In this document: one piece after another, positions 1 through 57,960 of the stretch
Layout: the number at the start of each line of letters is the position of its first letter
Numbering within the stretch: the first letter of the stretch is position 1
Virus record (IMG/VR): IMGVR_UViG_3300031454_000004
Location: 1-57,960 of that record
Origin: a virus
Taxonomy: Duplodnaviria; Caudoviricetes
Strand: one strand, 5' to 3'
DNA length: 57,960 nucleotides
Notes under the pieces: generated by a model
Told to the model about the DNA's origin: nothing
Databases searched by the model: none
The model's input: only the letters and a program-made list of their open reading frames with translations
Program-made: the position numbers and the translations under genes

Positions 1-187
1 AACTATTACAACAAATCCGATAGCCACCCCTTTCTGCATGTAGAAGTGCAGAAGCTGTTACAAACCTGCAGTGAGTTTAAAAAGTCCGGTAAAAGTATTG
101 TTGGCATTTTAAATAAAAATGGCAGCAAAATTTACGTAGTATTCTTTATTAGAAGTAAATTCGCGGTTATAAAAACCTGTTACATTT

Positions 188-367
188 ATGCAAGCTGAAA
201 AGCATATAGCAAAGAAAAATTACCAGCCCAACTTTGTTCCCGGTGCTATAGAAGAAACAATGCAGGAACTCGGATTATCCCGCGAAGAAGCAATAAAATT
301 TATGACTGATACCAGTTACCAGTCAGATTATCCCCGTAAAATTAAAAGTAGAAAGAAACAGGTATAA
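188..367 (+). CDS. Small hypothetical protein (59 aa, MQAEKHIAKK...RKKQV)
   Basis: Read manually: ATG 188 to TAA 367, followed by a terminator. Confidence 0.5.
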   Translation: MQAEKHIAKKNYQPNFVPGAIEETMQELGLSREEAIKFMTDTSYQSDYPRKIKSRKKQV

Positions 368-405
368 GGGTTCCCACTTTCCTTAACGCCTAAAAAAATA
401 GTAGC

Positions 406-438
406 AAAAATGCCTGGTATAAACTGCCAGGCATTTTT
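406..438. terminator. Bidirectional intrinsic terminator
   Basis: AAAAATGCCTGG-loop-CCAGGCATTTTT. Confidence 0.75.
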
Positions 439-545
439 ATTATCCAACTAAAATAATTAGCAACAATCCTTATCTAACTGCAACTATAATAACCACTTAC
501 ATATATATTACCCATTTTCATGCTCCCAATAAAAAAGGGTAGTAT

Positions 546-1661
546 TTGAAAACAACTTCATTGCTTATCATGGGTGGCCTCGGTGCAGCTTACTACCTCG
601 CTACAAAAGGCATTAATACAACGCAGGCAATAAGAAATATCGAATTCAGCAACCCTAAAATTAAGATTGGCAAAGTTGGCTTTGGCAGCATAGAACTGCA
701 AATGACAATGGACTTTCTTAACAACAGCAGCCAAAATATTTCGATGGAATATTTTCAGGGCTATGTTAACTACCAGGGCAACACCCTTTCCTCTTTCACC
801 TTCGACGGCAAAGGCAAAAATATTGTGCTTAACGCACGGGCAACAACCAACGTGCCTTTTACAGTAGTGGTAAAAAATTATGCTGCACTGCAAACCATTG
901 CAAAAGTTATAAAGGCAATTAAGTACAAGCAAAGCATTAACACGGTTATAAATATTGACAGCCGCTTTTATGCCGCCGGTTTTGATGTGCCTGTAGTGTT
1001 CGACTGGGATTTAAGAACCAATAGCCTGGTAAGTACACCGGTGGCTAAAAGGGTTAGCGGAATCGGCAGTGTTAACACAATGGGCACTTTTTATTTTGGC
1101 AATGGTGAAGACATAAACTCTTTAGACGATCTGCGTAAAAAGTTTTATAAGCTAAGTAAAAAATATCACCCCGATGCCGGCGGATCAACATCAGAATTTC
1201 AACAGTTGCAGCAGGAATATGAAACCTTAAAATACAGGGTTTACACCAATAATAATTTTACTAAAGAAGAAGTTGATACTGAAGTAGAATTAGATAAAGT
1301 GCTAAATGCTATATACCATCAGATAATGAATATTCCTGGTATTGTAATAGAGGTTGCCGGAAAGTGGTTATGGATTGGTGGTAATACCTACCCTGTAAAA
1401 GATCAACTGAAAGCAGCAGGTTTAAAATTCGCTTCAACTAAAAAGATGTGGTATTTCGCTGGTACAGAGTACAGAGGCAAAGGTGAGACAATGGAAATGG
1501 ATAACATCCGTAAAAAATACGGAAGTCAGATATTAAAATCCAACGCACATTACCTGTCGGGCACCGGTGATAATCTTGTAATGCTGTTAGAAAGAATAAA
1601 ATTTTTGTTACACGTACGCAAGGGAACCCGCCGCAAAAAGTACAGCTTCAGTAAAAATTAA
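546..1661 (+). CDS. N-terminal TM + LEA_2/WHy-like beta domain fused to a J-domain (DnaJ-like) module
   Basis: TM LLIMGGLGAAYYL; beta-rich aa ~30-160; LRKKFYKLSKKYHPDAGGS J-domain with HPD; WLWIGGNT..KDQLK..G..WY and IRKKYGS as in mobile-element J proteins. Confidence 0.7.
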   Translation: MKTTSLLIMGGLGAAYYLATKGINTTQAIRNIEFSNPKIKIGKVGFGSIELQMTMDFLNNSSQNISMEYFQGYVNYQGNTLSSFTFDGKGKNIVLNARATTNVPFTVVVKNYAALQTIAKVIKAIKYKQSINTVINIDSRFYAAGFDVPVVFDWDLRTNSLVSTPVAKRVSGIGSVNTMGTFYFGNGEDINSLDDLRKKFYKLSKKYHPDAGGSTSEFQQLQQEYETLKYRVYTNNNFTKEEVDTEVELDKVLNAIYHQIMNIPGIVIEVAGKWLWIGGNTYPVKDQLKAAGLKFASTKKMWYFAGTEYRGKGETMEMDNIRKKYGSQILKSNAHYLSGTGDNLVMLLERIKFLLHVRKGTRRKKYSFSKN

Positions 1662-1670
1662 CCAACAGGT

Positions 1671-3569
1671 ATGAAGGCATTATCCATAAAAACGATCAAC
1701 GACCTAATACCCGATCCGGTTAATAAAAAAGTTCTTACAAATAGTGATGGCATTACCAGGGATATTGTACACGAAGTGCTGCAAAACTACAGCAACAGCC
1801 GCAACCAGCTTAAGCAGTTCGGCCCGTTGTTTCAGGGCAAAACCCTGTTGGAAACCTGCAGCAACATCTGGCACTTTTGGAAAGAGCACGTAAAGTACAA
1901 GATTGATCCCGAAGGCGTACAGTGGATTAAAACACCTTCGGCGTTTTGGAACGAAGGCCGCGACCCTTTCGGCGATTGTAAAAGTTTTGCTATAGCCTGT
2001 GCAGCCAGCCTGCATGCGCTCGACATAAAAGGAGCCTTCAGGTTTGTAAGCTTCGGCAGCAACCGCACTGCACCCACACACGTGTATGTGGTAGTAAAAA
2101 ACCTGGGACAAGAAATAATAATTGATTGTGTTTGGAAGCGCTTTAATGAGGAAGCTCCAAACATCTCAAAAAAATGGGATTACAACATGACATCAATTTA
2201 CCAAATCAGTGGCATAGATACCGACAATGGTCGCGGCATCCTTCAGGTTGACGAAAGCAACATTGGCGATCTTACCGATAATGAATTGGACTTGTTGGCA
2301 GATAAGCAACTGTTAGAAGTGGAGCAGCAACTTGCCGTTAAAAAAACCGGCATAGGCAGCACCCTGGATAATGCGTACGAATTAGAACTAATGGCCAACA
2401 ACAACGCACTTGCAGAAATTGGCCGTGCACGTGGAAGCCGCAATAAATTTCGCCCGTTACGCATAATTGCAAAAGGCCCCGCAGGTAACCCAAAAAAGAG
2501 AGTGCCCCAGGTGCGCCCCTCAGTATTGGTTGATGCACCTGAAGTTTACGAGGATGATGATAGTGTAGGAGACATTGGCAAAGTAAAAGCTAAAACACCT
2601 AACGCCCCTAAAGCAAAAAAGGCAGCTAAGGAGCAAAAGAATGTTCAGCAGGCAGTAAAACGTAACGAGGCTGGCAAAGGCATTAATAAAAAAGATGCAA
2701 AGCGTTTACAGCAACTAAACGTGGTGGTAAAAAAGAAAAAAGAAAACATTTTAAAAATAGTAGCCCTTGCACCCGCCCGGCTTGCAGTGGCTTTGCCAAA
2801 AGCACTTTTACAAGGTGTGCTAAAAGTGGAGTTGCCAAAAAATGCATCTTTCTTTTTATACCTCTTTTTAGACGATCCCAAAGACCTTGCACGTTCTGCA
2901 AAAATATTATCTCAAATACCCGAAATCGTACGGGTAAAAAGAGAGAAAGCATTATCAGCAAAAAAGATAATTGTTGATAAAATAAAAATGAAGCCCGACA
3001 CTTTTGATAAGATCGTAAGAGCGGGCATAATGAAGCGCTACGGCAAAAGCCCCGAAGAGCAATTAGCCCAATGGATGAAGGAAGGAAACTTTGTAATAGG
3101 CTTTGTTGAAGTGGCTGCACAAGGCATACAGATGCTTATAAAAAAGATAGGTGGCAGCATTAACGACAACCTCGAAAACTTTTCGCCCGACCCTGCAGAC
3201 TGGGGCATTGTTGCTCCAGAAGAAAAACAGGCAATGGCAACAGAGGTACGGCAATATCCATCCAACAACGATGTAAACACCGGCAGGGGAACCGTGCAAA
3301 ACAAAAGCGAAGATCAAATGATTGATGAGCCAACATCAGCATCACCCACCAACCCGGAAGGCACCACTTACAACGATTACGACCGCAGTGGCATTAACCA
3401 GGACGACCTGCCAACCGGCGACATGAATAAAACGAATGAAATGCTGCCTGTAGTGGTAACCGGCAAAAAGAAAGTAACCGCATCCACAGCAGCAACCAAC
3501 ACCGACAACACATGGCTATACTTAGGCCTGGGAGCGGTAGCGCTGATGGCAATGAGTAACAAAAAATAG
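1671..3569 (+). CDS. Transglutaminase-like cysteine protease domain protein with basic middle region and C-terminal TM anchor
   Basis: GDCKSF / THVYVV / IIIDCV Cys-His-Asp triad in the first ~170 aa; C-terminal WLYLGLGAVALMAMSNKK. Confidence 0.7.
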   Translation: MKALSIKTINDLIPDPVNKKVLTNSDGITRDIVHEVLQNYSNSRNQLKQFGPLFQGKTLLETCSNIWHFWKEHVKYKIDPEGVQWIKTPSAFWNEGRDPFGDCKSFAIACAASLHALDIKGAFRFVSFGSNRTAPTHVYVVVKNLGQEIIIDCVWKRFNEEAPNISKKWDYNMTSIYQISGIDTDNGRGILQVDESNIGDLTDNELDLLADKQLLEVEQQLAVKKTGIGSTLDNAYELELMANNNALAEIGRARGSRNKFRPLRIIAKGPAGNPKKRVPQVRPSVLVDAPEVYEDDDSVGDIGKVKAKTPNAPKAKKAAKEQKNVQQAVKRNEAGKGINKKDAKRLQQLNVVVKKKKENILKIVALAPARLAVALPKALLQGVLKVELPKNASFFLYLFLDDPKDLARSAKILSQIPEIVRVKREKALSAKKIIVDKIKMKPDTFDKIVRAGIMKRYGKSPEEQLAQWMKEGNFVIGFVEVAAQGIQMLIKKIGGSINDNLENFSPDPADWGIVAPEEKQAMATEVRQYPSNNDVNTGRGTVQNKSEDQMIDEPTSASPTNPEGTTYNDYDRSGINQDDLPTGDMNKTNEMLPVVVTGKKKVTASTAATNTDNTWLYLGLGAVALMAMSNKK

Positions 3570-3598
3570 TTTATTAACCCAAATTCTAAAAATAAAAC

Positions 3599-3994
3599 AT
3601 GGCAAAGTTAAAAATGCTCAAGCTGCCAAAAAAGCCCACTATTGGAAAGAAGCCTGCACAAACAGCATCCCTTTCCACCAAGCAGGCATGGATGCGCAGG
3701 CTGCATGACAAAAAACAAAAATACGAGGCTAAGCATCGAGCTATTGAGTCTGAAAACAAAAAACGCAGAGCAATAAACGAAGCAAGCCAGAAGGCATCCA
3801 CCGTTATCTCCGGTATAGGCGATATAATGGAAGTTCGCCCCGGTTCATTCAGTGTAAAATCTGTAAGAGGAAAACGAACCTCTTATGTACCCGGCGCGAA
3901 GCATCGTAAAAAGAAATCAGCCGTTGGCAGTGTAGGTCGCAAACGTAAACCGGCCACTAAGAAAAAAGCAGCCCCAAAACGTAAACGCAGATAA
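3599..3994 (+). CDS. Highly basic Lys/Arg-rich protein, putative DNA-condensing core protein
   Basis: K/R-rich throughout; ends RKRKPATKKKAAPKRKRR. Confidence 0.55.
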   Translation: MAKLKMLKLPKKPTIGKKPAQTASLSTKQAWMRRLHDKKQKYEAKHRAIESENKKRRAINEASQKASTVISGIGDIMEVRPGSFSVKSVRGKRTSYVPGAKHRKKKSAVGSVGRKRKPATKKKAAPKRKRR

Positions 3995-4055
3995 AACTTA
4001 TATCATCAACTAATCATTCATCATTCATAATTCATCATTCATAATTCTTAACACA

Positions 4056-4499
4056 ATGGCAAAAGGTAAAATAGATTTTAGAGCAGCCGCCACAAAAATG
4101 GCAGGTCATGCAGCCGGCGCCGCAGCTTACACCCAATTTAATAAGCTGGCGTTTATGACCAAGCAAACCAACCCTAAAGTAAAAGGGTTAATATCTGCTT
4201 TGGCCGGTTATATAGGGGTGCCCCTTATAGCAGAAAAACTTAAACTAAGCGGCAAAGGTGCAAAGGCCGATTTCATCAGCAACATTGGCGAAGGCATGGG
4301 CATGGTAGGTGTAATGCAAATGGCAAACTCATTCGTTCCGCCAACTGCAGGTAAACCCGCCCTGTTTCCGCAAATAAGCGGCTACGAAGAAAACCCGGTT
4401 AGCGGACTCGGTTTAATAACCGAAGAGGATAACATGGACGGCGTAAGCGGCTACGAAGAAAACCCGATTAGTGGATTAGCAGACAATCCCGTATCGTAA
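4056..4499 (+). CDS. Putative virion membrane protein with acidic repeated tail
   Basis: Gly/Ala-rich hydrophobic helices; SGYEENP(V/I)SGL occurs twice. Confidence 0.5.
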   Translation: MAKGKIDFRAAATKMAGHAAGAAAYTQFNKLAFMTKQTNPKVKGLISALAGYIGVPLIAEKLKLSGKGAKADFISNIGEGMGMVGVMQMANSFVPPTAGKPALFPQISGYEENPVSGLGLITEEDNMDGVSGYEENPISGLADNPVS

Positions 4500-4558
4500 T
4501 AAAAAAACAGAAAACCGAAAACATAAAAAACTCTTAACTCTCATAACATCAATAAAAA

Positions 4559-5320
4559 ATGAAAAAGTTTATATCACTTCTTTTAATCGCTGGCTTCTTC
4601 ATCAGTATGTCAGTAGCAGCATCCACAAAAAATACTAAAGCTTTTGAAGCAGGTATGAGCCTGGCAGCAATCGCCGGTGTAGGTATAACCAACCCACGCC
4701 AATTGTTTCAGTCTTTAAAAACTGAATTTGGAGATGGCAGGATTATAACACCGGCAGAACTTCGCGCCGAAGCACCGTTAATTAACGGTACATCCGATTA
4801 CCTGTTTTCTTTTTACAAAACAATAGGCGAAGGCGTACTTGAACGAAAGCTAAAATTTCAGGATGCGTTTCGGGCGTTTAAGCTGGGTATATTCCTAATG
4901 GCAGAACCTGGTGCAGTACCAGGCATTGCCACACTGCAAACATACCCTAACCCTGTAGTGTTTCCTGATGAGGCGGGCGCATTGCAAACTTCACACCTTG
5001 AGCATGTATATAACGGGCACCTTAGTTTAAAAGTTGGCGACACAACTTATATTGACGATTTGCCTGTAAGTGATTGCCGTGTAGTAAATACTGCACAAAA
5101 ATCTGCAGGTACTGCCAACAGTGAAAAACATTCAAACGATGGCTACATGGAGCTTATCGGGCACATCCACTTAAAGGGTAACGAAAATCAGGATTTAAGG
5201 TTAACTGTTCCTGCCCATGCTGCCCAACGTGTGCAAAGCGCCGCAGCCGGTGCGGGTGCATATATAGTTAAGGTGGTTTGTGTGTTACGTGGGTTTAAAA
5301 TTACCGGTGCAGGTAAGTAA
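4559..5320 (+). CDS. Candidate major capsid protein (jelly-roll-like) with hydrophobic N-terminal leader
   Basis: Beta-strand-rich ~210 aa body after a leader ending IAGVG; located after the core and membrane genes. The fold is inferred. Confidence 0.45.
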   Translation: MKKFISLLLIAGFFISMSVAASTKNTKAFEAGMSLAAIAGVGITNPRQLFQSLKTEFGDGRIITPAELRAEAPLINGTSDYLFSFYKTIGEGVLERKLKFQDAFRAFKLGIFLMAEPGAVPGIATLQTYPNPVVFPDEAGALQTSHLEHVYNGHLSLKVGDTTYIDDLPVSDCRVVNTAQKSAGTANSEKHSNDGYMELIGHIHLKGNENQDLRLTVPAHAAQRVQSAAAGAGAYIVKVVCVLRGFKITGAGK

Positions 5321-5409
5321 GCAAAGTATTTCCCTTTCTATAAAAACCAAAAAGCTGCTGCAATTAAGTGGCAGCTTTTTCTTTTCACTACAATTTAAAA
5401 TTTTTCACA

Positions 5410-5802
5410 GTGGCAGACATAAGACAAAAAATAGTAGAGGTTACTGTTAACAACAATGCTGTAAAACAATTTGCGTTAGGATCGTTGCCCGATATACGGG
5501 AGGCTAAAGCTATAAAACGTATTGAAGCATACAACGTAAGCCAGTTATCTGTATCGCCTACGGAGAAGGCCGTTATTAATATTGATGTCTTCAATAAATC
5601 GTACCTGAAGCTGGTTAACCCACAGGGAACAGAACTCCGCAACTTCCCGTTAAGCAGCATCAGCAAAACGATTAACGGAACCGACATACCCGATCTTAAC
5701 ATAGGCCCGATTGACCCGGAGAAATCCGTTATACAAGTTGGCAACACGGCGGGCCTGGTTGCAGGCGAAGTGTTCTTATTAGTGGTAACCTACGAGAAGT
5801 AA
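5410..5802 (+). CDS. Small beta-rich protein, candidate second/minor capsid protein
   Basis: ORF track 5368-5802; likely start is the GTG of (M)ADIRQKIVEV; directly follows the capsid candidate. Confidence 0.4.
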   Translation: MADIRQKIVEVTVNNNAVKQFALGSLPDIREAKAIKRIEAYNVSQLSVSPTEKAVINIDVFNKSYLKLVNPQGTELRNFPLSSISKTINGTDIPDLNIGPIDPEKSVIQVGNTAGLVAGEVFLLVVTYEK

Positions 5803-5824
5803 AATTTATGGCAGCAGCAGAGAC

Positions 5825-6448
5825 ATGGAACTAAAGGACACTGCCCTCGAAAATAAATATCCTATGGACGCTCAAACACCTGTAAACATTAGCGACAAAG
5901 TAGTAGACCCATCAGTATTAACTACACAGCAGTTATGGAGAGAAGTCGCAGTTTTAAAAGAGTTATTAAATAATAGGATTGAAGCTGTTGAAAAAGCAGT
6001 TAAGGTTTCACACGATGATTATGTAAGAGTTCCTACAGATGTTCAAAAATATGTTGGTGCTCTTGAAAGATTACACGAAGAAAAGTTTAACAGCGTAGAA
6101 AAGCAATTTAAGGAACGTGATACACGAGTTTATCAAACAGCAACAGATACTAAACTTGCTGTTGATGCAGCGTTGCAGGCAGCAGAAAAAGCAGTAGGTA
6201 AGTCAGAAGCTTCAACAGTAAAGCAGATAGATGCTCAAAGTCTTCTTATAAGCAACACAGCAAAATCATTGGATGGTAAAATAGATGACGTTAAAGATAG
6301 GCTTACACGAATAGAAGGGCAAGGTATGGGTAGGCAGGAACAAGGTAGGGCAAGTAAAGATGTTTGGGGATATGTGGCAGGAGGAATTGGGCTGTTAATA
6401 ACCATTATAACAGTATTAATGACTATTATGAGAAACTACAAAAGCTGA
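5825..6448 (+). CDS. Coiled-coil protein with C-terminal TM helix
   Basis: Heptad-rich body; C-terminal VWGYVAGGIGLLITIITVLM. Confidence 0.55.
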   Translation: MELKDTALENKYPMDAQTPVNISDKVVDPSVLTTQQLWREVAVLKELLNNRIEAVEKAVKVSHDDYVRVPTDVQKYVGALERLHEEKFNSVEKQFKERDTRVYQTATDTKLAVDAALQAAEKAVGKSEASTVKQIDAQSLLISNTAKSLDGKIDDVKDRLTRIEGQGMGRQEQGRASKDVWGYVAGGIGLLITIITVLMTIMRNYKS

Positions 6449-6469
6449 AAGAGATAAAAATTTTGAGTG

Positions 6470-6790
6470 ATGAATGAGAAAATAAAGTTTGGTTTCGGGC
6501 AGATATTTAAAACTACTCCCGATGCTGCAAAGTGGTGTTTCCGGGTTGTTCTTTATATCGCTTCGGGCTTAGTGCTTATAGTAAACACGATTACCGAAAT
6601 ACCCGAACCATTCAAGCTTGCTATAACAAAGTACAGCATGTATGCAGTAACGTTTGTGCATGGCTTTAGTAAAATGTTCGGTATTAGCTACGATGATCTG
6701 CAGGCTGCTGTAACCAATGTAAAACCTGTTGAAGGCGGTAAAATAGTATCAGTAAAAGTTGATGACGACAAATTAAAAAACGAACCATGA
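6470..6790 (+). CDS. Two-TM membrane protein, holin-like
   Basis: Two hydrophobic segments and a charged C-terminus. Confidence 0.45.
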   Translation: MNEKIKFGFGQIFKTTPDAAKWCFRVVLYIASGLVLIVNTITEIPEPFKLAITKYSMYAVTFVHGFSKMFGISYDDLQAAVTNVKPVEGGKIVSVKVDDDKLKNEP

Positions 6791-7014
6791 TAATGACTTT
6801 TGAAAACGTGGACAACCACATAAACGACATTATACCCGGCACGGCAGCCGATGCCCCCGCAAAAATAAAAGGTAAGAAGCTGAAAGAAATATGGCATACA
6901 GCAAAGCCTATTCTTATGCTGGTAATATCGCTGCCAATCATTCCACAAAAATGGAAGCTGGTATTAAACGCATTGCTTACCGGTGTTGAGGAATTGCTGC
7001 CACCGAAACAGTAA
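6787..7014 (+). CDS. Small hypothetical membrane-associated protein
   Basis: ATGA overlap with the upstream gene; central hydrophobic segment. Confidence 0.5.
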   Translation: MIMTFENVDNHINDIIPGTAADAPAKIKGKKLKEIWHTAKPILMLVISLPIIPQKWKLVLNALLTGVEELLPPKQ

Positions 7015-7029
7015 CACATTAAAAGCTTT

Positions 7030-7419
7030 ATGCAACTTATCGTTTTAATGCTTTTATCAACTGTTCTTAATGCACAGCCTGCATTTAGGCATGTTTACAG
7101 TCCTGACAGGCTTCGGATAATAAAGACAGATACCATAATAAAAGGCACTGTTAAATACGTGCGCAAAGAACGCGATGGCGATTGGCATATACTGCTAAAA
7201 AACAAAATAGTAGGTGAGTGCATTTGTCAGAATAAAAGCACCATACCAAAGGTTATAAAGGCATGTGAAGGTTATCAAAAAAAGTTTCAGCGTGTACATG
7301 CAGGCGATGTAGTAACAATGCAGGGAGTATATGTATGGGATGCTAAACACAGGTGGTACGAAGTGCACCCGGTAAATAAATTAGTAATTATAAAAAAAGC
7401 CAACATCAACAAAAAATGA
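7030..7419 (+). CDS. Signal-peptide protein with OB-fold-like domain
   Basis: MQLIVLMLLSTVLNAQ signal; DGDWHI, GDVVTMQG and WYEVHPV motifs. Confidence 0.45.
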   Translation: MQLIVLMLLSTVLNAQPAFRHVYSPDRLRIIKTDTIIKGTVKYVRKERDGDWHILLKNKIVGECICQNKSTIPKVIKACEGYQKKFQRVHAGDVVTMQGVYVWDAKHRWYEVHPVNKLVIIKKANINKK

Positions 7420-8201
7420 TTATAGGCAAACAAGATATAAAAGAGTACTTCCGCAAGCAGGGTAAAAAATTCTTTGCCATATACCGCAAAGGCACGGTTG
7501 AAACCGGTAACCCGATCTGTAAAAACGAAGACAAGGAAGAAACAGATCCGGAAACGGCACTTCGCGATTTTGAAGATTGGCTTACCCTGTTAAAAACAGG
7601 CGACTATACATTAATCGTAAACAACGTAGCCAAAGTAAGTGAGCGCGGCGGCAACCGTATTGACTTTAGAATTACGCTGGATGAAAGTATGAACAACGGT
7701 GCCAGGGATATTGTACAGCCCATTGCGGCCATTAGCGGACCTTCTTACTCTGTTGAAGAAATGCTTACCAAAGCAAAGGCAATGGCTGCAGATGAATTTG
7801 AGCGCCTGATGGCTAAGAAAGATGCTGAAGACATGAAGGCAAAAAACATTGAGCTTGAAAAAGAACTGAAAGAGGTTCGCGGTAAAATTGATGATCCTAT
7901 CAACAAATTTATTGGCGCGCTTGCCCCACATGCCGAACCAATTATTGCAGGCATATTAGGAACCTCTGCACCCATACGCCCACTCGCCGTTGCAGGTATA
8001 AGCAATGCAAAGCCCGACATGCACTTAGTAGAAAATTCAACCGATGAAGAAGTTGACCAACACGCCCAAAAAGTTTTTGAAGACTATGCATTAGCCCTGC
8101 AAACCGCAAGACCTAACGACTGGTTGGAGATACTTGTTAAGCTAACCACTATTGTAAAAGAGAACCCGAAAAAATTTGAAATGGCATTAACCTTTTTGTA
8201 A
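7416..8201 (+). CDS. Hypothetical protein with central coiled coil
   Basis: 261 aa ORF, translationally coupled on both sides. Confidence 0.6.
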   Translation: MIIGKQDIKEYFRKQGKKFFAIYRKGTVETGNPICKNEDKEETDPETALRDFEDWLTLLKTGDYTLIVNNVAKVSERGGNRIDFRITLDESMNNGARDIVQPIAAISGPSYSVEEMLTKAKAMAADEFERLMAKKDAEDMKAKNIELEKELKEVRGKIDDPINKFIGALAPHAEPIIAGILGTSAPIRPLAVAGISNAKPDMHLVENSTDEEVDQHAQKVFEDYALALQTARPNDWLEILVKLTTIVKENPKKFEMALTFL

Positions 8202-8680
8202 TGGCAAAAGACAATCACGATACATTAATTACTAACCTGGTGCTTATTGGCGCAGGTTATTTTTTAGTAAAACCGATGTTGGAAAAAGTGGGGCTGCTGA
8301 ATAGTGCAGCCGCTAAAGAAGACATAGCATTGGTGCAAAAAATTTCAGCAGACGATTGCTGGAATCCAAACTTTTATGCCAACTACAAAACCGGTATGCG
8401 AAAGCTTATTACCAGTGCCTCAGCTACCGCCTTTGCAAAACAAATACACGATGCCTGGGGCATAGTTAACGATAACGAGCAAAAGATTTATGCTGCTTTC
8501 CGCATGTTGAAAAATAAGCTGCAAGTAAGCCAGGTAGTTGAAAAATATTCGCAGCTCTACAAGCAAGACTTGCTTACAAGGTTACGTACACCCTGGTTCT
8601 ATGCTGCCGATGGACTCGATGAGAAAGAATTTTTAGAAGTAATAAAAATTGTAAACGCGCTTCCTGTAAATCTATACTAA
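8201..8680 (+). CDS. TM-anchored protein with annexin-like repeat
   Basis: AWGIVNDNEQKIYAAF...QVSQVVEKYSQLYKQDLLTRL resembles the annexin GxGTDE..I...Y...Y..DL pattern; N-terminal LVLIGAGYFLV. Confidence 0.5.
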   Translation: MAKDNHDTLITNLVLIGAGYFLVKPMLEKVGLLNSAAAKEDIALVQKISADDCWNPNFYANYKTGMRKLITSASATAFAKQIHDAWGIVNDNEQKIYAAFRMLKNKLQVSQVVEKYSQLYKQDLLTRLRTPWFYAADGLDEKEFLEVIKIVNALPVNLY

Positions 8681-9789
8681 TGGCCGACTTTAAAATAACA
8701 ATGGCAAGCACCCGCAAAAACGAAGGCGGCTATTGGAGCGATGCCGGTGGAACCTATGCAGGCATCACAAAAAAATATTATCCCAACTGGCCCGGCTTTG
8801 CACGAATAAGAGAACTGCAGGTAAAACAATTTGGAGGCAGGCCAATACCACGCTATACTATATTTAACGATGCTGTGTTAGAGCAAATGGTTACTGATTT
8901 TTATAAACAACAGTTTTGGACTCCCAAGCTTAACGGTGACAAAATAAACAATCAAACCATTGCCGATTTTTTGTACGACTTCATCCTGCACAAAGAAGGT
9001 GATGCAGTAACCATAATCAACAACACTGCAAAGCTTCTGCGGCCAACTGTAAAAACAAACCGGTATAGTGTATCGGATGATGTGGTGGCGGTAATCAATG
9101 GATCATCAAAAATATTTTATGCTACAGTTTGGGCTGCACGTATCAACTACTATTTAAGCGGCCGCACCCTTCGCGGTGATCAACGGTTTGGAAAGCCAAA
9201 CATTGCGCAATTTGTAGCACGTACAAAAACATTCCCACCGGCATTAACCAATGTATCGGGTATTGCAGGCATAGGCAGTATTCTATCAGAAACAGCATTG
9301 CTGCCGAAAATTATAGCTGAAGAAGTGGCAGTAAATTTTCCTGGTCAGGATTACAACACACTTGCGAAATTTTTAGCAGCAAAAGCAAACAGGCTGTTTA
9401 ATACCAATCCTCGTTTTAATCAATTAATAAAAAGCAGAGGCAACAAAGGTCGCGATGCTTTATATGCCTTCATGCAACATTGGGCGCAGGCAAAAATTTC
9501 TGAAGGTATTGCAGGCATAGGCTCTTTTACCCAAAAGAGTGTAAAAGAAATTTTACTTCAATCAGGTTTTAACACGCCTACAAAAGATGCAGTTGTTGCA
9601 TATAGCAACGTTTCTAAAATAGTGGATTCGATAGTAACACAATTTCCTGATGCAAAACTAAAACAGGAAAAAGGCCATGCTATTATCACTTACAATAAGG
9701 GGCGCGGTATGTCTAAAATAGCATTGTTCCCAGGCGTGGAAAAAATTATCAATCAATCTTTTTTTGAAGCAAAATACCGCAATGCTTAA
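8680..9789 (+). CDS. GH108-type lysozyme with two appended C-terminal modules
   Basis: N-terminal EGGY...GGTYAGIT motif; the appended modules are separated by GIAGIGS repeats. Confidence 0.7.
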   Translation: MADFKITMASTRKNEGGYWSDAGGTYAGITKKYYPNWPGFARIRELQVKQFGGRPIPRYTIFNDAVLEQMVTDFYKQQFWTPKLNGDKINNQTIADFLYDFILHKEGDAVTIINNTAKLLRPTVKTNRYSVSDDVVAVINGSSKIFYATVWAARINYYLSGRTLRGDQRFGKPNIAQFVARTKTFPPALTNVSGIAGIGSILSETALLPKIIAEEVAVNFPGQDYNTLAKFLAAKANRLFNTNPRFNQLIKSRGNKGRDALYAFMQHWAQAKISEGIAGIGSFTQKSVKEILLQSGFNTPTKDAVVAYSNVSKIVDSIVTQFPDAKLKQEKGHAIITYNKGRGMSKIALFPGVEKIINQSFFEAKYRNA

Positions 9790-9794
9790 AACCA

Positions 9795-10340
9795 ATGTCA
9801 ACCGCACCAATACCATACGCATCAATAAAACTCTCCACTTCAGCGCTCGAAAAATTAAAAGTGTTGGAAGGCTACAGCTCTACACCCTACTGGGATTATA
9901 AGCAATGGAGTATTGGCTACGGCTCTTATGCAGGCAGCACCGACCGCACCAAACGCCCGGTAATAAATATTACCAAAGACCATGCTGCCAAACTTTTAAT
10001 TAAGCAGGTAGAAAGTTTTGAGGCACAACTTAAACCACTGTTGAAGGTTGCCTTAACACCGCCGCAATGGGATGCTGTTGTATTGTTTATTTACAACTTA
10101 GGCACCGGCATACTTACAAAGCCATCAGCAACCTATGGCGTTAACCTTTTGCACGATCTTAATACTAAAAATTTTAGCCGCTTTGCCGAACGCATGAAAC
10201 GATACATATATGCCGGTGGTATAGTTAACGAAGACCTGGTAAAACGCCGCATATATGAAAGCAGCCTGTTTGCCGGTGCAACTGCTGCAGGTTTTGGGCT
10301 GGCTGGCATCTTACTTTTTTTTTCTTCATTAATGAGTTAG
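9795..10340 (+). CDS. GH24 (T4/P21-like) lysozyme with C-terminal hydrophobic anchor
   Basis: LEG...PYWD...SIGYG, QWDAVVLFIYNLG, LVKRRIYE; C-terminal AAGFGLAGILLFF. Confidence 0.85.
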   Translation: MSTAPIPYASIKLSTSALEKLKVLEGYSSTPYWDYKQWSIGYGSYAGSTDRTKRPVINITKDHAAKLLIKQVESFEAQLKPLLKVALTPPQWDAVVLFIYNLGTGILTKPSATYGVNLLHDLNTKNFSRFAERMKRYIYAGGIVNEDLVKRRIYESSLFAGATAAGFGLAGILLFFSSLMS

Positions 10341-10344
10341 ACAA

Positions 10345-10650
10345 ATGAAAATAATTACCAACACAACCATTACACAAATAGGCGCCCACGGATCCATAAA
10401 ACCTAAATCGCCACTGTGGAGCATATATAACGATGGCGATAGCGTAATGGTGATAAACAACATCTTTAAACGCAAACCGGGCGAACAGTTCGGTATTGAT
10501 GTTACATCCATCGTACCGGCAGATGCAGCGTTTGAAAACGAAACAGTATTTGATATAAGGTTCATTACAGAATGGGAGGGTGTGCATCCCAACTTTGCCG
10601 AAAAATTGAAGAGCGCCCAACTAATTGAAACAACGTTTACGATAAAATAA
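10345..10650 (+). CDS. Small beta-rich hypothetical structural protein
   Basis: 101 aa ORF in the operon. Confidence 0.5.
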   Translation: MKIITNTTITQIGAHGSIKPKSPLWSIYNDGDSVMVINNIFKRKPGEQFGIDVTSIVPADAAFENETVFDIRFITEWEGVHPNFAEKLKSAQLIETTFTIK

Positions 10651-10658
10651 AAACAGTC

Positions 10659-11006
10659 ATGGGCTACTTATTTGGAGGAGGAGGATCATCAGCGCCATCA
10701 GCACCTGCCCAGGTTACTGTTATTAATGTACAGGGCGGCGGCGATAGCACTGTTGTAACACTGCCCGCAGGCACCACTTCATTAGATGTAACCAACAGCC
10801 ATGTAAACTGGATTTTGGTAAAAGACCCCGATACAACTTTTCGCATAGGCCTTACTGCAGGCGGTAGTGAGATAGCTTACAACCAGGACATTGCAGGCTT
10901 TTGGGATTTTACGATCAACCAATATTTTGAAGGCGCAAACACATTGTATTTTACCGGAGTTACAACGCAAACACAAATTAAAATTTCTAAGGTCAATGTA
11001 CAATAA
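10659..11006 (+). CDS. Small beta-rich protein, candidate vertex/penton or spike adaptor
   Basis: 115 aa, alternating beta pattern, immediately upstream of the spikes. Confidence 0.45.
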   Translation: MGYLFGGGGSSAPSAPAQVTVINVQGGGDSTVVTLPAGTTSLDVTNSHVNWILVKDPDTTFRIGLTAGGSEIAYNQDIAGFWDFTINQYFEGANTLYFTGVTTQTQIKISKVNVQ

Positions 11007-14000
11007 GCTAAAAATACTGATACTGCTTTCATTTTTTGCAGCTGCATCTTATGCGCAAAAAAGCAGTTCATCGGTTGGTAAAATAGATGTAACAACAGGG
11101 TTAACCGTTCGTGGCAGAACGGTTAATCCGGTGCTGAAGGGAACGGTAGCACAGCTTCGCACATCTTCCGGCAACTTCGATAATTATACAACAACAGAAC
11201 CAGGCAGAGAGGGTAACTGGTTTTACGATGCAACCGATGTAACAAGTGCAGATAATGGCGGTACTGTAATAGTTACCACACAAGGCAAGCGGCTAAAACG
11301 CGTTTTCGATAAAGGACAATTAAATGTAAGATGGTTTGGCGCAAAAGGCGATGGAACAACAAACGACCGTACAGCACTGCAGGCTGCTTTTGATGTATTA
11401 AAAAATACGATTGATGCAGGTACATACGGCGCAAGCACACCTGCAGCAAATGGTGAGCTAAGGGTATTTATTCCGCGTGGAATTTATAAAATTATTGGTG
11501 AGCTCAATGCTTATTGCGGAATGCTTATAGAAGGCGAAAGCGCCGGGGCTATAAATGTTACTGCAATTGTGCAGTACGATAATACAAAGCCATGCATACA
11601 ATTTCATCCTAAAAATTATACCGGTACCTCTGTTACAAACAACAGCAATGGCATTAACACCATTCGCAATATTGCTTTTAGATCGGCAACGGTTAACGAT
11701 GCTGCTGAAAATGCACCGTTGATAAAGTTTATGTCGCCGCAACAGTCAACCGCTTACTTTAATTACCCTGGCGATTCGCCTGCAGGTTATGTTGGTCATG
11801 TTGATACTGAACTGGAAAATGTATGGTTTCAATTTTCGGCAGGCTTTGCAGTACAATCAACTGAGGGAAGTTGCAGCCTGGTATTTCGGGGCTGTACCTT
11901 CGATGTGGTTCGGGGCGGCATACAACACACCGGCAGTGCAGGCGGATCGTTAAGAATTTACGACAGTTACTTTTACCAGTGCGTACGTGGAGCCATAGAT
12001 ATTAGAACAACTTCCGGTTATTCGGTTACCTGTGCTAATTCACAGTTTCTTGCGTGCGGCCACCCTTTCGATGGCAACGCACTGTACAGGTCGGCCATTA
12101 CCATTAAAAACCAGTTGAAAGGCGACAATGTAAATTTCAACAACAATAACTTTAAAAGTTTCGATATTGACGGGACCATGTTTGGCGGCCCTTTGGAGTT
12201 TGATAATATAGAAGCCCTCAACATTAACAACAACAGTGTTTTTGGTGTTGATGCACAAGACACGTACAAAGCCTTGCTTATACGCAGGGCGGACGTGGCT
12301 AAGGTAAGCGGCAACTATTTTTCTTCTCCGGTTGCAATTACCGCCGGTAGTTCGCGAATGCTTTATTTGGTAAACCCTACCGGGTACAAGTCGTTATCCG
12401 TTACCGGCAACACTTTTGAAAACACCGGCACCGGCACTTTAGAAAGCTTTGTAGGCAGCGATTACACCTTACTACCAAACGCTGCAAACTTTATTGGTAA
12501 TAAGTATTTGGGCAATGCAATGGGATTTTTAAATGCTGCAGTAAACCAAAGCCTTATAGTTGACAATGATAGCACGTCACTGTCTGTTACTAATACCGTT
12601 ACATCCGCCGGATTTGTAAAAAGATTAGAAGCTACTCCAAATACATTTGCAAATAGTTCTACAGTGTTTCAAAACGCTATTGATGAACTAAGTGCCAAAG
12701 GCGGCGGGCAGTTGTTTATTCCTGCTGGTACATACCGGGCTAATATAGTGCTTAAAAAGAACGTTGATCTTGTTGGTGAGCAATTTGGCAAAACAATCAT
12801 TAAAGCAGCTGATAGTACAATTGATGTAATTCAGGGATACAATTTTTCAAGCCTTTCGGGTAAGGCAAATGGAGCCGGTGATTATTTGTTAGGAACGTAT
12901 AACAACCGGCTCGAAAATTTGGTAATAGATGGCGGAAGCAAAACAAACGGAAATTATGGGATAAGGATTTGGGGGCACAAGTTCACCTTTAATAATATTA
13001 TTGTTCAAAACTGCGGGATGGATGGCATCTGGACAGAATATTCCACTTATGAAGATGCAACAACAGCTACAGTTACCGATAAATTATTTGAAGGAAACTA
13101 TACTAATATATGGGTTTATAATAACGGCAGGCACGGCTGGACATACAGAGGGCCACATGATAGTCATCTAATCAATTTTACGGCTTTGGGCAATGGAGGA
13201 TGGGCAATGCGGATTGAGGGCAATGGTGGACTAAGCGGCAGTGGTTGGAACAGTTATCAAAACGACATTGGAAGCTTTTATATTGGCGGCCCTGTAACTG
13301 CTACAGATGTAATTGCAAGTGGTTCTAATGTTGGTACAGGTATTGAGTTTGCGGAAGGTGTCGGCTCATGTAAAATTCAGCATTTGCAAACCGGCGGTCA
13401 CATAAACAATCTTATATTAAGAGGCTCAAATAATATTATTGAGGGTGATATAAGCAATGGTACAACAGCTATAACAATAGATGGCGCGATTAATTGCAAG
13501 GTGGATGTTAACGTAAATAATGTTACCAGTGTTTTTAACAGGATACTTGAAAATGGTGTAAATAGCTTTACTGTAAGAGTTCAAGGCTATACCACTTTTA
13601 ATAGCGGTACAGCATTTAACGGTGTGGATTATATGCATTTTTCCGACATTTTAAATTATAATAATTCAATTTTTAATACCGGAAGTAAAACATCCAGTTT
13701 TACAATGGAGCCACTAACTACGAACACTTATGATTTTGGTTCTGCATCAAAAATTTGGCGAAATGTTTATGGTAAAAATGTGTTGGCGGATAGCATTAAT
13801 ACGAATAAGATAAAGGTAAACGGAACTGCTTCTTTCGACTTATTAAGTTCAAATAATTTGGTTATAACCAAGCCTGCGGGTGATGTAAGCGCAACATTAA
13901 ATTCAGCTTCTAACGCTCAGATTATACTAAATGGCGGAAGTCAGACAAGTTTAAAGGGCTTAGCCCTGCTTACCGCCGGTGTACAAAATTGGGGAATATA

Positions 14001-16053
14001 TGGTGGAGAGGCTGGAGGGGATTTAACGGTTTCGCGTTATGGCAGTACTTCAAATTATTTAGGTTCTCCTTTAAAAATAAGCCTTGCAACGGGCGATATT
14101 ACATTAGGCACTACAAGAACTATCACACAACCGGTTGGAAACAATTCAACTTTATCTGCAACAACAGAATATGTTGACAGAGCAGTTGGCAGTGTTGCAG
14201 GCAGCGGCGGTACTGGAGGTACAAGTATTAACGATGCATCAGCTTCAACAACAACAACTTATTCTGGTACAAAAATAGAAAATCTTATTTCAGCAATACC
14301 AGCAGGCGGCGGCAGTGGAATAACAACATCACAATTACATGACACCGCACAAATACTTAGGAGCGAATATCCTACCTCTGTTGATCTTTATCACACCGAT
14401 ACATACTTTAAAGGTAATTACACAGCAGTAAACCCCTTTGATATGGATACGGCTTCTTTGCGGTTATTTGTGCTTAGGAATGCACCCGAAGGCGGTGGAG
14501 GCAGCGTAAGCGGAGTAACAGCACAACAGTTGCATGATACCGCAGATGCAGTGAGAGCAGAAATGCCTAACAGCGTTGACATTTACCGCGATAGTTTTTT
14601 GCTTCGCGGATCGTTTACCCAGGCCAGCCCTCTTAGGATTGACAGTGGTCAGCTTGAGCAGTTTGTAGCGCGACATCCTTATGGCGGAGGGAATGGTACA
14701 ATTGATAGCATAAGGGTATTGTCTACTTTACCAGCCACAGGAAATATTTATTTTAATTCACTTTCACATAAAATAGGAGTGCGTAATCCTTCGGGCACGC
14801 ATTGGTTATACTTCTCCGCATCTGATAGTGTTGCAATCGCTGCCGGTAATTCACCACCAAGTAATCCACCTCCCACAGGCGTTAACTACGGGCAATATTC
14901 AGACAGGATTGAACCTGCTTACACTTCTTTTTCTAATTACGAAAGCGTACCTGCAGGAGCTGATAACTTAATAAATATACACGCTAATAATGGGCCGTAC
15001 GCTGGCGGTACCGGTGATATAATTATAGAGAACAGGCATATTCAACAGACAAACGCTACAGGAAGTATTATTTGGGCTTACATGCCTAAAAGTTATGGAA
15101 GAAAAGTGATAATAAGGAACTGCGTTTTTGCAAGCAGCAGCGCATGGGATTTTATATATGCGAGCGATGATACTGAAATTGAGATTTACAATTGCAGGTT
15201 TTATGGCACTTCGCCATTAGGTACTTCAAAGCCCAGGTCTATATATGGTTATCATCCTTATAGCGTTAAGGTAACAAACTGTTACTTCGAGCAGACTGGC
15301 GGAGGTGTAGCAATAAATGGGTGGAGTACAACAGCAGGCGGAACATTGCAAGTGACACTTAATAAGATAAAAAATATAGATGGTATAGGTTCGTCCGATT
15401 TCCGACAGTTTATGACCGTACAACATGTCGAAGAAGTGCCTAATCAGTTAATTGAGTGGAACCAGGTAATCAATAAGCCAGACAGTTCAAGGGTTGAGGA
15501 CAATATTAACATAGGTTCTTCATCCGGCACTTCAGCATCACCGCTTACTATTCAGAATAATTATATACAGGGTGCTTATCCTTACCCTGCTGCAAGCGGT
15601 AATTTTAGCGGAACAGGTATGACTACAGATGCAACAGATGCAAACGCACCTATGGTAAGTTTACCTCATAATATTCATGCGACAAAAAATCAATGGATAA
15701 ACACCCTTAATGCAGGTATGAACATAGCGGCAGGCTATAATGTACTTTATGATGATAACGATATAGTAAGTTCTGCATCCTTACCAAATGGAACACCGCT
15801 GGCGGGTTCAAGCAACGCTGTAGCAATATTTCGGGGTCAGCCATACCCTAATGACCGTTTCTTCAATAATCGGATCATTAACAACAGAATAAACTTTAGA
15901 CCAAGCGCATATTACAGAAGTGAAAGCTTAACCGAAGGCAACACACTTAATACTTATGCCACAAACGCTACTTATGCAGATGAGGTGCAACAATATAATA
16001 ACTGGAAACAAAAATTAAACACTAACCAAAAGCGTATAGGTGCGCTCGACTAA
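10996..16053 (+). CDS. Large multi-domain beta-helix (pectate lyase 3-like) spike/depolymerase with signal peptide
   Basis: Likely start MYNKLKILILLSFFAAASYAQ at 10996; NVRWFGAKGDGTTNDRTALQAA and FQNAID..GGGQLFIPAGTY beta-helix starts; Gly-rich linkers; two ~55 aa QLHDTA repeats. Confidence 0.8.
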   Translation: MYNKLKILILLSFFAAASYAQKSSSSVGKIDVTTGLTVRGRTVNPVLKGTVAQLRTSSGNFDNYTTTEPGREGNWFYDATDVTSADNGGTVIVTTQGKRLKRVFDKGQLNVRWFGAKGDGTTNDRTALQAAFDVLKNTIDAGTYGASTPAANGELRVFIPRGIYKIIGELNAYCGMLIEGESAGAINVTAIVQYDNTKPCIQFHPKNYTGTSVTNNSNGINTIRNIAFRSATVNDAAENAPLIKFMSPQQSTAYFNYPGDSPAGYVGHVDTELENVWFQFSAGFAVQSTEGSCSLVFRGCTFDVVRGGIQHTGSAGGSLRIYDSYFYQCVRGAIDIRTTSGYSVTCANSQFLACGHPFDGNALYRSAITIKNQLKGDNVNFNNNNFKSFDIDGTMFGGPLEFDNIEALNINNNSVFGVDAQDTYKALLIRRADVAKVSGNYFSSPVAITAGSSRMLYLVNPTGYKSLSVTGNTFENTGTGTLESFVGSDYTLLPNAANFIGNKYLGNAMGFLNAAVNQSLIVDNDSTSLSVTNTVTSAGFVKRLEATPNTFANSSTVFQNAIDELSAKGGGQLFIPAGTYRANIVLKKNVDLVGEQFGKTIIKAADSTIDVIQGYNFSSLSGKANGAGDYLLGTYNNRLENLVIDGGSKTNGNYGIRIWGHKFTFNNIIVQNCGMDGIWTEYSTYEDATTATVTDKLFEGNYTNIWVYNNGRHGWTYRGPHDSHLINFTALGNGGWAMRIEGNGGLSGSGWNSYQNDIGSFYIGGPVTATDVIASGSNVGTGIEFAEGVGSCKIQHLQTGGHINNLILRGSNNIIEGDISNGTTAITIDGAINCKVDVNVNNVTSVFNRILENGVNSFTVRVQGYTTFNSGTAFNGVDYMHFSDILNYNNSIFNTGSKTSSFTMEPLTTNTYDFGSASKIWRNVYGKNVLADSINTNKIKVNGTASFDLLSSNNLVITKPAGDVSATLNSASNAQIILNGGSQTSLKGLALLTAGVQNWGIYGGEAGGDLTVSRYGSTSNYLGSPLKISLATGDITLGTTRTITQPVGNNSTLSATTEYVDRAVGSVAGSGGTGGTSINDASASTTTTYSGTKIENLISAIPAGGGSGITTSQLHDTAQILRSEYPTSVDLYHTDTYFKGNYTAVNPFDMDTASLRLFVLRNAPEGGGGSVSGVTAQQLHDTADAVRAEMPNSVDIYRDSFLLRGSFTQASPLRIDSGQLEQFVARHPYGGGNGTIDSIRVLSTLPATGNIYFNSLSHKIGVRNPSGTHWLYFSASDSVAIAAGNSPPSNPPPTGVNYGQYSDRIEPAYTSFSNYESVPAGADNLINIHANNGPYAGGTGDIIIENRHIQQTNATGSIIWAYMPKSYGRKVIIRNCVFASSSAWDFIYASDDTEIEIYNCRFYGTSPLGTSKPRSIYGYHPYSVKVTNCYFEQTGGGVAINGWSTTAGGTLQVTLNKIKNIDGIGSSDFRQFMTVQHVEEVPNQLIEWNQVINKPDSSRVEDNINIGSSSGTSASPLTIQNNYIQGAYPYPAASGNFSGTGMTTDATDANAPMVSLPHNIHATKNQWINTLNAGMNIAAGYNVLYDDNDIVSSASLPNGTPLAGSSNAVAIFRGQPYPNDRFFNNRIINNRINFRPSAYYRSESLTEGNTLNTYATNATYADEVQQYNNWKQKLNTNQKRIGALD

Positions 16054-16066
16054 AAAATATATTACA

Positions 16067-18514
16067 ATGAAAAGAACACTATTAATTTTATTCGCATTTG
16101 CATCTTTGCAAAGCTATGCGCAATCTAATGTGCCTTTAAAAAAACAAAATGGGAAAACGGTAGAACAGGGTACGAATATAACTATACCTTCTATCAGATT
16201 ATTACAGTCAGATGGCACTTTGCCTTCTTCGAGAGTGCCCGGATTATCTACAAGCCTATCCAATAAACAAAATGTTTTACAATCAGGTGTAAATATTAAA
16301 ACCATCAATGGTTCTCCTGTTTTGGGTTCAGGGGATATATCTATTAGCGGCAGTGGAACTATTGACCCTACACCCGTAAGTGGAAGCAATAACGCAGTTA
16401 GTTCAGGCGGGGTATATTCAGCGATAGCAAATTCAAGTTCATCAACCACACCAGCAGAGAGCGCAATGGCTGACATTAGAGATTTTGGAGCAATACCAAA
16501 CGATAATCTTGACGACAGCAAAGCAATTAATGCAGCTATTTTATTCGCAATGAGTAATCCTGCAAGAAAGAGCAGTTATGTACTCATTCCCGAAGGAACA
16601 TGGTATCAGGATAGCGTTACAATTCATTTGGGTTATGGAAATGCAGCTTTAGGTAATAATGGATATGCCAATGTGGTACTGCATGGTGTAGGTGCATCTT
16701 ACGACCCTAATTTTACCGGCAGCCGTTTGATATGCCGCTTCGATGATAAGCCTGGTATTAATTTTCAGGGGCTTAGGGATGGGGGTGTAGAAGATATATA
16801 CTATCGTGGCATGAACACTATACCCGAAGGTTATTTTGGCGATAACGAATTGATGTACCGAAAACAGGCATTTGATGCCAATGATATTTACGGGCTGCAA
16901 AGCGATAGCTCTATAACAATGGGTAGATACAGAGGTAATTTTGCCATAACTATTGGAGCGTACGGTTCAGTGCCTTCTACAGTAGGTAGGTTTACTAATG
17001 CACCCTATGGTTATGGTATGGCACCTAACAGTAAATTCTTTATACGAAATTGTGTAATAACTCAATGGGTTGCAGGTATTGTTATTGACCCATCGGGTAC
17101 TGATGGCAATAATGATTTTGGGGATATTAGAAATAATATTATTTCGCGCTGCAAGTGGTCTGTTTCATCTGGTGCAACTCAAAACCGTATGAATGACATT
17201 ACCAGTTGCCAGTTAGATGGCGGCTACGAACTAATAACAACTTCGAGACATGGTAAACAGCAGGGCAGAATTAACAGTGTTACATATACCCATGTTCAAG
17301 GTAACACGATGTTTTTTATTCTTGACATGGCTACAAACGGCCCGATTGGTATTGCGTATGTATATGGTGAACAAATTAATAGTCTTGGTTTTATAGGAGT
17401 TCCGGCAACAAGTGCAGGTACAGCAAATTTTACCAGTTGCAATTTTTATTTTAATCACGAGATATATGGTAATGTGCCAACAAAGATTTTTTCATCCTAC
17501 AAAGCAAGCTTTACCAATTGTATATTATCGGGTTTAACACTTAATATGGAAATTGCTCATTCGAGTGGTGAAATAGTTATGAGAAGTACAGATATTAATA
17601 TTTATGCTTCAAACCAGTATAATAGTGTTCTTAATTGGTACTCCGGCAATCAGGCTATCGTAGATATTTTTGACAGGAAGTACCTCAATCATCCTATACA
17701 TATTTTTGGGGCAGGAAAGTTAATAATTGAGCCAGGATGTAAAGTTGTTCTTGACAGGCATCCTAATGGTGGTATTGATTATAAGTTTTATGATGTGATA
17801 GGTAGCAACACTTATCGTTACGTACAGTCGAGAAGCACGCCTGGTACAACAGGAATTATGGGCGATTATTTATACAGGTCAAAGTCTTTGGGTTTATCTG
17901 AAATTTCCAACAGAACATTTACTGGCTTAAAGTTCACTGGCACTATTAATAATTTTGGTACTGCCTTAGCTACATCGTTAGCACAACCCGGTGATGTTTT
18001 AGATTTTAAGGCATACCAGGCCGAAGTTATGATTACTAAAAGAGGTACTGCTGATGGCCTTGCAAGTGCTAATGCCATAGAAGGAGTTTTAATGAATGGA
18101 TTTAATTACGACAATAACGGTTTTGTTAGCTATAAGTTTAATGCTGCAGAACTTACATCAGCAAGCGGACAGGGAGACTTCTTTTGGTGGAACAATAGCT
18201 GGTACGATAACGACCCATATTACTTTCGTTCACTTGCACTTGTAGGTTCATTATCTGGCAATGTGGTTTCAAACGTTGTTTACGCACATCAGGCGGATGA
18301 TAATAATACCACTCCAGGAATACGATTTAAGAATGGGTCAATTATTCAATATTATACTTACTCCGGTTCACCCGATGTAAGAACTTCTATCATGGGTAGT
18401 GCGAAAGTGCTATCAACTTCTGCGGCGACTGTAACCCTTGAAGCATCTACAATGACTAATGGTTTAAGCGGGCAGGTATTAATTTTCAACAGGTATCCTT
18501 ATCAGATTAAATAA
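16067..18514 (+). CDS. Second beta-helix spike/depolymerase with signal peptide
   Basis: MKRTLLILFAFASLQSYAQ; LQSGVNIKTING..LGSGDI fibre motif; IRDFGAIPNDNLDDSKAINAA..LIPEGTW. Confidence 0.8.
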   Translation: MKRTLLILFAFASLQSYAQSNVPLKKQNGKTVEQGTNITIPSIRLLQSDGTLPSSRVPGLSTSLSNKQNVLQSGVNIKTINGSPVLGSGDISISGSGTIDPTPVSGSNNAVSSGGVYSAIANSSSSTTPAESAMADIRDFGAIPNDNLDDSKAINAAILFAMSNPARKSSYVLIPEGTWYQDSVTIHLGYGNAALGNNGYANVVLHGVGASYDPNFTGSRLICRFDDKPGINFQGLRDGGVEDIYYRGMNTIPEGYFGDNELMYRKQAFDANDIYGLQSDSSITMGRYRGNFAITIGAYGSVPSTVGRFTNAPYGYGMAPNSKFFIRNCVITQWVAGIVIDPSGTDGNNDFGDIRNNIISRCKWSVSSGATQNRMNDITSCQLDGGYELITTSRHGKQQGRINSVTYTHVQGNTMFFILDMATNGPIGIAYVYGEQINSLGFIGVPATSAGTANFTSCNFYFNHEIYGNVPTKIFSSYKASFTNCILSGLTLNMEIAHSSGEIVMRSTDINIYASNQYNSVLNWYSGNQAIVDIFDRKYLNHPIHIFGAGKLIIEPGCKVVLDRHPNGGIDYKFYDVIGSNTYRYVQSRSTPGTTGIMGDYLYRSKSLGLSEISNRTFTGLKFTGTINNFGTALATSLAQPGDVLDFKAYQAEVMITKRGTADGLASANAIEGVLMNGFNYDNNGFVSYKFNAAELTSASGQGDFFWWNNSWYDNDPYYFRSLALVGSLSGNVVSNVVYAHQADDNNTTPGIRFKNGSIIQYYTYSGSPDVRTSIMGSAKVLSTSAATVTLEASTMTNGLSGQVLIFNRYPYQIK

Positions 18515-18711
18515 TGATTAAGAAAATACAAACCACATCAGTTATAGAGGGAACAGACACAGAACCATCTATAAGCATTCAGGAAACAAAGACCTGGTTG
18601 TTTGGCTTAATGGTGTACAAAGAAGTTGTGCGGGATTACACTGAAACGAAGGGATATTTTTTAGGTGTATTGGTTTACAAGGCATACATATATGATAATA
18701 CTTTTTCTTAA
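18514..18711 (+). CDS. Small hypothetical protein with internal repeat
   Basis: ETKTWLFGLMVYK / ETKGYFLGVLVYK. Confidence 0.55.
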   Translation: MIKKIQTTSVIEGTDTEPSISIQETKTWLFGLMVYKEVVRDYTETKGYFLGVLVYKAYIYDNTFS

Positions 18712-18741
18712 GCAAATCTTTTGCGCCAATTGCACGCACAA

Positions 18742-18837
18742 ATGAAACTAAAAATTGATGAACCAACTTTTTACGGCGCAGCCTGCATTATTGTGGTCGC
18801 CATCATTATTATACTCGTTATTTTATCCTTTCAATAG
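18742..18837 (+). CDS. 31-aa single-TM peptide
   Basis: Read manually: MKLKIDEPTFYGAACIIVVAIIIILVILSFQ. Confidence 0.4.
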   Translation: MKLKIDEPTFYGAACIIVVAIIIILVILSFQ

Positions 18838-18867
18838 CAACCCTTATACCCCCCAGCAAAAGCACCA

Positions 18868-18897
18868 ATGCCCCGGCCTGTAAGCCGAGGCATTTTT
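18868..18897 (+). terminator. Intrinsic terminator ending the left module
   Basis: ATGCCCCGGC-ctgtaa-GCCGAGGCAT followed by a T tract. Confidence 0.7.
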
Positions 18898-18941
18898 ATT
18901 TCTATCGTCACCCTTTAGGGGCCCGGGCTTCTCCTTCATTT

Positions 18942-18980
18942 CATTGTCCTTTCACACAATAAACGCTTAAAATAAGTTTG
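18942..18980 (+). promoter_or_regulatory. Putative phage late promoter, copy 1
   Basis: CATTGTCCTTT-N20-TAAGTTTG. Confidence 0.7.
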
Positions 18981-18984
18981 CAAT

Positions 18985-20283
18985 GTGGATATAAAAATTC
19001 TATTGCAGGCCCTTAATCAGCCATGGTTCATTCAGCCCGAAGCGGCAGAGTATCATGGTTTAATTCTGCATAAAATTATTACCGGCCAATCATCATCTGC
19101 CGAAGCATCTTTTGAGGATAAACCGGTAAAAGAATTTGCTTACGCAGTAAACTCATCCGGGCAACGCATAAGCACCATACAGGATGCAACCGATAAAGGC
19201 GTAGCGGTTATTAATATACGCGGCGCCATAATGAAATATGATTATTGCGGTGCCCCGGGTACGCAAAGCATGATGAAAGCTTTGCAGCAGGCAAACGATA
19301 ATCCATCCATCTCTGCAGTTCTTTTACAGTTTGACAGCCCTGGCGGATCAGTTGCCGGCACACAACAATTTGCCGAAGCAATTAAAAACAGCGCAAAGCC
19401 TGTTGTAGCATTTATAGACGGCATGATGGCCAGCGCCGCCATGTGGATAGGCTCTGCAGCGGCCGAACGCATTGCCAGCAGCAATACCGATACCATTGGC
19501 AGCATAGGCACTATGGCAAGCTGGAACGACTTTAAAGGCTACCACGAAAAAATGGGCATAAAAACCCATGAAGTATATGCCAGCGACAGCACCCATAAAA
19601 ACCTGCAGTTCCGCGAAGCCAATGGCGCCAATGAAGATGGCGTATCCAACTACGAGCCACTCGTTAAAACATGGTTAGATCCGCTTAACAACGAATTTAC
19701 TTCTGCTATACAGCAAAACCTTCCGGGCATAGATAAAACAGTTTTAAACGGCAGCCAGTTTATTGCCATCGAGGCAAAAAAGAAAGGCATGATTGACAGA
19801 ATTGGAACATTCGAAAGCGCCGTTAACAGGGCGCTGCAACTTGGTAAAAAACTCGACAAACAAAAAACCGATAATAATATGAAATGGAATAAAATCATGG
19901 CGTTTTTAGGTATAGCTTCTATCGCATCCGCACAGGAGGTAAAGTTAGAAGACCAGCAACTCGATAACCTTGATGCTGCCATTGCCGAAAGGGATAAGCT
20001 TACCGCTGATCTTGCCGCCGCCAACAGTGCTCTAACCACCGCAAATACAGCAACGCAGGCAGCACAGGATCAACTGGCAACCATCACCAGCCAGCTTGGT
20101 ACAGCAAACACAACCTTTGCCGCTTTACAGGGCGAATTGTCAACCGCACATACCAGGATAACAGAGCTTGAAGGCATGAGCGGAACAGCAACCTCAACAG
20201 TAAAAACCGAAGATAAATTTGAAGATAAAAAGGTAAGTGCAATGGATATGCCGTTTCAAAAACAGTTACTGAAAGACCTGTAA
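18985..20283 (+). CDS. S49 (SppA/ClpP-like) prohead protease with C-terminal scaffold coiled coil
   Basis: FDSPGG, GMMASAAMWIGS and IGSIG motifs; Ala/Thr-rich coiled-coil tail; precedes the capsid gene. Confidence 0.9.
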   Translation: MDIKILLQALNQPWFIQPEAAEYHGLILHKIITGQSSSAEASFEDKPVKEFAYAVNSSGQRISTIQDATDKGVAVINIRGAIMKYDYCGAPGTQSMMKALQQANDNPSISAVLLQFDSPGGSVAGTQQFAEAIKNSAKPVVAFIDGMMASAAMWIGSAAAERIASSNTDTIGSIGTMASWNDFKGYHEKMGIKTHEVYASDSTHKNLQFREANGANEDGVSNYEPLVKTWLDPLNNEFTSAIQQNLPGIDKTVLNGSQFIAIEAKKKGMIDRIGTFESAVNRALQLGKKLDKQKTDNNMKWNKIMAFLGIASIASAQEVKLEDQQLDNLDAAIAERDKLTADLAAANSALTTANTATQAAQDQLATITSQLGTANTTFAALQGELSTAHTRITELEGMSGTATSTVKTEDKFEDKKVSAMDMPFQKQLLKDL

Positions 20284-20369
20284 CCATTCATAATTCATAA
20301 TTTATAATTCATAATTCAGACCATATCCTAATAAAAAATCCAATCAAAAATTCTTAAAAAACCAATACA

Positions 20370-21368
20370 ATGACTATTGATGTATCAGCAGTTGTAGCAC
20401 AGTGGGGCGCCTATTATGTTGACCAGGGTCAAAACCAGGCAAGCATAAAATCAGCGCTGTACAGGCTAAGCGAAACAGCAGCCCTGTTTCAAAACCGCCC
20501 AACGACCGACACGTATTTTCGCTCAACATCTGCACAGATGACGAGTGTGTTACAACCTTTCCAAAAGTTGTTTACACCCAAAGGCCTTCTGAAATTTACG
20601 CCCAATGGGTTCCCGCTTTTCAACATCAAGATAGACTTCGATGTTTTTCCTGATGAGGTTAAAAACAGCTATCTGGGATTTTGGGAAAGCCTTGATGAAA
20701 ACGATCGTGGCAAATGGCCGTTGATCCGCTACATCATCGAAAACCACATTCTTGCCAGCAAGGCGCAGGATATGGAAAGCAGCGTATCGTTTGGCGGTAA
20801 ATATATTGCCCCCATTGCCGGTGTTGCAAGCCCTGCAGCCGACAGTATGGACGGCATTAAAGCAGTATTGAAGAAATACAGTATCGCAGGCCGCTTAAAC
20901 TTTGGCAACGGCCCGTTAGCAATGGGTGCACCCGCTGCCGACCCCGTAGCATTTTGCACACAGGTAGAAGCATGGGTTGACAGTATTAACCCCGAGTTGC
21001 GCAAAACAATAGACTTTATTGTGATGAGCCAAACACTCGCCACCCGTTACCAGCGTGGTAAGCGCATAAAATATGGCGCCATTCAAAACTTCCTTAGCGG
21101 TATGACCAAGGATGACCTGGTAACGATAGAAGACTTCTCCGACATTGCGGTAAAAGGTTTTTTAAGCCATAACGGCAGCACCATTATATGGGCAACACCA
21201 AAAGTTAACCGTATCCGCCCCATTCGTAAAGCAGTGTTGGAAAACACCTTCAGGGTAGAAAGCTACCGCCGCGAAGTATCGGTTTACACCGACTGGTGGG
21301 AGGCGCTCGAATTTGAAGTGCCCGAATTAGTGGTTGTAAATGACAGTCCTGAATTAGCAGCACCGTAA
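20370..21368 (+). CDS. Major capsid protein (HK97-type inferred)
   Basis: 332 aa directly after the protease/scaffold; size and position typical. Confidence 0.75.
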   Translation: MTIDVSAVVAQWGAYYVDQGQNQASIKSALYRLSETAALFQNRPTTDTYFRSTSAQMTSVLQPFQKLFTPKGLLKFTPNGFPLFNIKIDFDVFPDEVKNSYLGFWESLDENDRGKWPLIRYIIENHILASKAQDMESSVSFGGKYIAPIAGVASPAADSMDGIKAVLKKYSIAGRLNFGNGPLAMGAPAADPVAFCTQVEAWVDSINPELRKTIDFIVMSQTLATRYQRGKRIKYGAIQNFLSGMTKDDLVTIEDFSDIAVKGFLSHNGSTIIWATPKVNRIRPIRKAVLENTFRVESYRREVSVYTDWWEALEFEVPELVVVNDSPELAAP

Positions 21369-22041
21369 AACCCTCACTCCACCCTCTCCCTTTAAGGAAG
21401 AGGGCGGAGTGATTAAACAATAATTTTTTCAACCTCTCCCTGTGAAGGGGATTTTAAAAAACTTTTTTATGTCAAATAAAAAAACAGATAAAAAAACAGC
21501 GCCTGAAGTAAAAGCTGATCAAGCAGCACAAAAACAAATACCAGGCGGCGAAACACCGGGTAAAGAAGAATTGGGCGCAAAGCTAAAGACTGTGCCCGCA
21601 GAGCAGCCAGCGCAGCCATCAGCAGCGCAAACCGATGCTGAAAGAATAGCCACACTTGCGCAGGTGGTTGAAGTGCCCGAGTTAGTGGTTGTAAATGACA
21701 TTGCTGAATTAGCACCAACACCGTAAACCCTCACCCTGCCCTCTCCCTTCAAGGGAGAGGGTGGAGAGATTAAATAATAATTTTTTCAACCCTTCCGTGT
21801 GAAGGGGATTTTTAAAAACTTTTTTATGTCAGATAAAAAAACAGAATTGGGCGCAAAGCTAAAGGCTATAGAAAAAAGAGAGCCTGAAGTAAAAGCTGAG
21901 CAAGCTGCACAAAAAAAAATACCAGGCGAAACACCGGGTAAAGAAGAATTGGGCGCAAAGCTAAAGGCTATGCCCAAAGAGCAGCCGGAGCCGTCATCAG
22001 CAGAGCAAACCGATGCTGAAAGAGTTGCCACACTTGAGCAG
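21315..22041 (+). repeat. Diverged tandem duplication of ~355 bp
   Basis: 21315-21668 and 21670-22041 both contain the capsid 3' end, a CCCTCTCCC hairpin and the 5' part of the next gene. Confidence 0.9.
21469..21726 (+). CDS. Chimeric small protein created by the duplication
   Basis: N-terminus is paralogous to 21826-22371; C-terminal EVPELVVVND.. matches the capsid C-terminus. Confidence 0.55.
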   Translation: MSNKKTDKKTAPEVKADQAAQKQIPGGETPGKEELGAKLKTVPAEQPAQPSAAQTDAERIATLAQVVEVPELVVVNDIAELAPTP

Positions 22042-22371
22042 GAAAAAACCCAGTTGCTGGTAGAAGTTGCCGCCCTTAACCAGGAGATAGGCAGAATAGC
22101 CAACGAGCGCGACTCAACCATTATGGTTAACCAGGATCTTACCAACAAGATTGAAACCGGCGTAAAAGTAGAAATGGTTGATCCATCAACAGCCAACAGG
22201 ATCTCTGCCGAAAGCTTTAAATCCGAAGGCAAAGAGTATGAGTTTGCTTTTGCACGAATGACAAACAAAGACGGTGTAATAACTGCCAACGAAGTTATTG
22301 CCAGCGAAGCATTGCAACGCCAGTTGATCGAATCGGGCAGCGGAATGATCCGCCTTAAAAAAACGCATTAA
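21826..22371 (+). CDS. Head-associated hypothetical protein (charged N-terminus, coiled coil)
   Basis: Located after the capsid gene; internal ELGAKLKA repeat. Confidence 0.6.
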   Translation: MSDKKTELGAKLKAIEKREPEVKAEQAAQKKIPGETPGKEELGAKLKAMPKEQPEPSSAEQTDAERVATLEQEKTQLLVEVAALNQEIGRIANERDSTIMVNQDLTNKIETGVKVEMVDPSTANRISAESFKSEGKEYEFAFARMTNKDGVITANEVIASEALQRQLIESGSGMIRLKKTH

Positions 22372-22463
22372 AAACAAGAAGATAGGAGACAGAATTATGA
22401 ATTCATAATTCATAATTCATAATTCATAATTCATAATTCTCATCATAATTCATAATTCTCATC

Positions 22464-23003
22464 ATGGCAACCCTGTATAAAAAAATACTTAAAGCCGATC
22501 AAAAAAATACCGAAGGCGGCTATAAAAACGTGGTTCTTTTTGCACCCGTTGCATCCTTTCTGGCTCTGGCTAAACCTGCCCCTGGTGCAAGCCCTGCTTT
22601 GGGTGACGGACTTAAAATAACTACCGACCACACCTTTACCTCACCCGGAGGTTGGTATAGCTGGCTGTGCACAAAACACAGCGTAACCATTACCGGCGAA
22701 ACAACCGGCGATGTTGCCAAAAGCCTGGTTTGGAAATCGAAGTTTCATTTATTGGGCGATAGCGCCAGCACACAGGAGCAGTTGCAAAACATGCTGAACG
22801 ACGACATGATATTCCTGTTAAAGGATGGCGCATGTCTTACCGCAGCAGAGTATGTACAACTTGGTAACGAGTGTAATACACCCGATGTAACCGTAACCTT
22901 TGATGGTAAAACCACCAAAGAAGGCTTAAAGGAATATATTGTTGAAGTAACAGTTAAGGCAGCAAAATACTGGTATAGCGGAACAGTCGTTGAAGTAGCT
23001 TAA
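22464..23003 (+). CDS. Putative major tail tube protein
   Basis: 179 aa, beta-rich; N.GG...V.F.P start, YVQLG..P motif and C-terminal WYSG. Confidence 0.6.
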   Translation: MATLYKKILKADQKNTEGGYKNVVLFAPVASFLALAKPAPGASPALGDGLKITTDHTFTSPGGWYSWLCTKHSVTITGETTGDVAKSLVWKSKFHLLGDSASTQEQLQNMLNDDMIFLLKDGACLTAAEYVQLGNECNTPDVTVTFDGKTTKEGLKEYIVEVTVKAAKYWYSGTVVEVA

Positions 23004-23110
23004 AAAATTCAGAATTTAGAATTATGAATTCAGAATTGACCATTCATAATTCATCATTAACCATTCATAATTCATAATTCATAATTAATCATAATTCATA
23101 ATTAATTCTC

Positions 23111-23428
23111 ATGACCGAAGAAACTAAACCAATCGTTTTTATTGACCAGGAAACTTTACAGGGTTTTCAGGCGCTGGTAACTGAAGATCCGATGGTGCAT
23201 ATTCCAGGAGTTTACTCGGGCCAGTTAAGTGCGATTACCCCTGCAGTTGCTGCCGGGCTGGTAAAACGCAAAAGCAACCTGTTAAAAGCCAAAGTGGCTC
23301 CGGAAGAGGTAAAAGAACTGGCTAAAGCCGAAAAGGCAGAAGCAAAAGCAGAAGCCAAAGCAGACCGGACAGAAGCCAAAGACCTGCCACGGGAGGAAGC
23401 TAAAAAGTTTCCCGATCCTAAGAAGTAA
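23111..23428 (+). CDS. Hypothetical protein with KAEA-rich tail
   Basis: ORF followed by a terminator. Confidence 0.55.
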   Translation: MTEETKPIVFIDQETLQGFQALVTEDPMVHIPGVYSGQLSAITPAVAAGLVKRKSNLLKAKVAPEEVKELAKAEKAEAKAEAKADRTEAKDLPREEAKKFPDPKK

Positions 23429-23460
23429 CCATTTTCAACTTATATAGAAAAACCGTAAAA

Positions 23461-23489
23461 ATCCCTGCCGCCTTCGGCGGGGATTTTTT
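23461..23489 (+). terminator. Intrinsic terminator
   Basis: ATCCC(TG)CCGCC-TTC-GGCGGGGAT followed by a T tract. Confidence 0.7.
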
Positions 23490-23565
23490 GCATTTACCCA
23501 ACACTTCTATAACAATCCATTTAACTTTTTATTTGCAGTTTTGAAAAGTGTTATTATGTTTGTAG

Positions 23566-23738
23566 TGCAAATCAGTACCCAACTAATGTCACATCTTCCA
23601 TTACAAACATTTAGGAAAACTTCTTGGCCGGCACACGGGTGTAAGTCCCGTAACTTATCTGTTGGTGACAACAGGTACTGGTTTGCAGTGACCGGCCTAT
23701 TCTATAATCTTCTTATTTTTCTAAAATGCAAACCAGTA
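23566..23738 (+). ncRNA. c4-like antisense RNA with upstream and downstream targets, upstream of the antirepressor operon
   Basis: Cloverleaf at 23626-23697; its GGTACTGGTTTGCA segment is complementary to 23566-23579 and to 23727-23738; TATGTTTG -7 box at 23555-23562. Confidence 0.6.
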
Positions 23739-24055
23739 AAAATCACACAAGCACTTCCGACAAGGCTCGGAATCTTATCCAACAGAACCTCTCTATTATT
23801 GATGAAGACACGCTCGCCCAGACATTCGACTTAGTTCGGGGGCGAGACTCGGGCCACCTAAAATCAGTTATGTTCGACTGCCTGGCAGAGTACATTATGG
23901 TCATGTCTCTAACGGAGGATCGCCGGGCAATGGTTTTATACAATTACCGTAACGTCTGCGAGTTGATCGACTTCACATTTTTCATTTTTAGAAATCCTGT
24001 AGAAGACGCTGAGCGGTATAAGAAGGCGTTGCTTCTATTTTCACAACTTTCATAA
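23726..24055 (+). CDS. Hypothetical protein in the icd-like position before the antirepressor
   Basis: Its start codon overlaps the antisense target. Confidence 0.6.
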   Translation: MQTSKNHTSTSDKARNLIQQNLSIIDEDTLAQTFDLVRGRDSGHLKSVMFDCLAEYIMVMSLTEDRRAMVLYNYRNVCELIDFTFFIFRNPVEDAERYKKALLLFSQLS

Positions 24056-24074
24056 ACTTATAAAAAATATTACA

Positions 24075-24632
24075 ATGGAAAAGACAAACAACATAATTGC
24101 CCGTATTAACCACGTGGCTATTATTGTAACTCAAAAAGAAAAACTGGTACCGATTAAGCCCATTTGCGAGGCATTAGGAATTGACGATAAGTCTCAAAGA
24201 CAGAAGATAAGTGAGGATGAAATTTTATCTTCAACTGGGGTGCTGAGCACCTTAGTTGCCGCAGATGGAAGAGGGCGTGAAATGTTCTGTTTACCCCTCG
24301 AATTTGCATTCGGTTGGCTATTTTCTATCAACCACAAAAACGTAAAGCCAGAGGCGCAGGAAGCAGTAAAGCAATACAAGATGCAATGTTACCATGCACT
24401 TTACAGGCACTTTACGGAGTACGCTGAATTTGTCCAGGACAAGCAAAAAGAACTTGATGAAGCACTCGAAGTTAGAAAAGTGGCAAAAACTGATTTCAAT
24501 AAAACTAAAACTGTATTAAGGGACGCAGATGATAGTATCGAAAAGGCAAGACATCTAAACTTCGATGACTGGAGGGCAAGAAAGTCGCAAATAGAAATGG
24601 ACTTTAAAGAGGCAGACGAGTTTGAAGAATAA
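24075..24632 (+). CDS. Phage antirepressor (P22 Ant N-terminal domain)
   Basis: VPIKPICEALGID..SQ..KI, ADGRGREMFCLPL...GWLFSIN...VK, YKMQCYHALY. Confidence 0.9.
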   Translation: MEKTNNIIARINHVAIIVTQKEKLVPIKPICEALGIDDKSQRQKISEDEILSSTGVLSTLVAADGRGREMFCLPLEFAFGWLFSINHKNVKPEAQEAVKQYKMQCYHALYRHFTEYAEFVQDKQKELDEALEVRKVAKTDFNKTKTVLRDADDSIEKARHLNFDDWRARKSQIEMDFKEADEFEE

Positions 24633-24684
24633 AAGCACTACCTTTAATGTGCCCTACATTACATTTACTGAAAAGTGAATTCCG

Positions 24685-24712
24685 AAAAAGCCTTGCAATT
24701 GCAAGGCTTTTT
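24685..24712. terminator. Bidirectional terminator
   Basis: AAAAAGCCTTGC-AATT-GCAAGGCTTTTT, a perfect palindrome. Confidence 0.75.
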
Positions 24713-24744
24713 GTATTATATTGGAGCACTAAAATGTTTGAACC

Positions 24745-25395
24745 ATGCCCGACTTAGGAAACTGTCCGAGTTGTAATGCAACATTAAAATCAGGAATTTT
24801 TGGCGGCAATAAACTTTTAAATAAAAATGAAGTTGAGATTATTAATGAAATGTATGGCCAAAAGTCGGACGCTTATTGTAATGCCTGCTCGTCCGAAAAA
24901 TTGCAAATAGCTATTCACAAATTACATACTGAAGAAACTTCTATCCGGCAAACACTAATGCAAATGGTTTCTTATATACCAGTTGTTTCAGCCCCCAATC
25001 CTTATCAGTGGGAATATACGGTTTTGGGGATGGTAACAGGTCAGTCTACTACAGGTACAGGTGTTCTCTCCGAATTGGGGGCATCGGTAGCAGATATATT
25101 TGGCGGGCAGTCGGCAGGGTTTAACACAAAGTTGAAAGCAGGTGAAAATATGTGTTTCATGCAATTACGGCAACAAACCGTAAACTTCGGCGGCAACGCT
25201 GTAATTAGCACCGATATAGATTTCTCTGAAGTTGGTGGAGACCGGGGTATGCTCATGGTATGTATGTCTGGCACAGCAATTAGGCTTCATAACATCGAAG
25301 TTTTATCAGAAATTGCCGTAAAAAGCATCCGGCAAATATCGCCGGTGCAGGAAAGATTAAAGTTATTGGACAGACTCAAAAGAGAGAATAAATAG
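24745..25395 (+). CDS. YbjQ/UPF0145 heavy-metal-binding family protein with N-terminal CxxC..CxxC
   Basis: LGMVTGQ..G...D.FGG.S......L......GGNAVISTDIDF...MLMV..SGTA. Confidence 0.85.
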   Translation: MPDLGNCPSCNATLKSGIFGGNKLLNKNEVEIINEMYGQKSDAYCNACSSEKLQIAIHKLHTEETSIRQTLMQMVSYIPVVSAPNPYQWEYTVLGMVTGQSTTGTGVLSELGASVADIFGGQSAGFNTKLKAGENMCFMQLRQQTVNFGGNAVISTDIDFSEVGGDRGMLMVCMSGTAIRLHNIEVLSEIAVKSIRQISPVQERLKLLDRLKRENK

Positions 25396-25411
25396 GTTAT
25401 AATTACTTTAA

Positions 25412-25695
25412 GTAACTATACCTACTTACACGCAAGGGTATTTTAAATACCATAAGAGGGATGCTAACTTTTGTATGCAAAGAAGTTTGTTCTTAATTCA
25501 TAGATGTGTTGTACCTCACCTTTTTCTTTTACCTCAATACAAGTAACAAGCTTTTGCCCTTGCTCAACAGATAAGAATAGGCCATCTAAAGCACCCCCGG
25601 AAAAGAGGTAAATATTAAGGATAGGCTTTTGCATTTCTTAAAGTTACACAATTTTCAAAAGTATAATACCTTTGCGTGTAAGTAGGTATAGTTAC
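25412..25695. repeat. 31-bp inverted repeats (30/31 match) enclosing 222 bp
   Basis: 25412-25442 versus 25665-25695. Confidence 0.9.
25464..25634 (-). CDS. 56-aa protein inside the inverted repeats
   Basis: Read manually: MQKPILNIYLFSGGALDGLFLSVEQGQKLVTCIEVKEKGEVQHIYELRTNFFAYKS. Confidence 0.5.
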   Translation of the reverse strand: MQKPILNIYLFSGGALDGLFLSVEQGQKLVTCIEVKEKGEVQHIYELRTNFFAYKS

Positions 25696-25735
25696 CTTAC
25701 TTTAAGTTATATCCCCCGCCTCATGCGGGGCTTTC

Positions 25736-25774
25736 TATTGTCCTTTCCATGCCTATACAAGCTGTTTACTTTTA
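25736..25774 (+). promoter_or_regulatory. Putative late promoter, copy 2
   Basis: TATTGTCCTTT-N20-TACTTTTA. Confidence 0.65.
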
Positions 25775-25778
25775 CTAA

Positions 25779-26153
25779 ATGCTTAACAATGATACTGACC
25801 AGCTGAATGATGACATTGAACAGTGGAACAAGCGCAACCTGCAGGCGCTTAGGGATAAGATATCTTCTTTAAACATAAAGCACCGCGATAACAGCCCAAA
25901 TAAACTGCCACTGGCAAGAGCGTTGCGCAGCCAATTAAGAAAAAAAGATGGCATTATTAGCCGCATCAGTTATAAGATGCCGGTAAGCGCCATTTTCCTA
26001 CACAAAGGTGTAAGCCGTGGCCATCCGGTAACGAACCCCAGAAGAGCGAAGGAGTGGTATGCACCCGTGGTTGATAAAACTATTGATGAGCTTGCCGATA
26101 TAGTTGCTGACGGTCAGGGTAACATGGTTATAAATAATATTAATATTAAGTAA
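25779..26153 (+). CDS. Putative tail completion/neck protein (HK97 gp10-like)
   Basis: Basic; IFLHKGV.RG...R.AKEWYAP motif; directly precedes the tape measure. Confidence 0.5.
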   Translation: MLNNDTDQLNDDIEQWNKRNLQALRDKISSLNIKHRDNSPNKLPLARALRSQLRKKDGIISRISYKMPVSAIFLHKGVSRGHPVTNPRRAKEWYAPVVDKTIDELADIVADGQGNMVINNINIK

Positions 26154-26155
26154 TT

Positions 26156-29100
26156 ATGAGCGAAGTAAAATCGAAACGGTTAAATATATACATTGATCAG
26201 ACGGCCGCAGAAACTGCCCTTGAAAAGCTGAATGTAAAAGCGACGGCTTATAATAAGATTATTGGGGAAGGGAAAAAAAAGCAGGAAGAACTTAAAAACG
26301 AGATCGTTGCAGCCTTAACAGCAGCAGCAAAGGTTGACGGGCTGAAAGTTAACTACGCTAACCTTGCGAAGAGTATTGATGATGCAAAAAACGAACAAAA
26401 GAAATTAAGAACCGAGATTGAAGCTGGTAAAGCTTCAGGTAAAAATGTAGATGACCTGAGGGACAAACAACGGCAGCTAAGAGTTTCGGTTGCAGAAAGT
26501 GAAAAGCAGTTTAGAGCATTAAAAAGGGAGATAGCAGATTCGGAAGCTGCGGGGCGCAGTGTTTCTAAGCTAAAGCAGAACTTTACGCAGTTGGGGATTG
26601 AACTTACGTCTGCCGCAAAAAAACTGGAGGTTGTTGATGCAGAGCAGAGAAAAATATCTCAGCAAATTGATAGTAAGATTGGGCCATCGCTGAAGCAGCA
26701 GAAGAACCTGGTAGCGCAATTGAATGCCGAATTGCACCGGCTGCCGGTCGGCACTGCGGAGTTTGGAGAAAAATTGCAGCAGTTGCGGCAAGCTGAACCG
26801 GTATTGGCTGCAATTAAGGAGAGGATAAAAGGTGTAGAAGATGCTCAAAATAACATGCTAAAGGGCAGCAGCGTGTTAACCAGAGCCGGTGTTTTTATTG
26901 CAGGCTTTGCCGCAAATGTAGCTGCCCAGGCAATGAGCGCTGTTAAACAGGCAATAACAGATACTTTCCAACTAACATCACAGTTCGAAACGTCAATAGC
27001 CAACTTATCGGCCATTACAGGAGCCGCCGGTGCGGATTTGGATTTTTTAAAGGCATCGGCGATAGACCTTTCAAAAAAAGGTGCAACATCCGCGCAGGAA
27101 TATGTTGACGCTTTTAAATTAATAGCATCAGCCAAACCAGAATTATTAAATGCCAAAGATGACCTTGTAGCTGTAGCTCAGGCAGCAAACCTTTTAGCAA
27201 ATGCTTCTGGCCTTGACTTGCCAACAGCGGCAACAAAATTAACCGATGCTCTTAATCAGTTTGGCGCACCAGCATCGGATGCTGCCAAGTATGTGGATGC
27301 ATTGGCCGCCGCGGCTAAATATGGATCTGCAGAAGTACCTGAATTAACTGATGCGATAATAAAGTTTGGCAGTATTGCTAAATCGGCCAACGTTGATATT
27401 TATGAAAGTTCTGCTGCTGTTGAGTTGTTGGGCGAGCATGCTTTGAAAGGTGCTGATGCAGGAACAGCTTTAAGAAACGTACTAATTAGGCTTAGTGCAG
27501 TTGAAGTATTGCCAAAAGAGGCATTAGCATCGTTGAAAGCGGCCGGGGTTAATACCGATATACTTAAAGATAAAAGCCTTTCACTTGAAAAGAGGCTTGC
27601 AGAACTTTCCAAAATAAAAGATAACGACAACGCGATTACCAGGGTATTTAACGCAGAAAACTTAAACGCAGGCCAGATAATACTTCAGAATTTACCGAGA
27701 TATGCACAGTTAGCTGCACAAATAAAAGAACAGGGTGTAGCAGCGCAGCAGGCCGCCGTTAATACCAGTACGCTCGCTAACAGATGGGAACAATTCAAAA
27801 ACATCCTTGCCTCCCGTGTATTAAACGGATCGAATGATTTCCTCAAATCTTTGGTTGAGAGAATTACCACACTTGTAGAGCCTACGAAAACAGCCACTGA
27901 ACAATTTAAAGAATTAAGTTCGTCAGTAAATAACCTGGAGAAAAACGTAATTCCTCTTGCTAACAGGTACGACGAATTGAAAGGTAAAACCAACCTGAGT
28001 AATGCAGAACAGGCGGAGATGAAATCTATTGTAGGTCAAATTGCTTCTATCATGCCAGGGGCTGTATCTGCGCAGGATCAATATGGCGCTGCTATAGCAA
28101 TAAATACGGGAAGGGTTCGTGAATTTGTGCAGGCCGAAAAAGCCAGGTTAACGGTAGTTAACTCAAAAGCAATTGATGAGTATTCGAAAAAGGTTAATGC
28201 GGCTCAAGCTGCCATTGATGCGCTTGCTGCAAGACAAAAAGAGCGGCTAAGTTCAGGAACTTTTACCGTTGCTGAAACCACCACTGGTTTTGAAAAAGGA
28301 TCGGCACGAACTGATTATAGAAAAGCCAACCAGGCTGAAATAGCTGACTTTGATGCAAAGTATCAGAAGCTAAAGACCTTGAAACAGGGATCGGAGGAGG
28401 AGTTGAAAAGGTTGAGCGGGGATGCCTTGCAGGCACAGTTGGACGCCCAGGCCGATGCAGCTAAAAAAGCTGATGCAGAAAGGAAGAAGTTACAAGATGG
28501 AGTAAAAGATGATGACAATAAGAAAAATACCGAAACCACAACCAAATTAAAAAACCAGCTTAACGAGCGCACCCGCCTCGTTAAAGAATACAACGATTTT
28601 GTAAAAGGGCTGAACGAGAACATCAACGACCTTCTTACGCCGGATGCTTCGCGCAAGATGATTGAAATTTTTAAGGAAGCACAGAAGGAAACAGAAAAGC
28701 TTAACGACCTTAAAGCCAAAGGCGCGATCAATGAAACGCAACGGCAGGAGACATTGCTGGTAATAAATAAAAAAAGGCAGGAGGCTATACACGCTTTATT
28801 GGTTGAGGAGGAAAAATCATATAAAACCACCATTGTAAATAATTCTACAATAGATCCTTCAGGCTTGCCAAAAGCATTGCAGAATACCGTACAAAATCAG
28901 AAGGTAGAAATTAAAGTGCCGGTAGAGTTTCTGCCGCAAATATTGCCTGAAGACGAAAAGGTGGTAGCTGAAGCCCTGCAAAAAACTTTAAAGAAATTAC
29001 AGGACGAAAACAAAGCAGGCTTTCAACTAAAAACACTTACCGCCAAGAACCCCGGCGATAAGCGAAAGGCAGAATTGGCAAGTTTGGAAAACGATTATGC

Positions 29101-30220
29101 CGATACTTTTAAAAACATCGAAACACAGAGGGCGCAGATTGTTGCAGGTACACGCAAACAAGTAGATAATGTTTTATTGGTACAGGAACAGGAATACCTG
29201 CAAAAGAGAAAAGATATAAATAAAGCTGCATTAGATGAAATACTGGCAGGTATCTCTACGGCATTAGACTTTGCTGCCCAGGTTGTAAATGTATTGGGTA
29301 AGTTTAACGATGCAAAAGAAAAACGGGAGAATGCAGCATTACAACGTGAATTAAAAAACAATGATGCCCGAAAGGAAGGTATTAGAAAATTGGAGGCAGG
29401 TAAGGTTATCAGTGCACAGGAAGCACGCCGACAGATACGTGACATTGAGATTCAGGATGATGCAAGAAGACAAGCATTAGAAAAAAAGCAGTTTGAAAGA
29501 AGAAAGCGTTTTCAAATTGCTGAAGCACTTATAAGTGGTGCCCAGGCAGTTGTACGGACAATTGCAATATATGGTCCACCCATTCCTACAAGTCCAAAAG
29601 GTATTGAGTCTATTATAGGGTTAGCTTTAGATGCTGCATTAACAGCAGCCTCGATTATAGCCATTGCCAGCCAGAAATTTGCAACCGGCGGTAAAGTAAC
29701 CCCCGAAGAATTGAGGAACGGGCGCATAAATGTTACTGCCAACATACCAACGCAACCCAATGGCGATAATGTTTTTGCCACCGTAAAAACCGGCGAAGTA
29801 ATACTTAACGAAGATCAGCAGCGTAAGCTGGGCGGCCATAAAGTTTTTAAAGCCATTGGCGTACCCGGCTTTGCCGGTGGCGGCGCTGTACAACCATTTT
29901 GGAAAACCCGCCCTTACCAACGGCTTGATGTGCCGGCAATAACCCGAAGCATGCAAATAGTAAAATTTGCCGAGGGTGGAAGGGTAGGATCTGCTGCAAA
30001 TATATCTTCACCTGCTACCGATGGTGCAGTATTGGAATTGCTGAAACAATCCCAGGAAATACTGCATCAATCACAAAAAGTGAATTTTGCATTATTACAA
30101 TCAACAAGTGATTTAAATAATCATCTTGCTGAAGGAATAAGGGCTGATGTTTTGCTGGGAGACATACACAGGCAGCAAAAGCAGTTAGATAGAATAAGAG
30201 CTGATGCGGGCTTGAGGTAA
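26156..30220 (+). CDS. Tail tape measure protein (TP901-type core)
   Basis: 1354 aa, helical and Ala-rich; FETSIANLSAITGA..LKASA, LNQFG..A.DA....D.LAA, AGTALRNVL; C-terminal FAxGG motifs. Confidence 0.95.
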   Translation: MSEVKSKRLNIYIDQTAAETALEKLNVKATAYNKIIGEGKKKQEELKNEIVAALTAAAKVDGLKVNYANLAKSIDDAKNEQKKLRTEIEAGKASGKNVDDLRDKQRQLRVSVAESEKQFRALKREIADSEAAGRSVSKLKQNFTQLGIELTSAAKKLEVVDAEQRKISQQIDSKIGPSLKQQKNLVAQLNAELHRLPVGTAEFGEKLQQLRQAEPVLAAIKERIKGVEDAQNNMLKGSSVLTRAGVFIAGFAANVAAQAMSAVKQAITDTFQLTSQFETSIANLSAITGAAGADLDFLKASAIDLSKKGATSAQEYVDAFKLIASAKPELLNAKDDLVAVAQAANLLANASGLDLPTAATKLTDALNQFGAPASDAAKYVDALAAAAKYGSAEVPELTDAIIKFGSIAKSANVDIYESSAAVELLGEHALKGADAGTALRNVLIRLSAVEVLPKEALASLKAAGVNTDILKDKSLSLEKRLAELSKIKDNDNAITRVFNAENLNAGQIILQNLPRYAQLAAQIKEQGVAAQQAAVNTSTLANRWEQFKNILASRVLNGSNDFLKSLVERITTLVEPTKTATEQFKELSSSVNNLEKNVIPLANRYDELKGKTNLSNAEQAEMKSIVGQIASIMPGAVSAQDQYGAAIAINTGRVREFVQAEKARLTVVNSKAIDEYSKKVNAAQAAIDALAARQKERLSSGTFTVAETTTGFEKGSARTDYRKANQAEIADFDAKYQKLKTLKQGSEEELKRLSGDALQAQLDAQADAAKKADAERKKLQDGVKDDDNKKNTETTTKLKNQLNERTRLVKEYNDFVKGLNENINDLLTPDASRKMIEIFKEAQKETEKLNDLKAKGAINETQRQETLLVINKKRQEAIHALLVEEEKSYKTTIVNNSTIDPSGLPKALQNTVQNQKVEIKVPVEFLPQILPEDEKVVAEALQKTLKKLQDENKAGFQLKTLTAKNPGDKRKAELASLENDYADTFKNIETQRAQIVAGTRKQVDNVLLVQEQEYLQKRKDINKAALDEILAGISTALDFAAQVVNVLGKFNDAKEKRENAALQRELKNNDARKEGIRKLEAGKVISAQEARRQIRDIEIQDDARRQALEKKQFERRKRFQIAEALISGAQAVVRTIAIYGPPIPTSPKGIESIIGLALDAALTAASIIAIASQKFATGGKVTPEELRNGRINVTANIPTQPNGDNVFATVKTGEVILNEDQQRKLGGHKVFKAIGVPGFAGGGAVQPFWKTRPYQRLDVPAITRSMQIVKFAEGGRVGSAANISSPATDGAVLELLKQSQEILHQSQKVNFALLQSTSDLNNHLAEGIRADVLLGDIHRQQKQLDRIRADAGLR

Positions 30221-30222
30221 GT

Positions 30223-30432
30223 TTAAACTGCCTTTATTACTTCAATTGGATTCACTTCGGGTACCATGATATGTTTGTCTTCATAATCCTTTACTATTTC
30301 CAAAAGCAGCGCTAATTCGTCTGCTTCGGGTGTACCTTCTCCGGCGTGTAAAATTTCCATGGTTCGCTTAACAGCTTTTTTATATTCCGCTTTTTTATAT
30401 TCCGCCTTTGTTTTTATTACTTTCCAATTCAT
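30223..30432 (-). pseudogene. higA: N-terminal fragment of a HigA-type antitoxin lacking the HTH domain
   Basis: WKVIKT..EY..A..R...I..A..GTPEADEL.LL...V.DYE.KH; stops before the HTH; contains a 15-bp internal duplication (AEYKK twice). Confidence 0.65.
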
Positions 30433-30613
30433 AATCATTTTGCTTTTCATATCTCAAAATTAATACCTTTTTTATCTTCTCACTTTAGGGCTGCTTGCCA
30501 CTAAGAACAATATTTTAGCGTATTTTTACGAAGTGTCCAATAGCGCAAATCCACTCTTTCTATGATAAACAATAGGTTTAGTTTTGTCAAACAGTTTCCC
30601 ATAAAAGTCAACT

Positions 30614-30832
30614 ATGTCAGAAGAAAATGTTGCTCAAATTCTTTCGTACTTGCAGGATTTAAAAAATGACCTGCAGGACTTAAAGAAAGACGTGGGTAAA
30701 ATGGATAAGCAGCTTAAAATAATAGATATAAGACTTTCGCTGATAGAACAGAGACTAAGCAATATAGAACCCTGGCTTTCGGTTGAAAATAACCATCTTA
30801 AATACGATACGGCAAAACATCCGATTGCTTAA
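30614..30832 (+). CDS. Small coiled-coil protein with its own promoter and terminator
   Basis: Heptad leucines; TAGTTTTG box upstream; terminator at 30865-30899. Confidence 0.55.
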   Translation: MSEENVAQILSYLQDLKNDLQDLKKDVGKMDKQLKIIDIRLSLIEQRLSNIEPWLSVENNHLKYDTAKHPIA

Positions 30833-30969
30833 CCGATATTGTTTCAGCACCTTTAAATGTTTGCGCCCCCGGTTTCTAAAAAAACCGGGGGCTTTTTTTA
30901 TGCGTCGCAACTACCCCCGACAACATGAATTCATAATTCATAATTCCTAATTCTGAATTATAATTGCTT

Positions 30970-31008
30970 CATTGTCCTTTCCCCACCCGCCGCTAAATGC
31001 CACTTTTG
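30970..31008 (+). promoter_or_regulatory. Putative late promoter, copy 3
   Basis: CATTGTCCTTT-N20-CACTTTTG. Confidence 0.7.
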
Positions 31009-31012
31009 ATAT

Positions 31013-31330
31013 GTGGCCGAAACAATCACCTTTAAAGAAGCCCTGAACCTGTTGGACTCCGGAGCCATGTTTACCGATATGGCATTTGTAACCGACGACG
31101 AAAAACGCGGCACCGGCGGCGAATGGATAGAGATTAAAAAAGGGTTTAAACACGACTTTGTTTCTAAAAAAGAAAGAGCCATGCTTGCAAAAGCGCAACC
31201 GCAACAGGCAGTTAAAAAAAACCCCCATCACTACGAAAACAGCACCCGCAACATTGCCCTGCCTAATGGCGAAATACGCAAAGTAAGCATCAGGCTGATA
31301 AGAAGATTTAACGGCAAAATAGTAACCTGA
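31013..31330 (+). CDS. Phage hypothetical protein upstream of the portal
   Basis: KNPHHYENSTRNI...IRLI..FNG. Confidence 0.6.
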   Translation: MAETITFKEALNLLDSGAMFTDMAFVTDDEKRGTGGEWIEIKKGFKHDFVSKKERAMLAKAQPQQAVKKNPHHYENSTRNIALPNGEIRKVSIRLIRRFNGKIVT

Positions 31331-31334
31331 CAAA

Positions 31335-32708
31335 ATGATAGATAGTTTTGGCGATATAGCATTAGGCAGCAAGGCAGGCAGCATCATTATAGCTGGTGAT
31401 TCGCAGGATTATGAAACAAACAGAACCCCATCGCCGGAAGCGCTTTCGGTTACCACACCCGAGCCATGGAGCAACTGGGGCGCTAATAACCTAATGCCGC
31501 AGGAGATTGCCAACGACATTGAAAACTGCGGTGTACTGGCCGCGGCATTAGATGCCAAAGCACGTATTGGAACAGGCAAGGGCATGCAACCCTTTATGCT
31601 AAAAAACATCAGCAGCGATGGTAAAGAAGAATTAGAGTGGGTAAGCGACAGAGAGATACACGACTGGCTGGAGCTAAATGAAAGCTTTGAATTTGCTTAC
31701 GACAGCAGCTTCGATAAACATGCCTATGGGTGGAACTGCGGCAGCTATATTCTTAACCTTGGCCGAAATAAAATTACCAAAGCAAAAAGGCATGATGTTT
31801 ACGAAGCAAGGCTCGAGAAAAAGCAGCCTTCAGGCATCATCAACAGCCTGTACTTAAGCCCCGACTGGGCAGGCGCCTCAACCATATATGAAACTAAAAA
31901 GCAAAAAAGAATTGACCTGCTAACCGAGGGCAACGAGCTTGCAGATTTAGAAAACCGTATTGCCAACAACAGCAGTAAAATAGAGTTTGCTTTTGTTAAC
32001 CGCACCGTTCGCAATGGCAGGCATTATTACCCGATACCGCTTTACCGCAGCAATAAAGCCTGGATAAAGATTGCCCGCAGTGTGCCCGCACTAAAGATAG
32101 CGATGTATAAAAACCAGATCACTTTAAAGTACCTGGTAATTATTCACCCGAAATTTTGGGAAGACAAGGTTGGACAGGTTGCATGGAACAAATACCTCGC
32201 CGACGAGAAAAAGAAGTTTCAGGAGGAGTATTACGATAAGATAGATGTTTGGCTTAGCGGCGAAGAAAAAAGTTACAAAAGCCTGTTTACCGGTGGCTTT
32301 ATGGATATAGCAACGGGAAAATTTACCCCTTACGTAGAGGTGAAGGAAATTAGTGATACGATGAAGGACGGCAAACACTTGCCCGACAGCGGCGCAGCCA
32401 ACAGCGAAATTTTGTTTGCCCTGATGATAAACCCGGCGCTGATGGGCGCAGGCAACCCCGGCGGCAACGCATACGGCGATACCAGCGGCGGCAGTAATGT
32501 ACGCGAAAGCTTTTTGGTACAACTGATGATCATGGAAGCCGAACGAAGATTAAACGCGTCGGTATTTAACGTGGTGAAGAATTTTAACGGATGGAGCAAA
32601 AGAATTGAAGGTGCTGATGGCATAAACGGAAGATTGGTTTTCAGGTACCCGAGCGGCTTGCTTACTACCTTAGATACGGGTAAGAGTACTAAGCCGGAGA
32701 ACCTTTAG
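31335..32708 (+). CDS. Portal protein
   Basis: 457 aa; WGANNLMP, RHYYPIP, ILFALMINPALMG, GSNVRE; followed by a connector-like gene. Confidence 0.7.
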   Translation: MIDSFGDIALGSKAGSIIIAGDSQDYETNRTPSPEALSVTTPEPWSNWGANNLMPQEIANDIENCGVLAAALDAKARIGTGKGMQPFMLKNISSDGKEELEWVSDREIHDWLELNESFEFAYDSSFDKHAYGWNCGSYILNLGRNKITKAKRHDVYEARLEKKQPSGIINSLYLSPDWAGASTIYETKKQKRIDLLTEGNELADLENRIANNSSKIEFAFVNRTVRNGRHYYPIPLYRSNKAWIKIARSVPALKIAMYKNQITLKYLVIIHPKFWEDKVGQVAWNKYLADEKKKFQEEYYDKIDVWLSGEEKSYKSLFTGGFMDIATGKFTPYVEVKEISDTMKDGKHLPDSGAANSEILFALMINPALMGAGNPGGNAYGDTSGGSNVRESFLVQLMIMEAERRLNASVFNVVKNFNGWSKRIEGADGINGRLVFRYPSGLLTTLDTGKSTKPENL

Positions 32709-32742
32709 AGAATGATGAATTAAGAATTAAGAATTATGAATT

Positions 32743-32874
32743 ATGAGTAATAATAAAATCTTTGTGCTTCTGACTTTAATAATAGTTGGTGTGGCGGTTT
32801 TGCTTCATGTAATTTATGTAGAATTATTCTTGCTTTGGGTATGGCTGATGATAAAGGTTGGAGAGCAACCATAA
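32743..32874 (+). CDS. 43-aa hydrophobic peptide between heptamer arrays
   Basis: MSNNKIFVLLTLIIVGVAVLLHVIYVELFLLWVWLMIKVGEQP; the start and stop codons lie in the flanking repeats. Confidence 0.45.
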   Translation: MSNNKIFVLLTLIIVGVAVLLHVIYVELFLLWVWLMIKVGEQP

Positions 32875-32938
32875 TTCATAATTCAGCATTATAAATTAAA
32901 ACAAAGTGTCTCTTATAATAACATGAAAACTAAAACCA

Positions 32939-33151
32939 ATGAAACAGGATCCAAAATTAGTGGCAGCAAAAGAAGATAATGAACGTGAGGTTAAGCATAT
33001 ATGCTCACGCTTTAAGATACCTATTGCTGCGGTGAGAAAAGTTATGATGGATACCGGCAAAGACGGAAGGCCTTGCAGAAGCAGAAAAATAATTTACGCT
33101 GCACTGCGGAAAGAGGGATATGTGATTAATGTAAAAAAGAAAACCGCCTAA
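32939..33151 (+). CDS. DUF3606-like small protein
   Basis: D.KLV......EV......F......VR.......G..R..I pattern. Confidence 0.5.
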   Translation: MKQDPKLVAAKEDNEREVKHICSRFKIPIAAVRKVMMDTGKDGRPCRSRKIIYAALRKEGYVINVKKKTA

Positions 33152-33217
33152 TTCAGAATTATGAATTCAGAATTGACAATTCATAATTTATAATTCATAA
33201 TTATAAATTAAAACAAA

Positions 33218-34174
33218 GTGCTTATTAAAGAAAACGATATAACAACGCTTCGCAGGTATGTTAAGATGAGCTTTACGGCTACGGCGGTTAAGAGCATGCC
33301 CGATATTGATGCGGCAGAGCGCAAGTTTTTAATCCCGATACTTACACAACCGGTTTTTAATGCATTGCAAGCGGAGGTTGATGCAAACGATGCCACCTGG
33401 AGCACGTTATTAAACCTGTGCCGGGCAGCTATTGCCCCATTAGCCTTATGGCTCGATCTGCCTTTTATGCAGGCAAGTATTGAAGATGGCGGCATTAAAA
33501 CTACCCATAGCGATAATAAAGAAGCAGCCCACCAATGGGAGTACAGGCAGATTGAAACTGCCCTGGTTAATAAAGGAATGGCAGCGCTTGAAGACCTGAT
33601 CGATCATTTGCTTGTAAACGGCAGTAATTATGAATGGCAGGACAGGGCGGATGATAACTCCATTTTTAGAACCGGTAAAGACTTTAGCAGGTACGTTTAC
33701 CTGCACCAGCCCAACCTAACGTTTCAACAACTGAAACCATTGGTTAAAGAAGTGGAAGACCACTTTATACGGCCCGCGATAGGTGATGCGTTTTATAATT
33801 CGCTGGCATTGCTTAGCACCCCCGGCGAGGGAGAAATAAAAGCGATACAACTGATAAAAAAAGCTGTTGCCAATTATACGGTTGTACGGGCCGTAGAACG
33901 GTTGCCTGTAAAGATCACTCCTTATGGTTTAATGGCATCGCTGCAAAACAATACAGAGGGTAAAGCTGATGCGCCTGCTAAAGATAACCAGCTTAGCCTG
34001 CTAATGACGAGCAGCCAGCGCGAAGCTGATGCGTATTTGTTTCAATTAATGGAATACCTGAATAAAACTGCTTCAGCATTAGTGTTCAATACATTTTTTA
34101 CAAGTGCTTATTACATTATCCGACTTAATAAAATTGACGGCAATTATTTACGAAAAGGCGTATGCGCACTTTAA
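33218..34174 (+). CDS. DUF6712-like head-tail connector protein
   Basis: Two internal repeats (AERKFLIPIL / VEDHFIRPAIG); located after the portal. Confidence 0.65.
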   Translation: MLIKENDITTLRRYVKMSFTATAVKSMPDIDAAERKFLIPILTQPVFNALQAEVDANDATWSTLLNLCRAAIAPLALWLDLPFMQASIEDGGIKTTHSDNKEAAHQWEYRQIETALVNKGMAALEDLIDHLLVNGSNYEWQDRADDNSIFRTGKDFSRYVYLHQPNLTFQQLKPLVKEVEDHFIRPAIGDAFYNSLALLSTPGEGEIKAIQLIKKAVANYTVVRAVERLPVKITPYGLMASLQNNTEGKADAPAKDNQLSLLMTSSQREADAYLFQLMEYLNKTASALVFNTFFTSAYYIIRLNKIDGNYLRKGVCAL

Positions 34175-35109
34175 AAATGCTTAAAGGTTTTTACATAGCA
34201 GGAATTAATGTAATGCCCGCCGACCTGGACGGTATTAAGGTTGTAGGCATATTGCTTGTATTGGGTATGCTGTTTATAATTGCATGGATTACAGGGTTGA
34301 TAAGGATTGTACAGAAAGTTATACTTGCTCCCGGTGATGCTGCGGTAAACATTGAAGCAAAAATACATTCGGTAGAGAATGCGCTTAATGCAATGATTAC
34401 AATAGATGAGGATAGTAAAGTTATCGCATGGAATAAGAGGGCTGAAATTATGTTTGGTTGGAAAGAGACTGATGTATTAAAAAGAGACTTAGCGGAATTA
34501 ATTATTCCTATTGAATATCGTGAAATGCACAAGGCAGGGATAAAAAGATATATCGAAACCGGTGAGAGTAAAATTATAAATTCTCCGGCTGGCACTGAAC
34601 TAAAGGCTTTAAAAAAAGATAAAACACTATTAGATATAAGGCTTTATTTATGCGCATGGAAAAACGAGGCAGGGTTTCAATTCTTTGGGGCAAACATTGT
34701 GGACATAACAAAAGAGAAAGCTGTGGATGCTGTTTTATTTAAGGAAATAGAGTTATACAGGCAGGGTGAGGTAGCTGGTAAATGTGGAGTGGCTATTTTT
34801 TATATTCTTGAAGATATTACAGTTCCTTCACCGGGATTTTGCGAGTTGTTTGATATGGACTATAAAACTACCTATAATGCTGCTGATTTTATAAGCAGAA
34901 TACATCACGAAGATCGGATTTTAGCTACGACTGCTATTGCTAATGTTATTGACACTAATGAAGGTTTCGATTTGCATTATAGGGTAGTTAAAAAAGATTT
35001 AAGCCTTATTTATGTAGAAAGCAAAGCCTATGCTTACGAAAGAGATGAACAAGGGAAAGTTCTTTCATTAATAAGTTATTTAAGAAATATAGAAAAACAT
35101 GAGCGATAG
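34162..35109 (+). CDS. Membrane protein with two PAS domains and no output domain
   Basis: TM at aa ~27-47; NALNAMITID...I.AWNKRAE.MFGW...DVL; second PAS with IHHEDR and FDLHYRV. Confidence 0.85.
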   Translation: MRTLKMLKGFYIAGINVMPADLDGIKVVGILLVLGMLFIIAWITGLIRIVQKVILAPGDAAVNIEAKIHSVENALNAMITIDEDSKVIAWNKRAEIMFGWKETDVLKRDLAELIIPIEYREMHKAGIKRYIETGESKIINSPAGTELKALKKDKTLLDIRLYLCAWKNEAGFQFFGANIVDITKEKAVDAVLFKEIELYRQGEVAGKCGVAIFYILEDITVPSPGFCELFDMDYKTTYNAADFISRIHHEDRILATTAIANVIDTNEGFDLHYRVVKKDLSLIYVESKAYAYERDEQGKVLSLISYLRNIEKHER

Positions 35110-35383
35110 CAACGAAAAAATAATGGGTGGTATTATAGCAGGCATAACAGCAGTTGCAGGCTGGTTCTTCGGGAAGAAGAAAAGAAAAGTAGAGCTTACA
35201 GATAAGGAGTTTGACCTTGACGAAAAGAGGTTTGACAGACTAAAAGAAGATATTGTTGAGCTTATAAAAAAAGGCGAAGTATGGGAAAGCAAGTATAATG
35301 CTTTGCTAATTGAAGCAGCACAGCTAAAGGGAGATTTAGCAGAAGCACGAAGGCAGATAATAAAACTTAAATATAAAAATTAA
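35099..35383 (+). CDS. Holin-like protein (N-terminal TM + coiled coil)
   Basis: GGIIAGITAVAGWFFGKKKRK followed by a coiled coil. Confidence 0.5.
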   Translation: MSDSNEKIMGGIIAGITAVAGWFFGKKKRKVELTDKEFDLDEKRFDRLKEDIVELIKKGEVWESKYNALLIEAAQLKGDLAEARRQIIKLKYKN

Positions 35384-35388
35384 AAAGT

Positions 35389-35679
35389 ATGAAAAAAATA
35401 CATTTCAGTTTCTCAAACTTTTTTGCATTTGTAATTTTTGGTTCCGTGTTTGCATTCTTTTGGAATAAAAACGACCCAACCATTAATGAAACCTATAAGA
35501 ACATCCTGCTTATAATAGCCGGGTTTATTTTTGGCTCAAGTAAAAGCTCACAAAGTAAAGACGATACTATACAATCTATGCAGGAGGATAAAACAAAAGC
35601 AAATGTAATCGGTGATAGTGTTGATACACAAAATATTACAGTTTCTTCTGATACTCCTTTGAATAAGGAAGACAAATAA
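35389..35679 (+). CDS. Two-TM holin-like protein
   Basis: Two TM segments; GFIFGSSKSSQSKD motif. Confidence 0.55.
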   Translation: MKKIHFSFSNFFAFVIFGSVFAFFWNKNDPTINETYKNILLIIAGFIFGSSKSSQSKDDTIQSMQEDKTKANVIGDSVDTQNITVSSDTPLNKEDK

Positions 35680-35681
35680 AA

Positions 35682-36416
35682 ATGCTATACAAGAACCAGT
35701 TTAGTTTAACCGGAACGGATATTCAGAACGCGATTATAGCGGCTGCGATAGATCGTATTAAATTTCCGTTTGAGCGGATAAAGTTCCCTAACGGTATGTG
35801 TCAAATAGGTTGGAGAGACCTGAACCCACCACATAAATATAGAAATATAGAAATGGGCGGTGAACCTCTTATAGGTTCGTTTGACGGGCGCAAGTACACG
35901 CTGGGCGTGTTCTATCCTTCAAATGGAAACATATTTGCAGATAACGCTTTGGTAGCTCATCCTGAACTTGCACAAAGCACAGTAAGCGCAGAAATGGCGC
36001 ACTCTGTTGACGAGTTTCTGCCGCTTACAGACGAACAAAGGGAGAAACTTATTAAACTAACATCTTATGGGGAAACAACGGAAGTTCATACATGGTGGGA
36101 GAAACAAGACTACGAAGCGGAGTATTTCACGCTTGTTGGAGAGGCGTTCATGCAGATGTTTACGGTTGCGTACAGCGATATACCGTTCGGTAACGCTGCA
36201 TCCTTTCATCATACATTAAAACAAGAACAAGTGAACGAGTTTCTTTCGATTATGGGAATACAGCGAACGGATTATGTAGCACCAAACAAGTTCATGGGTT
36301 ACGGTAAAAGCCTTGTTTACCACACGCTGAAACACTACCCACTCAATAATGGACGCGAAATATTCGGAACGATGTTCAAGGATTATAGGCCTTGTAAAAT
36401 CTGTAAGCCTAAGTGA
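35682..36416 (+). CDS. Hypothetical protein with zincin-like core and C-terminal Cys/His metal-binding motif
   Basis: AEMAH (degenerate HExxH) plus GEAF; VYH...PCKICKP. Confidence 0.4.
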   Translation: MLYKNQFSLTGTDIQNAIIAAAIDRIKFPFERIKFPNGMCQIGWRDLNPPHKYRNIEMGGEPLIGSFDGRKYTLGVFYPSNGNIFADNALVAHPELAQSTVSAEMAHSVDEFLPLTDEQREKLIKLTSYGETTEVHTWWEKQDYEAEYFTLVGEAFMQMFTVAYSDIPFGNAASFHHTLKQEQVNEFLSIMGIQRTDYVAPNKFMGYGKSLVYHTLKHYPLNNGREIFGTMFKDYRPCKICKPK

Positions 36417-36425
36417 TTTACAGAT

Positions 36426-36458
36426 CAGATTGCTTCGTCGTTCCTCCTCGCAATGACG
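36426..36458. repeat. REP-like palindromic element
   Basis: CAGATTGCTTCGTCGTTCCTCCTCGCAATGACG; other copies at 39796-39889 and 43028-43058. Confidence 0.75.
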
Positions 36459-36512
36459 ACCGCAACATAAATTCATAATTCATAATTCTAAATTCTTAAT
36501 TAATAATTGCCT

Positions 36513-36551
36513 CATTGTCCTTTCCCCGGCGGACACTTAGTGTCATTTTTG
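36513..36551 (+). promoter_or_regulatory. Putative late promoter, copy 4
   Basis: CATTGTCCTTT-N20-CATTTTTG. Confidence 0.7.
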
Positions 36552-36556
36552 ATTAA

Positions 36557-37153
36557 ATGATCAGCGAAGCCCAATATTTTGACAGTGCCAGGATGCACAA
36601 CCTTGAGATCAGTGTAATTAAAGCCGTAGCTGCAGTAGAGAGCGGCGGCAAAGCTTTTTTAAACACCGGCGAGCCTGTAATATTGTTTGAACCGCATGTG
36701 TTTTGGCGGCAACTTGTTGCCCGCAATATAAACCCTAAACTATATGCCGCTAACTACGCTGATATTTTATACCGCGTTTGGAAACGGGATGCCTACGGCC
36801 CAAGCACCAAACAGCACGAAAGATTAAACCGGGCAGGCACCATTAACCGCGAAGCTGCGTTATGCGCTGCAAGCTGGGGGCGCTTTCAAATTATGGGTTA
36901 TCACTATAAAACATGCGGCTGCCATACCATACAGGATTTTATAAATGCGATGTATAAAAGCGAAGATGAACACCTGCGTTTGTTTATGAATTTTATTAAC
37001 GCAACGGGGCTGATAAATGCGCTTCGGCAAAAAGACTGGGCAGCTTTTGCAAAAGGATATAACGGCGCCGCTTATAAACAAAACCGCTACGACCAACGGC
37101 TGCAGAACGCTTATTTGTCGCTGCGAAAAATAACCATTCAACCTAACAAATAA
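36557..37153 (+). CDS. N-acetylmuramidase endolysin (DUF3380 family)
   Basis: AVAAVES.G, PVILFEPHVF, ASWGRFQIMG, DWAAFAKGYNG, YDQRL. Confidence 0.95.
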   Translation: MISEAQYFDSARMHNLEISVIKAVAAVESGGKAFLNTGEPVILFEPHVFWRQLVARNINPKLYAANYADILYRVWKRDAYGPSTKQHERLNRAGTINREAALCAASWGRFQIMGYHYKTCGCHTIQDFINAMYKSEDEHLRLFMNFINATGLINALRQKDWAAFAKGYNGAAYKQNRYDQRLQNAYLSLRKITIQPNK

Positions 37154-37423
37154 ATGGTTAAACATGGCAACCAAATGAAAGACTTAATTAAGCTGTTTAC
37201 AGGCGTGTTTATTACCGCCAACCTTATGGTTGCCCTTTGTATGTTTTTAGCCATCTGCAATACAGTAGCCGATCACGATAAGGGAAAGGCAAATGAGCCG
37301 GTGACAGACAGTAATGAGGTGGGCGCTTATCCGGCATCCGGTTACAGTAAAATAGACACTGCAGCAGATAAAAAGCTAAGGGATCTATACCTTTTTGAAC
37401 TTAAAAAAAAGGTGTCGCAGTGA
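37154..37423 (+). CDS. Small TM protein
   Basis: Hydrophobic segment at aa 14-36. Confidence 0.5.
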   Translation: MVKHGNQMKDLIKLFTGVFITANLMVALCMFLAICNTVADHDKGKANEPVTDSNEVGAYPASGYSKIDTAADKKLRDLYLFELKKKVSQ

Positions 37424-38198
37424 TTGTTTTTAATGAAAAATACGGACCTGCAGCACAGAGCTATAACGAGCTTACTGGCAGGCAGCTTATAAAAATTGCT
37501 GCCCTGATAGGCAGTAATGGAGATGAAGTGGTGGCAAGGTTAAAGGCATTGCAGGTGCTGCTTAATAAAAGTGTATTTTTTTTTGCTTGATACCGGCCGA
37601 TGCAAAAGAGCAGATGCTGCCCTTTATTGAGTGGGTATTTGAGCAGAATACACTTACGAAACAGCACCTGGTAAGCTACCGTAAAATGTATGGCCCTGCT
37701 GATGATTTTGATAACCTTACCATGGGCGAATGGAATGCCTGCGAAATATTTTATAACGGGATGGTGCAACACAAGGATACTGAAAGTGATATGGTTAATG
37801 AAGGTGATGAAGATGCTTTAAACAAGCTGGTTGCAGTTTTATACAGGTTGCCAAAACCTAAGTACGACAAAGTTTTGAATAGCGATGGAGATATAAGAAT
37901 GCCCTTTAATGAAAATGAAATTGATTTTTATAAAAAAAAGATTGCCCGCTGGCCTGCTGCTGTAAAAATGGCCATAGTGCTGTGGTACGATGGCTGCCGC
38001 GAGCATTTAAAAGAGCAGTATGATCTTTTTGACAACGCGGATAGCGGTGATGGAGAACCGGGAATGTTTGAGCTGATAAGAGGAATGTGCGGTAAACGTT
38101 ACGGAAACTTTAAAGAGGTTGAAAAAATGAACGTGCATATAGTAATGCGCGAACTTGAAATGATGAAGAAGGAAGCGGAGGAGATGCCCCGGGCTTAA
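37420..38198 (+). CDS. Putative tail assembly chaperone split by a -1 frameshift at T9 (37576-37584)
   Basis: The GTG 37420 frame (MIVFNEKYGPAAQSYNELTGRQL...) stops at 37590; one extra T joins it to the 37587-38198 ORF. Confidence 0.6.
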
Positions 38199-38263
38199 GT
38201 TAGGAGATAGGAGTTTTGAATTATGAATTATGAATTATGAATTATGAATTATGATACCCCACA

Positions 38264-38464
38264 ATGAAAATGATGGTAGTAGATAATAAATATGATTTTG
38301 GAGATATGGTTTATTTGAAGACAGATCCAGATCAATTAAAGCGGATTATTACAGGCATCCACGTTTTTCCGGGCAACGCAATTTCTTACACGGTAACACA
38401 GGCAGGCACTGAATCACAACATTACGAGTTTGAAATATCAGCAGAAAAACAAATTATAGAATGA
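38264..38464 (+). CDS. Small SH3-like phage protein
   Basis: NKYDFGDMVYLKTDPDQ. Confidence 0.6.
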   Translation: MKMMVVDNKYDFGDMVYLKTDPDQLKRIITGIHVFPGNAISYTVTQAGTESQHYEFEISAEKQIIE

Positions 38465-38477
38465 CTTTGAAGATTGA

Positions 38478-38870
38478 ATGAAAGAAGTTATAAACATACC
38501 GTTTCCGTTAAAAAAGTTTGTTACATGGACGGCGATAATAATTGTGTTTGCAGTTGCAGTATGGATTGCAATTAAATGGAATAAACAACTGGTACCGCCA
38601 GCGGCATATAAAGCTTTAATGGATAGCACCAACCAACGGATAATGCAGCAGGATATGGTAATAAAAAGCGTGTGGGAACGGGTAAAAGAAGTGGAGGCAG
38701 ACATTGGCCGGTTAAACAAAAACGGAACCGCTATTAAGCAGAATATTCAAAGCAACACAAGCCGTCGAAGTGATATAAAAACAGCCCATGAAAAAATTAA
38801 TAATACTGTTGACGCTTATACTGATGACGACATTGAGCGGTATTTGCAGCAGCACTACGGACACAAGTAA
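38478..38870 (+). CDS. Spanin-like inner membrane protein
   Basis: N-terminal TM followed by a coiled coil. Confidence 0.5.
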   Translation: MKEVINIPFPLKKFVTWTAIIIVFAVAVWIAIKWNKQLVPPAAYKALMDSTNQRIMQQDMVIKSVWERVKEVEADIGRLNKNGTAIKQNIQSNTSRRSDIKTAHEKINNTVDAYTDDDIERYLQQHYGHK

Positions 38871-39222
38871 AAGCGAATATAAAAAAAGCTATATCCGCGC
38901 TTTAATTGCAGATGTAGAGATGGGTAAGATCTATAAATATGAAATGCTTAGGTATGACAGCTTAACAACACTGTATCAAAGTTATGCTGCAAACCGGGAT
39001 AGCATTATTGATGCAATGACAACAACGGATTTAGGAAAGGACACCATTATCAATTCTTTAGTAATTGTAACCAAAGATTTAAAAAAACAACAGGAATATA
39101 CTTTGGCATGGGTAAAAGGGATTAACACCGAGTTACGAAGGCAGAAAGTAAAAACGTTTTTCAACAGGGTTCTTAATGTGTTGGTTATAGGCACAGGCAT
39201 TTATTTGTTTGTAAAAAAATAA
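38788..39222 (+). CDS. Overlapping spanin-like exported protein
   Basis: Signal peptide with Cys (LSGIC) and a C-terminal TM; overlaps the preceding gene by 83 nt. Confidence 0.45.
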   Translation: MKKLIILLTLILMTTLSGICSSTTDTSKSEYKKSYIRALIADVEMGKIYKYEMLRYDSLTTLYQSYAANRDSIIDAMTTTDLGKDTIINSLVIVTKDLKKQQEYTLAWVKGINTELRRQKVKTFFNRVLNVLVIGTGIYLFVKK

Positions 39223-39280
39223 TTCATCATTCAACTACCCTTCCACAAGCTTAATCAGTAAATAATTCATCATAAAAACC

Positions 39281-39781
39281 ATGGGCTTTTATAAACAAAG
39301 AGAACAATACTTACAGGGCATAGCCCAGGATCATCCCTTAGTGTTGCATAATCAGCCGGTTAGTGCAGTTGATGCACGGCCGAGGCAAAGCTTCTTTAGA
39401 ATTAATGACGAGGAAGAGTTGAATGCAGCCTCTGTAAACTGGGTACATTTTCCGTGCGTGGTAATGATAGGCTTAAGCGGCGGCCTTATTAATAAAAGCG
39501 GAAGCATAAGGCAGTTGAATATTAATACCGTGCTGGTTTTAGAAAAGATGCTTCTTGATGAAAACAACCCTATTGATGCCACAGCAATTACCGAAGCATA
39601 CGACAGAACTTTTGAAGTGATGAATGATTTTATTGGGCGGGTTAATGATGATTATGAAGCTGGCGACGTTTGCGTTTTTAGTGATCTTGACCTGGGCAGG
39701 TTTAAATGGGAGCAGGCAGGCCCATTGGGCGATCAGCTTTATGGATGGATATTAACTTTTAGCGATGAAACAGGGAAGTGA
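39281..39781 (+). CDS. Putative tail terminator/completion protein
   Basis: 166 aa, acidic, ending GPLGDQLYGWILTF. Confidence 0.45.
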   Translation: MGFYKQREQYLQGIAQDHPLVLHNQPVSAVDARPRQSFFRINDEEELNAASVNWVHFPCVVMIGLSGGLINKSGSIRQLNINTVLVLEKMLLDENNPIDATAITEAYDRTFEVMNDFIGRVNDDYEAGDVCVFSDLDLGRFKWEQAGPLGDQLYGWILTFSDETGK

Positions 39782-39795
39782 GTGGGTGAATTATC

Positions 39796-39889
39796 GTCAT
39801 TGCGAGCGAAGCGAAGCAATCTGCTGCTTACACTATTAGCCTGACTTTGATAATATCAGATTGCTTCGTCGTTCCTCCTCGCAATGACG
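39796..39889. repeat. Inverted pair of REP-like elements
   Basis: CGTCATTGCGAG..GAAGCAATCTG ... CAGATTGCTTC..CTCGCAATGACG. Confidence 0.8.
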
Positions 39890-39912
39890 ATGCCTTGTTG
39901 GTTTACACTTCC

Positions 39913-39951
39913 CATTGTCCTTTACATCAACCTGAATGTCCGCCACATTTG
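39913..39951 (+). promoter_or_regulatory. Putative late promoter, copy 5
   Basis: CATTGTCCTTT-N20-CACATTTG. Confidence 0.7.
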
Positions 39952-39967
39952 TAATTCATCTCCTTAA

Positions 39968-41821
39968 ATGGCAACACAAATAACAGAAAGGCCGCATACT
40001 TTTAATTTTTCTGAAAATGAAATAAGGTATGTGTTTAATGTAAATGATCCGGCGGCGGCGGGCTGCGCTGTTCAGGTGGAATTAGTTTACTTTAAAGAGG
40101 GTATTGCAGCAGCACAGAAAATAATAAGCTTTGCCCTTACGCCCGATGCGGACGGAACCGTTTATTGCCATGTTCAAAATTATTTAAAGTCGTTTTTAAA
40201 ACCGCAACTGCCCGATGTTGTTGCAGATTATGCATCAGCAATTACCACACAGGTAAAAAGGTTTTATATTAAGTACCGCCAGGTTACCAATGCCAGCGCT
40301 AATACCGAATGGATAGACGATAGCGCCAATACCAAAACAGTGCTGTTAGGTGGCGTGGAAAGAATGAAATTTAAACGCAATAACTTTTTTGTCAGTTACC
40401 TATTCGATACAAAGGCATGGCTAACCTGGCAGCCCAAAGGAAGCTTTGTTTATATTAACCAGCCACATTACTTAACGCTGCTTATAGCAGACGAAACGGT
40501 TAAAGAATTTACCGTAAGGGTACGAACTGTTTTTACCGATGGCACTATAGATAACACTTCGGAAGCCACCTTTAAAACCAGTGTTGATACCCCGCTTTGG
40601 CGCATTGATGCAAGCGTAAAAAAGTGGGAGCTCGACACCTTCAACACAAGCAAAAACATTTACTATTATGAAATAAATGCCATAAGCGGCAATATTATTT
40701 TAGCGCTTCCACATAGGTTTTACATACAATATAACCCGGTGTATGCTTATTGGGATTTTAATTATTTCAACAGCCTTGGCGGGATGGATTTTGTAAGGGT
40801 GGCAGGCGAAACTTTAATTAGCGCCGATGTAAACAGCGAAGACGTTGAGCACATTATTTACCGCGATGCATTAAACACTGACAAGCCGCAGGAGCAATAC
40901 ACCGCCACCAACTTTGTAAAGAAAGACGTGTATAAAGGCGATGCCGGTTTTATGCAAACCACCAGGCAACAGGAAGCATTGCTGGAGCTGCTGCTTAGCC
41001 GCGGAATTTATGAACTTACAGATGGCAGGTGGATTAAAATAATGAACCTGAAGAAGAGCGCCGACCTGCGCAATACAACCGATAAAAAATGGAGCTTCGC
41101 TATTGAGTGGAGCTATGGTTATGATGATAGTGTGTTTACCCCAAAAGCAATTTTATTAGGCAACGGGCAGGCTGATGCAATACCGGTAACGGTATGTGCA
41201 CCGGTAGAACTTCCAGCCAACATTGTTATGCCAGATGGAGAAGTGGGTACACCATACAATTTTTACATTAACGTGGCTGGTGATGCGCCTTATGTATTGG
41301 CTGAACTAATTAAACCATCGTGGATGAGCGTTCAGCTTGTGGCAAATGTCCTCAACTTTACAGGCAAACCGGATGTAACAGGAACCAATCTTGACGTTTC
41401 ATTTACTTTAAGCAATTGCAGTGGCGCCAACGCTTTGCCATTTACCGATTACATAAATATAACCCAGGCCGTACAGCCAAATATGCCGGAAATTATTGCA
41501 GGCAGTAATACTTTTTCGGGCGGCATAAGAACACAAGTGTTTACTGTTGGGCCAAATGTAAACCCGGGCAACAGGTTTGTTTTAACAGTTTATAACCATA
41601 GCGTAATTGTTACAGCGGTTGCAGGGGATACGCCCAATATAATTGCGGCTAAACTTGCCCAGGCGATTAACAATACTACCGCAGTACAATGGAACGATGC
41701 AAAATTTGCTCCGGCAAGTGGTACGCCGGGCTTTAAGCCAACAGCTACAAGCAGCGGTAATGCAATTACCGCTTCATTAAACGAGGGTAGCCTGTTTAGA
41801 TCGGGAGCATATGTGAGTTGA
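39968..41821 (+). CDS. Distal tail/baseplate-like protein with C-terminal Ig-like domains
   Basis: FNSLGGMDF motif; PDGEVGTPY...P.WM.....FTGKP Ig-like module. Confidence 0.65.
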   Translation: MATQITERPHTFNFSENEIRYVFNVNDPAAAGCAVQVELVYFKEGIAAAQKIISFALTPDADGTVYCHVQNYLKSFLKPQLPDVVADYASAITTQVKRFYIKYRQVTNASANTEWIDDSANTKTVLLGGVERMKFKRNNFFVSYLFDTKAWLTWQPKGSFVYINQPHYLTLLIADETVKEFTVRVRTVFTDGTIDNTSEATFKTSVDTPLWRIDASVKKWELDTFNTSKNIYYYEINAISGNIILALPHRFYIQYNPVYAYWDFNYFNSLGGMDFVRVAGETLISADVNSEDVEHIIYRDALNTDKPQEQYTATNFVKKDVYKGDAGFMQTTRQQEALLELLLSRGIYELTDGRWIKIMNLKKSADLRNTTDKKWSFAIEWSYGYDDSVFTPKAILLGNGQADAIPVTVCAPVELPANIVMPDGEVGTPYNFYINVAGDAPYVLAELIKPSWMSVQLVANVLNFTGKPDVTGTNLDVSFTLSNCSGANALPFTDYINITQAVQPNMPEIIAGSNTFSGGIRTQVFTVGPNVNPGNRFVLTVYNHSVIVTAVAGDTPNIIAAKLAQAINNTTAVQWNDAKFAPASGTPGFKPTATSSGNAITASLNEGSLFRSGAYVS

Positions 41822-41865
41822 ATTATGAATTATGAATGATGAATTATGAATGATGATACCCTACT

Positions 41866-42672
41866 ATGAAAATTTGCAGTTACCATAGCAATTTATATTT
41901 TGACAGCTTTTGCCAGCACGTAGCTGAGATGAAGGCTAAAGGCTTTGATGTTATCCTGTTTTGCATTACCGAAACGGATATGCGTTTTAATATGGAGATT
42001 TTTACAGAGTTTAAAACATATGCTGAAGGCGAAGGGCTGGAGTGCTGGGCTACTTTTTGGGGGTTGTTTGCAGGTGAAGCCGTATGCACTGCAAATGAAA
42101 TTGGGGAAAAGAAAATTTATTTGTCGCGCTGGCTTGAGAAGGTAATAAACATTGGCTTTAATCATATTTTTATTGATGAACCAAAGCAGGCATCGTTAAA
42201 CGAGATCATACATATATTACCTGGCTTTAATAACAATCAACAAGCTGAGGGAGGCAAAGAAGTTAACTTTCACTTATGCCTTAGCGATGAAACTTTTAAC
42301 GAACTGCCGGATGATAAAATAAAGCGATTGCCTTTTAAATCGGTTGGGGTAAGTTGCTACCATTGGGTGAAGGACTGGATTAAGATATGCGACCGTACAG
42401 AAGCCATAACAAAGCGGCTGCATTTGCTGAGGCCTGCTGATAATTTTATTTTTCTGCAGGGCTTTGATATACCGGCGGGATGGGAAGATATACCGATGAT
42501 GGTAAAAGAAATTGCTGAAGTTTACGGCATTGTAAATTTTGGCTTTTGGAGCTTTAGAAGCACCGCCGCTACAGGAAGCAAGCGGCCGGTTAACCATGAA
42601 AAGGTTTGGGAGAAGGTGAGATTTGGGCGGCCCTATAGCATCTCCCTGCAAGGTCAAATGGATGTTTTATAG
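41866..42672 (+). CDS. Accessory protein, possible TIM-barrel hydrolase
   Basis: MKAKGFD, IFIDEP, FLQGF, FGFWSF pattern; lies inside heptamer arrays. Confidence 0.4.
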   Translation: MKICSYHSNLYFDSFCQHVAEMKAKGFDVILFCITETDMRFNMEIFTEFKTYAEGEGLECWATFWGLFAGEAVCTANEIGEKKIYLSRWLEKVINIGFNHIFIDEPKQASLNEIIHILPGFNNNQQAEGGKEVNFHLCLSDETFNELPDDKIKRLPFKSVGVSCYHWVKDWIKICDRTEAITKRLHLLRPADNFIFLQGFDIPAGWEDIPMMVKEIAEVYGIVNFGFWSFRSTAATGSKRPVNHEKVWEKVRFGRPYSISLQGQMDVL

Positions 42673-42693
42673 ACTTAAAAACAAATAAATAAA

Positions 42694-42975
42694 ATGGCAA
42701 AATTTAAAAAGAAGCCTGTAGTTATTGATGCTATCACATTTCAGGAGTTCGTAGAGTACGGAAAACAAAACAGTGGAAACATTGTCCACGGTATGCCATG
42801 GAGTTTTGAGTACAGGGGACATCCGGTAACACACGAGAATGATAAATGTTATCAAATACCAACACTTGAAGGCATCTACAATTTCACGCCGGCCGATATG
42901 CTAATTATAGGCGTCAAAGGAGAAATTTACCCATGTAAAATTGATATTTTCGAGATGACTTACGAGCCTGTATAA
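42694..42975 (+). CDS. Widespread small phage protein (KKPVVI..TLEG..GEIYPCK..IF..TYE family)
   Basis: Recognisable motif set; function unknown to me. Confidence 0.7.
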   Translation: MAKFKKKPVVIDAITFQEFVEYGKQNSGNIVHGMPWSFEYRGHPVTHENDKCYQIPTLEGIYNFTPADMLIIGVKGEIYPCKIDIFEMTYEPV

Positions 42976-43109
42976 GCGTGGTTTGTGCGAATTGTGATCT
43001 CGAAACATCCCGTTATTCCGGCAGGGGGATTGCTTCGTCGTACCTCCTCGCAATGACGTAACAGATCATTTATCATTCAACATTCATAATTCATAATTCA
43101 TAATTCGTA

Positions 43110-45281
43110 ATGATCGGGATAAAAGTAAACGGACTATTTTTAGAACTGAAGCCCGGAACGGCGGCAGAAATAGAACGCAAAAGCCCTTTTTTTGCTATTG
43201 ACGAAGTTGCCGCAGAATATACTACCCCCCTTAGCTTTAGGTACACAGAAAATAATGCGATAGCGTTAGGTTTTATTTACCAGTATTATACAAAGAGACT
43301 CAAAAAGAAGGTAGCCGTAGAAATTTACGATGGCACCAGCTTTAAATATAAAGCTACCCTGGTTGTTGAAACCGGTAAGATGAATATGAACAGGCTTGAA
43401 GATTCGGAACTTAGCGGCTACCTGTTGTTTGGAATCAGCGATTTTTTTCAGGCGGTGAAGGGCAAGAAACTTTCGGAACTTCAGCTGGGTGGACTTAGAA
43501 CTTTTACCTGGACGACAAAACTGCCTTTTGACGGGAGCAACGGCTTTTGGCAACACATTCACCGCACATGGATTGATGATACGATACCTTATGTGTTTGT
43601 GCCTATACGGAACGAACATTATGCCGGCGAAAACGGCGATGTGGACTGGATGAATAAGCTGGACATTACTTCGACAACGGCAAATAAGATTTGGTACGAC
43701 TTTAATAACCCGCTGGTGCCGCAGATACGTTTGCCTTACCTGCTGCAGAAGATATTTGAGGAAGCAGGCTTTGAAGTGGATTTTACAGGGCTGAACGATG
43801 CAGACTGGCGCAGGCTGCTACTGGTTAACCTTACCGGTGTTAACTGGCTTACGACAACGCAAACCGCTGCCGGTATTGGCCCCGCGCCGTCAGCAACGAT
43901 TACGATAGATCTTAAAAAACATTTGCCGCAGGACAAGACGGTAAGCGACTTTCTTGTTCAGTTGTTTGGGCGCTATTGCTGGGCGCCGCTGTTTGATGTA
44001 GTGCAGCGGAAAGTGAGGTTAGTGGCCGGTAAAGAACTCTTTAAAGGAGGCAGGCGAAAGGATTGGACGATGTACGCCGAGCCTGTGTTTGACAGCAGCT
44101 TTAACCAGGATAAGAAGATATTCGCGTTTACGAACGAGATTGACGGTAATGATCAACTGCCTTCGGCGCCCGACTTTACAGGGGCGCGGTTCAGTGCTTC
44201 GGTTATTAATTTTCAGCAGTTGCCAATTAACCCGGGGCCGGAACTGAAGGGAAGGATCGCCTACGTTTATCTTGAAAACCAATGGTACCAGGTGCAGCTT
44301 GACGAGACAACGAATAAGTACGCATGGAAACTTTTTGCCGATAATATTTATAACGAGGAGCCGAAGAATGCCACCGATACCATCAGCACTACGATTAGCA
44401 CTTTGCCTTATTATTTTACGCGGTACCGCAAACCAAACGCTACGGCGAATGAATATTTGTATGGGTTCTTCCCGATGCTGAACCAGGAGGCCACTACGCC
44501 GATAGGTTACCGCACCCTGCTTTACCACGGTATGACGAATGAAACCCGTGATAACGGCGGGGCATGGCTGCTTAAATATCCCCTGGCAAGCAGCACAAGA
44601 AATAACACCACCGGTTTAACGCCGCTTACGTGGAGCAATGTTTACCGGCATAAGTACTTTGCAGGTTCGGTGTTCGAGGTTGATTATGGCATTATCAGCT
44701 ATTGGTGGAAGGATTTTTTGAACATACTTAAGCATGGAGAAGAATGCGTTTTTAAAGTGTGGCTTGAGCTAAACGAGCTGACCAGTTTTGCATGGGATGA
44801 GGAGATACTTATTGAGAATATTCCTTACCTGGTTACACAGATAACCGAGCCTATGCCGTATAGGGGATTTGTACAAGCCACACTTAAGCGGTTGTTACCC
44901 GAGGAACCGGAAGTGGTTGCTGTTGATGCGGATAACAATGTGGTAAGTGGTGTTTTTGCGCGGCTGTCGGTTTTTAATACCAGGAATAAAGTGAACGGTT
45001 CGTTAACGCACCGGATATGCGATGTGAAGGTGAATTTGTACGGTGATGCTGCGGGAACTATAGCTTTTAAGCCGCCATCGGTACTGTATGTGCTGGTGAG
45101 GCAGGCTAACCTCCACAACGATAACAGTGTAACTACCACAGAGGATTATCTCGGTGTTGACAGCAATGAGAGAGTGATACTTTCGGGGGTGGATTATGAT
45201 GTTTACGCCTCGGGCGTATTGATTAAGAAGATGACCTACACGTTGCAGCCGAGCGCGGCGAGGGATTATGTGGTGATGTAG
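43110..45281 (+). CDS. Tail tip/hub protein
   Basis: N-terminal L.L.P....IE..SPFF.....YT.P......N...LG motif; 723 aa. Confidence 0.65.
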   Translation: MIGIKVNGLFLELKPGTAAEIERKSPFFAIDEVAAEYTTPLSFRYTENNAIALGFIYQYYTKRLKKKVAVEIYDGTSFKYKATLVVETGKMNMNRLEDSELSGYLLFGISDFFQAVKGKKLSELQLGGLRTFTWTTKLPFDGSNGFWQHIHRTWIDDTIPYVFVPIRNEHYAGENGDVDWMNKLDITSTTANKIWYDFNNPLVPQIRLPYLLQKIFEEAGFEVDFTGLNDADWRRLLLVNLTGVNWLTTTQTAAGIGPAPSATITIDLKKHLPQDKTVSDFLVQLFGRYCWAPLFDVVQRKVRLVAGKELFKGGRRKDWTMYAEPVFDSSFNQDKKIFAFTNEIDGNDQLPSAPDFTGARFSASVINFQQLPINPGPELKGRIAYVYLENQWYQVQLDETTNKYAWKLFADNIYNEEPKNATDTISTTISTLPYYFTRYRKPNATANEYLYGFFPMLNQEATTPIGYRTLLYHGMTNETRDNGGAWLLKYPLASSTRNNTTGLTPLTWSNVYRHKYFAGSVFEVDYGIISYWWKDFLNILKHGEECVFKVWLELNELTSFAWDEEILIENIPYLVTQITEPMPYRGFVQATLKRLLPEEPEVVAVDADNNVVSGVFARLSVFNTRNKVNGSLTHRICDVKVNLYGDAAGTIAFKPPSVLYVLVRQANLHNDNSVTTTEDYLGVDSNERVILSGVDYDVYASGVLIKKMTYTLQPSAARDYVVM

Positions 45282-45339
45282 TCAGTTATGAATTATGAAT
45301 TATGAATTCAGAATTAGTAATTATCAATTATCAATGAGA

Positions 45340-45804
45340 ATGAATACGCAATTAATGTTTAGCAGTATTTCTAATGAGTGGGAAACTCCAAGGGATTTGG
45401 TAGATAGGTTGAATGACGAATTTTATTTTACATTAGATCCTTGCTGCACCACTGAAAACAAAACATGTCAAAATTTTTTCACTATACAAGACGATGGATT
45501 AAACAAAGATTGGACTGGACATAATGTTTATGTAAATCCGCCTTACGGTAGGGAAATTGGCAAGTGGGTTAAAAAATGTTACGAAGAAAGCAGGAATGGA
45601 ACATTATGTGTAATGTGTATTCCTGCAAGAACGGATACAAGATGGTTTCACGACTATATACAAGGCAAAGCGGAAATACGATTTTTGAAAGGAAGATTAA
45701 AGTTTATAAATCGACTTCTACCGTCCTATAATGAGAATGGGAATTTTAAAGTATCGCCTGCTCCATTCCCTTCGATGATTGTGATCTTTAAGCCTTACAT
45801 ATAA
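45340..45804 (+). CDS. Phage DNA N6-adenine methyltransferase (Dam-like)
   Basis: EWETP, FTLDPC, DGL..DW, VNPPYG, PARTDT.WF, FLKGRLKF, APFPS. Confidence 0.9.
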   Translation: MNTQLMFSSISNEWETPRDLVDRLNDEFYFTLDPCCTTENKTCQNFFTIQDDGLNKDWTGHNVYVNPPYGREIGKWVKKCYEESRNGTLCVMCIPARTDTRWFHDYIQGKAEIRFLKGRLKFINRLLPSYNENGNFKVSPAPFPSMIVIFKPYI

Positions 45805-45879
45805 AAAGAGTAAAATCATCTCTTGATGTTCCCAATTCATAATTCATAATTCATAATTCTGAATTATTCTTTGTGGATT

Positions 45880-45918
45880 GATTGTCCTTCTTAAGCAGTT
45901 GGCTTAATTATACTTTTA
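45880..45918 (+). promoter_or_regulatory. Putative late promoter, copy 6
   Basis: GATTGTCCTTC-N20-TACTTTTA. Confidence 0.55.
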
Positions 45919-45981
45919 CAACTTCACGTTTTTCATAACATGGAAATTGGTACCGGGCGGGGTTTTTACCCTGCCTTTTTT

Positions 45982-46020
45982 CATTGTCCTTTCCGCCGTT
46001 GTATTGTCCGCCCAATTTTG
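45982..46020 (+). promoter_or_regulatory. Putative late promoter, copy 7
   Basis: CATTGTCCTTT-N20-CAATTTTG. Confidence 0.7.
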
Positions 46021-46045
46021 TTACTTCAAACCAACATCAATTACC

Positions 46046-46351
46046 ATGGGCAAGAAATCGAAGTTTAAGGCTATAAGGCGACAAGCCGATGAATTACCGG
46101 TATTAAGCAGGGCGCAGCCATTAACCCAAAGACTTAGCGGCGCTGAAGTGCTTGCTACAATGGGTATACCCTAAATAGATAATGTACCTGTTTTACCAGA
46201 TATGAATTATAAAATAAAGGGAGTGGCCACTGTGCCTGTAAATCATAAGAGGTATATGAAGAAGATGTATAACCGGTTTGGACAGCAGGGGGTTGATAAG
46301 TATATAACTGCAGTAAAAAAGCGCAGCAACGAATTAGCGCTAAAAGCATAA
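46046..46351 (+). pseudogene. Hypothetical gene interrupted by an in-frame TAA at 46172-46174
   Basis: MGKKSKFK...MGIP* continues in the same frame as IDNVPVLPD...NHKRYMKKMY...ALKA*. Confidence 0.6.
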
Positions 46352-46356
46352 TAAAT

Positions 46357-46704
46357 ATGAAATACGAAAAAAAACTATGGGATTACAATGCAGAAGTTAA
46401 CCGCGTAATTGATGGCGACTCGGTAGAGTTGATTATTGATGAAGGCTTCAGGCACTCGTGGCGGGTAAGCTGCAGGATGAAACATATTAATGCGGACGAA
46501 CTTAGAAGCACCGATCCGCTTACCAGAGCAATGGCACAAAAGGCACGGGATTATTTAATTAAGCGGCTGCCTAAAGGCACGAGTGTTTATATTATCAGCC
46601 GCAACCTGGATAAATACGGCCGGCCCGAAATTGATTTGTTTTTGAACGATACAAATATTAACCAGGAAATGCTGGACAAGGGTTTGGCGGTTCCGTTTAT
46701 GTAA
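46357..46704 (+). CDS. Thermonuclease (SNase-like) family protein
   Basis: RVIDGDS, R...INADE, DKYGR, INQEMLDKGLA. Confidence 0.9.
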   Translation: MKYEKKLWDYNAEVNRVIDGDSVELIIDEGFRHSWRVSCRMKHINADELRSTDPLTRAMAQKARDYLIKRLPKGTSVYIISRNLDKYGRPEIDLFLNDTNINQEMLDKGLAVPFM

Positions 46705-46791
46705 AGAATTCAGAATTAAGAATTAAGAATTATGAATTCATAATTTATAATTCTTAATTGATTGATCATTCATAATTCATAATTAACTTAA

Positions 46792-47442
46792 GTGCAAATA
46801 ATTCATAACTGGCTTAATGGCAAACAAAATTTTATAGTAGGCACTTCGCTATACAAAGCTTTTGGTAAGGATGAAAAACTGAAGCATCTGTTTGCCCAAG
46901 GCGAAAGCGGTATTGCAAAAAAGTTGCTTGCCGAAGAATTAAAAAAGTTAATTGAACCCGGTAAGCCGGTTATTACCATTGCGCCCAAACCTGTTGTTAG
47001 AGAAACAGATGTAATGCCGGAGGGTAATACACCTGTATTGGAAGCTTTAAAAAACGAATGGCAGCACCCCTACCAGCGCATGAATTTACTGCGCCACCAG
47101 CTTGATAAATACGGCAACAAAAACACCAAAGATGCTATTGCTTACCGCAAACCCATTGCCCGCGAAATAAAAGAGCTCGAGCAGCAATGCATGGCTATAT
47201 GGGCTAAACGGGATTATTATGAGAAGGAGGGTAAGCTGCCGTTTGTGGCTGAAACAAAAATGGTTATCCCCACAGATCCTATAGAATTAGCAGAGCTGAT
47301 AAGCAACCTTAAAAAGAACATAAGGCGCAACCGCAAGCTGATGGCAGACAACGCTGATAAGCCCCAGTATGCCCAGTTTTATGTTGAATATAAAAACCAG
47401 TATAAGCAGCTAACGGGGAGGGATTATGCGGAGAAGAATTGA
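46792..47442 (+). CDS. Phage hypothetical protein
   Basis: 216 aa helical ORF in the packaging operon. Confidence 0.6.
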   Translation: MQIIHNWLNGKQNFIVGTSLYKAFGKDEKLKHLFAQGESGIAKKLLAEELKKLIEPGKPVITIAPKPVVRETDVMPEGNTPVLEALKNEWQHPYQRMNLLRHQLDKYGNKNTKDAIAYRKPIAREIKELEQQCMAIWAKRDYYEKEGKLPFVAETKMVIPTDPIELAELISNLKKNIRRNRKLMADNADKPQYAQFYVEYKNQYKQLTGRDYAEKN

Positions 47443-47998
47443 TTTTAAAAGATACGATAAGCCGGTTATAGAAAGTGTTGGCGGTGGTGTGATAACCGGT
47501 GATTTGATGGAAGCCATGTGTAAAACGATGGAACTGAAAGAAGTTATTGATTATGTAAAAAAGAAGTTTACAGTATTTTGGGTGAGCAATGGTAACTGGA
47601 GCATGCATCAATTGTTGATGGCGCTGCTTGATATTGCAGGCCCTGCAGTTGTTTATATAAGCACTTATGCACTTAGCGAAACCCCTGCACGCTACCTGGT
47701 GCAATTGAAAGAAGCCGGTATTATTACAGAACTGTATTGCGTTATAGATAACCGGGTTGATACAAGAACGGCGGCAACACTGCAGGTAATAAAGGCAATA
47801 GCAAAACAATTTTCGTTGATTGATACACATGCAAAAGTAACGGTGATTACCAATGATGATTGGAAGATAACCGTAATTGGCAGCGCTAATTATACAGAGA
47901 ATAAAAGATATGAAGCAGATGTTATAAGTTGTGCGGATAATGCCGCAGAACTGCAATTGAAATGGATAAAAAAAGCTTTGGCAGATGGAGTTAAGTAA
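47426..47998 (+). CDS. Phospholipase D-like (HKD-type) nuclease domain protein
   Basis: HAKVTVI...GSANYT.N.RYE. Confidence 0.7.
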   Translation: MRRRIDFKRYDKPVIESVGGGVITGDLMEAMCKTMELKEVIDYVKKKFTVFWVSNGNWSMHQLLMALLDIAGPAVVYISTYALSETPARYLVQLKEAGIITELYCVIDNRVDTRTAATLQVIKAIAKQFSLIDTHAKVTVITNDDWKITVIGSANYTENKRYEADVISCADNAAELQLKWIKKALADGVK

Positions 47999-48290
47999 CG
48001 ATCAGTTGCAGGAGGTGGAGCGGCTTTCGGCAGCAGCTTACACACCACGGGAAGTTGCATTTATATTAGGCATAAAACCCGCTGAATTTATAGCACAGGT
48101 TAAAGATGAAGACAGCGAGGCAGCCATTGCATACTTTAAAGGATTATACAGCAGTGAGCTTAACGTAAGAGAAAGTATTTTATTGCTTGCCAGAAATGGA
48201 AGCAGCCCGGCACAAACAATGGCAAATAAATTATTTGATGAAAACAGAAGACAGCTTATTAAAGGTGGGTTTTCAAGCCCCGACGAGTAA
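47985..48290 (+). CDS. HTH protein, terminase small subunit candidate
   Basis: YTPREVAFILG; A..GSSPAQ; upstream of the large terminase. Confidence 0.5.
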   Translation: MELSNDQLQEVERLSAAAYTPREVAFILGIKPAEFIAQVKDEDSEAAIAYFKGLYSSELNVRESILLLARNGSSPAQTMANKLFDENRRQLIKGGFSSPDE

Positions 48291-48849
48291 TAACGGCGAC
48301 AGCAACCGCGAAGTAATTCTTCGTTACCTGGAAGCCGGCGGCGTAGGATTTGAACTTACTAAAAAGCAACAGGAATTATTGGACCGGTGGACGTGGTGCG
48401 ATGAAAAGATGCGTGAGAACGTAGGCAGGCTAAAGCGGGAAGAAATTGCCAAACTAATGATGCAGCGTTTTAACATTGCCCGCTGTACCGCTTTTCAGGA
48501 CATTGTAAATACCGAATATGTTTTTAGCACTTCTACGCCGCTGAGTAAGAAATACCGGATGCAACTTAGAATAGAATTTCTTGAAAAAGAAATAAGACTG
48601 GCTTCGCTGGATAATGATCGTACTGCCGTGGCAATGCTGGAAAAGGTTCTTCAAAAATATTACCTGGAATATCCAGATGTTGTACCTACTCAAAGCCCTA
48701 CTACATGGATATTTAATGTAGATGCAAGAACCATTAATGAAAATCCGGTCTCGATAGAAGAAGCCGAAGCTTACATTGATAAAGCTGAAAACGAATTTGA
48801 GGAACTGGAAATATTTAACGAGGAGGAGGAGCAGGACAATGAGCAGTAA
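48238..48849 (+). CDS. Hypothetical packaging-associated protein
   Basis: HTH-like FNIARCTAFQD and an acidic tail; overlaps the large terminase start. Confidence 0.5.
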   Translation: MKTEDSLLKVGFQAPTSNNGDSNREVILRYLEAGGVGFELTKKQQELLDRWTWCDEKMRENVGRLKREEIAKLMMQRFNIARCTAFQDIVNTEYVFSTSTPLSKKYRMQLRIEFLEKEIRLASLDNDRTAVAMLEKVLQKYYLEYPDVVPTQSPTTWIFNVDARTINENPVSIEEAEAYIDKAENEFEELEIFNEEEEQDNEQ

Positions 48850-50410
48850 AACACTTGCCTTTAACCGTAGCCAGGCAATTATACACCTGGTTAATGCGAA
48901 TGTTACCCATAACCTTTGGCCGCGTGGTAACGGTAAAACAGAAGGCGGCGCCGGCCCGCGAATACAGCACTTAAGCAATGTAATGCCCCGAAGCCAGATC
49001 ATCTTTTACAGCGATAAGTACGAGCGGATAGAAGGTGCACTGATACCTAACGTAATGGGCTTTTTAAAAAATGAGATGGCATTAGTGGAAGATGAGGATT
49101 ATGTTGTATTTAAAAAGCCGCCCGATAATTGGGTGAAGCCTTATAATGTGCCGCGTAAGTTTGACAGGGTTGTTAGTTTTAAAACAGGTATGGCACTTTG
49201 TTGTGCAGCATCTTCGGTAGATGGTTCGGCAAATGGTTTTAACGGGCAGGCAGCTATAATTGATGAAACAAAATTTGTTTCGGAGCACCGGATAAAAAGC
49301 CAGCTTTATAAAGCTTTGAGAGGACAGTTTAAACGCTTCGGCCACTTAGCTGAATATAGAAGTGTATGGAGTTTCAGCGATAAATTTGAAGGCGATGTTA
49401 GCTGGATTTTGAAGATCAGGAATAAGCAGAATAACGAACTTGTCGCCAGTGTGCTTACGATGGCTCTTGAAGTGAACAGGTTAAAAATTGAAAATACAAA
49501 ACCTGATATAAATGAAACTGCCTGGTATAAGAACAAGAAGCGAATAACTGAATTGGAAATAAAGCTTACCAATACCCGCAAAAGGTTGGTTTTTGTTTGT
49601 GATGCCCGGCCTTTTGAGAACATTGAAATATTAGGTAAAAAGTTTTACAGCGATGCCAAGCGTGACTGCAAAACGAGGTATGAGTATGACATAGCTATTT
49701 TAAATAAAGACCCCGACCAGGTTGAGCATACCTTTTATCCTGCACGAAATGCTAATAAGCATAATCATAAACTTATAAACGATACAAATGAGCATCAGCC
49801 GTTATGTGTTGCAATGGATTATCAATGGCGTATTACTCCAATGGTTGTAGGCCAGTGGGGTTTGCTGCCCGCAAGAACGGAGGAAACGTTTAATATTGTT
49901 AATGGCATACATACATTGCATCCCGATGGTGGTATAGAGAAAACGGTAAAAGCATTTTGCGAATATTATAAAACAAGAATGGATAGAACGGTTTACTATT
50001 TGTACGATCATACTGCAGTAGGTAAACGTCCTGATGGGGCATGCTTTAAGGATATTGCTACTAATACGTGGATTAGCGAAGGTTGGACTGTTATTGAATG
50101 CTATATGGGCCCCGCACCAGAGCATCACCTGAAACATGAAGATATAAAGATGATGATGCAGGAAGATAGAATCATGTTTAACGAACTTAAAACTTCTGAT
50201 AACTTATTAGAAAGCATGAAGAATGCTGCTGCTAAAACTGTTAATGGTAAAACCAGAAAAGATAAAGGTGGGGAAAAGAACTTAAGCAAAGACCCTGTTA
50301 CTCAAACTGATTACAGCGATGCGTTTGACATGTTAGTATGGGGTGTTGTTAAAATGAGATTAGTTGAACCATACCAATCCAATTATGTGAGTGATATAAT
50401 ATATAGATAA
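48839..50410 (+). CDS. terL: Terminase large subunit
   Basis: Walker A PRGNGKT, Walker B AIIDE; RNase H-like AMDY, YDHT, TDYSDAFD. Confidence 0.85.
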   Translation: MSSKTLAFNRSQAIIHLVNANVTHNLWPRGNGKTEGGAGPRIQHLSNVMPRSQIIFYSDKYERIEGALIPNVMGFLKNEMALVEDEDYVVFKKPPDNWVKPYNVPRKFDRVVSFKTGMALCCAASSVDGSANGFNGQAAIIDETKFVSEHRIKSQLYKALRGQFKRFGHLAEYRSVWSFSDKFEGDVSWILKIRNKQNNELVASVLTMALEVNRLKIENTKPDINETAWYKNKKRITELEIKLTNTRKRLVFVCDARPFENIEILGKKFYSDAKRDCKTRYEYDIAILNKDPDQVEHTFYPARNANKHNHKLINDTNEHQPLCVAMDYQWRITPMVVGQWGLLPARTEETFNIVNGIHTLHPDGGIEKTVKAFCEYYKTRMDRTVYYLYDHTAVGKRPDGACFKDIATNTWISEGWTVIECYMGPAPEHHLKHEDIKMMMQEDRIMFNELKTSDNLLESMKNAAAKTVNGKTRKDKGGEKNLSKDPVTQTDYSDAFDMLVWGVVKMRLVEPYQSNYVSDIIYR

Positions 50411-51283
50411 AGGGGCGTTGCGTTCCGCCCGGGCTTTGCGCTCCTATCTCTTCGAGGATATACACTTCAATCCCTAACGCACAAATACCGGCTCACACTT
50501 CATTCTCTCATTACGTCCATGCTACCGCTTAGGACTTCCATTCATCATTTCGGTTCGCCCCTATTTGTATTGCAAATACATTCAGTCCTGTACCCAGAAA
50601 TGGGCAACAGGCCAGCCCTTATGTATGCACATAAGGGGGATGCGGACAAACCCTAATAGGGTTTATAAATACAAATGTGTCCGCCAGACAAGTGTGTCCG
50701 CCAGAAATAAATAAACTATGAGCGATAATACCTGAAGAAAGCTTTTCATATACCTAAATTTTAGCAGGAGGAGGACAACTATCGGACAGGTCATGCCTGG
50801 TGCGTAGCAAGCCATTCAGACAATTTTTTGAGGAAATTGCTCTGAAAGCGTTGGTATTGCTGCATTTGCGAGAAAAAAAACCATACTAAAATTTTAAGCT
50901 AAAAAAAATTGTTGTAATGTGGATAAAAACGATGAAAAAAAGTAAAAATAGAGGGCTATAAACTTGCATAATCAAATGATTATCAGTAAAATAGAGTATT
51001 TTTTAATAAAAACACCGGCAACCACCGGAATAGAAACTGGTCAAAAGTATGAGTAACAAAAACGGCACAGCCAAAAATCAATCACAGGCAGTTGTTGAAA
51101 ACAAAGAAGAAACAACAACAAACGTTCTGTCATACCTTTGGCATGCCCGCATCTTGTTTTATTGTTTAATTCTGTAAAAGCCCTGTCCGGGTTATAACCG
51201 GATGGGGTTGAGGTAATTCCGGCTCACGGGCTATGGAATTCATTTCAGTAAAATGAGATGTGGGCGCCTCAACCTCTTTTTTT

Positions 51284-51550
51284 ATGCCCGATACCAACCA
51301 GCCCGAAAAGTTGCCTGCTCCCCCCAACGCCGCAATGCTCGCCTTAGAATTTATAGTTTCAAAATATGCTCCCGCAACCATCCTGGATGCAGATACCTTC
51401 TTCACCACTCCCGAAATAAGCCAGGCCATTGCCCAACACACCGGTACCACCTTAAGCGCTGCCGAAATTTACGAGATGATGATCAACATGCAATACACCT
51501 ACGAAGCACTTAACGGGCTTGAATTGAACTGGTTGCTGAAAAAGGAATAG
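51284..51550 (+). CDS. Phage hypothetical protein
   Basis: FFTT.EI...I......W.LK pattern. Confidence 0.55.
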   Translation: MPDTNQPEKLPAPPNAAMLALEFIVSKYAPATILDADTFFTTPEISQAIAQHTGTTLSAAEIYEMMINMQYTYEALNGLELNWLLKKE

Positions 51551-51814
51551 CTATTATCCGTTGCCAATTAAAATGCCTTATTTTTGACCGGATGAGAAGA
51601 AATACTTCCATAACTCTAACCCAAGCGTTGCTATCGCTACTAATGCTGCAATTATCGCTATTATCCTTGTGCTTTTTCTTTCAAAAGGCTGCTGTTTCAG
51701 CTCATTTACTTCTAATCTCAGTTTCTTTAATTCAAGCTCCCAACGTTCTAATTCTTCTTCTTTATTTATTTCAATCTTTTTCTGATAACGAATAATCATT
51801 ACCAATTTAAAATC

Positions 51815-52366
51815 ATGTCTCCACAAAAATTTAAAATCGAAGTGTCAGACTGGACTAAGATAAATGTTGACAATGCTAAGTTTATTTTAGAAGAAGCAAA
51901 AACATATGTCAAATATTTGTCCGACACAAGTGACAAAATAACTAACCGGGCATTTGCCATTCTCGCTATACTTATTCCTTTAACCTCTGCTTTAATCGTT
52001 TTTTCTGTCAATGAAAGATTTAAACCTGTTATTGGCGAAAAAGTCATTTTCTATTTAATGTTTTTCGTCATAATAGGGTTGATTGCTGTTATGTTTGGGT
52101 TAAGCACAATAGTTTTCCCGCGAATGTTTATGCCTTTAGGTCGAGAGCCAAAACAAATTTGTACAGCGGAATTTTTATCTGTCAATTTTGATATTGATTT
52201 AGCCAAACTTTCAATGATATTGAATGAAATTGAAAACTGTCAATCTAAAGTTGATTATAACAAATCTCAAAATAGCCGCAGAACTAAACAACTTAAAATT
52301 GCAATGCTCTCCCTCGGATTAATCTTTGTTATTGCTACAAGTATAATTATTTGCTACCTGTTTTAA
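51815..52366 (+). CDS. AT-rich three-TM protein
   Basis: Two TM segments, a loop and a C-terminal TM. Confidence 0.6.
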   Translation: MSPQKFKIEVSDWTKINVDNAKFILEEAKTYVKYLSDTSDKITNRAFAILAILIPLTSALIVFSVNERFKPVIGEKVIFYLMFFVIIGLIAVMFGLSTIVFPRMFMPLGREPKQICTAEFLSVNFDIDLAKLSMILNEIENCQSKVDYNKSQNSRRTKQLKIAMLSLGLIFVIATSIIICYLF

Positions 52367-52472
52367 TAATAATAGGATGCTCCGTTATAGAAGGTTCCGG
52401 TTGCGTTGTCGGCGTTGTTGGTCGTTCTATTGGTTTTGGGTCGTCCATTTTAAAATTTTTATTGTGCCTAAA

Positions 52473-52748
52473 TCATTTTATTGAGCAGGTGGTTGTTGTG
52501 GTCAGAACGTAACTGTTTCCTGTGGTTTGGCTTGTATTCTCCTTCTCGTATGTTTTTATATCATCCCCGGTTTTATCGCAAATCGTTGTTTTCGTTGAGG
52601 TAGTAATAGTATTAAGCGCCGGATATTGTTGATTTACTCTTTTGGTAACGCACTCCCAACAATATTTAGTCTCTTCCTTTTTGCAAGAAGAAACTCCAAA
52701 TGTGACTGTACAAAAAAGCAATGTTGTTAGTAATAATAATCGTTTCAT
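52473..52748 (-). CDS. Lipoprotein
   Basis: MKRLLLLTTLLFCTVTFGVSS-CKKEE lipobox; additional cysteines. Confidence 0.75.
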   Translation of the reverse strand: MKRLLLLTTLLFCTVTFGVSSCKKEETKYCWECVTKRVNQQYPALNTITTSTKTTICDKTGDDIKTYEKENTSQTTGNSYVLTTTTTCSIK

Positions 52749-52796
52749 AAGCATAGTTTAAATGAATGTAAAAATTAATTGTAGATATCTTCTCGC

Positions 52797-53240
52797 TTAA
52801 ATACCGGAACGTATCATGGCAACTTCTATAATCTTCTTTGCGGTATCTTCTGAAATTGTTGCAGCAGTTGCCAGGTACTCTAATAGTTTTTCCTCCTCCT
52901 CGGTAACAACACCATCCGCAAAAACTAACTCGGCACAAAAGCAGAATAACTGAGGCTTGAATTTTTGGTTAATCATCTTCATGCTGGCTTCCATCATGCT
53001 TTTTGCTCCATACTTTTCTATACTTAACTCCGCTTTTATAAACAAATCTGTTACCTCCATGTCTGCATAGAGGCCTGTTTGCACGAGGATAGCACTAAGT
53101 CTTGATATTTCTTCGTCTCCAAAATCCCCATCCGCCTTCGCAAGCGGATATAAAATCGAAATGTAAGCCTCCTGTATGGTTTGCGGTTTAAATTCAATTA
53201 CTGTTGGCGTACTTTTTAAAATGCTTGAAAATAGTCCCAT
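52797..53240 (-). CDS. TerB-like (tellurite resistance family) protein
   Basis: ADGDFGDEE and ADGVVTEEE repeats. Confidence 0.85.
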   Translation of the reverse strand: MGLFSSILKSTPTVIEFKPQTIQEAYISILYPLAKADGDFGDEEISRLSAILVQTGLYADMEVTDLFIKAELSIEKYGAKSMMEASMKMINQKFKPQLFCFCAELVFADGVVTEEEEKLLEYLATAATISEDTAKKIIEVAMIRSGI

Positions 53241-53293
53241 ATTGTTATTTTTAATTGTTGCTGTTTTATTTTTTCACGGCATCCATCGCAATA

Positions 53294-53908
53294 TTATTTG
53301 CCCGCTTTATTAATATTCTTTAAAAGCATCGTCAGCTCTTTTGTAAGTGCCTGTAAGGCATTGTTACTTTTCTCTAGTCTACTGTTGGTCTGCTCCAATA
53401 ATTTGATGTATTTATCCCTGTCGTTAGCAGTAGCGTAAGGTGGTTTTTCGTCCTCCTTAAGATTTTGCTCCTGTAAAGACGAGTCGAATTCTATATACCC
53501 AATATCAAAAGCCGAAGAAAATGCATCCCAAAGGTTGTCTGAAACATGCAGGTCTCCATCTAAACATTTTCTAATAAATTCTCTGTCAAAGCCTGTTCTT
53601 CGCGCAATATCCTCTGTAGCCGCTCCAATCCGCTTAATCTCACTTATAAAGGTTTCATCCCTCTTTTTCAACTCATCTTCCTCAAGCGCAGAGTTTTCAA
53701 CTGATTCTTCCTTGGTTAAATCTTCCAACTCTGCTTTAAAGGCTAACATCAATTGTTTTATTACTGCTTGGTGACCTTCTTTCTTGGATATCGCCTGGGT
53801 TAACGAATCCTCCTCATACCCTGCCTCGACGGATAGCTGTTTCTGAGTCTTCCCAGTTATGTCTTTTAGCCTTTCTACTAATCGTTTAAGATCATCCTTA
53901 GAATTCAT
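53294..53908 (-). CDS. Putative prophage repressor with two XRE-like HTH segments
   Basis: KTQKQLSVEAGY and ATEDIARRTGF; divergent from the early operon. Confidence 0.65.
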   Translation of the reverse strand: MNSKDDLKRLVERLKDITGKTQKQLSVEAGYEEDSLTQAISKKEGHQAVIKQLMLAFKAELEDLTKEESVENSALEEDELKKRDETFISEIKRIGAATEDIARRTGFDREFIRKCLDGDLHVSDNLWDAFSSAFDIGYIEFDSSLQEQNLKEDEKPPYATANDRDKYIKLLEQTNSRLEKSNNALQALTKELTMLLKNINKAGK

Positions 53909-54038
53909 CTAATAGAATAGTTAATACGTTGAATGTTCACTAAAGTTTATAAAATCAACCTATTTAATTTGAAAGGTTGGAATTTTCAACCTAAGTTTGT
54001 TTTACAATTCCAATCACACAAACAAAACTCTAACAATC

Positions 54039-54437
54039 ATGGACGACAATTATCAGCTTCATCTTAAAGAGCTTACCAACAGCCTGGACCCTCAAGTTAA
54101 AAACGACGCCATAAATTTCTGCCGCCTTGTGGTTGCCGCCGATCTGCTCGGTAATCTTCGGGGGTGCATTTCTCGTCCGCTGAATGGTGCAGACGATGTT
54201 GCGGAAGAAATCCATAAGTGCGCATCCTTCATTGCCAACCAGCTATTCAATAACCTTCAAAACATTTCCTTTCCATCTAACGCAGACGTTAACCATCCTT
54301 CCGCTTCAACAGCATCGAATGGTGAACCGTTATCTGAGGCTTCTCTAAAGGATTTGATAAAGCTATTACAGACACAAATTCACTCTCCTGTTCACTTAAC
54401 ACTCCATCCTTCACAAAACCAACAACTACAACTTTAG
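54039..54437 (+). CDS. Hypothetical early protein
   Basis: ATG after an A-rich leader and a TAAGTTTG box at 53992-53999. Confidence 0.45.
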   Translation: MDDNYQLHLKELTNSLDPQVKNDAINFCRLVVAADLLGNLRGCISRPLNGADDVAEEIHKCASFIANQLFNNLQNISFPSNADVNHPSASTASNGEPLSEASLKDLIKLLQTQIHSPVHLTLHPSQNQQLQL

Positions 54438-54529
54438 TATTAAAAGAAACCGGAAGATTATTTCCATTTCTTACTAGTTCCACCTGGTCTCCAATTCGGT
54501 AGTCAAGCTTTTCCATAAAATAACAATAA

Positions 54530-54790
54530 ATGTTAAACAAATATAGTAAAACAATTACAGTAAACGATTTAAAGGCCGCCCTAAAAGCTCGCTTCAATGC
54601 AGTTGGCAATAAGTTAACCAACCACGACCGTATGCAGATAGCTATAAACCTGAAAATTGACCTGGTAACGGTAAAAAGATATATGGATGGCAAGGCAGAA
54701 GACATGCGCAGGTTAGAGCTTGCAGAACAAATTGCGGAAGAAGCCGAAAAAATTGCCATGGCAAAAAAAGAAGACGTTCCCATGCAGTAA
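54530..54790 (+). CDS. Cro-like HTH protein
   Basis: DRMQIAINLKIDLVTVKRYMDG. Confidence 0.6.
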   Translation: MLNKYSKTITVNDLKAALKARFNAVGNKLTNHDRMQIAINLKIDLVTVKRYMDGKAEDMRRLELAEQIAEEAEKIAMAKKEDVPMQ

Positions 54791-54859
54791 ACATCCAATA
54801 TCCCCTGTTAAAGCCACCGGAATAAAATCAAAACAAAATCACAACAAAACCACCAGACG

Positions 54860-55306
54860 ATGAGCACCCTTTTAAAAGTAATGTGCGTTCGAGGCTACAA
54901 AAAACAGATTACGTTACCAACGCAAAACTGGTTTAAGCAAACAGAAAACGCCGCAGTAATAACCTACTTCATCTCAAACAAAATGAGGTTCATCACCTTC
55001 AACTCCCGCGAGGATTTTGCCGAATTCCTGCTCGAAAACGGCTACATCGCATCTTACGAAGGCAGCGGCAAAAACGTAAAGATGTATGAGAAGAAAATAT
55101 TTGCCGTAGCAGTAAAAGGCGTACCGGTAAATTGGGAGAGTACAACATTACTGGAGTGGGATAACATAAAACTATATCCAACCGATATAATACACTTCGC
55201 CTCGGTGCGCGAATACGAAATACAAGGAACCTTACTCGGGCTTATTGCACCACGCACCAAAGCCAAGATCCGCAGCATCAACACCGAAATTTCAAACGCA
55301 GCATAA
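54860..55306 (+). CDS. Hypothetical early protein
   Basis: ORF in the operon. Confidence 0.55.
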   Translation: MSTLLKVMCVRGYKKQITLPTQNWFKQTENAAVITYFISNKMRFITFNSREDFAEFLLENGYIASYEGSGKNVKMYEKKIFAVAVKGVPVNWESTTLLEWDNIKLYPTDIIHFASVREYEIQGTLLGLIAPRTKAKIRSINTEISNAA

Positions 55307-55322
55307 CTCATAACCTGCCAAC

Positions 55323-55898
55323 ATGGAAAGTTCTATTCAGCTTTTTAAATACGACCACCAGCAAATCGAGTTCGATCTGATGGGTGATGAAATTTTGGTT
55401 AATGCTACCGAAATGGCAACAATATTTAAAAAGAAAATCAACGACTTTTTAAGGCTGAAAGAGACTAAAACATTCATAAAAGAACTTGAAAAAAGGCAGG
55501 TTCAAGACGGGAATTCCCGTCTTGAACGCAACTCTCAAGAGGACAATAATCCCCTTGAAAGCAAAAAGCTAAAACTGGTTTCAGTAGTTCACGGCGGCAG
55601 AAATAACGGTACATGGATGCATAGAAAGCTTGCTTTAAAGTTCGCCGCCTGGTTACATCCGGCCTTCGAAGTGTGGGTGTATAGTGTTATTGATAATTTA
55701 CTCTACAGTGCCTATAAAGAAATGCAGTTAAGCATAAAAGAAAGTGCTGAGCGACGAAGTCGGATGGATGAGATTAGGCAGCAGTTACGGGTACAGGACA
55801 CTTTTAGAGAGCTCGAACGCCTGGACCTTGAAGAACGCCAGGCAAGCTACCGCAGAGGAAAAGAAATAAAAAAACAACTCGACCTGTTTAAAGCATAA
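55323..55898 (+). CDS. KilA-N domain protein
   Basis: VNATEMA..F.K...DFLRL..T, GTWMHRKLALKFAAWL.P.FEVWV. Confidence 0.92.
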   Translation: MESSIQLFKYDHQQIEFDLMGDEILVNATEMATIFKKKINDFLRLKETKTFIKELEKRQVQDGNSRLERNSQEDNNPLESKKLKLVSVVHGGRNNGTWMHRKLALKFAAWLHPAFEVWVYSVIDNLLYSAYKEMQLSIKESAERRSRMDEIRQQLRVQDTFRELERLDLEERQASYRRGKEIKKQLDLFKA

Positions 55899-55909
55899 TT
55901 CATAACTAT

Positions 55910-56299
55910 ATGCAGCAACTATTCCTCCTTCACAACTACAACGGCAAGCTTTTCAACGATCATTTTGCCATTGTTCAGCATCATGATAGCGACCTGTTTT
56001 TTGTTGGTAACGAGTTTGAGTTGTTGCTTAAATCAACACCAATAGGCATAGTTACCGTTGAGGCGGTAATAACGCTCAGTTTTAAGCAGATAACCCATGT
56101 GCTGGCCTACCTGGAGTGTGGCAGGCCGAAGCACTACCTCGAAGAAATACTTCGCCGTCAAAAAACAGAAATAACAACGCCTAAAACAAAGATTGACCAT
56201 GCCGTGGTTAGTTATGCACAGCGATACTACGAGGCACACACATCACTACTAACCGAGTGGTGGACGGAGCATTTGGAAACATCATATACCGAACGTTAA
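55910..56299 (+). CDS. Hypothetical early protein
   Basis: NYNGKL...F motif. Confidence 0.55.
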   Translation: MQQLFLLHNYNGKLFNDHFAIVQHHDSDLFFVGNEFELLLKSTPIGIVTVEAVITLSFKQITHVLAYLECGRPKHYLEEILRRQKTEITTPKTKIDHAVVSYAQRYYEAHTSLLTEWWTEHLETSYTER

Positions 56300-56445
56300 A
56301 AGTAGTGCTGATGTATGGGTATTTGAAAAACTACAGCCCCAATTAAAAAAGAACTAAGGAAAGTGAAGAAAAACGGAGAATTCAAGAAGCGTAATATAGA
56401 GCAAAAGAACCCGCTTAATAAAGTACAAAATAAAAATTTCAGTTT

Positions 56446-56769
56446 ATGAACTTAATCAGTAGCCATGCTTTCAACCCTAAGCCTAAACCCCGAAAAACAG
56501 ATGCCGCAGCAGATGCTGAGCTGGCTAACGCTAATGGCAAAAAGTTGTTGGAGGGTGCGCCGGGTGCGTACAATAAGGATGCTATGAAGCGAGTGATTGA
56601 TTATAGAAATCATCCTGCGCAAGGCGGTAAGTTAAACGACTGGTGGAACTGGTGGAAAAGGAATGTAGAGAGTAAAGAACTGTCAGAATTTTTAAAACCT
56701 TTTGAAAATAACACCCCCCAAACAAAGATTGATCATGTCGTAATTACGAGGCACACAAATCACTACTAA
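56446..56769 (+). CDS. Hypothetical protein whose 3' end derives from a duplication
   Basis: TPQTKIDHVV matches TPKTKIDHAV of the upstream gene. Confidence 0.45.
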   Translation: MNLISSHAFNPKPKPRKTDAAADAELANANGKKLLEGAPGAYNKDAMKRVIDYRNHPAQGGKLNDWWNWWKRNVESKELSEFLKPFENNTPQTKIDHVVITRHTNHY

Positions 56770-56792
56770 ACGAGTGGTGGACGGAGTATTTT

Positions 56793-56828
56793 GAAAGATC
56801 AGTGGTTCGAATCCACTCCCCGCCACTA
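56793..56828 (+). tRNA. tRNA 3' half only (Met-like); not a complete tRNA
   Basis: AGTGG-TTCGAAT-CCACT T-arm, CCCCGCC acceptor strand, A discriminator, CTA; no 5' half. Confidence 0.6.
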
Positions 56829-56847
56829 AAAAACTAAAAACGTTGCC

Positions 56848-57075
56848 ATGACAGTAACCCTTCACAACACAACAAAACTTGTAGAATGCGATGGCGTGCT
56901 AACGCGCATCTGGGAAGGTGAGACAGATAGCGGCATTAAAGTTCACGCCTTCATCACCCGCGTCGCCATTGCCAAAGGCGACGATGCAGCCGCCGCACAG
57001 TTTAGAAAAGAGCTTAAGGAAACAAGGCGGCCATCCGAAGCAATACAGCCAATACCATTAAGATTGATCCTTTAA
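56848..57075 (+). CDS. Small hypothetical protein
   Basis: RIWEGETDSGI.VH.FI.RVA. Confidence 0.6.
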   Translation: MTVTLHNTTKLVECDGVLTRIWEGETDSGIKVHAFITRVAIAKGDDAAAAQFRKELKETRRPSEAIQPIPLRLIL

Positions 57076-57084
57076 ATACCGCTC

Positions 57085-57369
57085 ATGGAGAAATATATAA
57101 CCAGCAAAACCCGTGTTTACAACTGCGGCAACTGCCATAAAGTGCTCGATGCAGTTACCGGCAAGGCAATACCAAAACAGGGAGATATTTCCGTATGCAT
57201 CAACTGCGGAGAAATTACAGAGTTCGATAACGACCTCACCATGAAGCCTGTAATCACCCCACGGATGCAAACCCTACAATCCGATCATCCTAACATATAT
57301 AAAAGCATAATGCTGCTTTCAAACAACCTTAAACGCGGCTTCGCACGCAAGCAGGTTTTAAACAATTAA
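57085..57369 (+). CDS. Zinc-ribbon protein
   Basis: CGNC...CINC. Confidence 0.65.
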   Translation: MEKYITSKTRVYNCGNCHKVLDAVTGKAIPKQGDISVCINCGEITEFDNDLTMKPVITPRMQTLQSDHPNIYKSIMLLSNNLKRGFARKQVLNN

Positions 57370-57379
57370 GAGTGGCTAT

Positions 57380-57913
57380 ATGAAAACATGTAAGAAGTGT
57401 AACCAGGAGAAAGACGAAAGTTGCTTTTATAAGCGAGTTGGAAACATCGATGGACTGCGGCATAAATGTAAAGATTGCTTAAGCAAGGAAGACAAGCAAC
57501 GGTATGAAAATAACAGGGAAAAAAAGCTTATAAAAAGCAGGTTATGGCGAAAAAATAATCCAGGAAAATGCGCTATAAATAAAAAACGGTATTTGAATAA
57601 AAAGCCGAAAAAAGTAATGGAATACAGGAAGAAATGGCGAAAAAATAATGCAGAAAAATTATCAAATCAAAACAAGATATATCGTAAAGCAAATCGCGAA
57701 AAAAATCTGGCTGCAAAAAGGAAATCTGGAAGTAAATCTAGAGAAACGTTGAGTGATTTTTATATAAAAACAGCTTTAGCCGCACAATTGGGACTTAAAA
57801 ATGTAAAAGTTAGCTTATTACCCTTATTCCCTACAGAGCTGATAGAATTGAAACGAACAACATTATTAATTAAAAGAGAAATAAAAAATGGAAGCACCCA
57901 AACCAACCTTTGA
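57380..57913 (+). CDS. Basic Zn-finger protein resembling the N-terminus of phage homing endonucleases, with no nuclease motif
   Basis: KTCKKC..EK....F...CKDC followed by WRKNN repeats. Confidence 0.6.
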   Translation: MKTCKKCNQEKDESCFYKRVGNIDGLRHKCKDCLSKEDKQRYENNREKKLIKSRLWRKNNPGKCAINKKRYLNKKPKKVMEYRKKWRKNNAEKLSNQNKIYRKANREKNLAAKRKSGSKSRETLSDFYIKTALAAQLGLKNVKVSLLPLFPTELIELKRTTLLIKREIKNGSTQTNL

Positions 57914-57960
57914 AGTTATTGATTACGAAAGCCTAAATAAGTTTTTGCTTGGCACCTTGT

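Follow-up and report, generated by a model that had tools for sequence, protein, structure and literature searches.

Heptamer arrays in the phage genome

The window, an entire linear IMG/VR virus record of 57,960 nucleotides from a metagenomic phage that is ~70% complete, carries two kinds of heptamer array, which we call L ("left"), (ATGAATT)n, and R ("right"), (AATTCAT)n, both read on the + strand. TRF recovered period-7 arrays of the AATTCAT/ATGAATT family at every site named in an earlier note on this DNA, and they are genuine and exceed chance: with up to 1 mismatch allowed and both strands counted, the 14-mer ATGAATTATGAATT had 41 matches, whereas shuffled sequences predict 0.06 and none of 100 shuffles had as many. 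Chaining of units placed R array starts at 4015, 20285, 22400, 23027, 30928, 32873, 33150, 36470, 43081, 45834, and 46735 and L array starts at 32715, 38216, 41818, 45288, and 46704. All of these are intergenic, and the intergenic gaps at 4500, 18884, 21369, 23429, 24633, 25396, 39782, and 42673 are array free. Because the window is the entire viral record, it holds no host chromosome in which arrays could be counted.

The arrays take three forms (Table 1): four short complete L|R hairpins, about four lone R arrays (those at 4015, 20285, 30928, and 36470 have no L partner), and four split hairpins around cargo genes. The direct adjacency of L and R arrays that had been described at 22391-22463, 23006-23110, 33150-33205, and 46705-46790 is present at all four places, and the four gene-enclosing segments were likewise all found (array pairs 32715/32873, 38216/39223, 41818/43081, and 45288/45834).

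TABLE 1 Arrays and enclosed (cargo) genes in the window
Feature	Position	Strand	Remarks
R array, CATTCAT/AATTCAT, 5 units, lone	4015..4049	+	Ends 6 nt 5' of start codon at 4056
R array, lone	20285..20319	+	Adjoins protease stop (20283); 50 nt 5' of putative capsid gene (20370)
L|R palindrome, 2 L and ~8 R units to ATG 22464	22391..22463	+	MFE -14.1 kcal/mol, z -2.3
L|R palindrome, ~4 L units (NNGAATT), GAATTG-A-CAATTC-type center, ~10 R units to ATG 23111	23006..23110	+	
R array, lone	30928..30965	+	Between intrinsic terminator (30865-30892) and promoter-like CATTGTCCTTT motif (30970)
L arm	32715..32742	+	Begins 6 nt past stop of core gene 31335-32708; reaches cargo ATG
Cargo: ORF for 43-aa hydrophobic (membrane-type) peptide	32743..32874	+	Homolog at junction in 0/4 relatives
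R arm and 21-nt leader (ATTATAAATTAAAACAAAGTG)	32873..32910	+	First copy of 39-nt direct repeat
Cargo: 70-aa basic ORF	32939..33151	+	Sole cassette with direct repeats on both sides
L|R palindrome and second 21-nt leader copy	33150..33217	+	5' of core gene 33218; MFE -13.4 kcal/mol, z -2.7
R array, lone	36470..36508	+	Between dispersed hairpin repeat (36427-36453) and promoter-like motif (36513), 5' of muramidase gene
L arm, 5 units and 13-nt tail (GATACCCCACA...) up to cargo ATG	38216..38263	+	
Cargo: three ORFs (66, 130, and 144 aa)	38264..39222	+	Absent between flanking core homologs in 4/4 relatives
Degenerate R arm (...AATTCATCATTCAAC...AATAATTCATCAT)	39223..39280	+	Duplex with L arm only -17.8 kcal/mol
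L arm, 5 units and 13-nt tail as at 38216	41818..41865	+	Overlaps stop of core gene 39968-41821
Cargo: 268-aa ORF and 93-aa ORF (phrog_419)	41866..42975	+	268-aa homologs in Bacteroidota-type sources
R arm, ~5-6 units, to ATG of core gene 43110	43060..43109	+	Dispersed hairpin repeat (43033-43060) just 5'
L arm	45288..45333	+	Directly past stop of core gene 43110-45281
Cargo: orphan Dam-type N6-adenine DNA methyltransferase	45334..45804	+	PF05869 E 2e-29; TIGR01712; PADLOC oMTase 2.6e-52
R arm 3' of methyltransferase gene	45834..45865	+	Duplex with 45288 L arm -32.6 kcal/mol
L|R palindrome, 5 L and ~6 R units	46704..46790	+	Between SNase-like gene and core gene 46792; MFE -19.9 kcal/mol, z -3.1

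The arrays at 30928, 36470, and 45834 lie 5' of a promoter-like motif and so may fall outside the transcript of the next gene. In the L arms at 38216..38263 and 41818..41865, the TGA of a 7-codon upstream ORF (uORF) shares bases with the cargo ATG; the arm at 45288..45333 holds an 11-codon uORF whose TGA overlaps the ATG at 45334, and an array ATG at 45295 is in frame with the methyltransferase gene. The stop/start overlap is thus seen in three of the four cassettes. The left ends at 38216 and 41818, earlier judged almost identical, match at 52/56 positions, a stretch that takes in a 21-nt tail outside the array leading up to the ATG. A 39-nt direct repeat composed of R units and the 21-nt leader flanks the cassette 32939-33151.

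Enclosed genes and their relatives

Profile searches including Pfam and PHROGs matched the 70-aa basic ORF to no family and suggested no function for the three ORFs of 38264..39222. The eight enclosed ORFs have a G+C content of 0.33 to 0.41, versus 0.39 to 0.48 for 13 core ORFs (one-sided Mann-Whitney P = 0.0004), and pure L or pure R units stand at 8/8 cargo boundaries.

We compared the junctions with those of four independent relatives (L170 = L172, L171 = L175, L168 = L173, and L174; 33 to 61% amino acid identity), in which no AATTCAT arrays were found. Homologs of the core pairs 31335-32708|33218-34174 and 39968-41821|43110-45281 abut or overlap in 4/4 relatives, and those of 37587-38198|39281-39781 abut in three, L170 holding one 45-aa ORF between them. 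Elsewhere, homologs of the genes flanking 22391..22463 lie 30 nt apart in L171 without an array; the palindrome at 23006..23110 lies at the left end of a segment of 2.7 kb (23004-25778) that L171 lacks and that has no array at its right end; and L170 matches the layout at the 36470 site with the heptamer GTCGTTC. Since core neighbors are adjacent in relatives that lack AATTCAT arrays and cargo G+C is lower, the segments 32709-33217, 38199-39280, and 41822-43109 are lineage-specific additions with breakpoints within the arrays. The opposite outcome, cargo conserved like core genes and breakpoints unrelated to the arrays, was not what we found: the three segments are absent in the relatives and their breakpoints fall in arrays. 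The relatives are too distant (33 to 61% identity) to show whether hairpin or cargo came first or by what mechanism the cargo was inserted.

A rival explanation, that cargo blocks were misjoined at shared repeats during assembly, is scarcely credible. Arrays and the dispersed repeat do occur in many contigs of the sample, and Logan contigs break at 36431-36453, 38225-38245, 39862-39884, and 43028-43056. However, single Logan contigs cover 30417-36453, 38225-39884 (cargo and the core gene that follows), 39862-43056 (core gene, L arm, and cargo), and 43028-48500, and the joins match the gene order in the four relatives. Contigs of the source run cross all cassette boundaries at an even depth of 9.7 to 12.1, the one exception being the perfect array of 35 nt at 38216; since this run may be the source of the viral contig, the check is not independent.

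Mirror arrays in bacteria and other phages

The exact 28-mer (AATTCAT)4 occurs at 33 viral-contig loci and at least 124 genome loci, the hosts among the matches listed being Bacteroidota, cyanobacteria, Lentisphaerae, Ruminococcus, Anaerolineae, and Nitrospirota, and many heptamer families fill gaps of unrelated phage contigs. In Hymenobacter actinosclerus, 9 of the 10 array stretches fetched read stop-(ATGAATT)n-interior-(AATTCAT)n-start; the tenth (L191) has two half sites, one on each side of a lone gene. Hairpins of mirror arrays are kept in place, with covarying arms, in bacteria: at two orthologous Hymenobacter junctions, a mirror-array hairpin is present in 29/29 and 30/30 species (59/59) with species-specific units, the median fold z at the first junction being -4.9. 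Cognate arms pair at -28.6 kcal/mol versus -16.4 kcal/mol for noncognate arms, the cognate value being reached by 0 of 10,000 permutations. None of these 59 hairpins holds an inserted gene, and they therefore lend no support to apex insertion as a general process. Arm orientation is not universal, as one Bacteroidales contig illustrates, in which the housekeeping gene purD stands between L and R arms.

Among arrays elsewhere with gaps of up to 54 nt, L-then-R pairs numbered 12 versus 2 for R then L; of 198 arrays elsewhere, 35 stood 5' of starts in the R orientation, which is free of AUG, versus 11 in the L orientation; and past stop codons, 50 L versus 56 R arrays showed no orientation bias. 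In an alternative that we consider improbable but with which the R preference at starts agrees, the arrays form no hairpins and serve as single-stranded leaders in RNA or as platforms for protein binding, the mirror layout around cargo being a by-product. In a host lacking Shine-Dalgarno pairing, R arrays would then be AU-rich 5' leaders devoid of AUG and L arrays uORF leaders tuning cargo translation, and the 7-nt period would fit one OB-fold protein (S1 or cold-shock protein) per unit. R arrays indeed end 0 to 6 nt from the start codons at 4056, 22464, 23111, and 43110, uORF stops overlap cargo ATGs as described above, and composite arrays in phage contigs G002-G004 keep a single orientation and order relative to genes. 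For TAACTGA repeats, translational regulation and candidate binders have been proposed, and CspB binds heptamer repeats with one protein per unit (MacGregor 2015, PMC4679880). However, the covariation of arm with arm at orthologous Hymenobacter sites argues for pairing, some phage arrays lie 5' of promoter-like motifs or directly past stop codons, and past stops neither orientation prevails.

Another view would deny the arrays any role in expression or gene flow, treating them as neutral or selfish DNA that has grown by slippage and intrahairpin conversion in whatever noncoding DNA is present, whether as heptamer microsatellites or as MITE-like palindromes, with moron insertion having merely made gaps that arrays later colonized. 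The relatives' compact junctions with few heptamer arrays, the rapid turnover suggested by units that differ among Hymenobacter species at the same site, and the reported excess of heptamer simple-sequence repeats in bacteria, for which polymerase slippage is a possible cause (Rehm 2015, citing its reference 33; PMC4692102), all accord with this idea. We nevertheless hold it to be very improbable: at least eight gaps in the window are array free, the element is held at the same junction in all 59 Hymenobacter cases across genus-level divergence, and neither the start-codon orientation bias nor the constant L-before-R order is expected under neutral growth.

Proposed readings: gene capture or hairpins with cargo at the apex

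Exactly at the L|R boundary, then, lie genes that were added in this lineage. The earlier note had accounted for the enclosed genes by repeat-guided gene capture and exchange; in a concrete version of that idea, L|R palindromes would be favored for landing or exchange. We regard this as possible, if unlikely. Capture might proceed by breakage at a hairpin or cruciform apex, with repair taking in foreign DNA, or by recombination between arrays common to coinfecting phages and host, for which the PeSL cassettes of T4-type phages are a precedent (PMC2839356). The placement of 4/4 cargo blocks at the boundary, the purity of the units there, the absence of the cargo from 4/4 relatives, and its lower G+C are in keeping with capture. 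So are the 56-nt left end common to two cassettes, the L orientation 5' of cargo in 4/4 cassettes versus 11/46 starts elsewhere, and the 39-nt direct repeat, which is what integration of a circle by homologous recombination should leave behind. The arrays are also common to other DNA of the sample, the bin with the 38216 array having a depth of 59.9 versus ~10 to 12, with many loose ends.

Several observations stand against capture. No integrase, transposase, or recombinase was found when 78 ORFs were scanned against Pfam and 53 against PHROGs in this ~70% complete record. Homologous recombination between inverted arms yields inversion, not excision of the content. The contigs of one run showed neither an excised form nor an empty site, the joints listed coming from other loci, and the sole genomic cargo homolog inspected, that of the 268-aa ORF in a Chitinophagaceae genome, lacks arrays. 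The variable blocks 23004-25778 and 34175-37586 lack arrays on at least one side. In Xanthomonas, gaps that bear repeats are, as reported, more conserved than controls (Rehm 2015, PMC4692102). What stands of the capture proposal is that cargo was added with breakpoints in arrays; its integron-like machinery is unsupported, given the missing recombinase, the generic arrays, the gene-free Hymenobacter junctions, and the array-free cargo homolog. The arrays do not constitute a phage-specific system of capture, and the alternative offered alongside capture, RNA or protein-binding arrays, suits the wider data no less well.

The reading that we favor, and to which we give about an even chance, is that the arrays are host-type heptamer-array hairpin elements with cargo (morons) at the apex. 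On this reading they are phage members of a widespread class of intergenic element, consisting of two mirror heptamer runs able to pair as a long hairpin and filling the gap from a stop codon to the next start. Within the phage, arms are complementary across cargo in two of the four cases, at -41.6 kcal/mol over ~48 nt for the 41818 L arm with the 43060..43109 R arm and at the value in Table 1 for the methyltransferase cassette. However, the arm pairs are poor in the other two (-17.8 kcal/mol), for none of the L arms is the cognate R arm the best partner by duplex energy, the lone R arrays allow no local hairpin, and the complete hairpins of the phage itself are lopsided and weak, folding modestly (-13.4 to -19.9 kcal/mol; z between -2.1 and -3.1).

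Under the favored hairpin reading, the arms would act in cis on a polycistronic transcript and could pair as a stem that sets the cargo apart, comparable to 23S rRNA intervening sequences (IVS) and to rRNA precursors before the RNase III cut. The AUG-rich L arm would supply the small uORFs, whose TGA/ATG overlap would allow termination-reinitiation at the cargo. Cargo may have entered the apex by ordinary illegitimate or break-repair insertion with no need for a dedicated recombinase, the apex being the sole place in such a gap where an insertion would spare both arms.

23S rRNA IVS offer a likeness, holding an ORF as the split hairpins of the phage would hold morons. Excision of IVS by RNase III has been reported (PMC4990558). 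Other DNA also has genes between arms of this kind, and genes of the IVS protein family PF05635 adjoin AATTCAT arrays in L054, L147, L068/L069, and L162. Paired convergent GGGAATC heptamer arrays in Xanthomonas (PMC4692102) are a further published precedent. The heptamer repeat class is already known; its nested arrangement around accessory genes is unusual.

Heptamer arrays and their setting in the window

Two mirror-image heptamer arrays recur on the plus strand of the window: (ATGAATT)n, here called L, and (AATTCAT)n, here called R. Arrays were defined by TRF period-7 rows together with unit chaining, and they are as real as the earlier note had held: the 14-mer was found 41 times at ≤1 mismatch, against 0.06 expected, with TRF period-7 arrays at every place that it named. 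The units are tandem head-to-tail copies of 7 nt, and all 16 array loci lie between open reading frames (ORFs), many abutting start or stop codons; both properties are those of the heptamer class of simple-sequence repeats (LSSR/STRR-like). At least eight gaps between window ORFs are free of arrays. Four places at which L and R are directly adjacent, previously read as empty slots, were likewise recovered as close, complementary, foldable arrays on opposite strands, the arrangement of the Xanthomonas type, with predicted hairpins of moderate strength only (minimum free energy −13.4 to −19.9 kcal/mol, z −2.1 to −3.1). The left ends at 38196 and 41799, described earlier as almost identical, agree at 52 of 56 positions, non-array tail included. 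A 39-nt direct repeat consisting of an R array and a 21-nt leader precedes the core gene at 33218 and again the 70-aa ORF at 32939. Neither this right leader nor the left tail (13/21 nt) was found in any other fetched locus.

Features of the window and of array-bearing loci
Feature	Location	Strand	Source or remark
L arrays (starts)	32715, 38216, 41818, 45288, 46704	+	
Short L stubs	22391, 23006, 33152	+	
R arrays (starts)	4015, 20285, 22400, 23027, 30928, 32873, 33150, 36470, 43081, 45834, 46735	+	
Degenerate R array	39223	+	
CATTGTCCTTT, exact	18942, 30970, 36513, 39913, 45982	+	
CATTGTCCTTT, one mismatch	25736		
Dispersed hairpin repeat	36427-36453, 39795-39830, 43033-43060; L170 3387-3410		39795-39830 is the reverse complement
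Head maturation protease	18985-20283	+	Pfam/PHROGs; capsid-like gene next
Tape-measure protein	26156-30220		Pfam/PHROGs
Tail or baseplate-like gene block	window		family unassigned
Muramidase	36557-37153	+	Pfam/PHROGs
Dam-type methyltransferase	45334-45804	+	Pfam/PHROGs
SNase-like and PLD-like nucleases	window		Pfam/PHROGs
Ant-like protein, KilA-N protein, HTH protein	window		Pfam/PHROGs
PF05635 genes	L054 1549-1911; L147 109-339; L069 1571-1912; L162 323-628		

A dispersed hairpin repeat of the GATTGCTTCG…CGCAATGACG type adjoins arrays and cassette edges and is also present in L170, a locus of a distant viral relative. Read depth at two of its copies was 54 to 99, versus about 10 to 12 elsewhere; other DNA of the sample, presumably from the host, therefore carries many copies of it.

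The window is an entire linear IMG/VR record (57,960 nt). Nearly all of its genes are on the plus strand, and CheckV estimates the record to be ~70% complete. Among 78 ORFs searched with Pfam and 53 with PHROGs in this ~70% complete record, no integrase, transposase, or other recombinase family was found, including any IntI-type tyrosine recombinase beside the cassettes. No tRNA was called in the window, Rfam found no rRNA there, and no Rfam family reached its gathering threshold there or at three Hymenobacter loci. In PADLOC and NCBIfam searches on cargo, names were given to the methyltransferase and the nuclease only. Promoter-like sites of the sigma-70 type numbered 54, not above the 47±8 of shuffled sequences, in a scan whose model does not extend to Bacteroidota promoters. 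The only strong terminator, at 30865, lies outside the arrays, and no promoter or terminator was recognized inside the L…R blocks by scans that do not cover the host promoter type.

The host is probably a member of the Bacteroidota, because of a promoter-like motif, CATTGTCCTTT, and a Segetibacter aerophilus homologue of a cargo protein (53%, the species being named by one source). The motif has five exact plus-strand matches, and nine matches at ≤1 mismatch versus 1.9 expected. It lies 30 to 45 nt upstream of four annotated gene starts and, at the fifth, just within the long ORF called there. Downstream of it is a TAnnTTTG-like box; together the two are probably a Bacteroidota-type phage promoter. 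The motif is also kept in L170 (position 3450).

Several other features of the window were recorded. Positions 34162 to 35109, among the tail-region genes, encode a protein with two PAS domains and no output domain, which is unusual in a phage. Pectate-lyase-like beta-helix domains occur in two very large ORFs at 10891 to 18514 (1720 and 824 aa), which probably encode depolymerase tail spikes. A 378-bp unit directly behind the capsid-like gene (21313 to 22042) occurs twice in tandem with 82% match; in each copy, a G+C-rich hairpin (CCCTCACCC…GAGGGCGGAG type) accompanies the end of one gene and the beginning of an ORF rich in lysine and glutamate. It looks like a recent duplication. The end of an intergenic stretch at 56770 to 56847 resembles the 3′ part of a tRNA (GGTTCGAATCC…CCGCCA), for which ARAGORN calls no tRNA; it could represent an incomplete tRNA or what is left of an attachment site.

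Genes enclosed by the arms

We favor, at about even confidence, a reading in which the arrays are heptamer-array hairpin elements of the host type, with morons at the apex, arms that would act on the transcript, and an L arm that would feed upstream ORFs (uORFs) into the cargo start. Cargo here means the accessory genes between an L and an R arm, in four blocks of 0.13 to 1.1 kb.

No close relatives were found when viral contigs were scanned with the capsid-like, 723-aa, and 268-aa proteins one at a time, or by megablast of 31335 to 45281 against isolate phages; in a set of 5.8 billion proteins, the 617-aa protein has a best homologue of 52 to 53% identity. Profile searches with two tail-region proteins yielded four independent relatives (L170=L172, L171=L175, L168=L173, and L174) with proteins 33 to 61% identical to those of the window; in L170 and L171, no relatives of the head region were found. 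Homologues of the core genes at 31335-32708 and 33218-34174 abut or overlap in all four relatives, as do those of 39968-41821 and 43110-45281, and three relatives have those of 37587-38198 and 39281-39781 directly adjacent, one 45-aa ORF intervening in L170. The L…R segments of 509, 1,082, and 1,288 nt are therefore additions in the lineage of the window. Aligning relatives, as the earlier note had suggested, thus placed the breakpoints of gene presence and absence in the arrays at all three testable junctions, albeit with distant relatives. Like morons, the enclosed genes lie between two genes adjacent in related phages (four of four at two junctions, three of four at the third), and like PeSL units, the arrays mark breakpoints of insertion, deletion, or replacement at all three. 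Downstream of the 723-aa gene every relative has different genes; the methyltransferase block therefore occupies a generally variable spot. G+C content is 0.33 to 0.41 for the eight enclosed ORFs versus 0.39 to 0.48 for 13 core ORFs (P = 0.0004), a difference of the kind that characterizes morons. The relatives carry no AATTCAT arrays; L170 has the heptamer GTCGTTC instead, laid out as at window position 36470 (dispersed hairpin repeat, array, promoter-like motif).

The proposal of an integron-like system for repeat-guided gene capture and exchange holds in its pattern, since the "filled" positions are lineage-specific, lower-G+C additions exactly at the L|R boundary. Its mechanism is not supported: the Pfam and PHROGs scans gave no recombinase, and the palindrome is split around the cargo. 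The main rival to our reading retains part of the proposal, namely, an active role for the palindromes, or for shared arrays, in the gain and exchange of genes. We regard it as possible but distinctly less probable. The breakpoints at the three junctions are compatible with it, and two variable blocks, 23004 to 25778 (versus L171 only) and 34175 to 37586, are not array bounded on both sides, which counts against a simple rule. A search of sequencing runs listed a single match, a DNA run, and no RNA run; no excised or cargo-free variants were seen in its contigs. Seven joints in those contigs were considered as excision products and rejected: their short sides (22 to 33 letters) fall in arrays or in the dispersed repeat and are taken as other loci, five of the seven have unrelated letters between the sides, and none of these five strings occurs in the window.

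Another explanation would be that the enclosed genes were joined to the core genes by misassembly. This is very improbable, because single Logan contigs bridge the cargo/core junctions at even depth, in a run that may be the source of the record itself and so not independent.

The orientation of the arms bears on the reading of the arrays as hairpin elements with cargo at the apex. Each of the eight cargo boundaries has a single kind of unit. Core genes in the window have R before the start and L after the stop, the majority rule elsewhere, and all four cargo blocks are reversed, with L before the start and R after the stop. The simplest reading of this reversal is that the arms belong to the core-gene junction, with the cargo at the apex between them. 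Predicted arm duplexes across the cargo reach −41.6 kcal/mol over about 48 nt (41818/43060) and −32.6 kcal/mol (45282/45834); the two other pairs are poor (−17.8 kcal/mol). No L arm in the phage favors its own R arm, and duplex energy follows array length.

The arms would probably act on the transcript. In three of the four cassettes, a uORF of 7 to 11 codons runs from the last L units to a TGA that overlaps the cargo ATG, and in the fourth it extends 5 nt beyond the ATG. On sequence grounds, this overlap has the geometry of termination-reinitiation, through which the L arm could feed uORFs into the cargo start. Across 45295 to 45333, the L array has one open reading phase that continues in frame into the methyltransferase, so that gain or loss of units could give the protein an N-terminal extension or take it away.

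Arrays in other genomes and at Hymenobacter junctions

The exact 28-mer (AATTCAT)4 occurs at 33 viral-contig loci and at >124 genome loci, including Bacteroidota, cyanobacteria, Lentisphaerae, Ruminococcus, Anaerolineae, and Nitrospirota; the arrays are thus not special to the phage of the window. The capsid-like gene of the window is absent from the five array-bearing viral contigs checked, three of which are packed with many heptamer families whose placement follows a fixed order and orientation with respect to genes. In these contigs (G002, G003, and G004; L179-L186), up to about 45 period-7 arrays of many units were seen, and composite sets, (AGATGAT)(GGTTTCA)(AATTATG) for example, recur in constant order and orientation with respect to genes. 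STRR is the name of heptamer repeats in cyanobacteria, and the composite arrays fit repeats of this kind.

Genes also lie between or beside arms elsewhere, among them a 94-aa ORF in another viral contig (L012) and purD in a Bacteroidales contig (L053). Homologues of the 268-aa cargo protein have 42 to 64% identity; a search of 201 Chitinophagaceae genomes found one in a single genome, array-free and overlapping the gene upstream. In that one case, therefore, the arms had not travelled with the gene. Genes for the PF05635 "IVS protein" adjoin AATTCAT arrays at four independent loci (L054, L147, L068/L069, and L162), and a six-frame search of the window gave no PF05635 match at E ≤ 1. At L069, a composite array block is directly repeated on both sides of the PF05635 gene.

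Orientation was also compared outside the window. Close pairs (gap of ≤54 nt) run L then R in 12 cases versus R then L in 2 among 157 fetched loci. By crude ORF calls at 198 arrays, start codons are preceded by the AUG-free R orientation in 35 cases and by L in 11, and stop codons are followed by L in 50 and R in 56, without bias. In Hymenobacter actinosclerus, 9 of 10 fetched stretches consist of a stop codon, (ATGAATT)n, an interior of 20 to 215 nt, (AATTCAT)n, and a start codon; the tenth is a single gene with a half site at either end.

Two of these H. actinosclerus junctions were followed through the genus (L197-L226 and L227-L256), 29 of 30 fetched loci being delimitable at the first. 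A mirror-image heptamer hairpin fills the gap between the same two genes in 29 of 29 and 30 of 30 cases, respectively. The heptamer is species specific and the arms are complementary, e.g., AAGAATG/CATTCTT, GTTAGCT/AGCTAAC, and GTGAAAT/ATTTCAC. Folds at the first junction lie well below shuffles (median z, −4.9). Cognate arms pair at −28.6 kcal/mol versus −16.4 kcal/mol for arms of other species, after removal of 4 near-duplicates from the 29, and none of 10,000 permutations reached the cognate value; the cognate arm ranked first in 7 of 25 and among the top five in 23 of 25. Complementarity is thus kept through evolution in Hymenobacter, as looked for in Xanthomonas-type pairs; the phage of the window has no array-bearing relative. 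An RNA-stem test by asymmetry of G:U versus A:C gave no clear signal, repeat registers slipping in folding. None of the 59 Hymenobacter hairpins holds a gene. This covariation at orthologous junctions suggests that pairing, or copying of one arm from the other, is maintained. The literature searched yielded no paper on hairpins with species-specific complementary heptamer arms in Bacteroidota.

Two further readings were weighed beside hairpin elements that hold morons. The predominance of AUG-free R arrays before start codons would suit a single-stranded leader or a platform for protein, an idea that we think unlikely alongside the Hymenobacter cognate pairing. A neutral or selfish repeat is more improbable still. 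In comparison with MITEs, inverted arms are present, the interiors differ between loci (L192 and L193 excepted), and no target-site duplication was seen by eye at array junctions in the window or the fetched H. actinosclerus stretches.

A broader synthesis, which we offer tentatively and as doubtful, is that mirror heptamer arrays form a widespread, self-complementary intergenic element, shared by bacteria and phages, and that new genes would land preferentially at its apex without the help of a recombinase. A junction would be marked by the hairpin first; captured DNA would then sit in the loop, its expression insulated and metered by the paired arms and the uORF-bearing left arm. Morons, ORF-bearing rRNA intervening sequences (IVS), and "empty" hairpins of bacterial operons would then represent one system in three states. 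Several phyla are rich in heptamer arrays, for which no function has been established over decades. The phage of the window is a compact test object, with the element present within 27 kb in empty form, as a half site, and around genes missing from four relatives. Pairing and processing of the arms in RNA, if borne out, would explain how a phage can bear foreign genes inside an operon of tail genes; if the apex is an insertion hotspot, it would offer a simple physical route to moron acquisition.

Comparison with known systems

Searches of papers found none on AATTCAT arrays, on heptamer hairpins of Hymenobacter or Cytophagales, or on phage genes nested in such arms. Integrons combine attC palindromes with an IntI recombinase; one attC stands at the 3′ end of each cassette, and the direct-repeat logic leads to excision of circles. 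The window resembles them in that promoter-less accessory genes, all oriented alike, adjoin imperfect palindromes, and some positions look empty and others filled. It differs in that no IntI, attI, or Pc was found in the window, the palindrome is split around the cargo rather than placed behind it, flanking direct repeats occur at the cassette at 32939-33151 only, and such palindromes occupy conserved junctions of bacterial housekeeping operons. Morons are extra genes between genes adjacent in related phages, with different base composition and their own promoter and terminator. The cargo matches them in position and composition; no promoter or terminator of its own, part of the moron definition, was recognized inside the L…R blocks by the scans, whose promoter model is of the sigma-70 type. 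In phage T7, intercistronic RNase III hairpins punctuate a polycistronic transcript; those hairpins are unique sequences, whereas those of the window are heptamer arrays.

PeSL regulatory cassettes of T4-type phages were reportedly treated by Comeau et al. in 2014 (PMC4122927). For phages of this type, Arbiol et al. (2010) show repeat-mediated shuffling and mini-circles (PMC2839356). As there, short repeated noncoding modules flank nonessential genes between phage core genes and mark breakpoints. PeSL units combine a promoter with a terminator, are directly oriented, and give mini-circles by recombination, whereas the flanks in the window are inverted heptamer arrays, in which a scan that does not model Bacteroidota promoters found no strong promoter with terminator stem-loop per unit.

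Warrier et al. (2016) show that RNase III excises an ORF-bearing IVS (PMC4990558). In such elements of 23S rRNA (S23p/PF05635 ORF; stem cut by RNase III), a longer transcript holds an ORF between complementary arms; the arms of the window would do likewise, pairing well in two of the four cassettes and poorly in the other two. In contrast, the window element lies outside rRNA and without a PF05635 gene, its cargo consists of unrelated genes, and its RNA processing is putative.

Rehm et al. (2015) report 70 to 75 convergent GGGAATC heptamer array pairs in Xanthomonas campestris and X. axonopodis, note their stem-loop potential, and find repeat-bearing gaps more conserved than control gaps (PMC4692102). 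Shared with the pairs described there are tandem heptamers, a mostly intergenic position, opposite-strand neighbors capable of stem-loops or cruciforms, many loci, and an unassigned function. Unlike G-rich GGGAATC, the AATTCAT unit is AT rich and so has no quadruplex potential; it also stands in a phage, with arms that can be split around genes.

TAACTGA arrays precede start codons in Beggiatoaceae, cyanobacteria, and Bacteroidetes, and MacGregor (2015) proposed translational control and, for some arrays, a role in gene rearrangement (PMC4679880). Those arrays are described there as direct and in one orientation, whereas the window has a mirror-image pair with genes between the arms. The two have in common arrays that reach start codons, an odd spread over cyanobacteria and Bacteroidota, absence from the gaps of close relatives, and proposed roles in translation and rearrangement.
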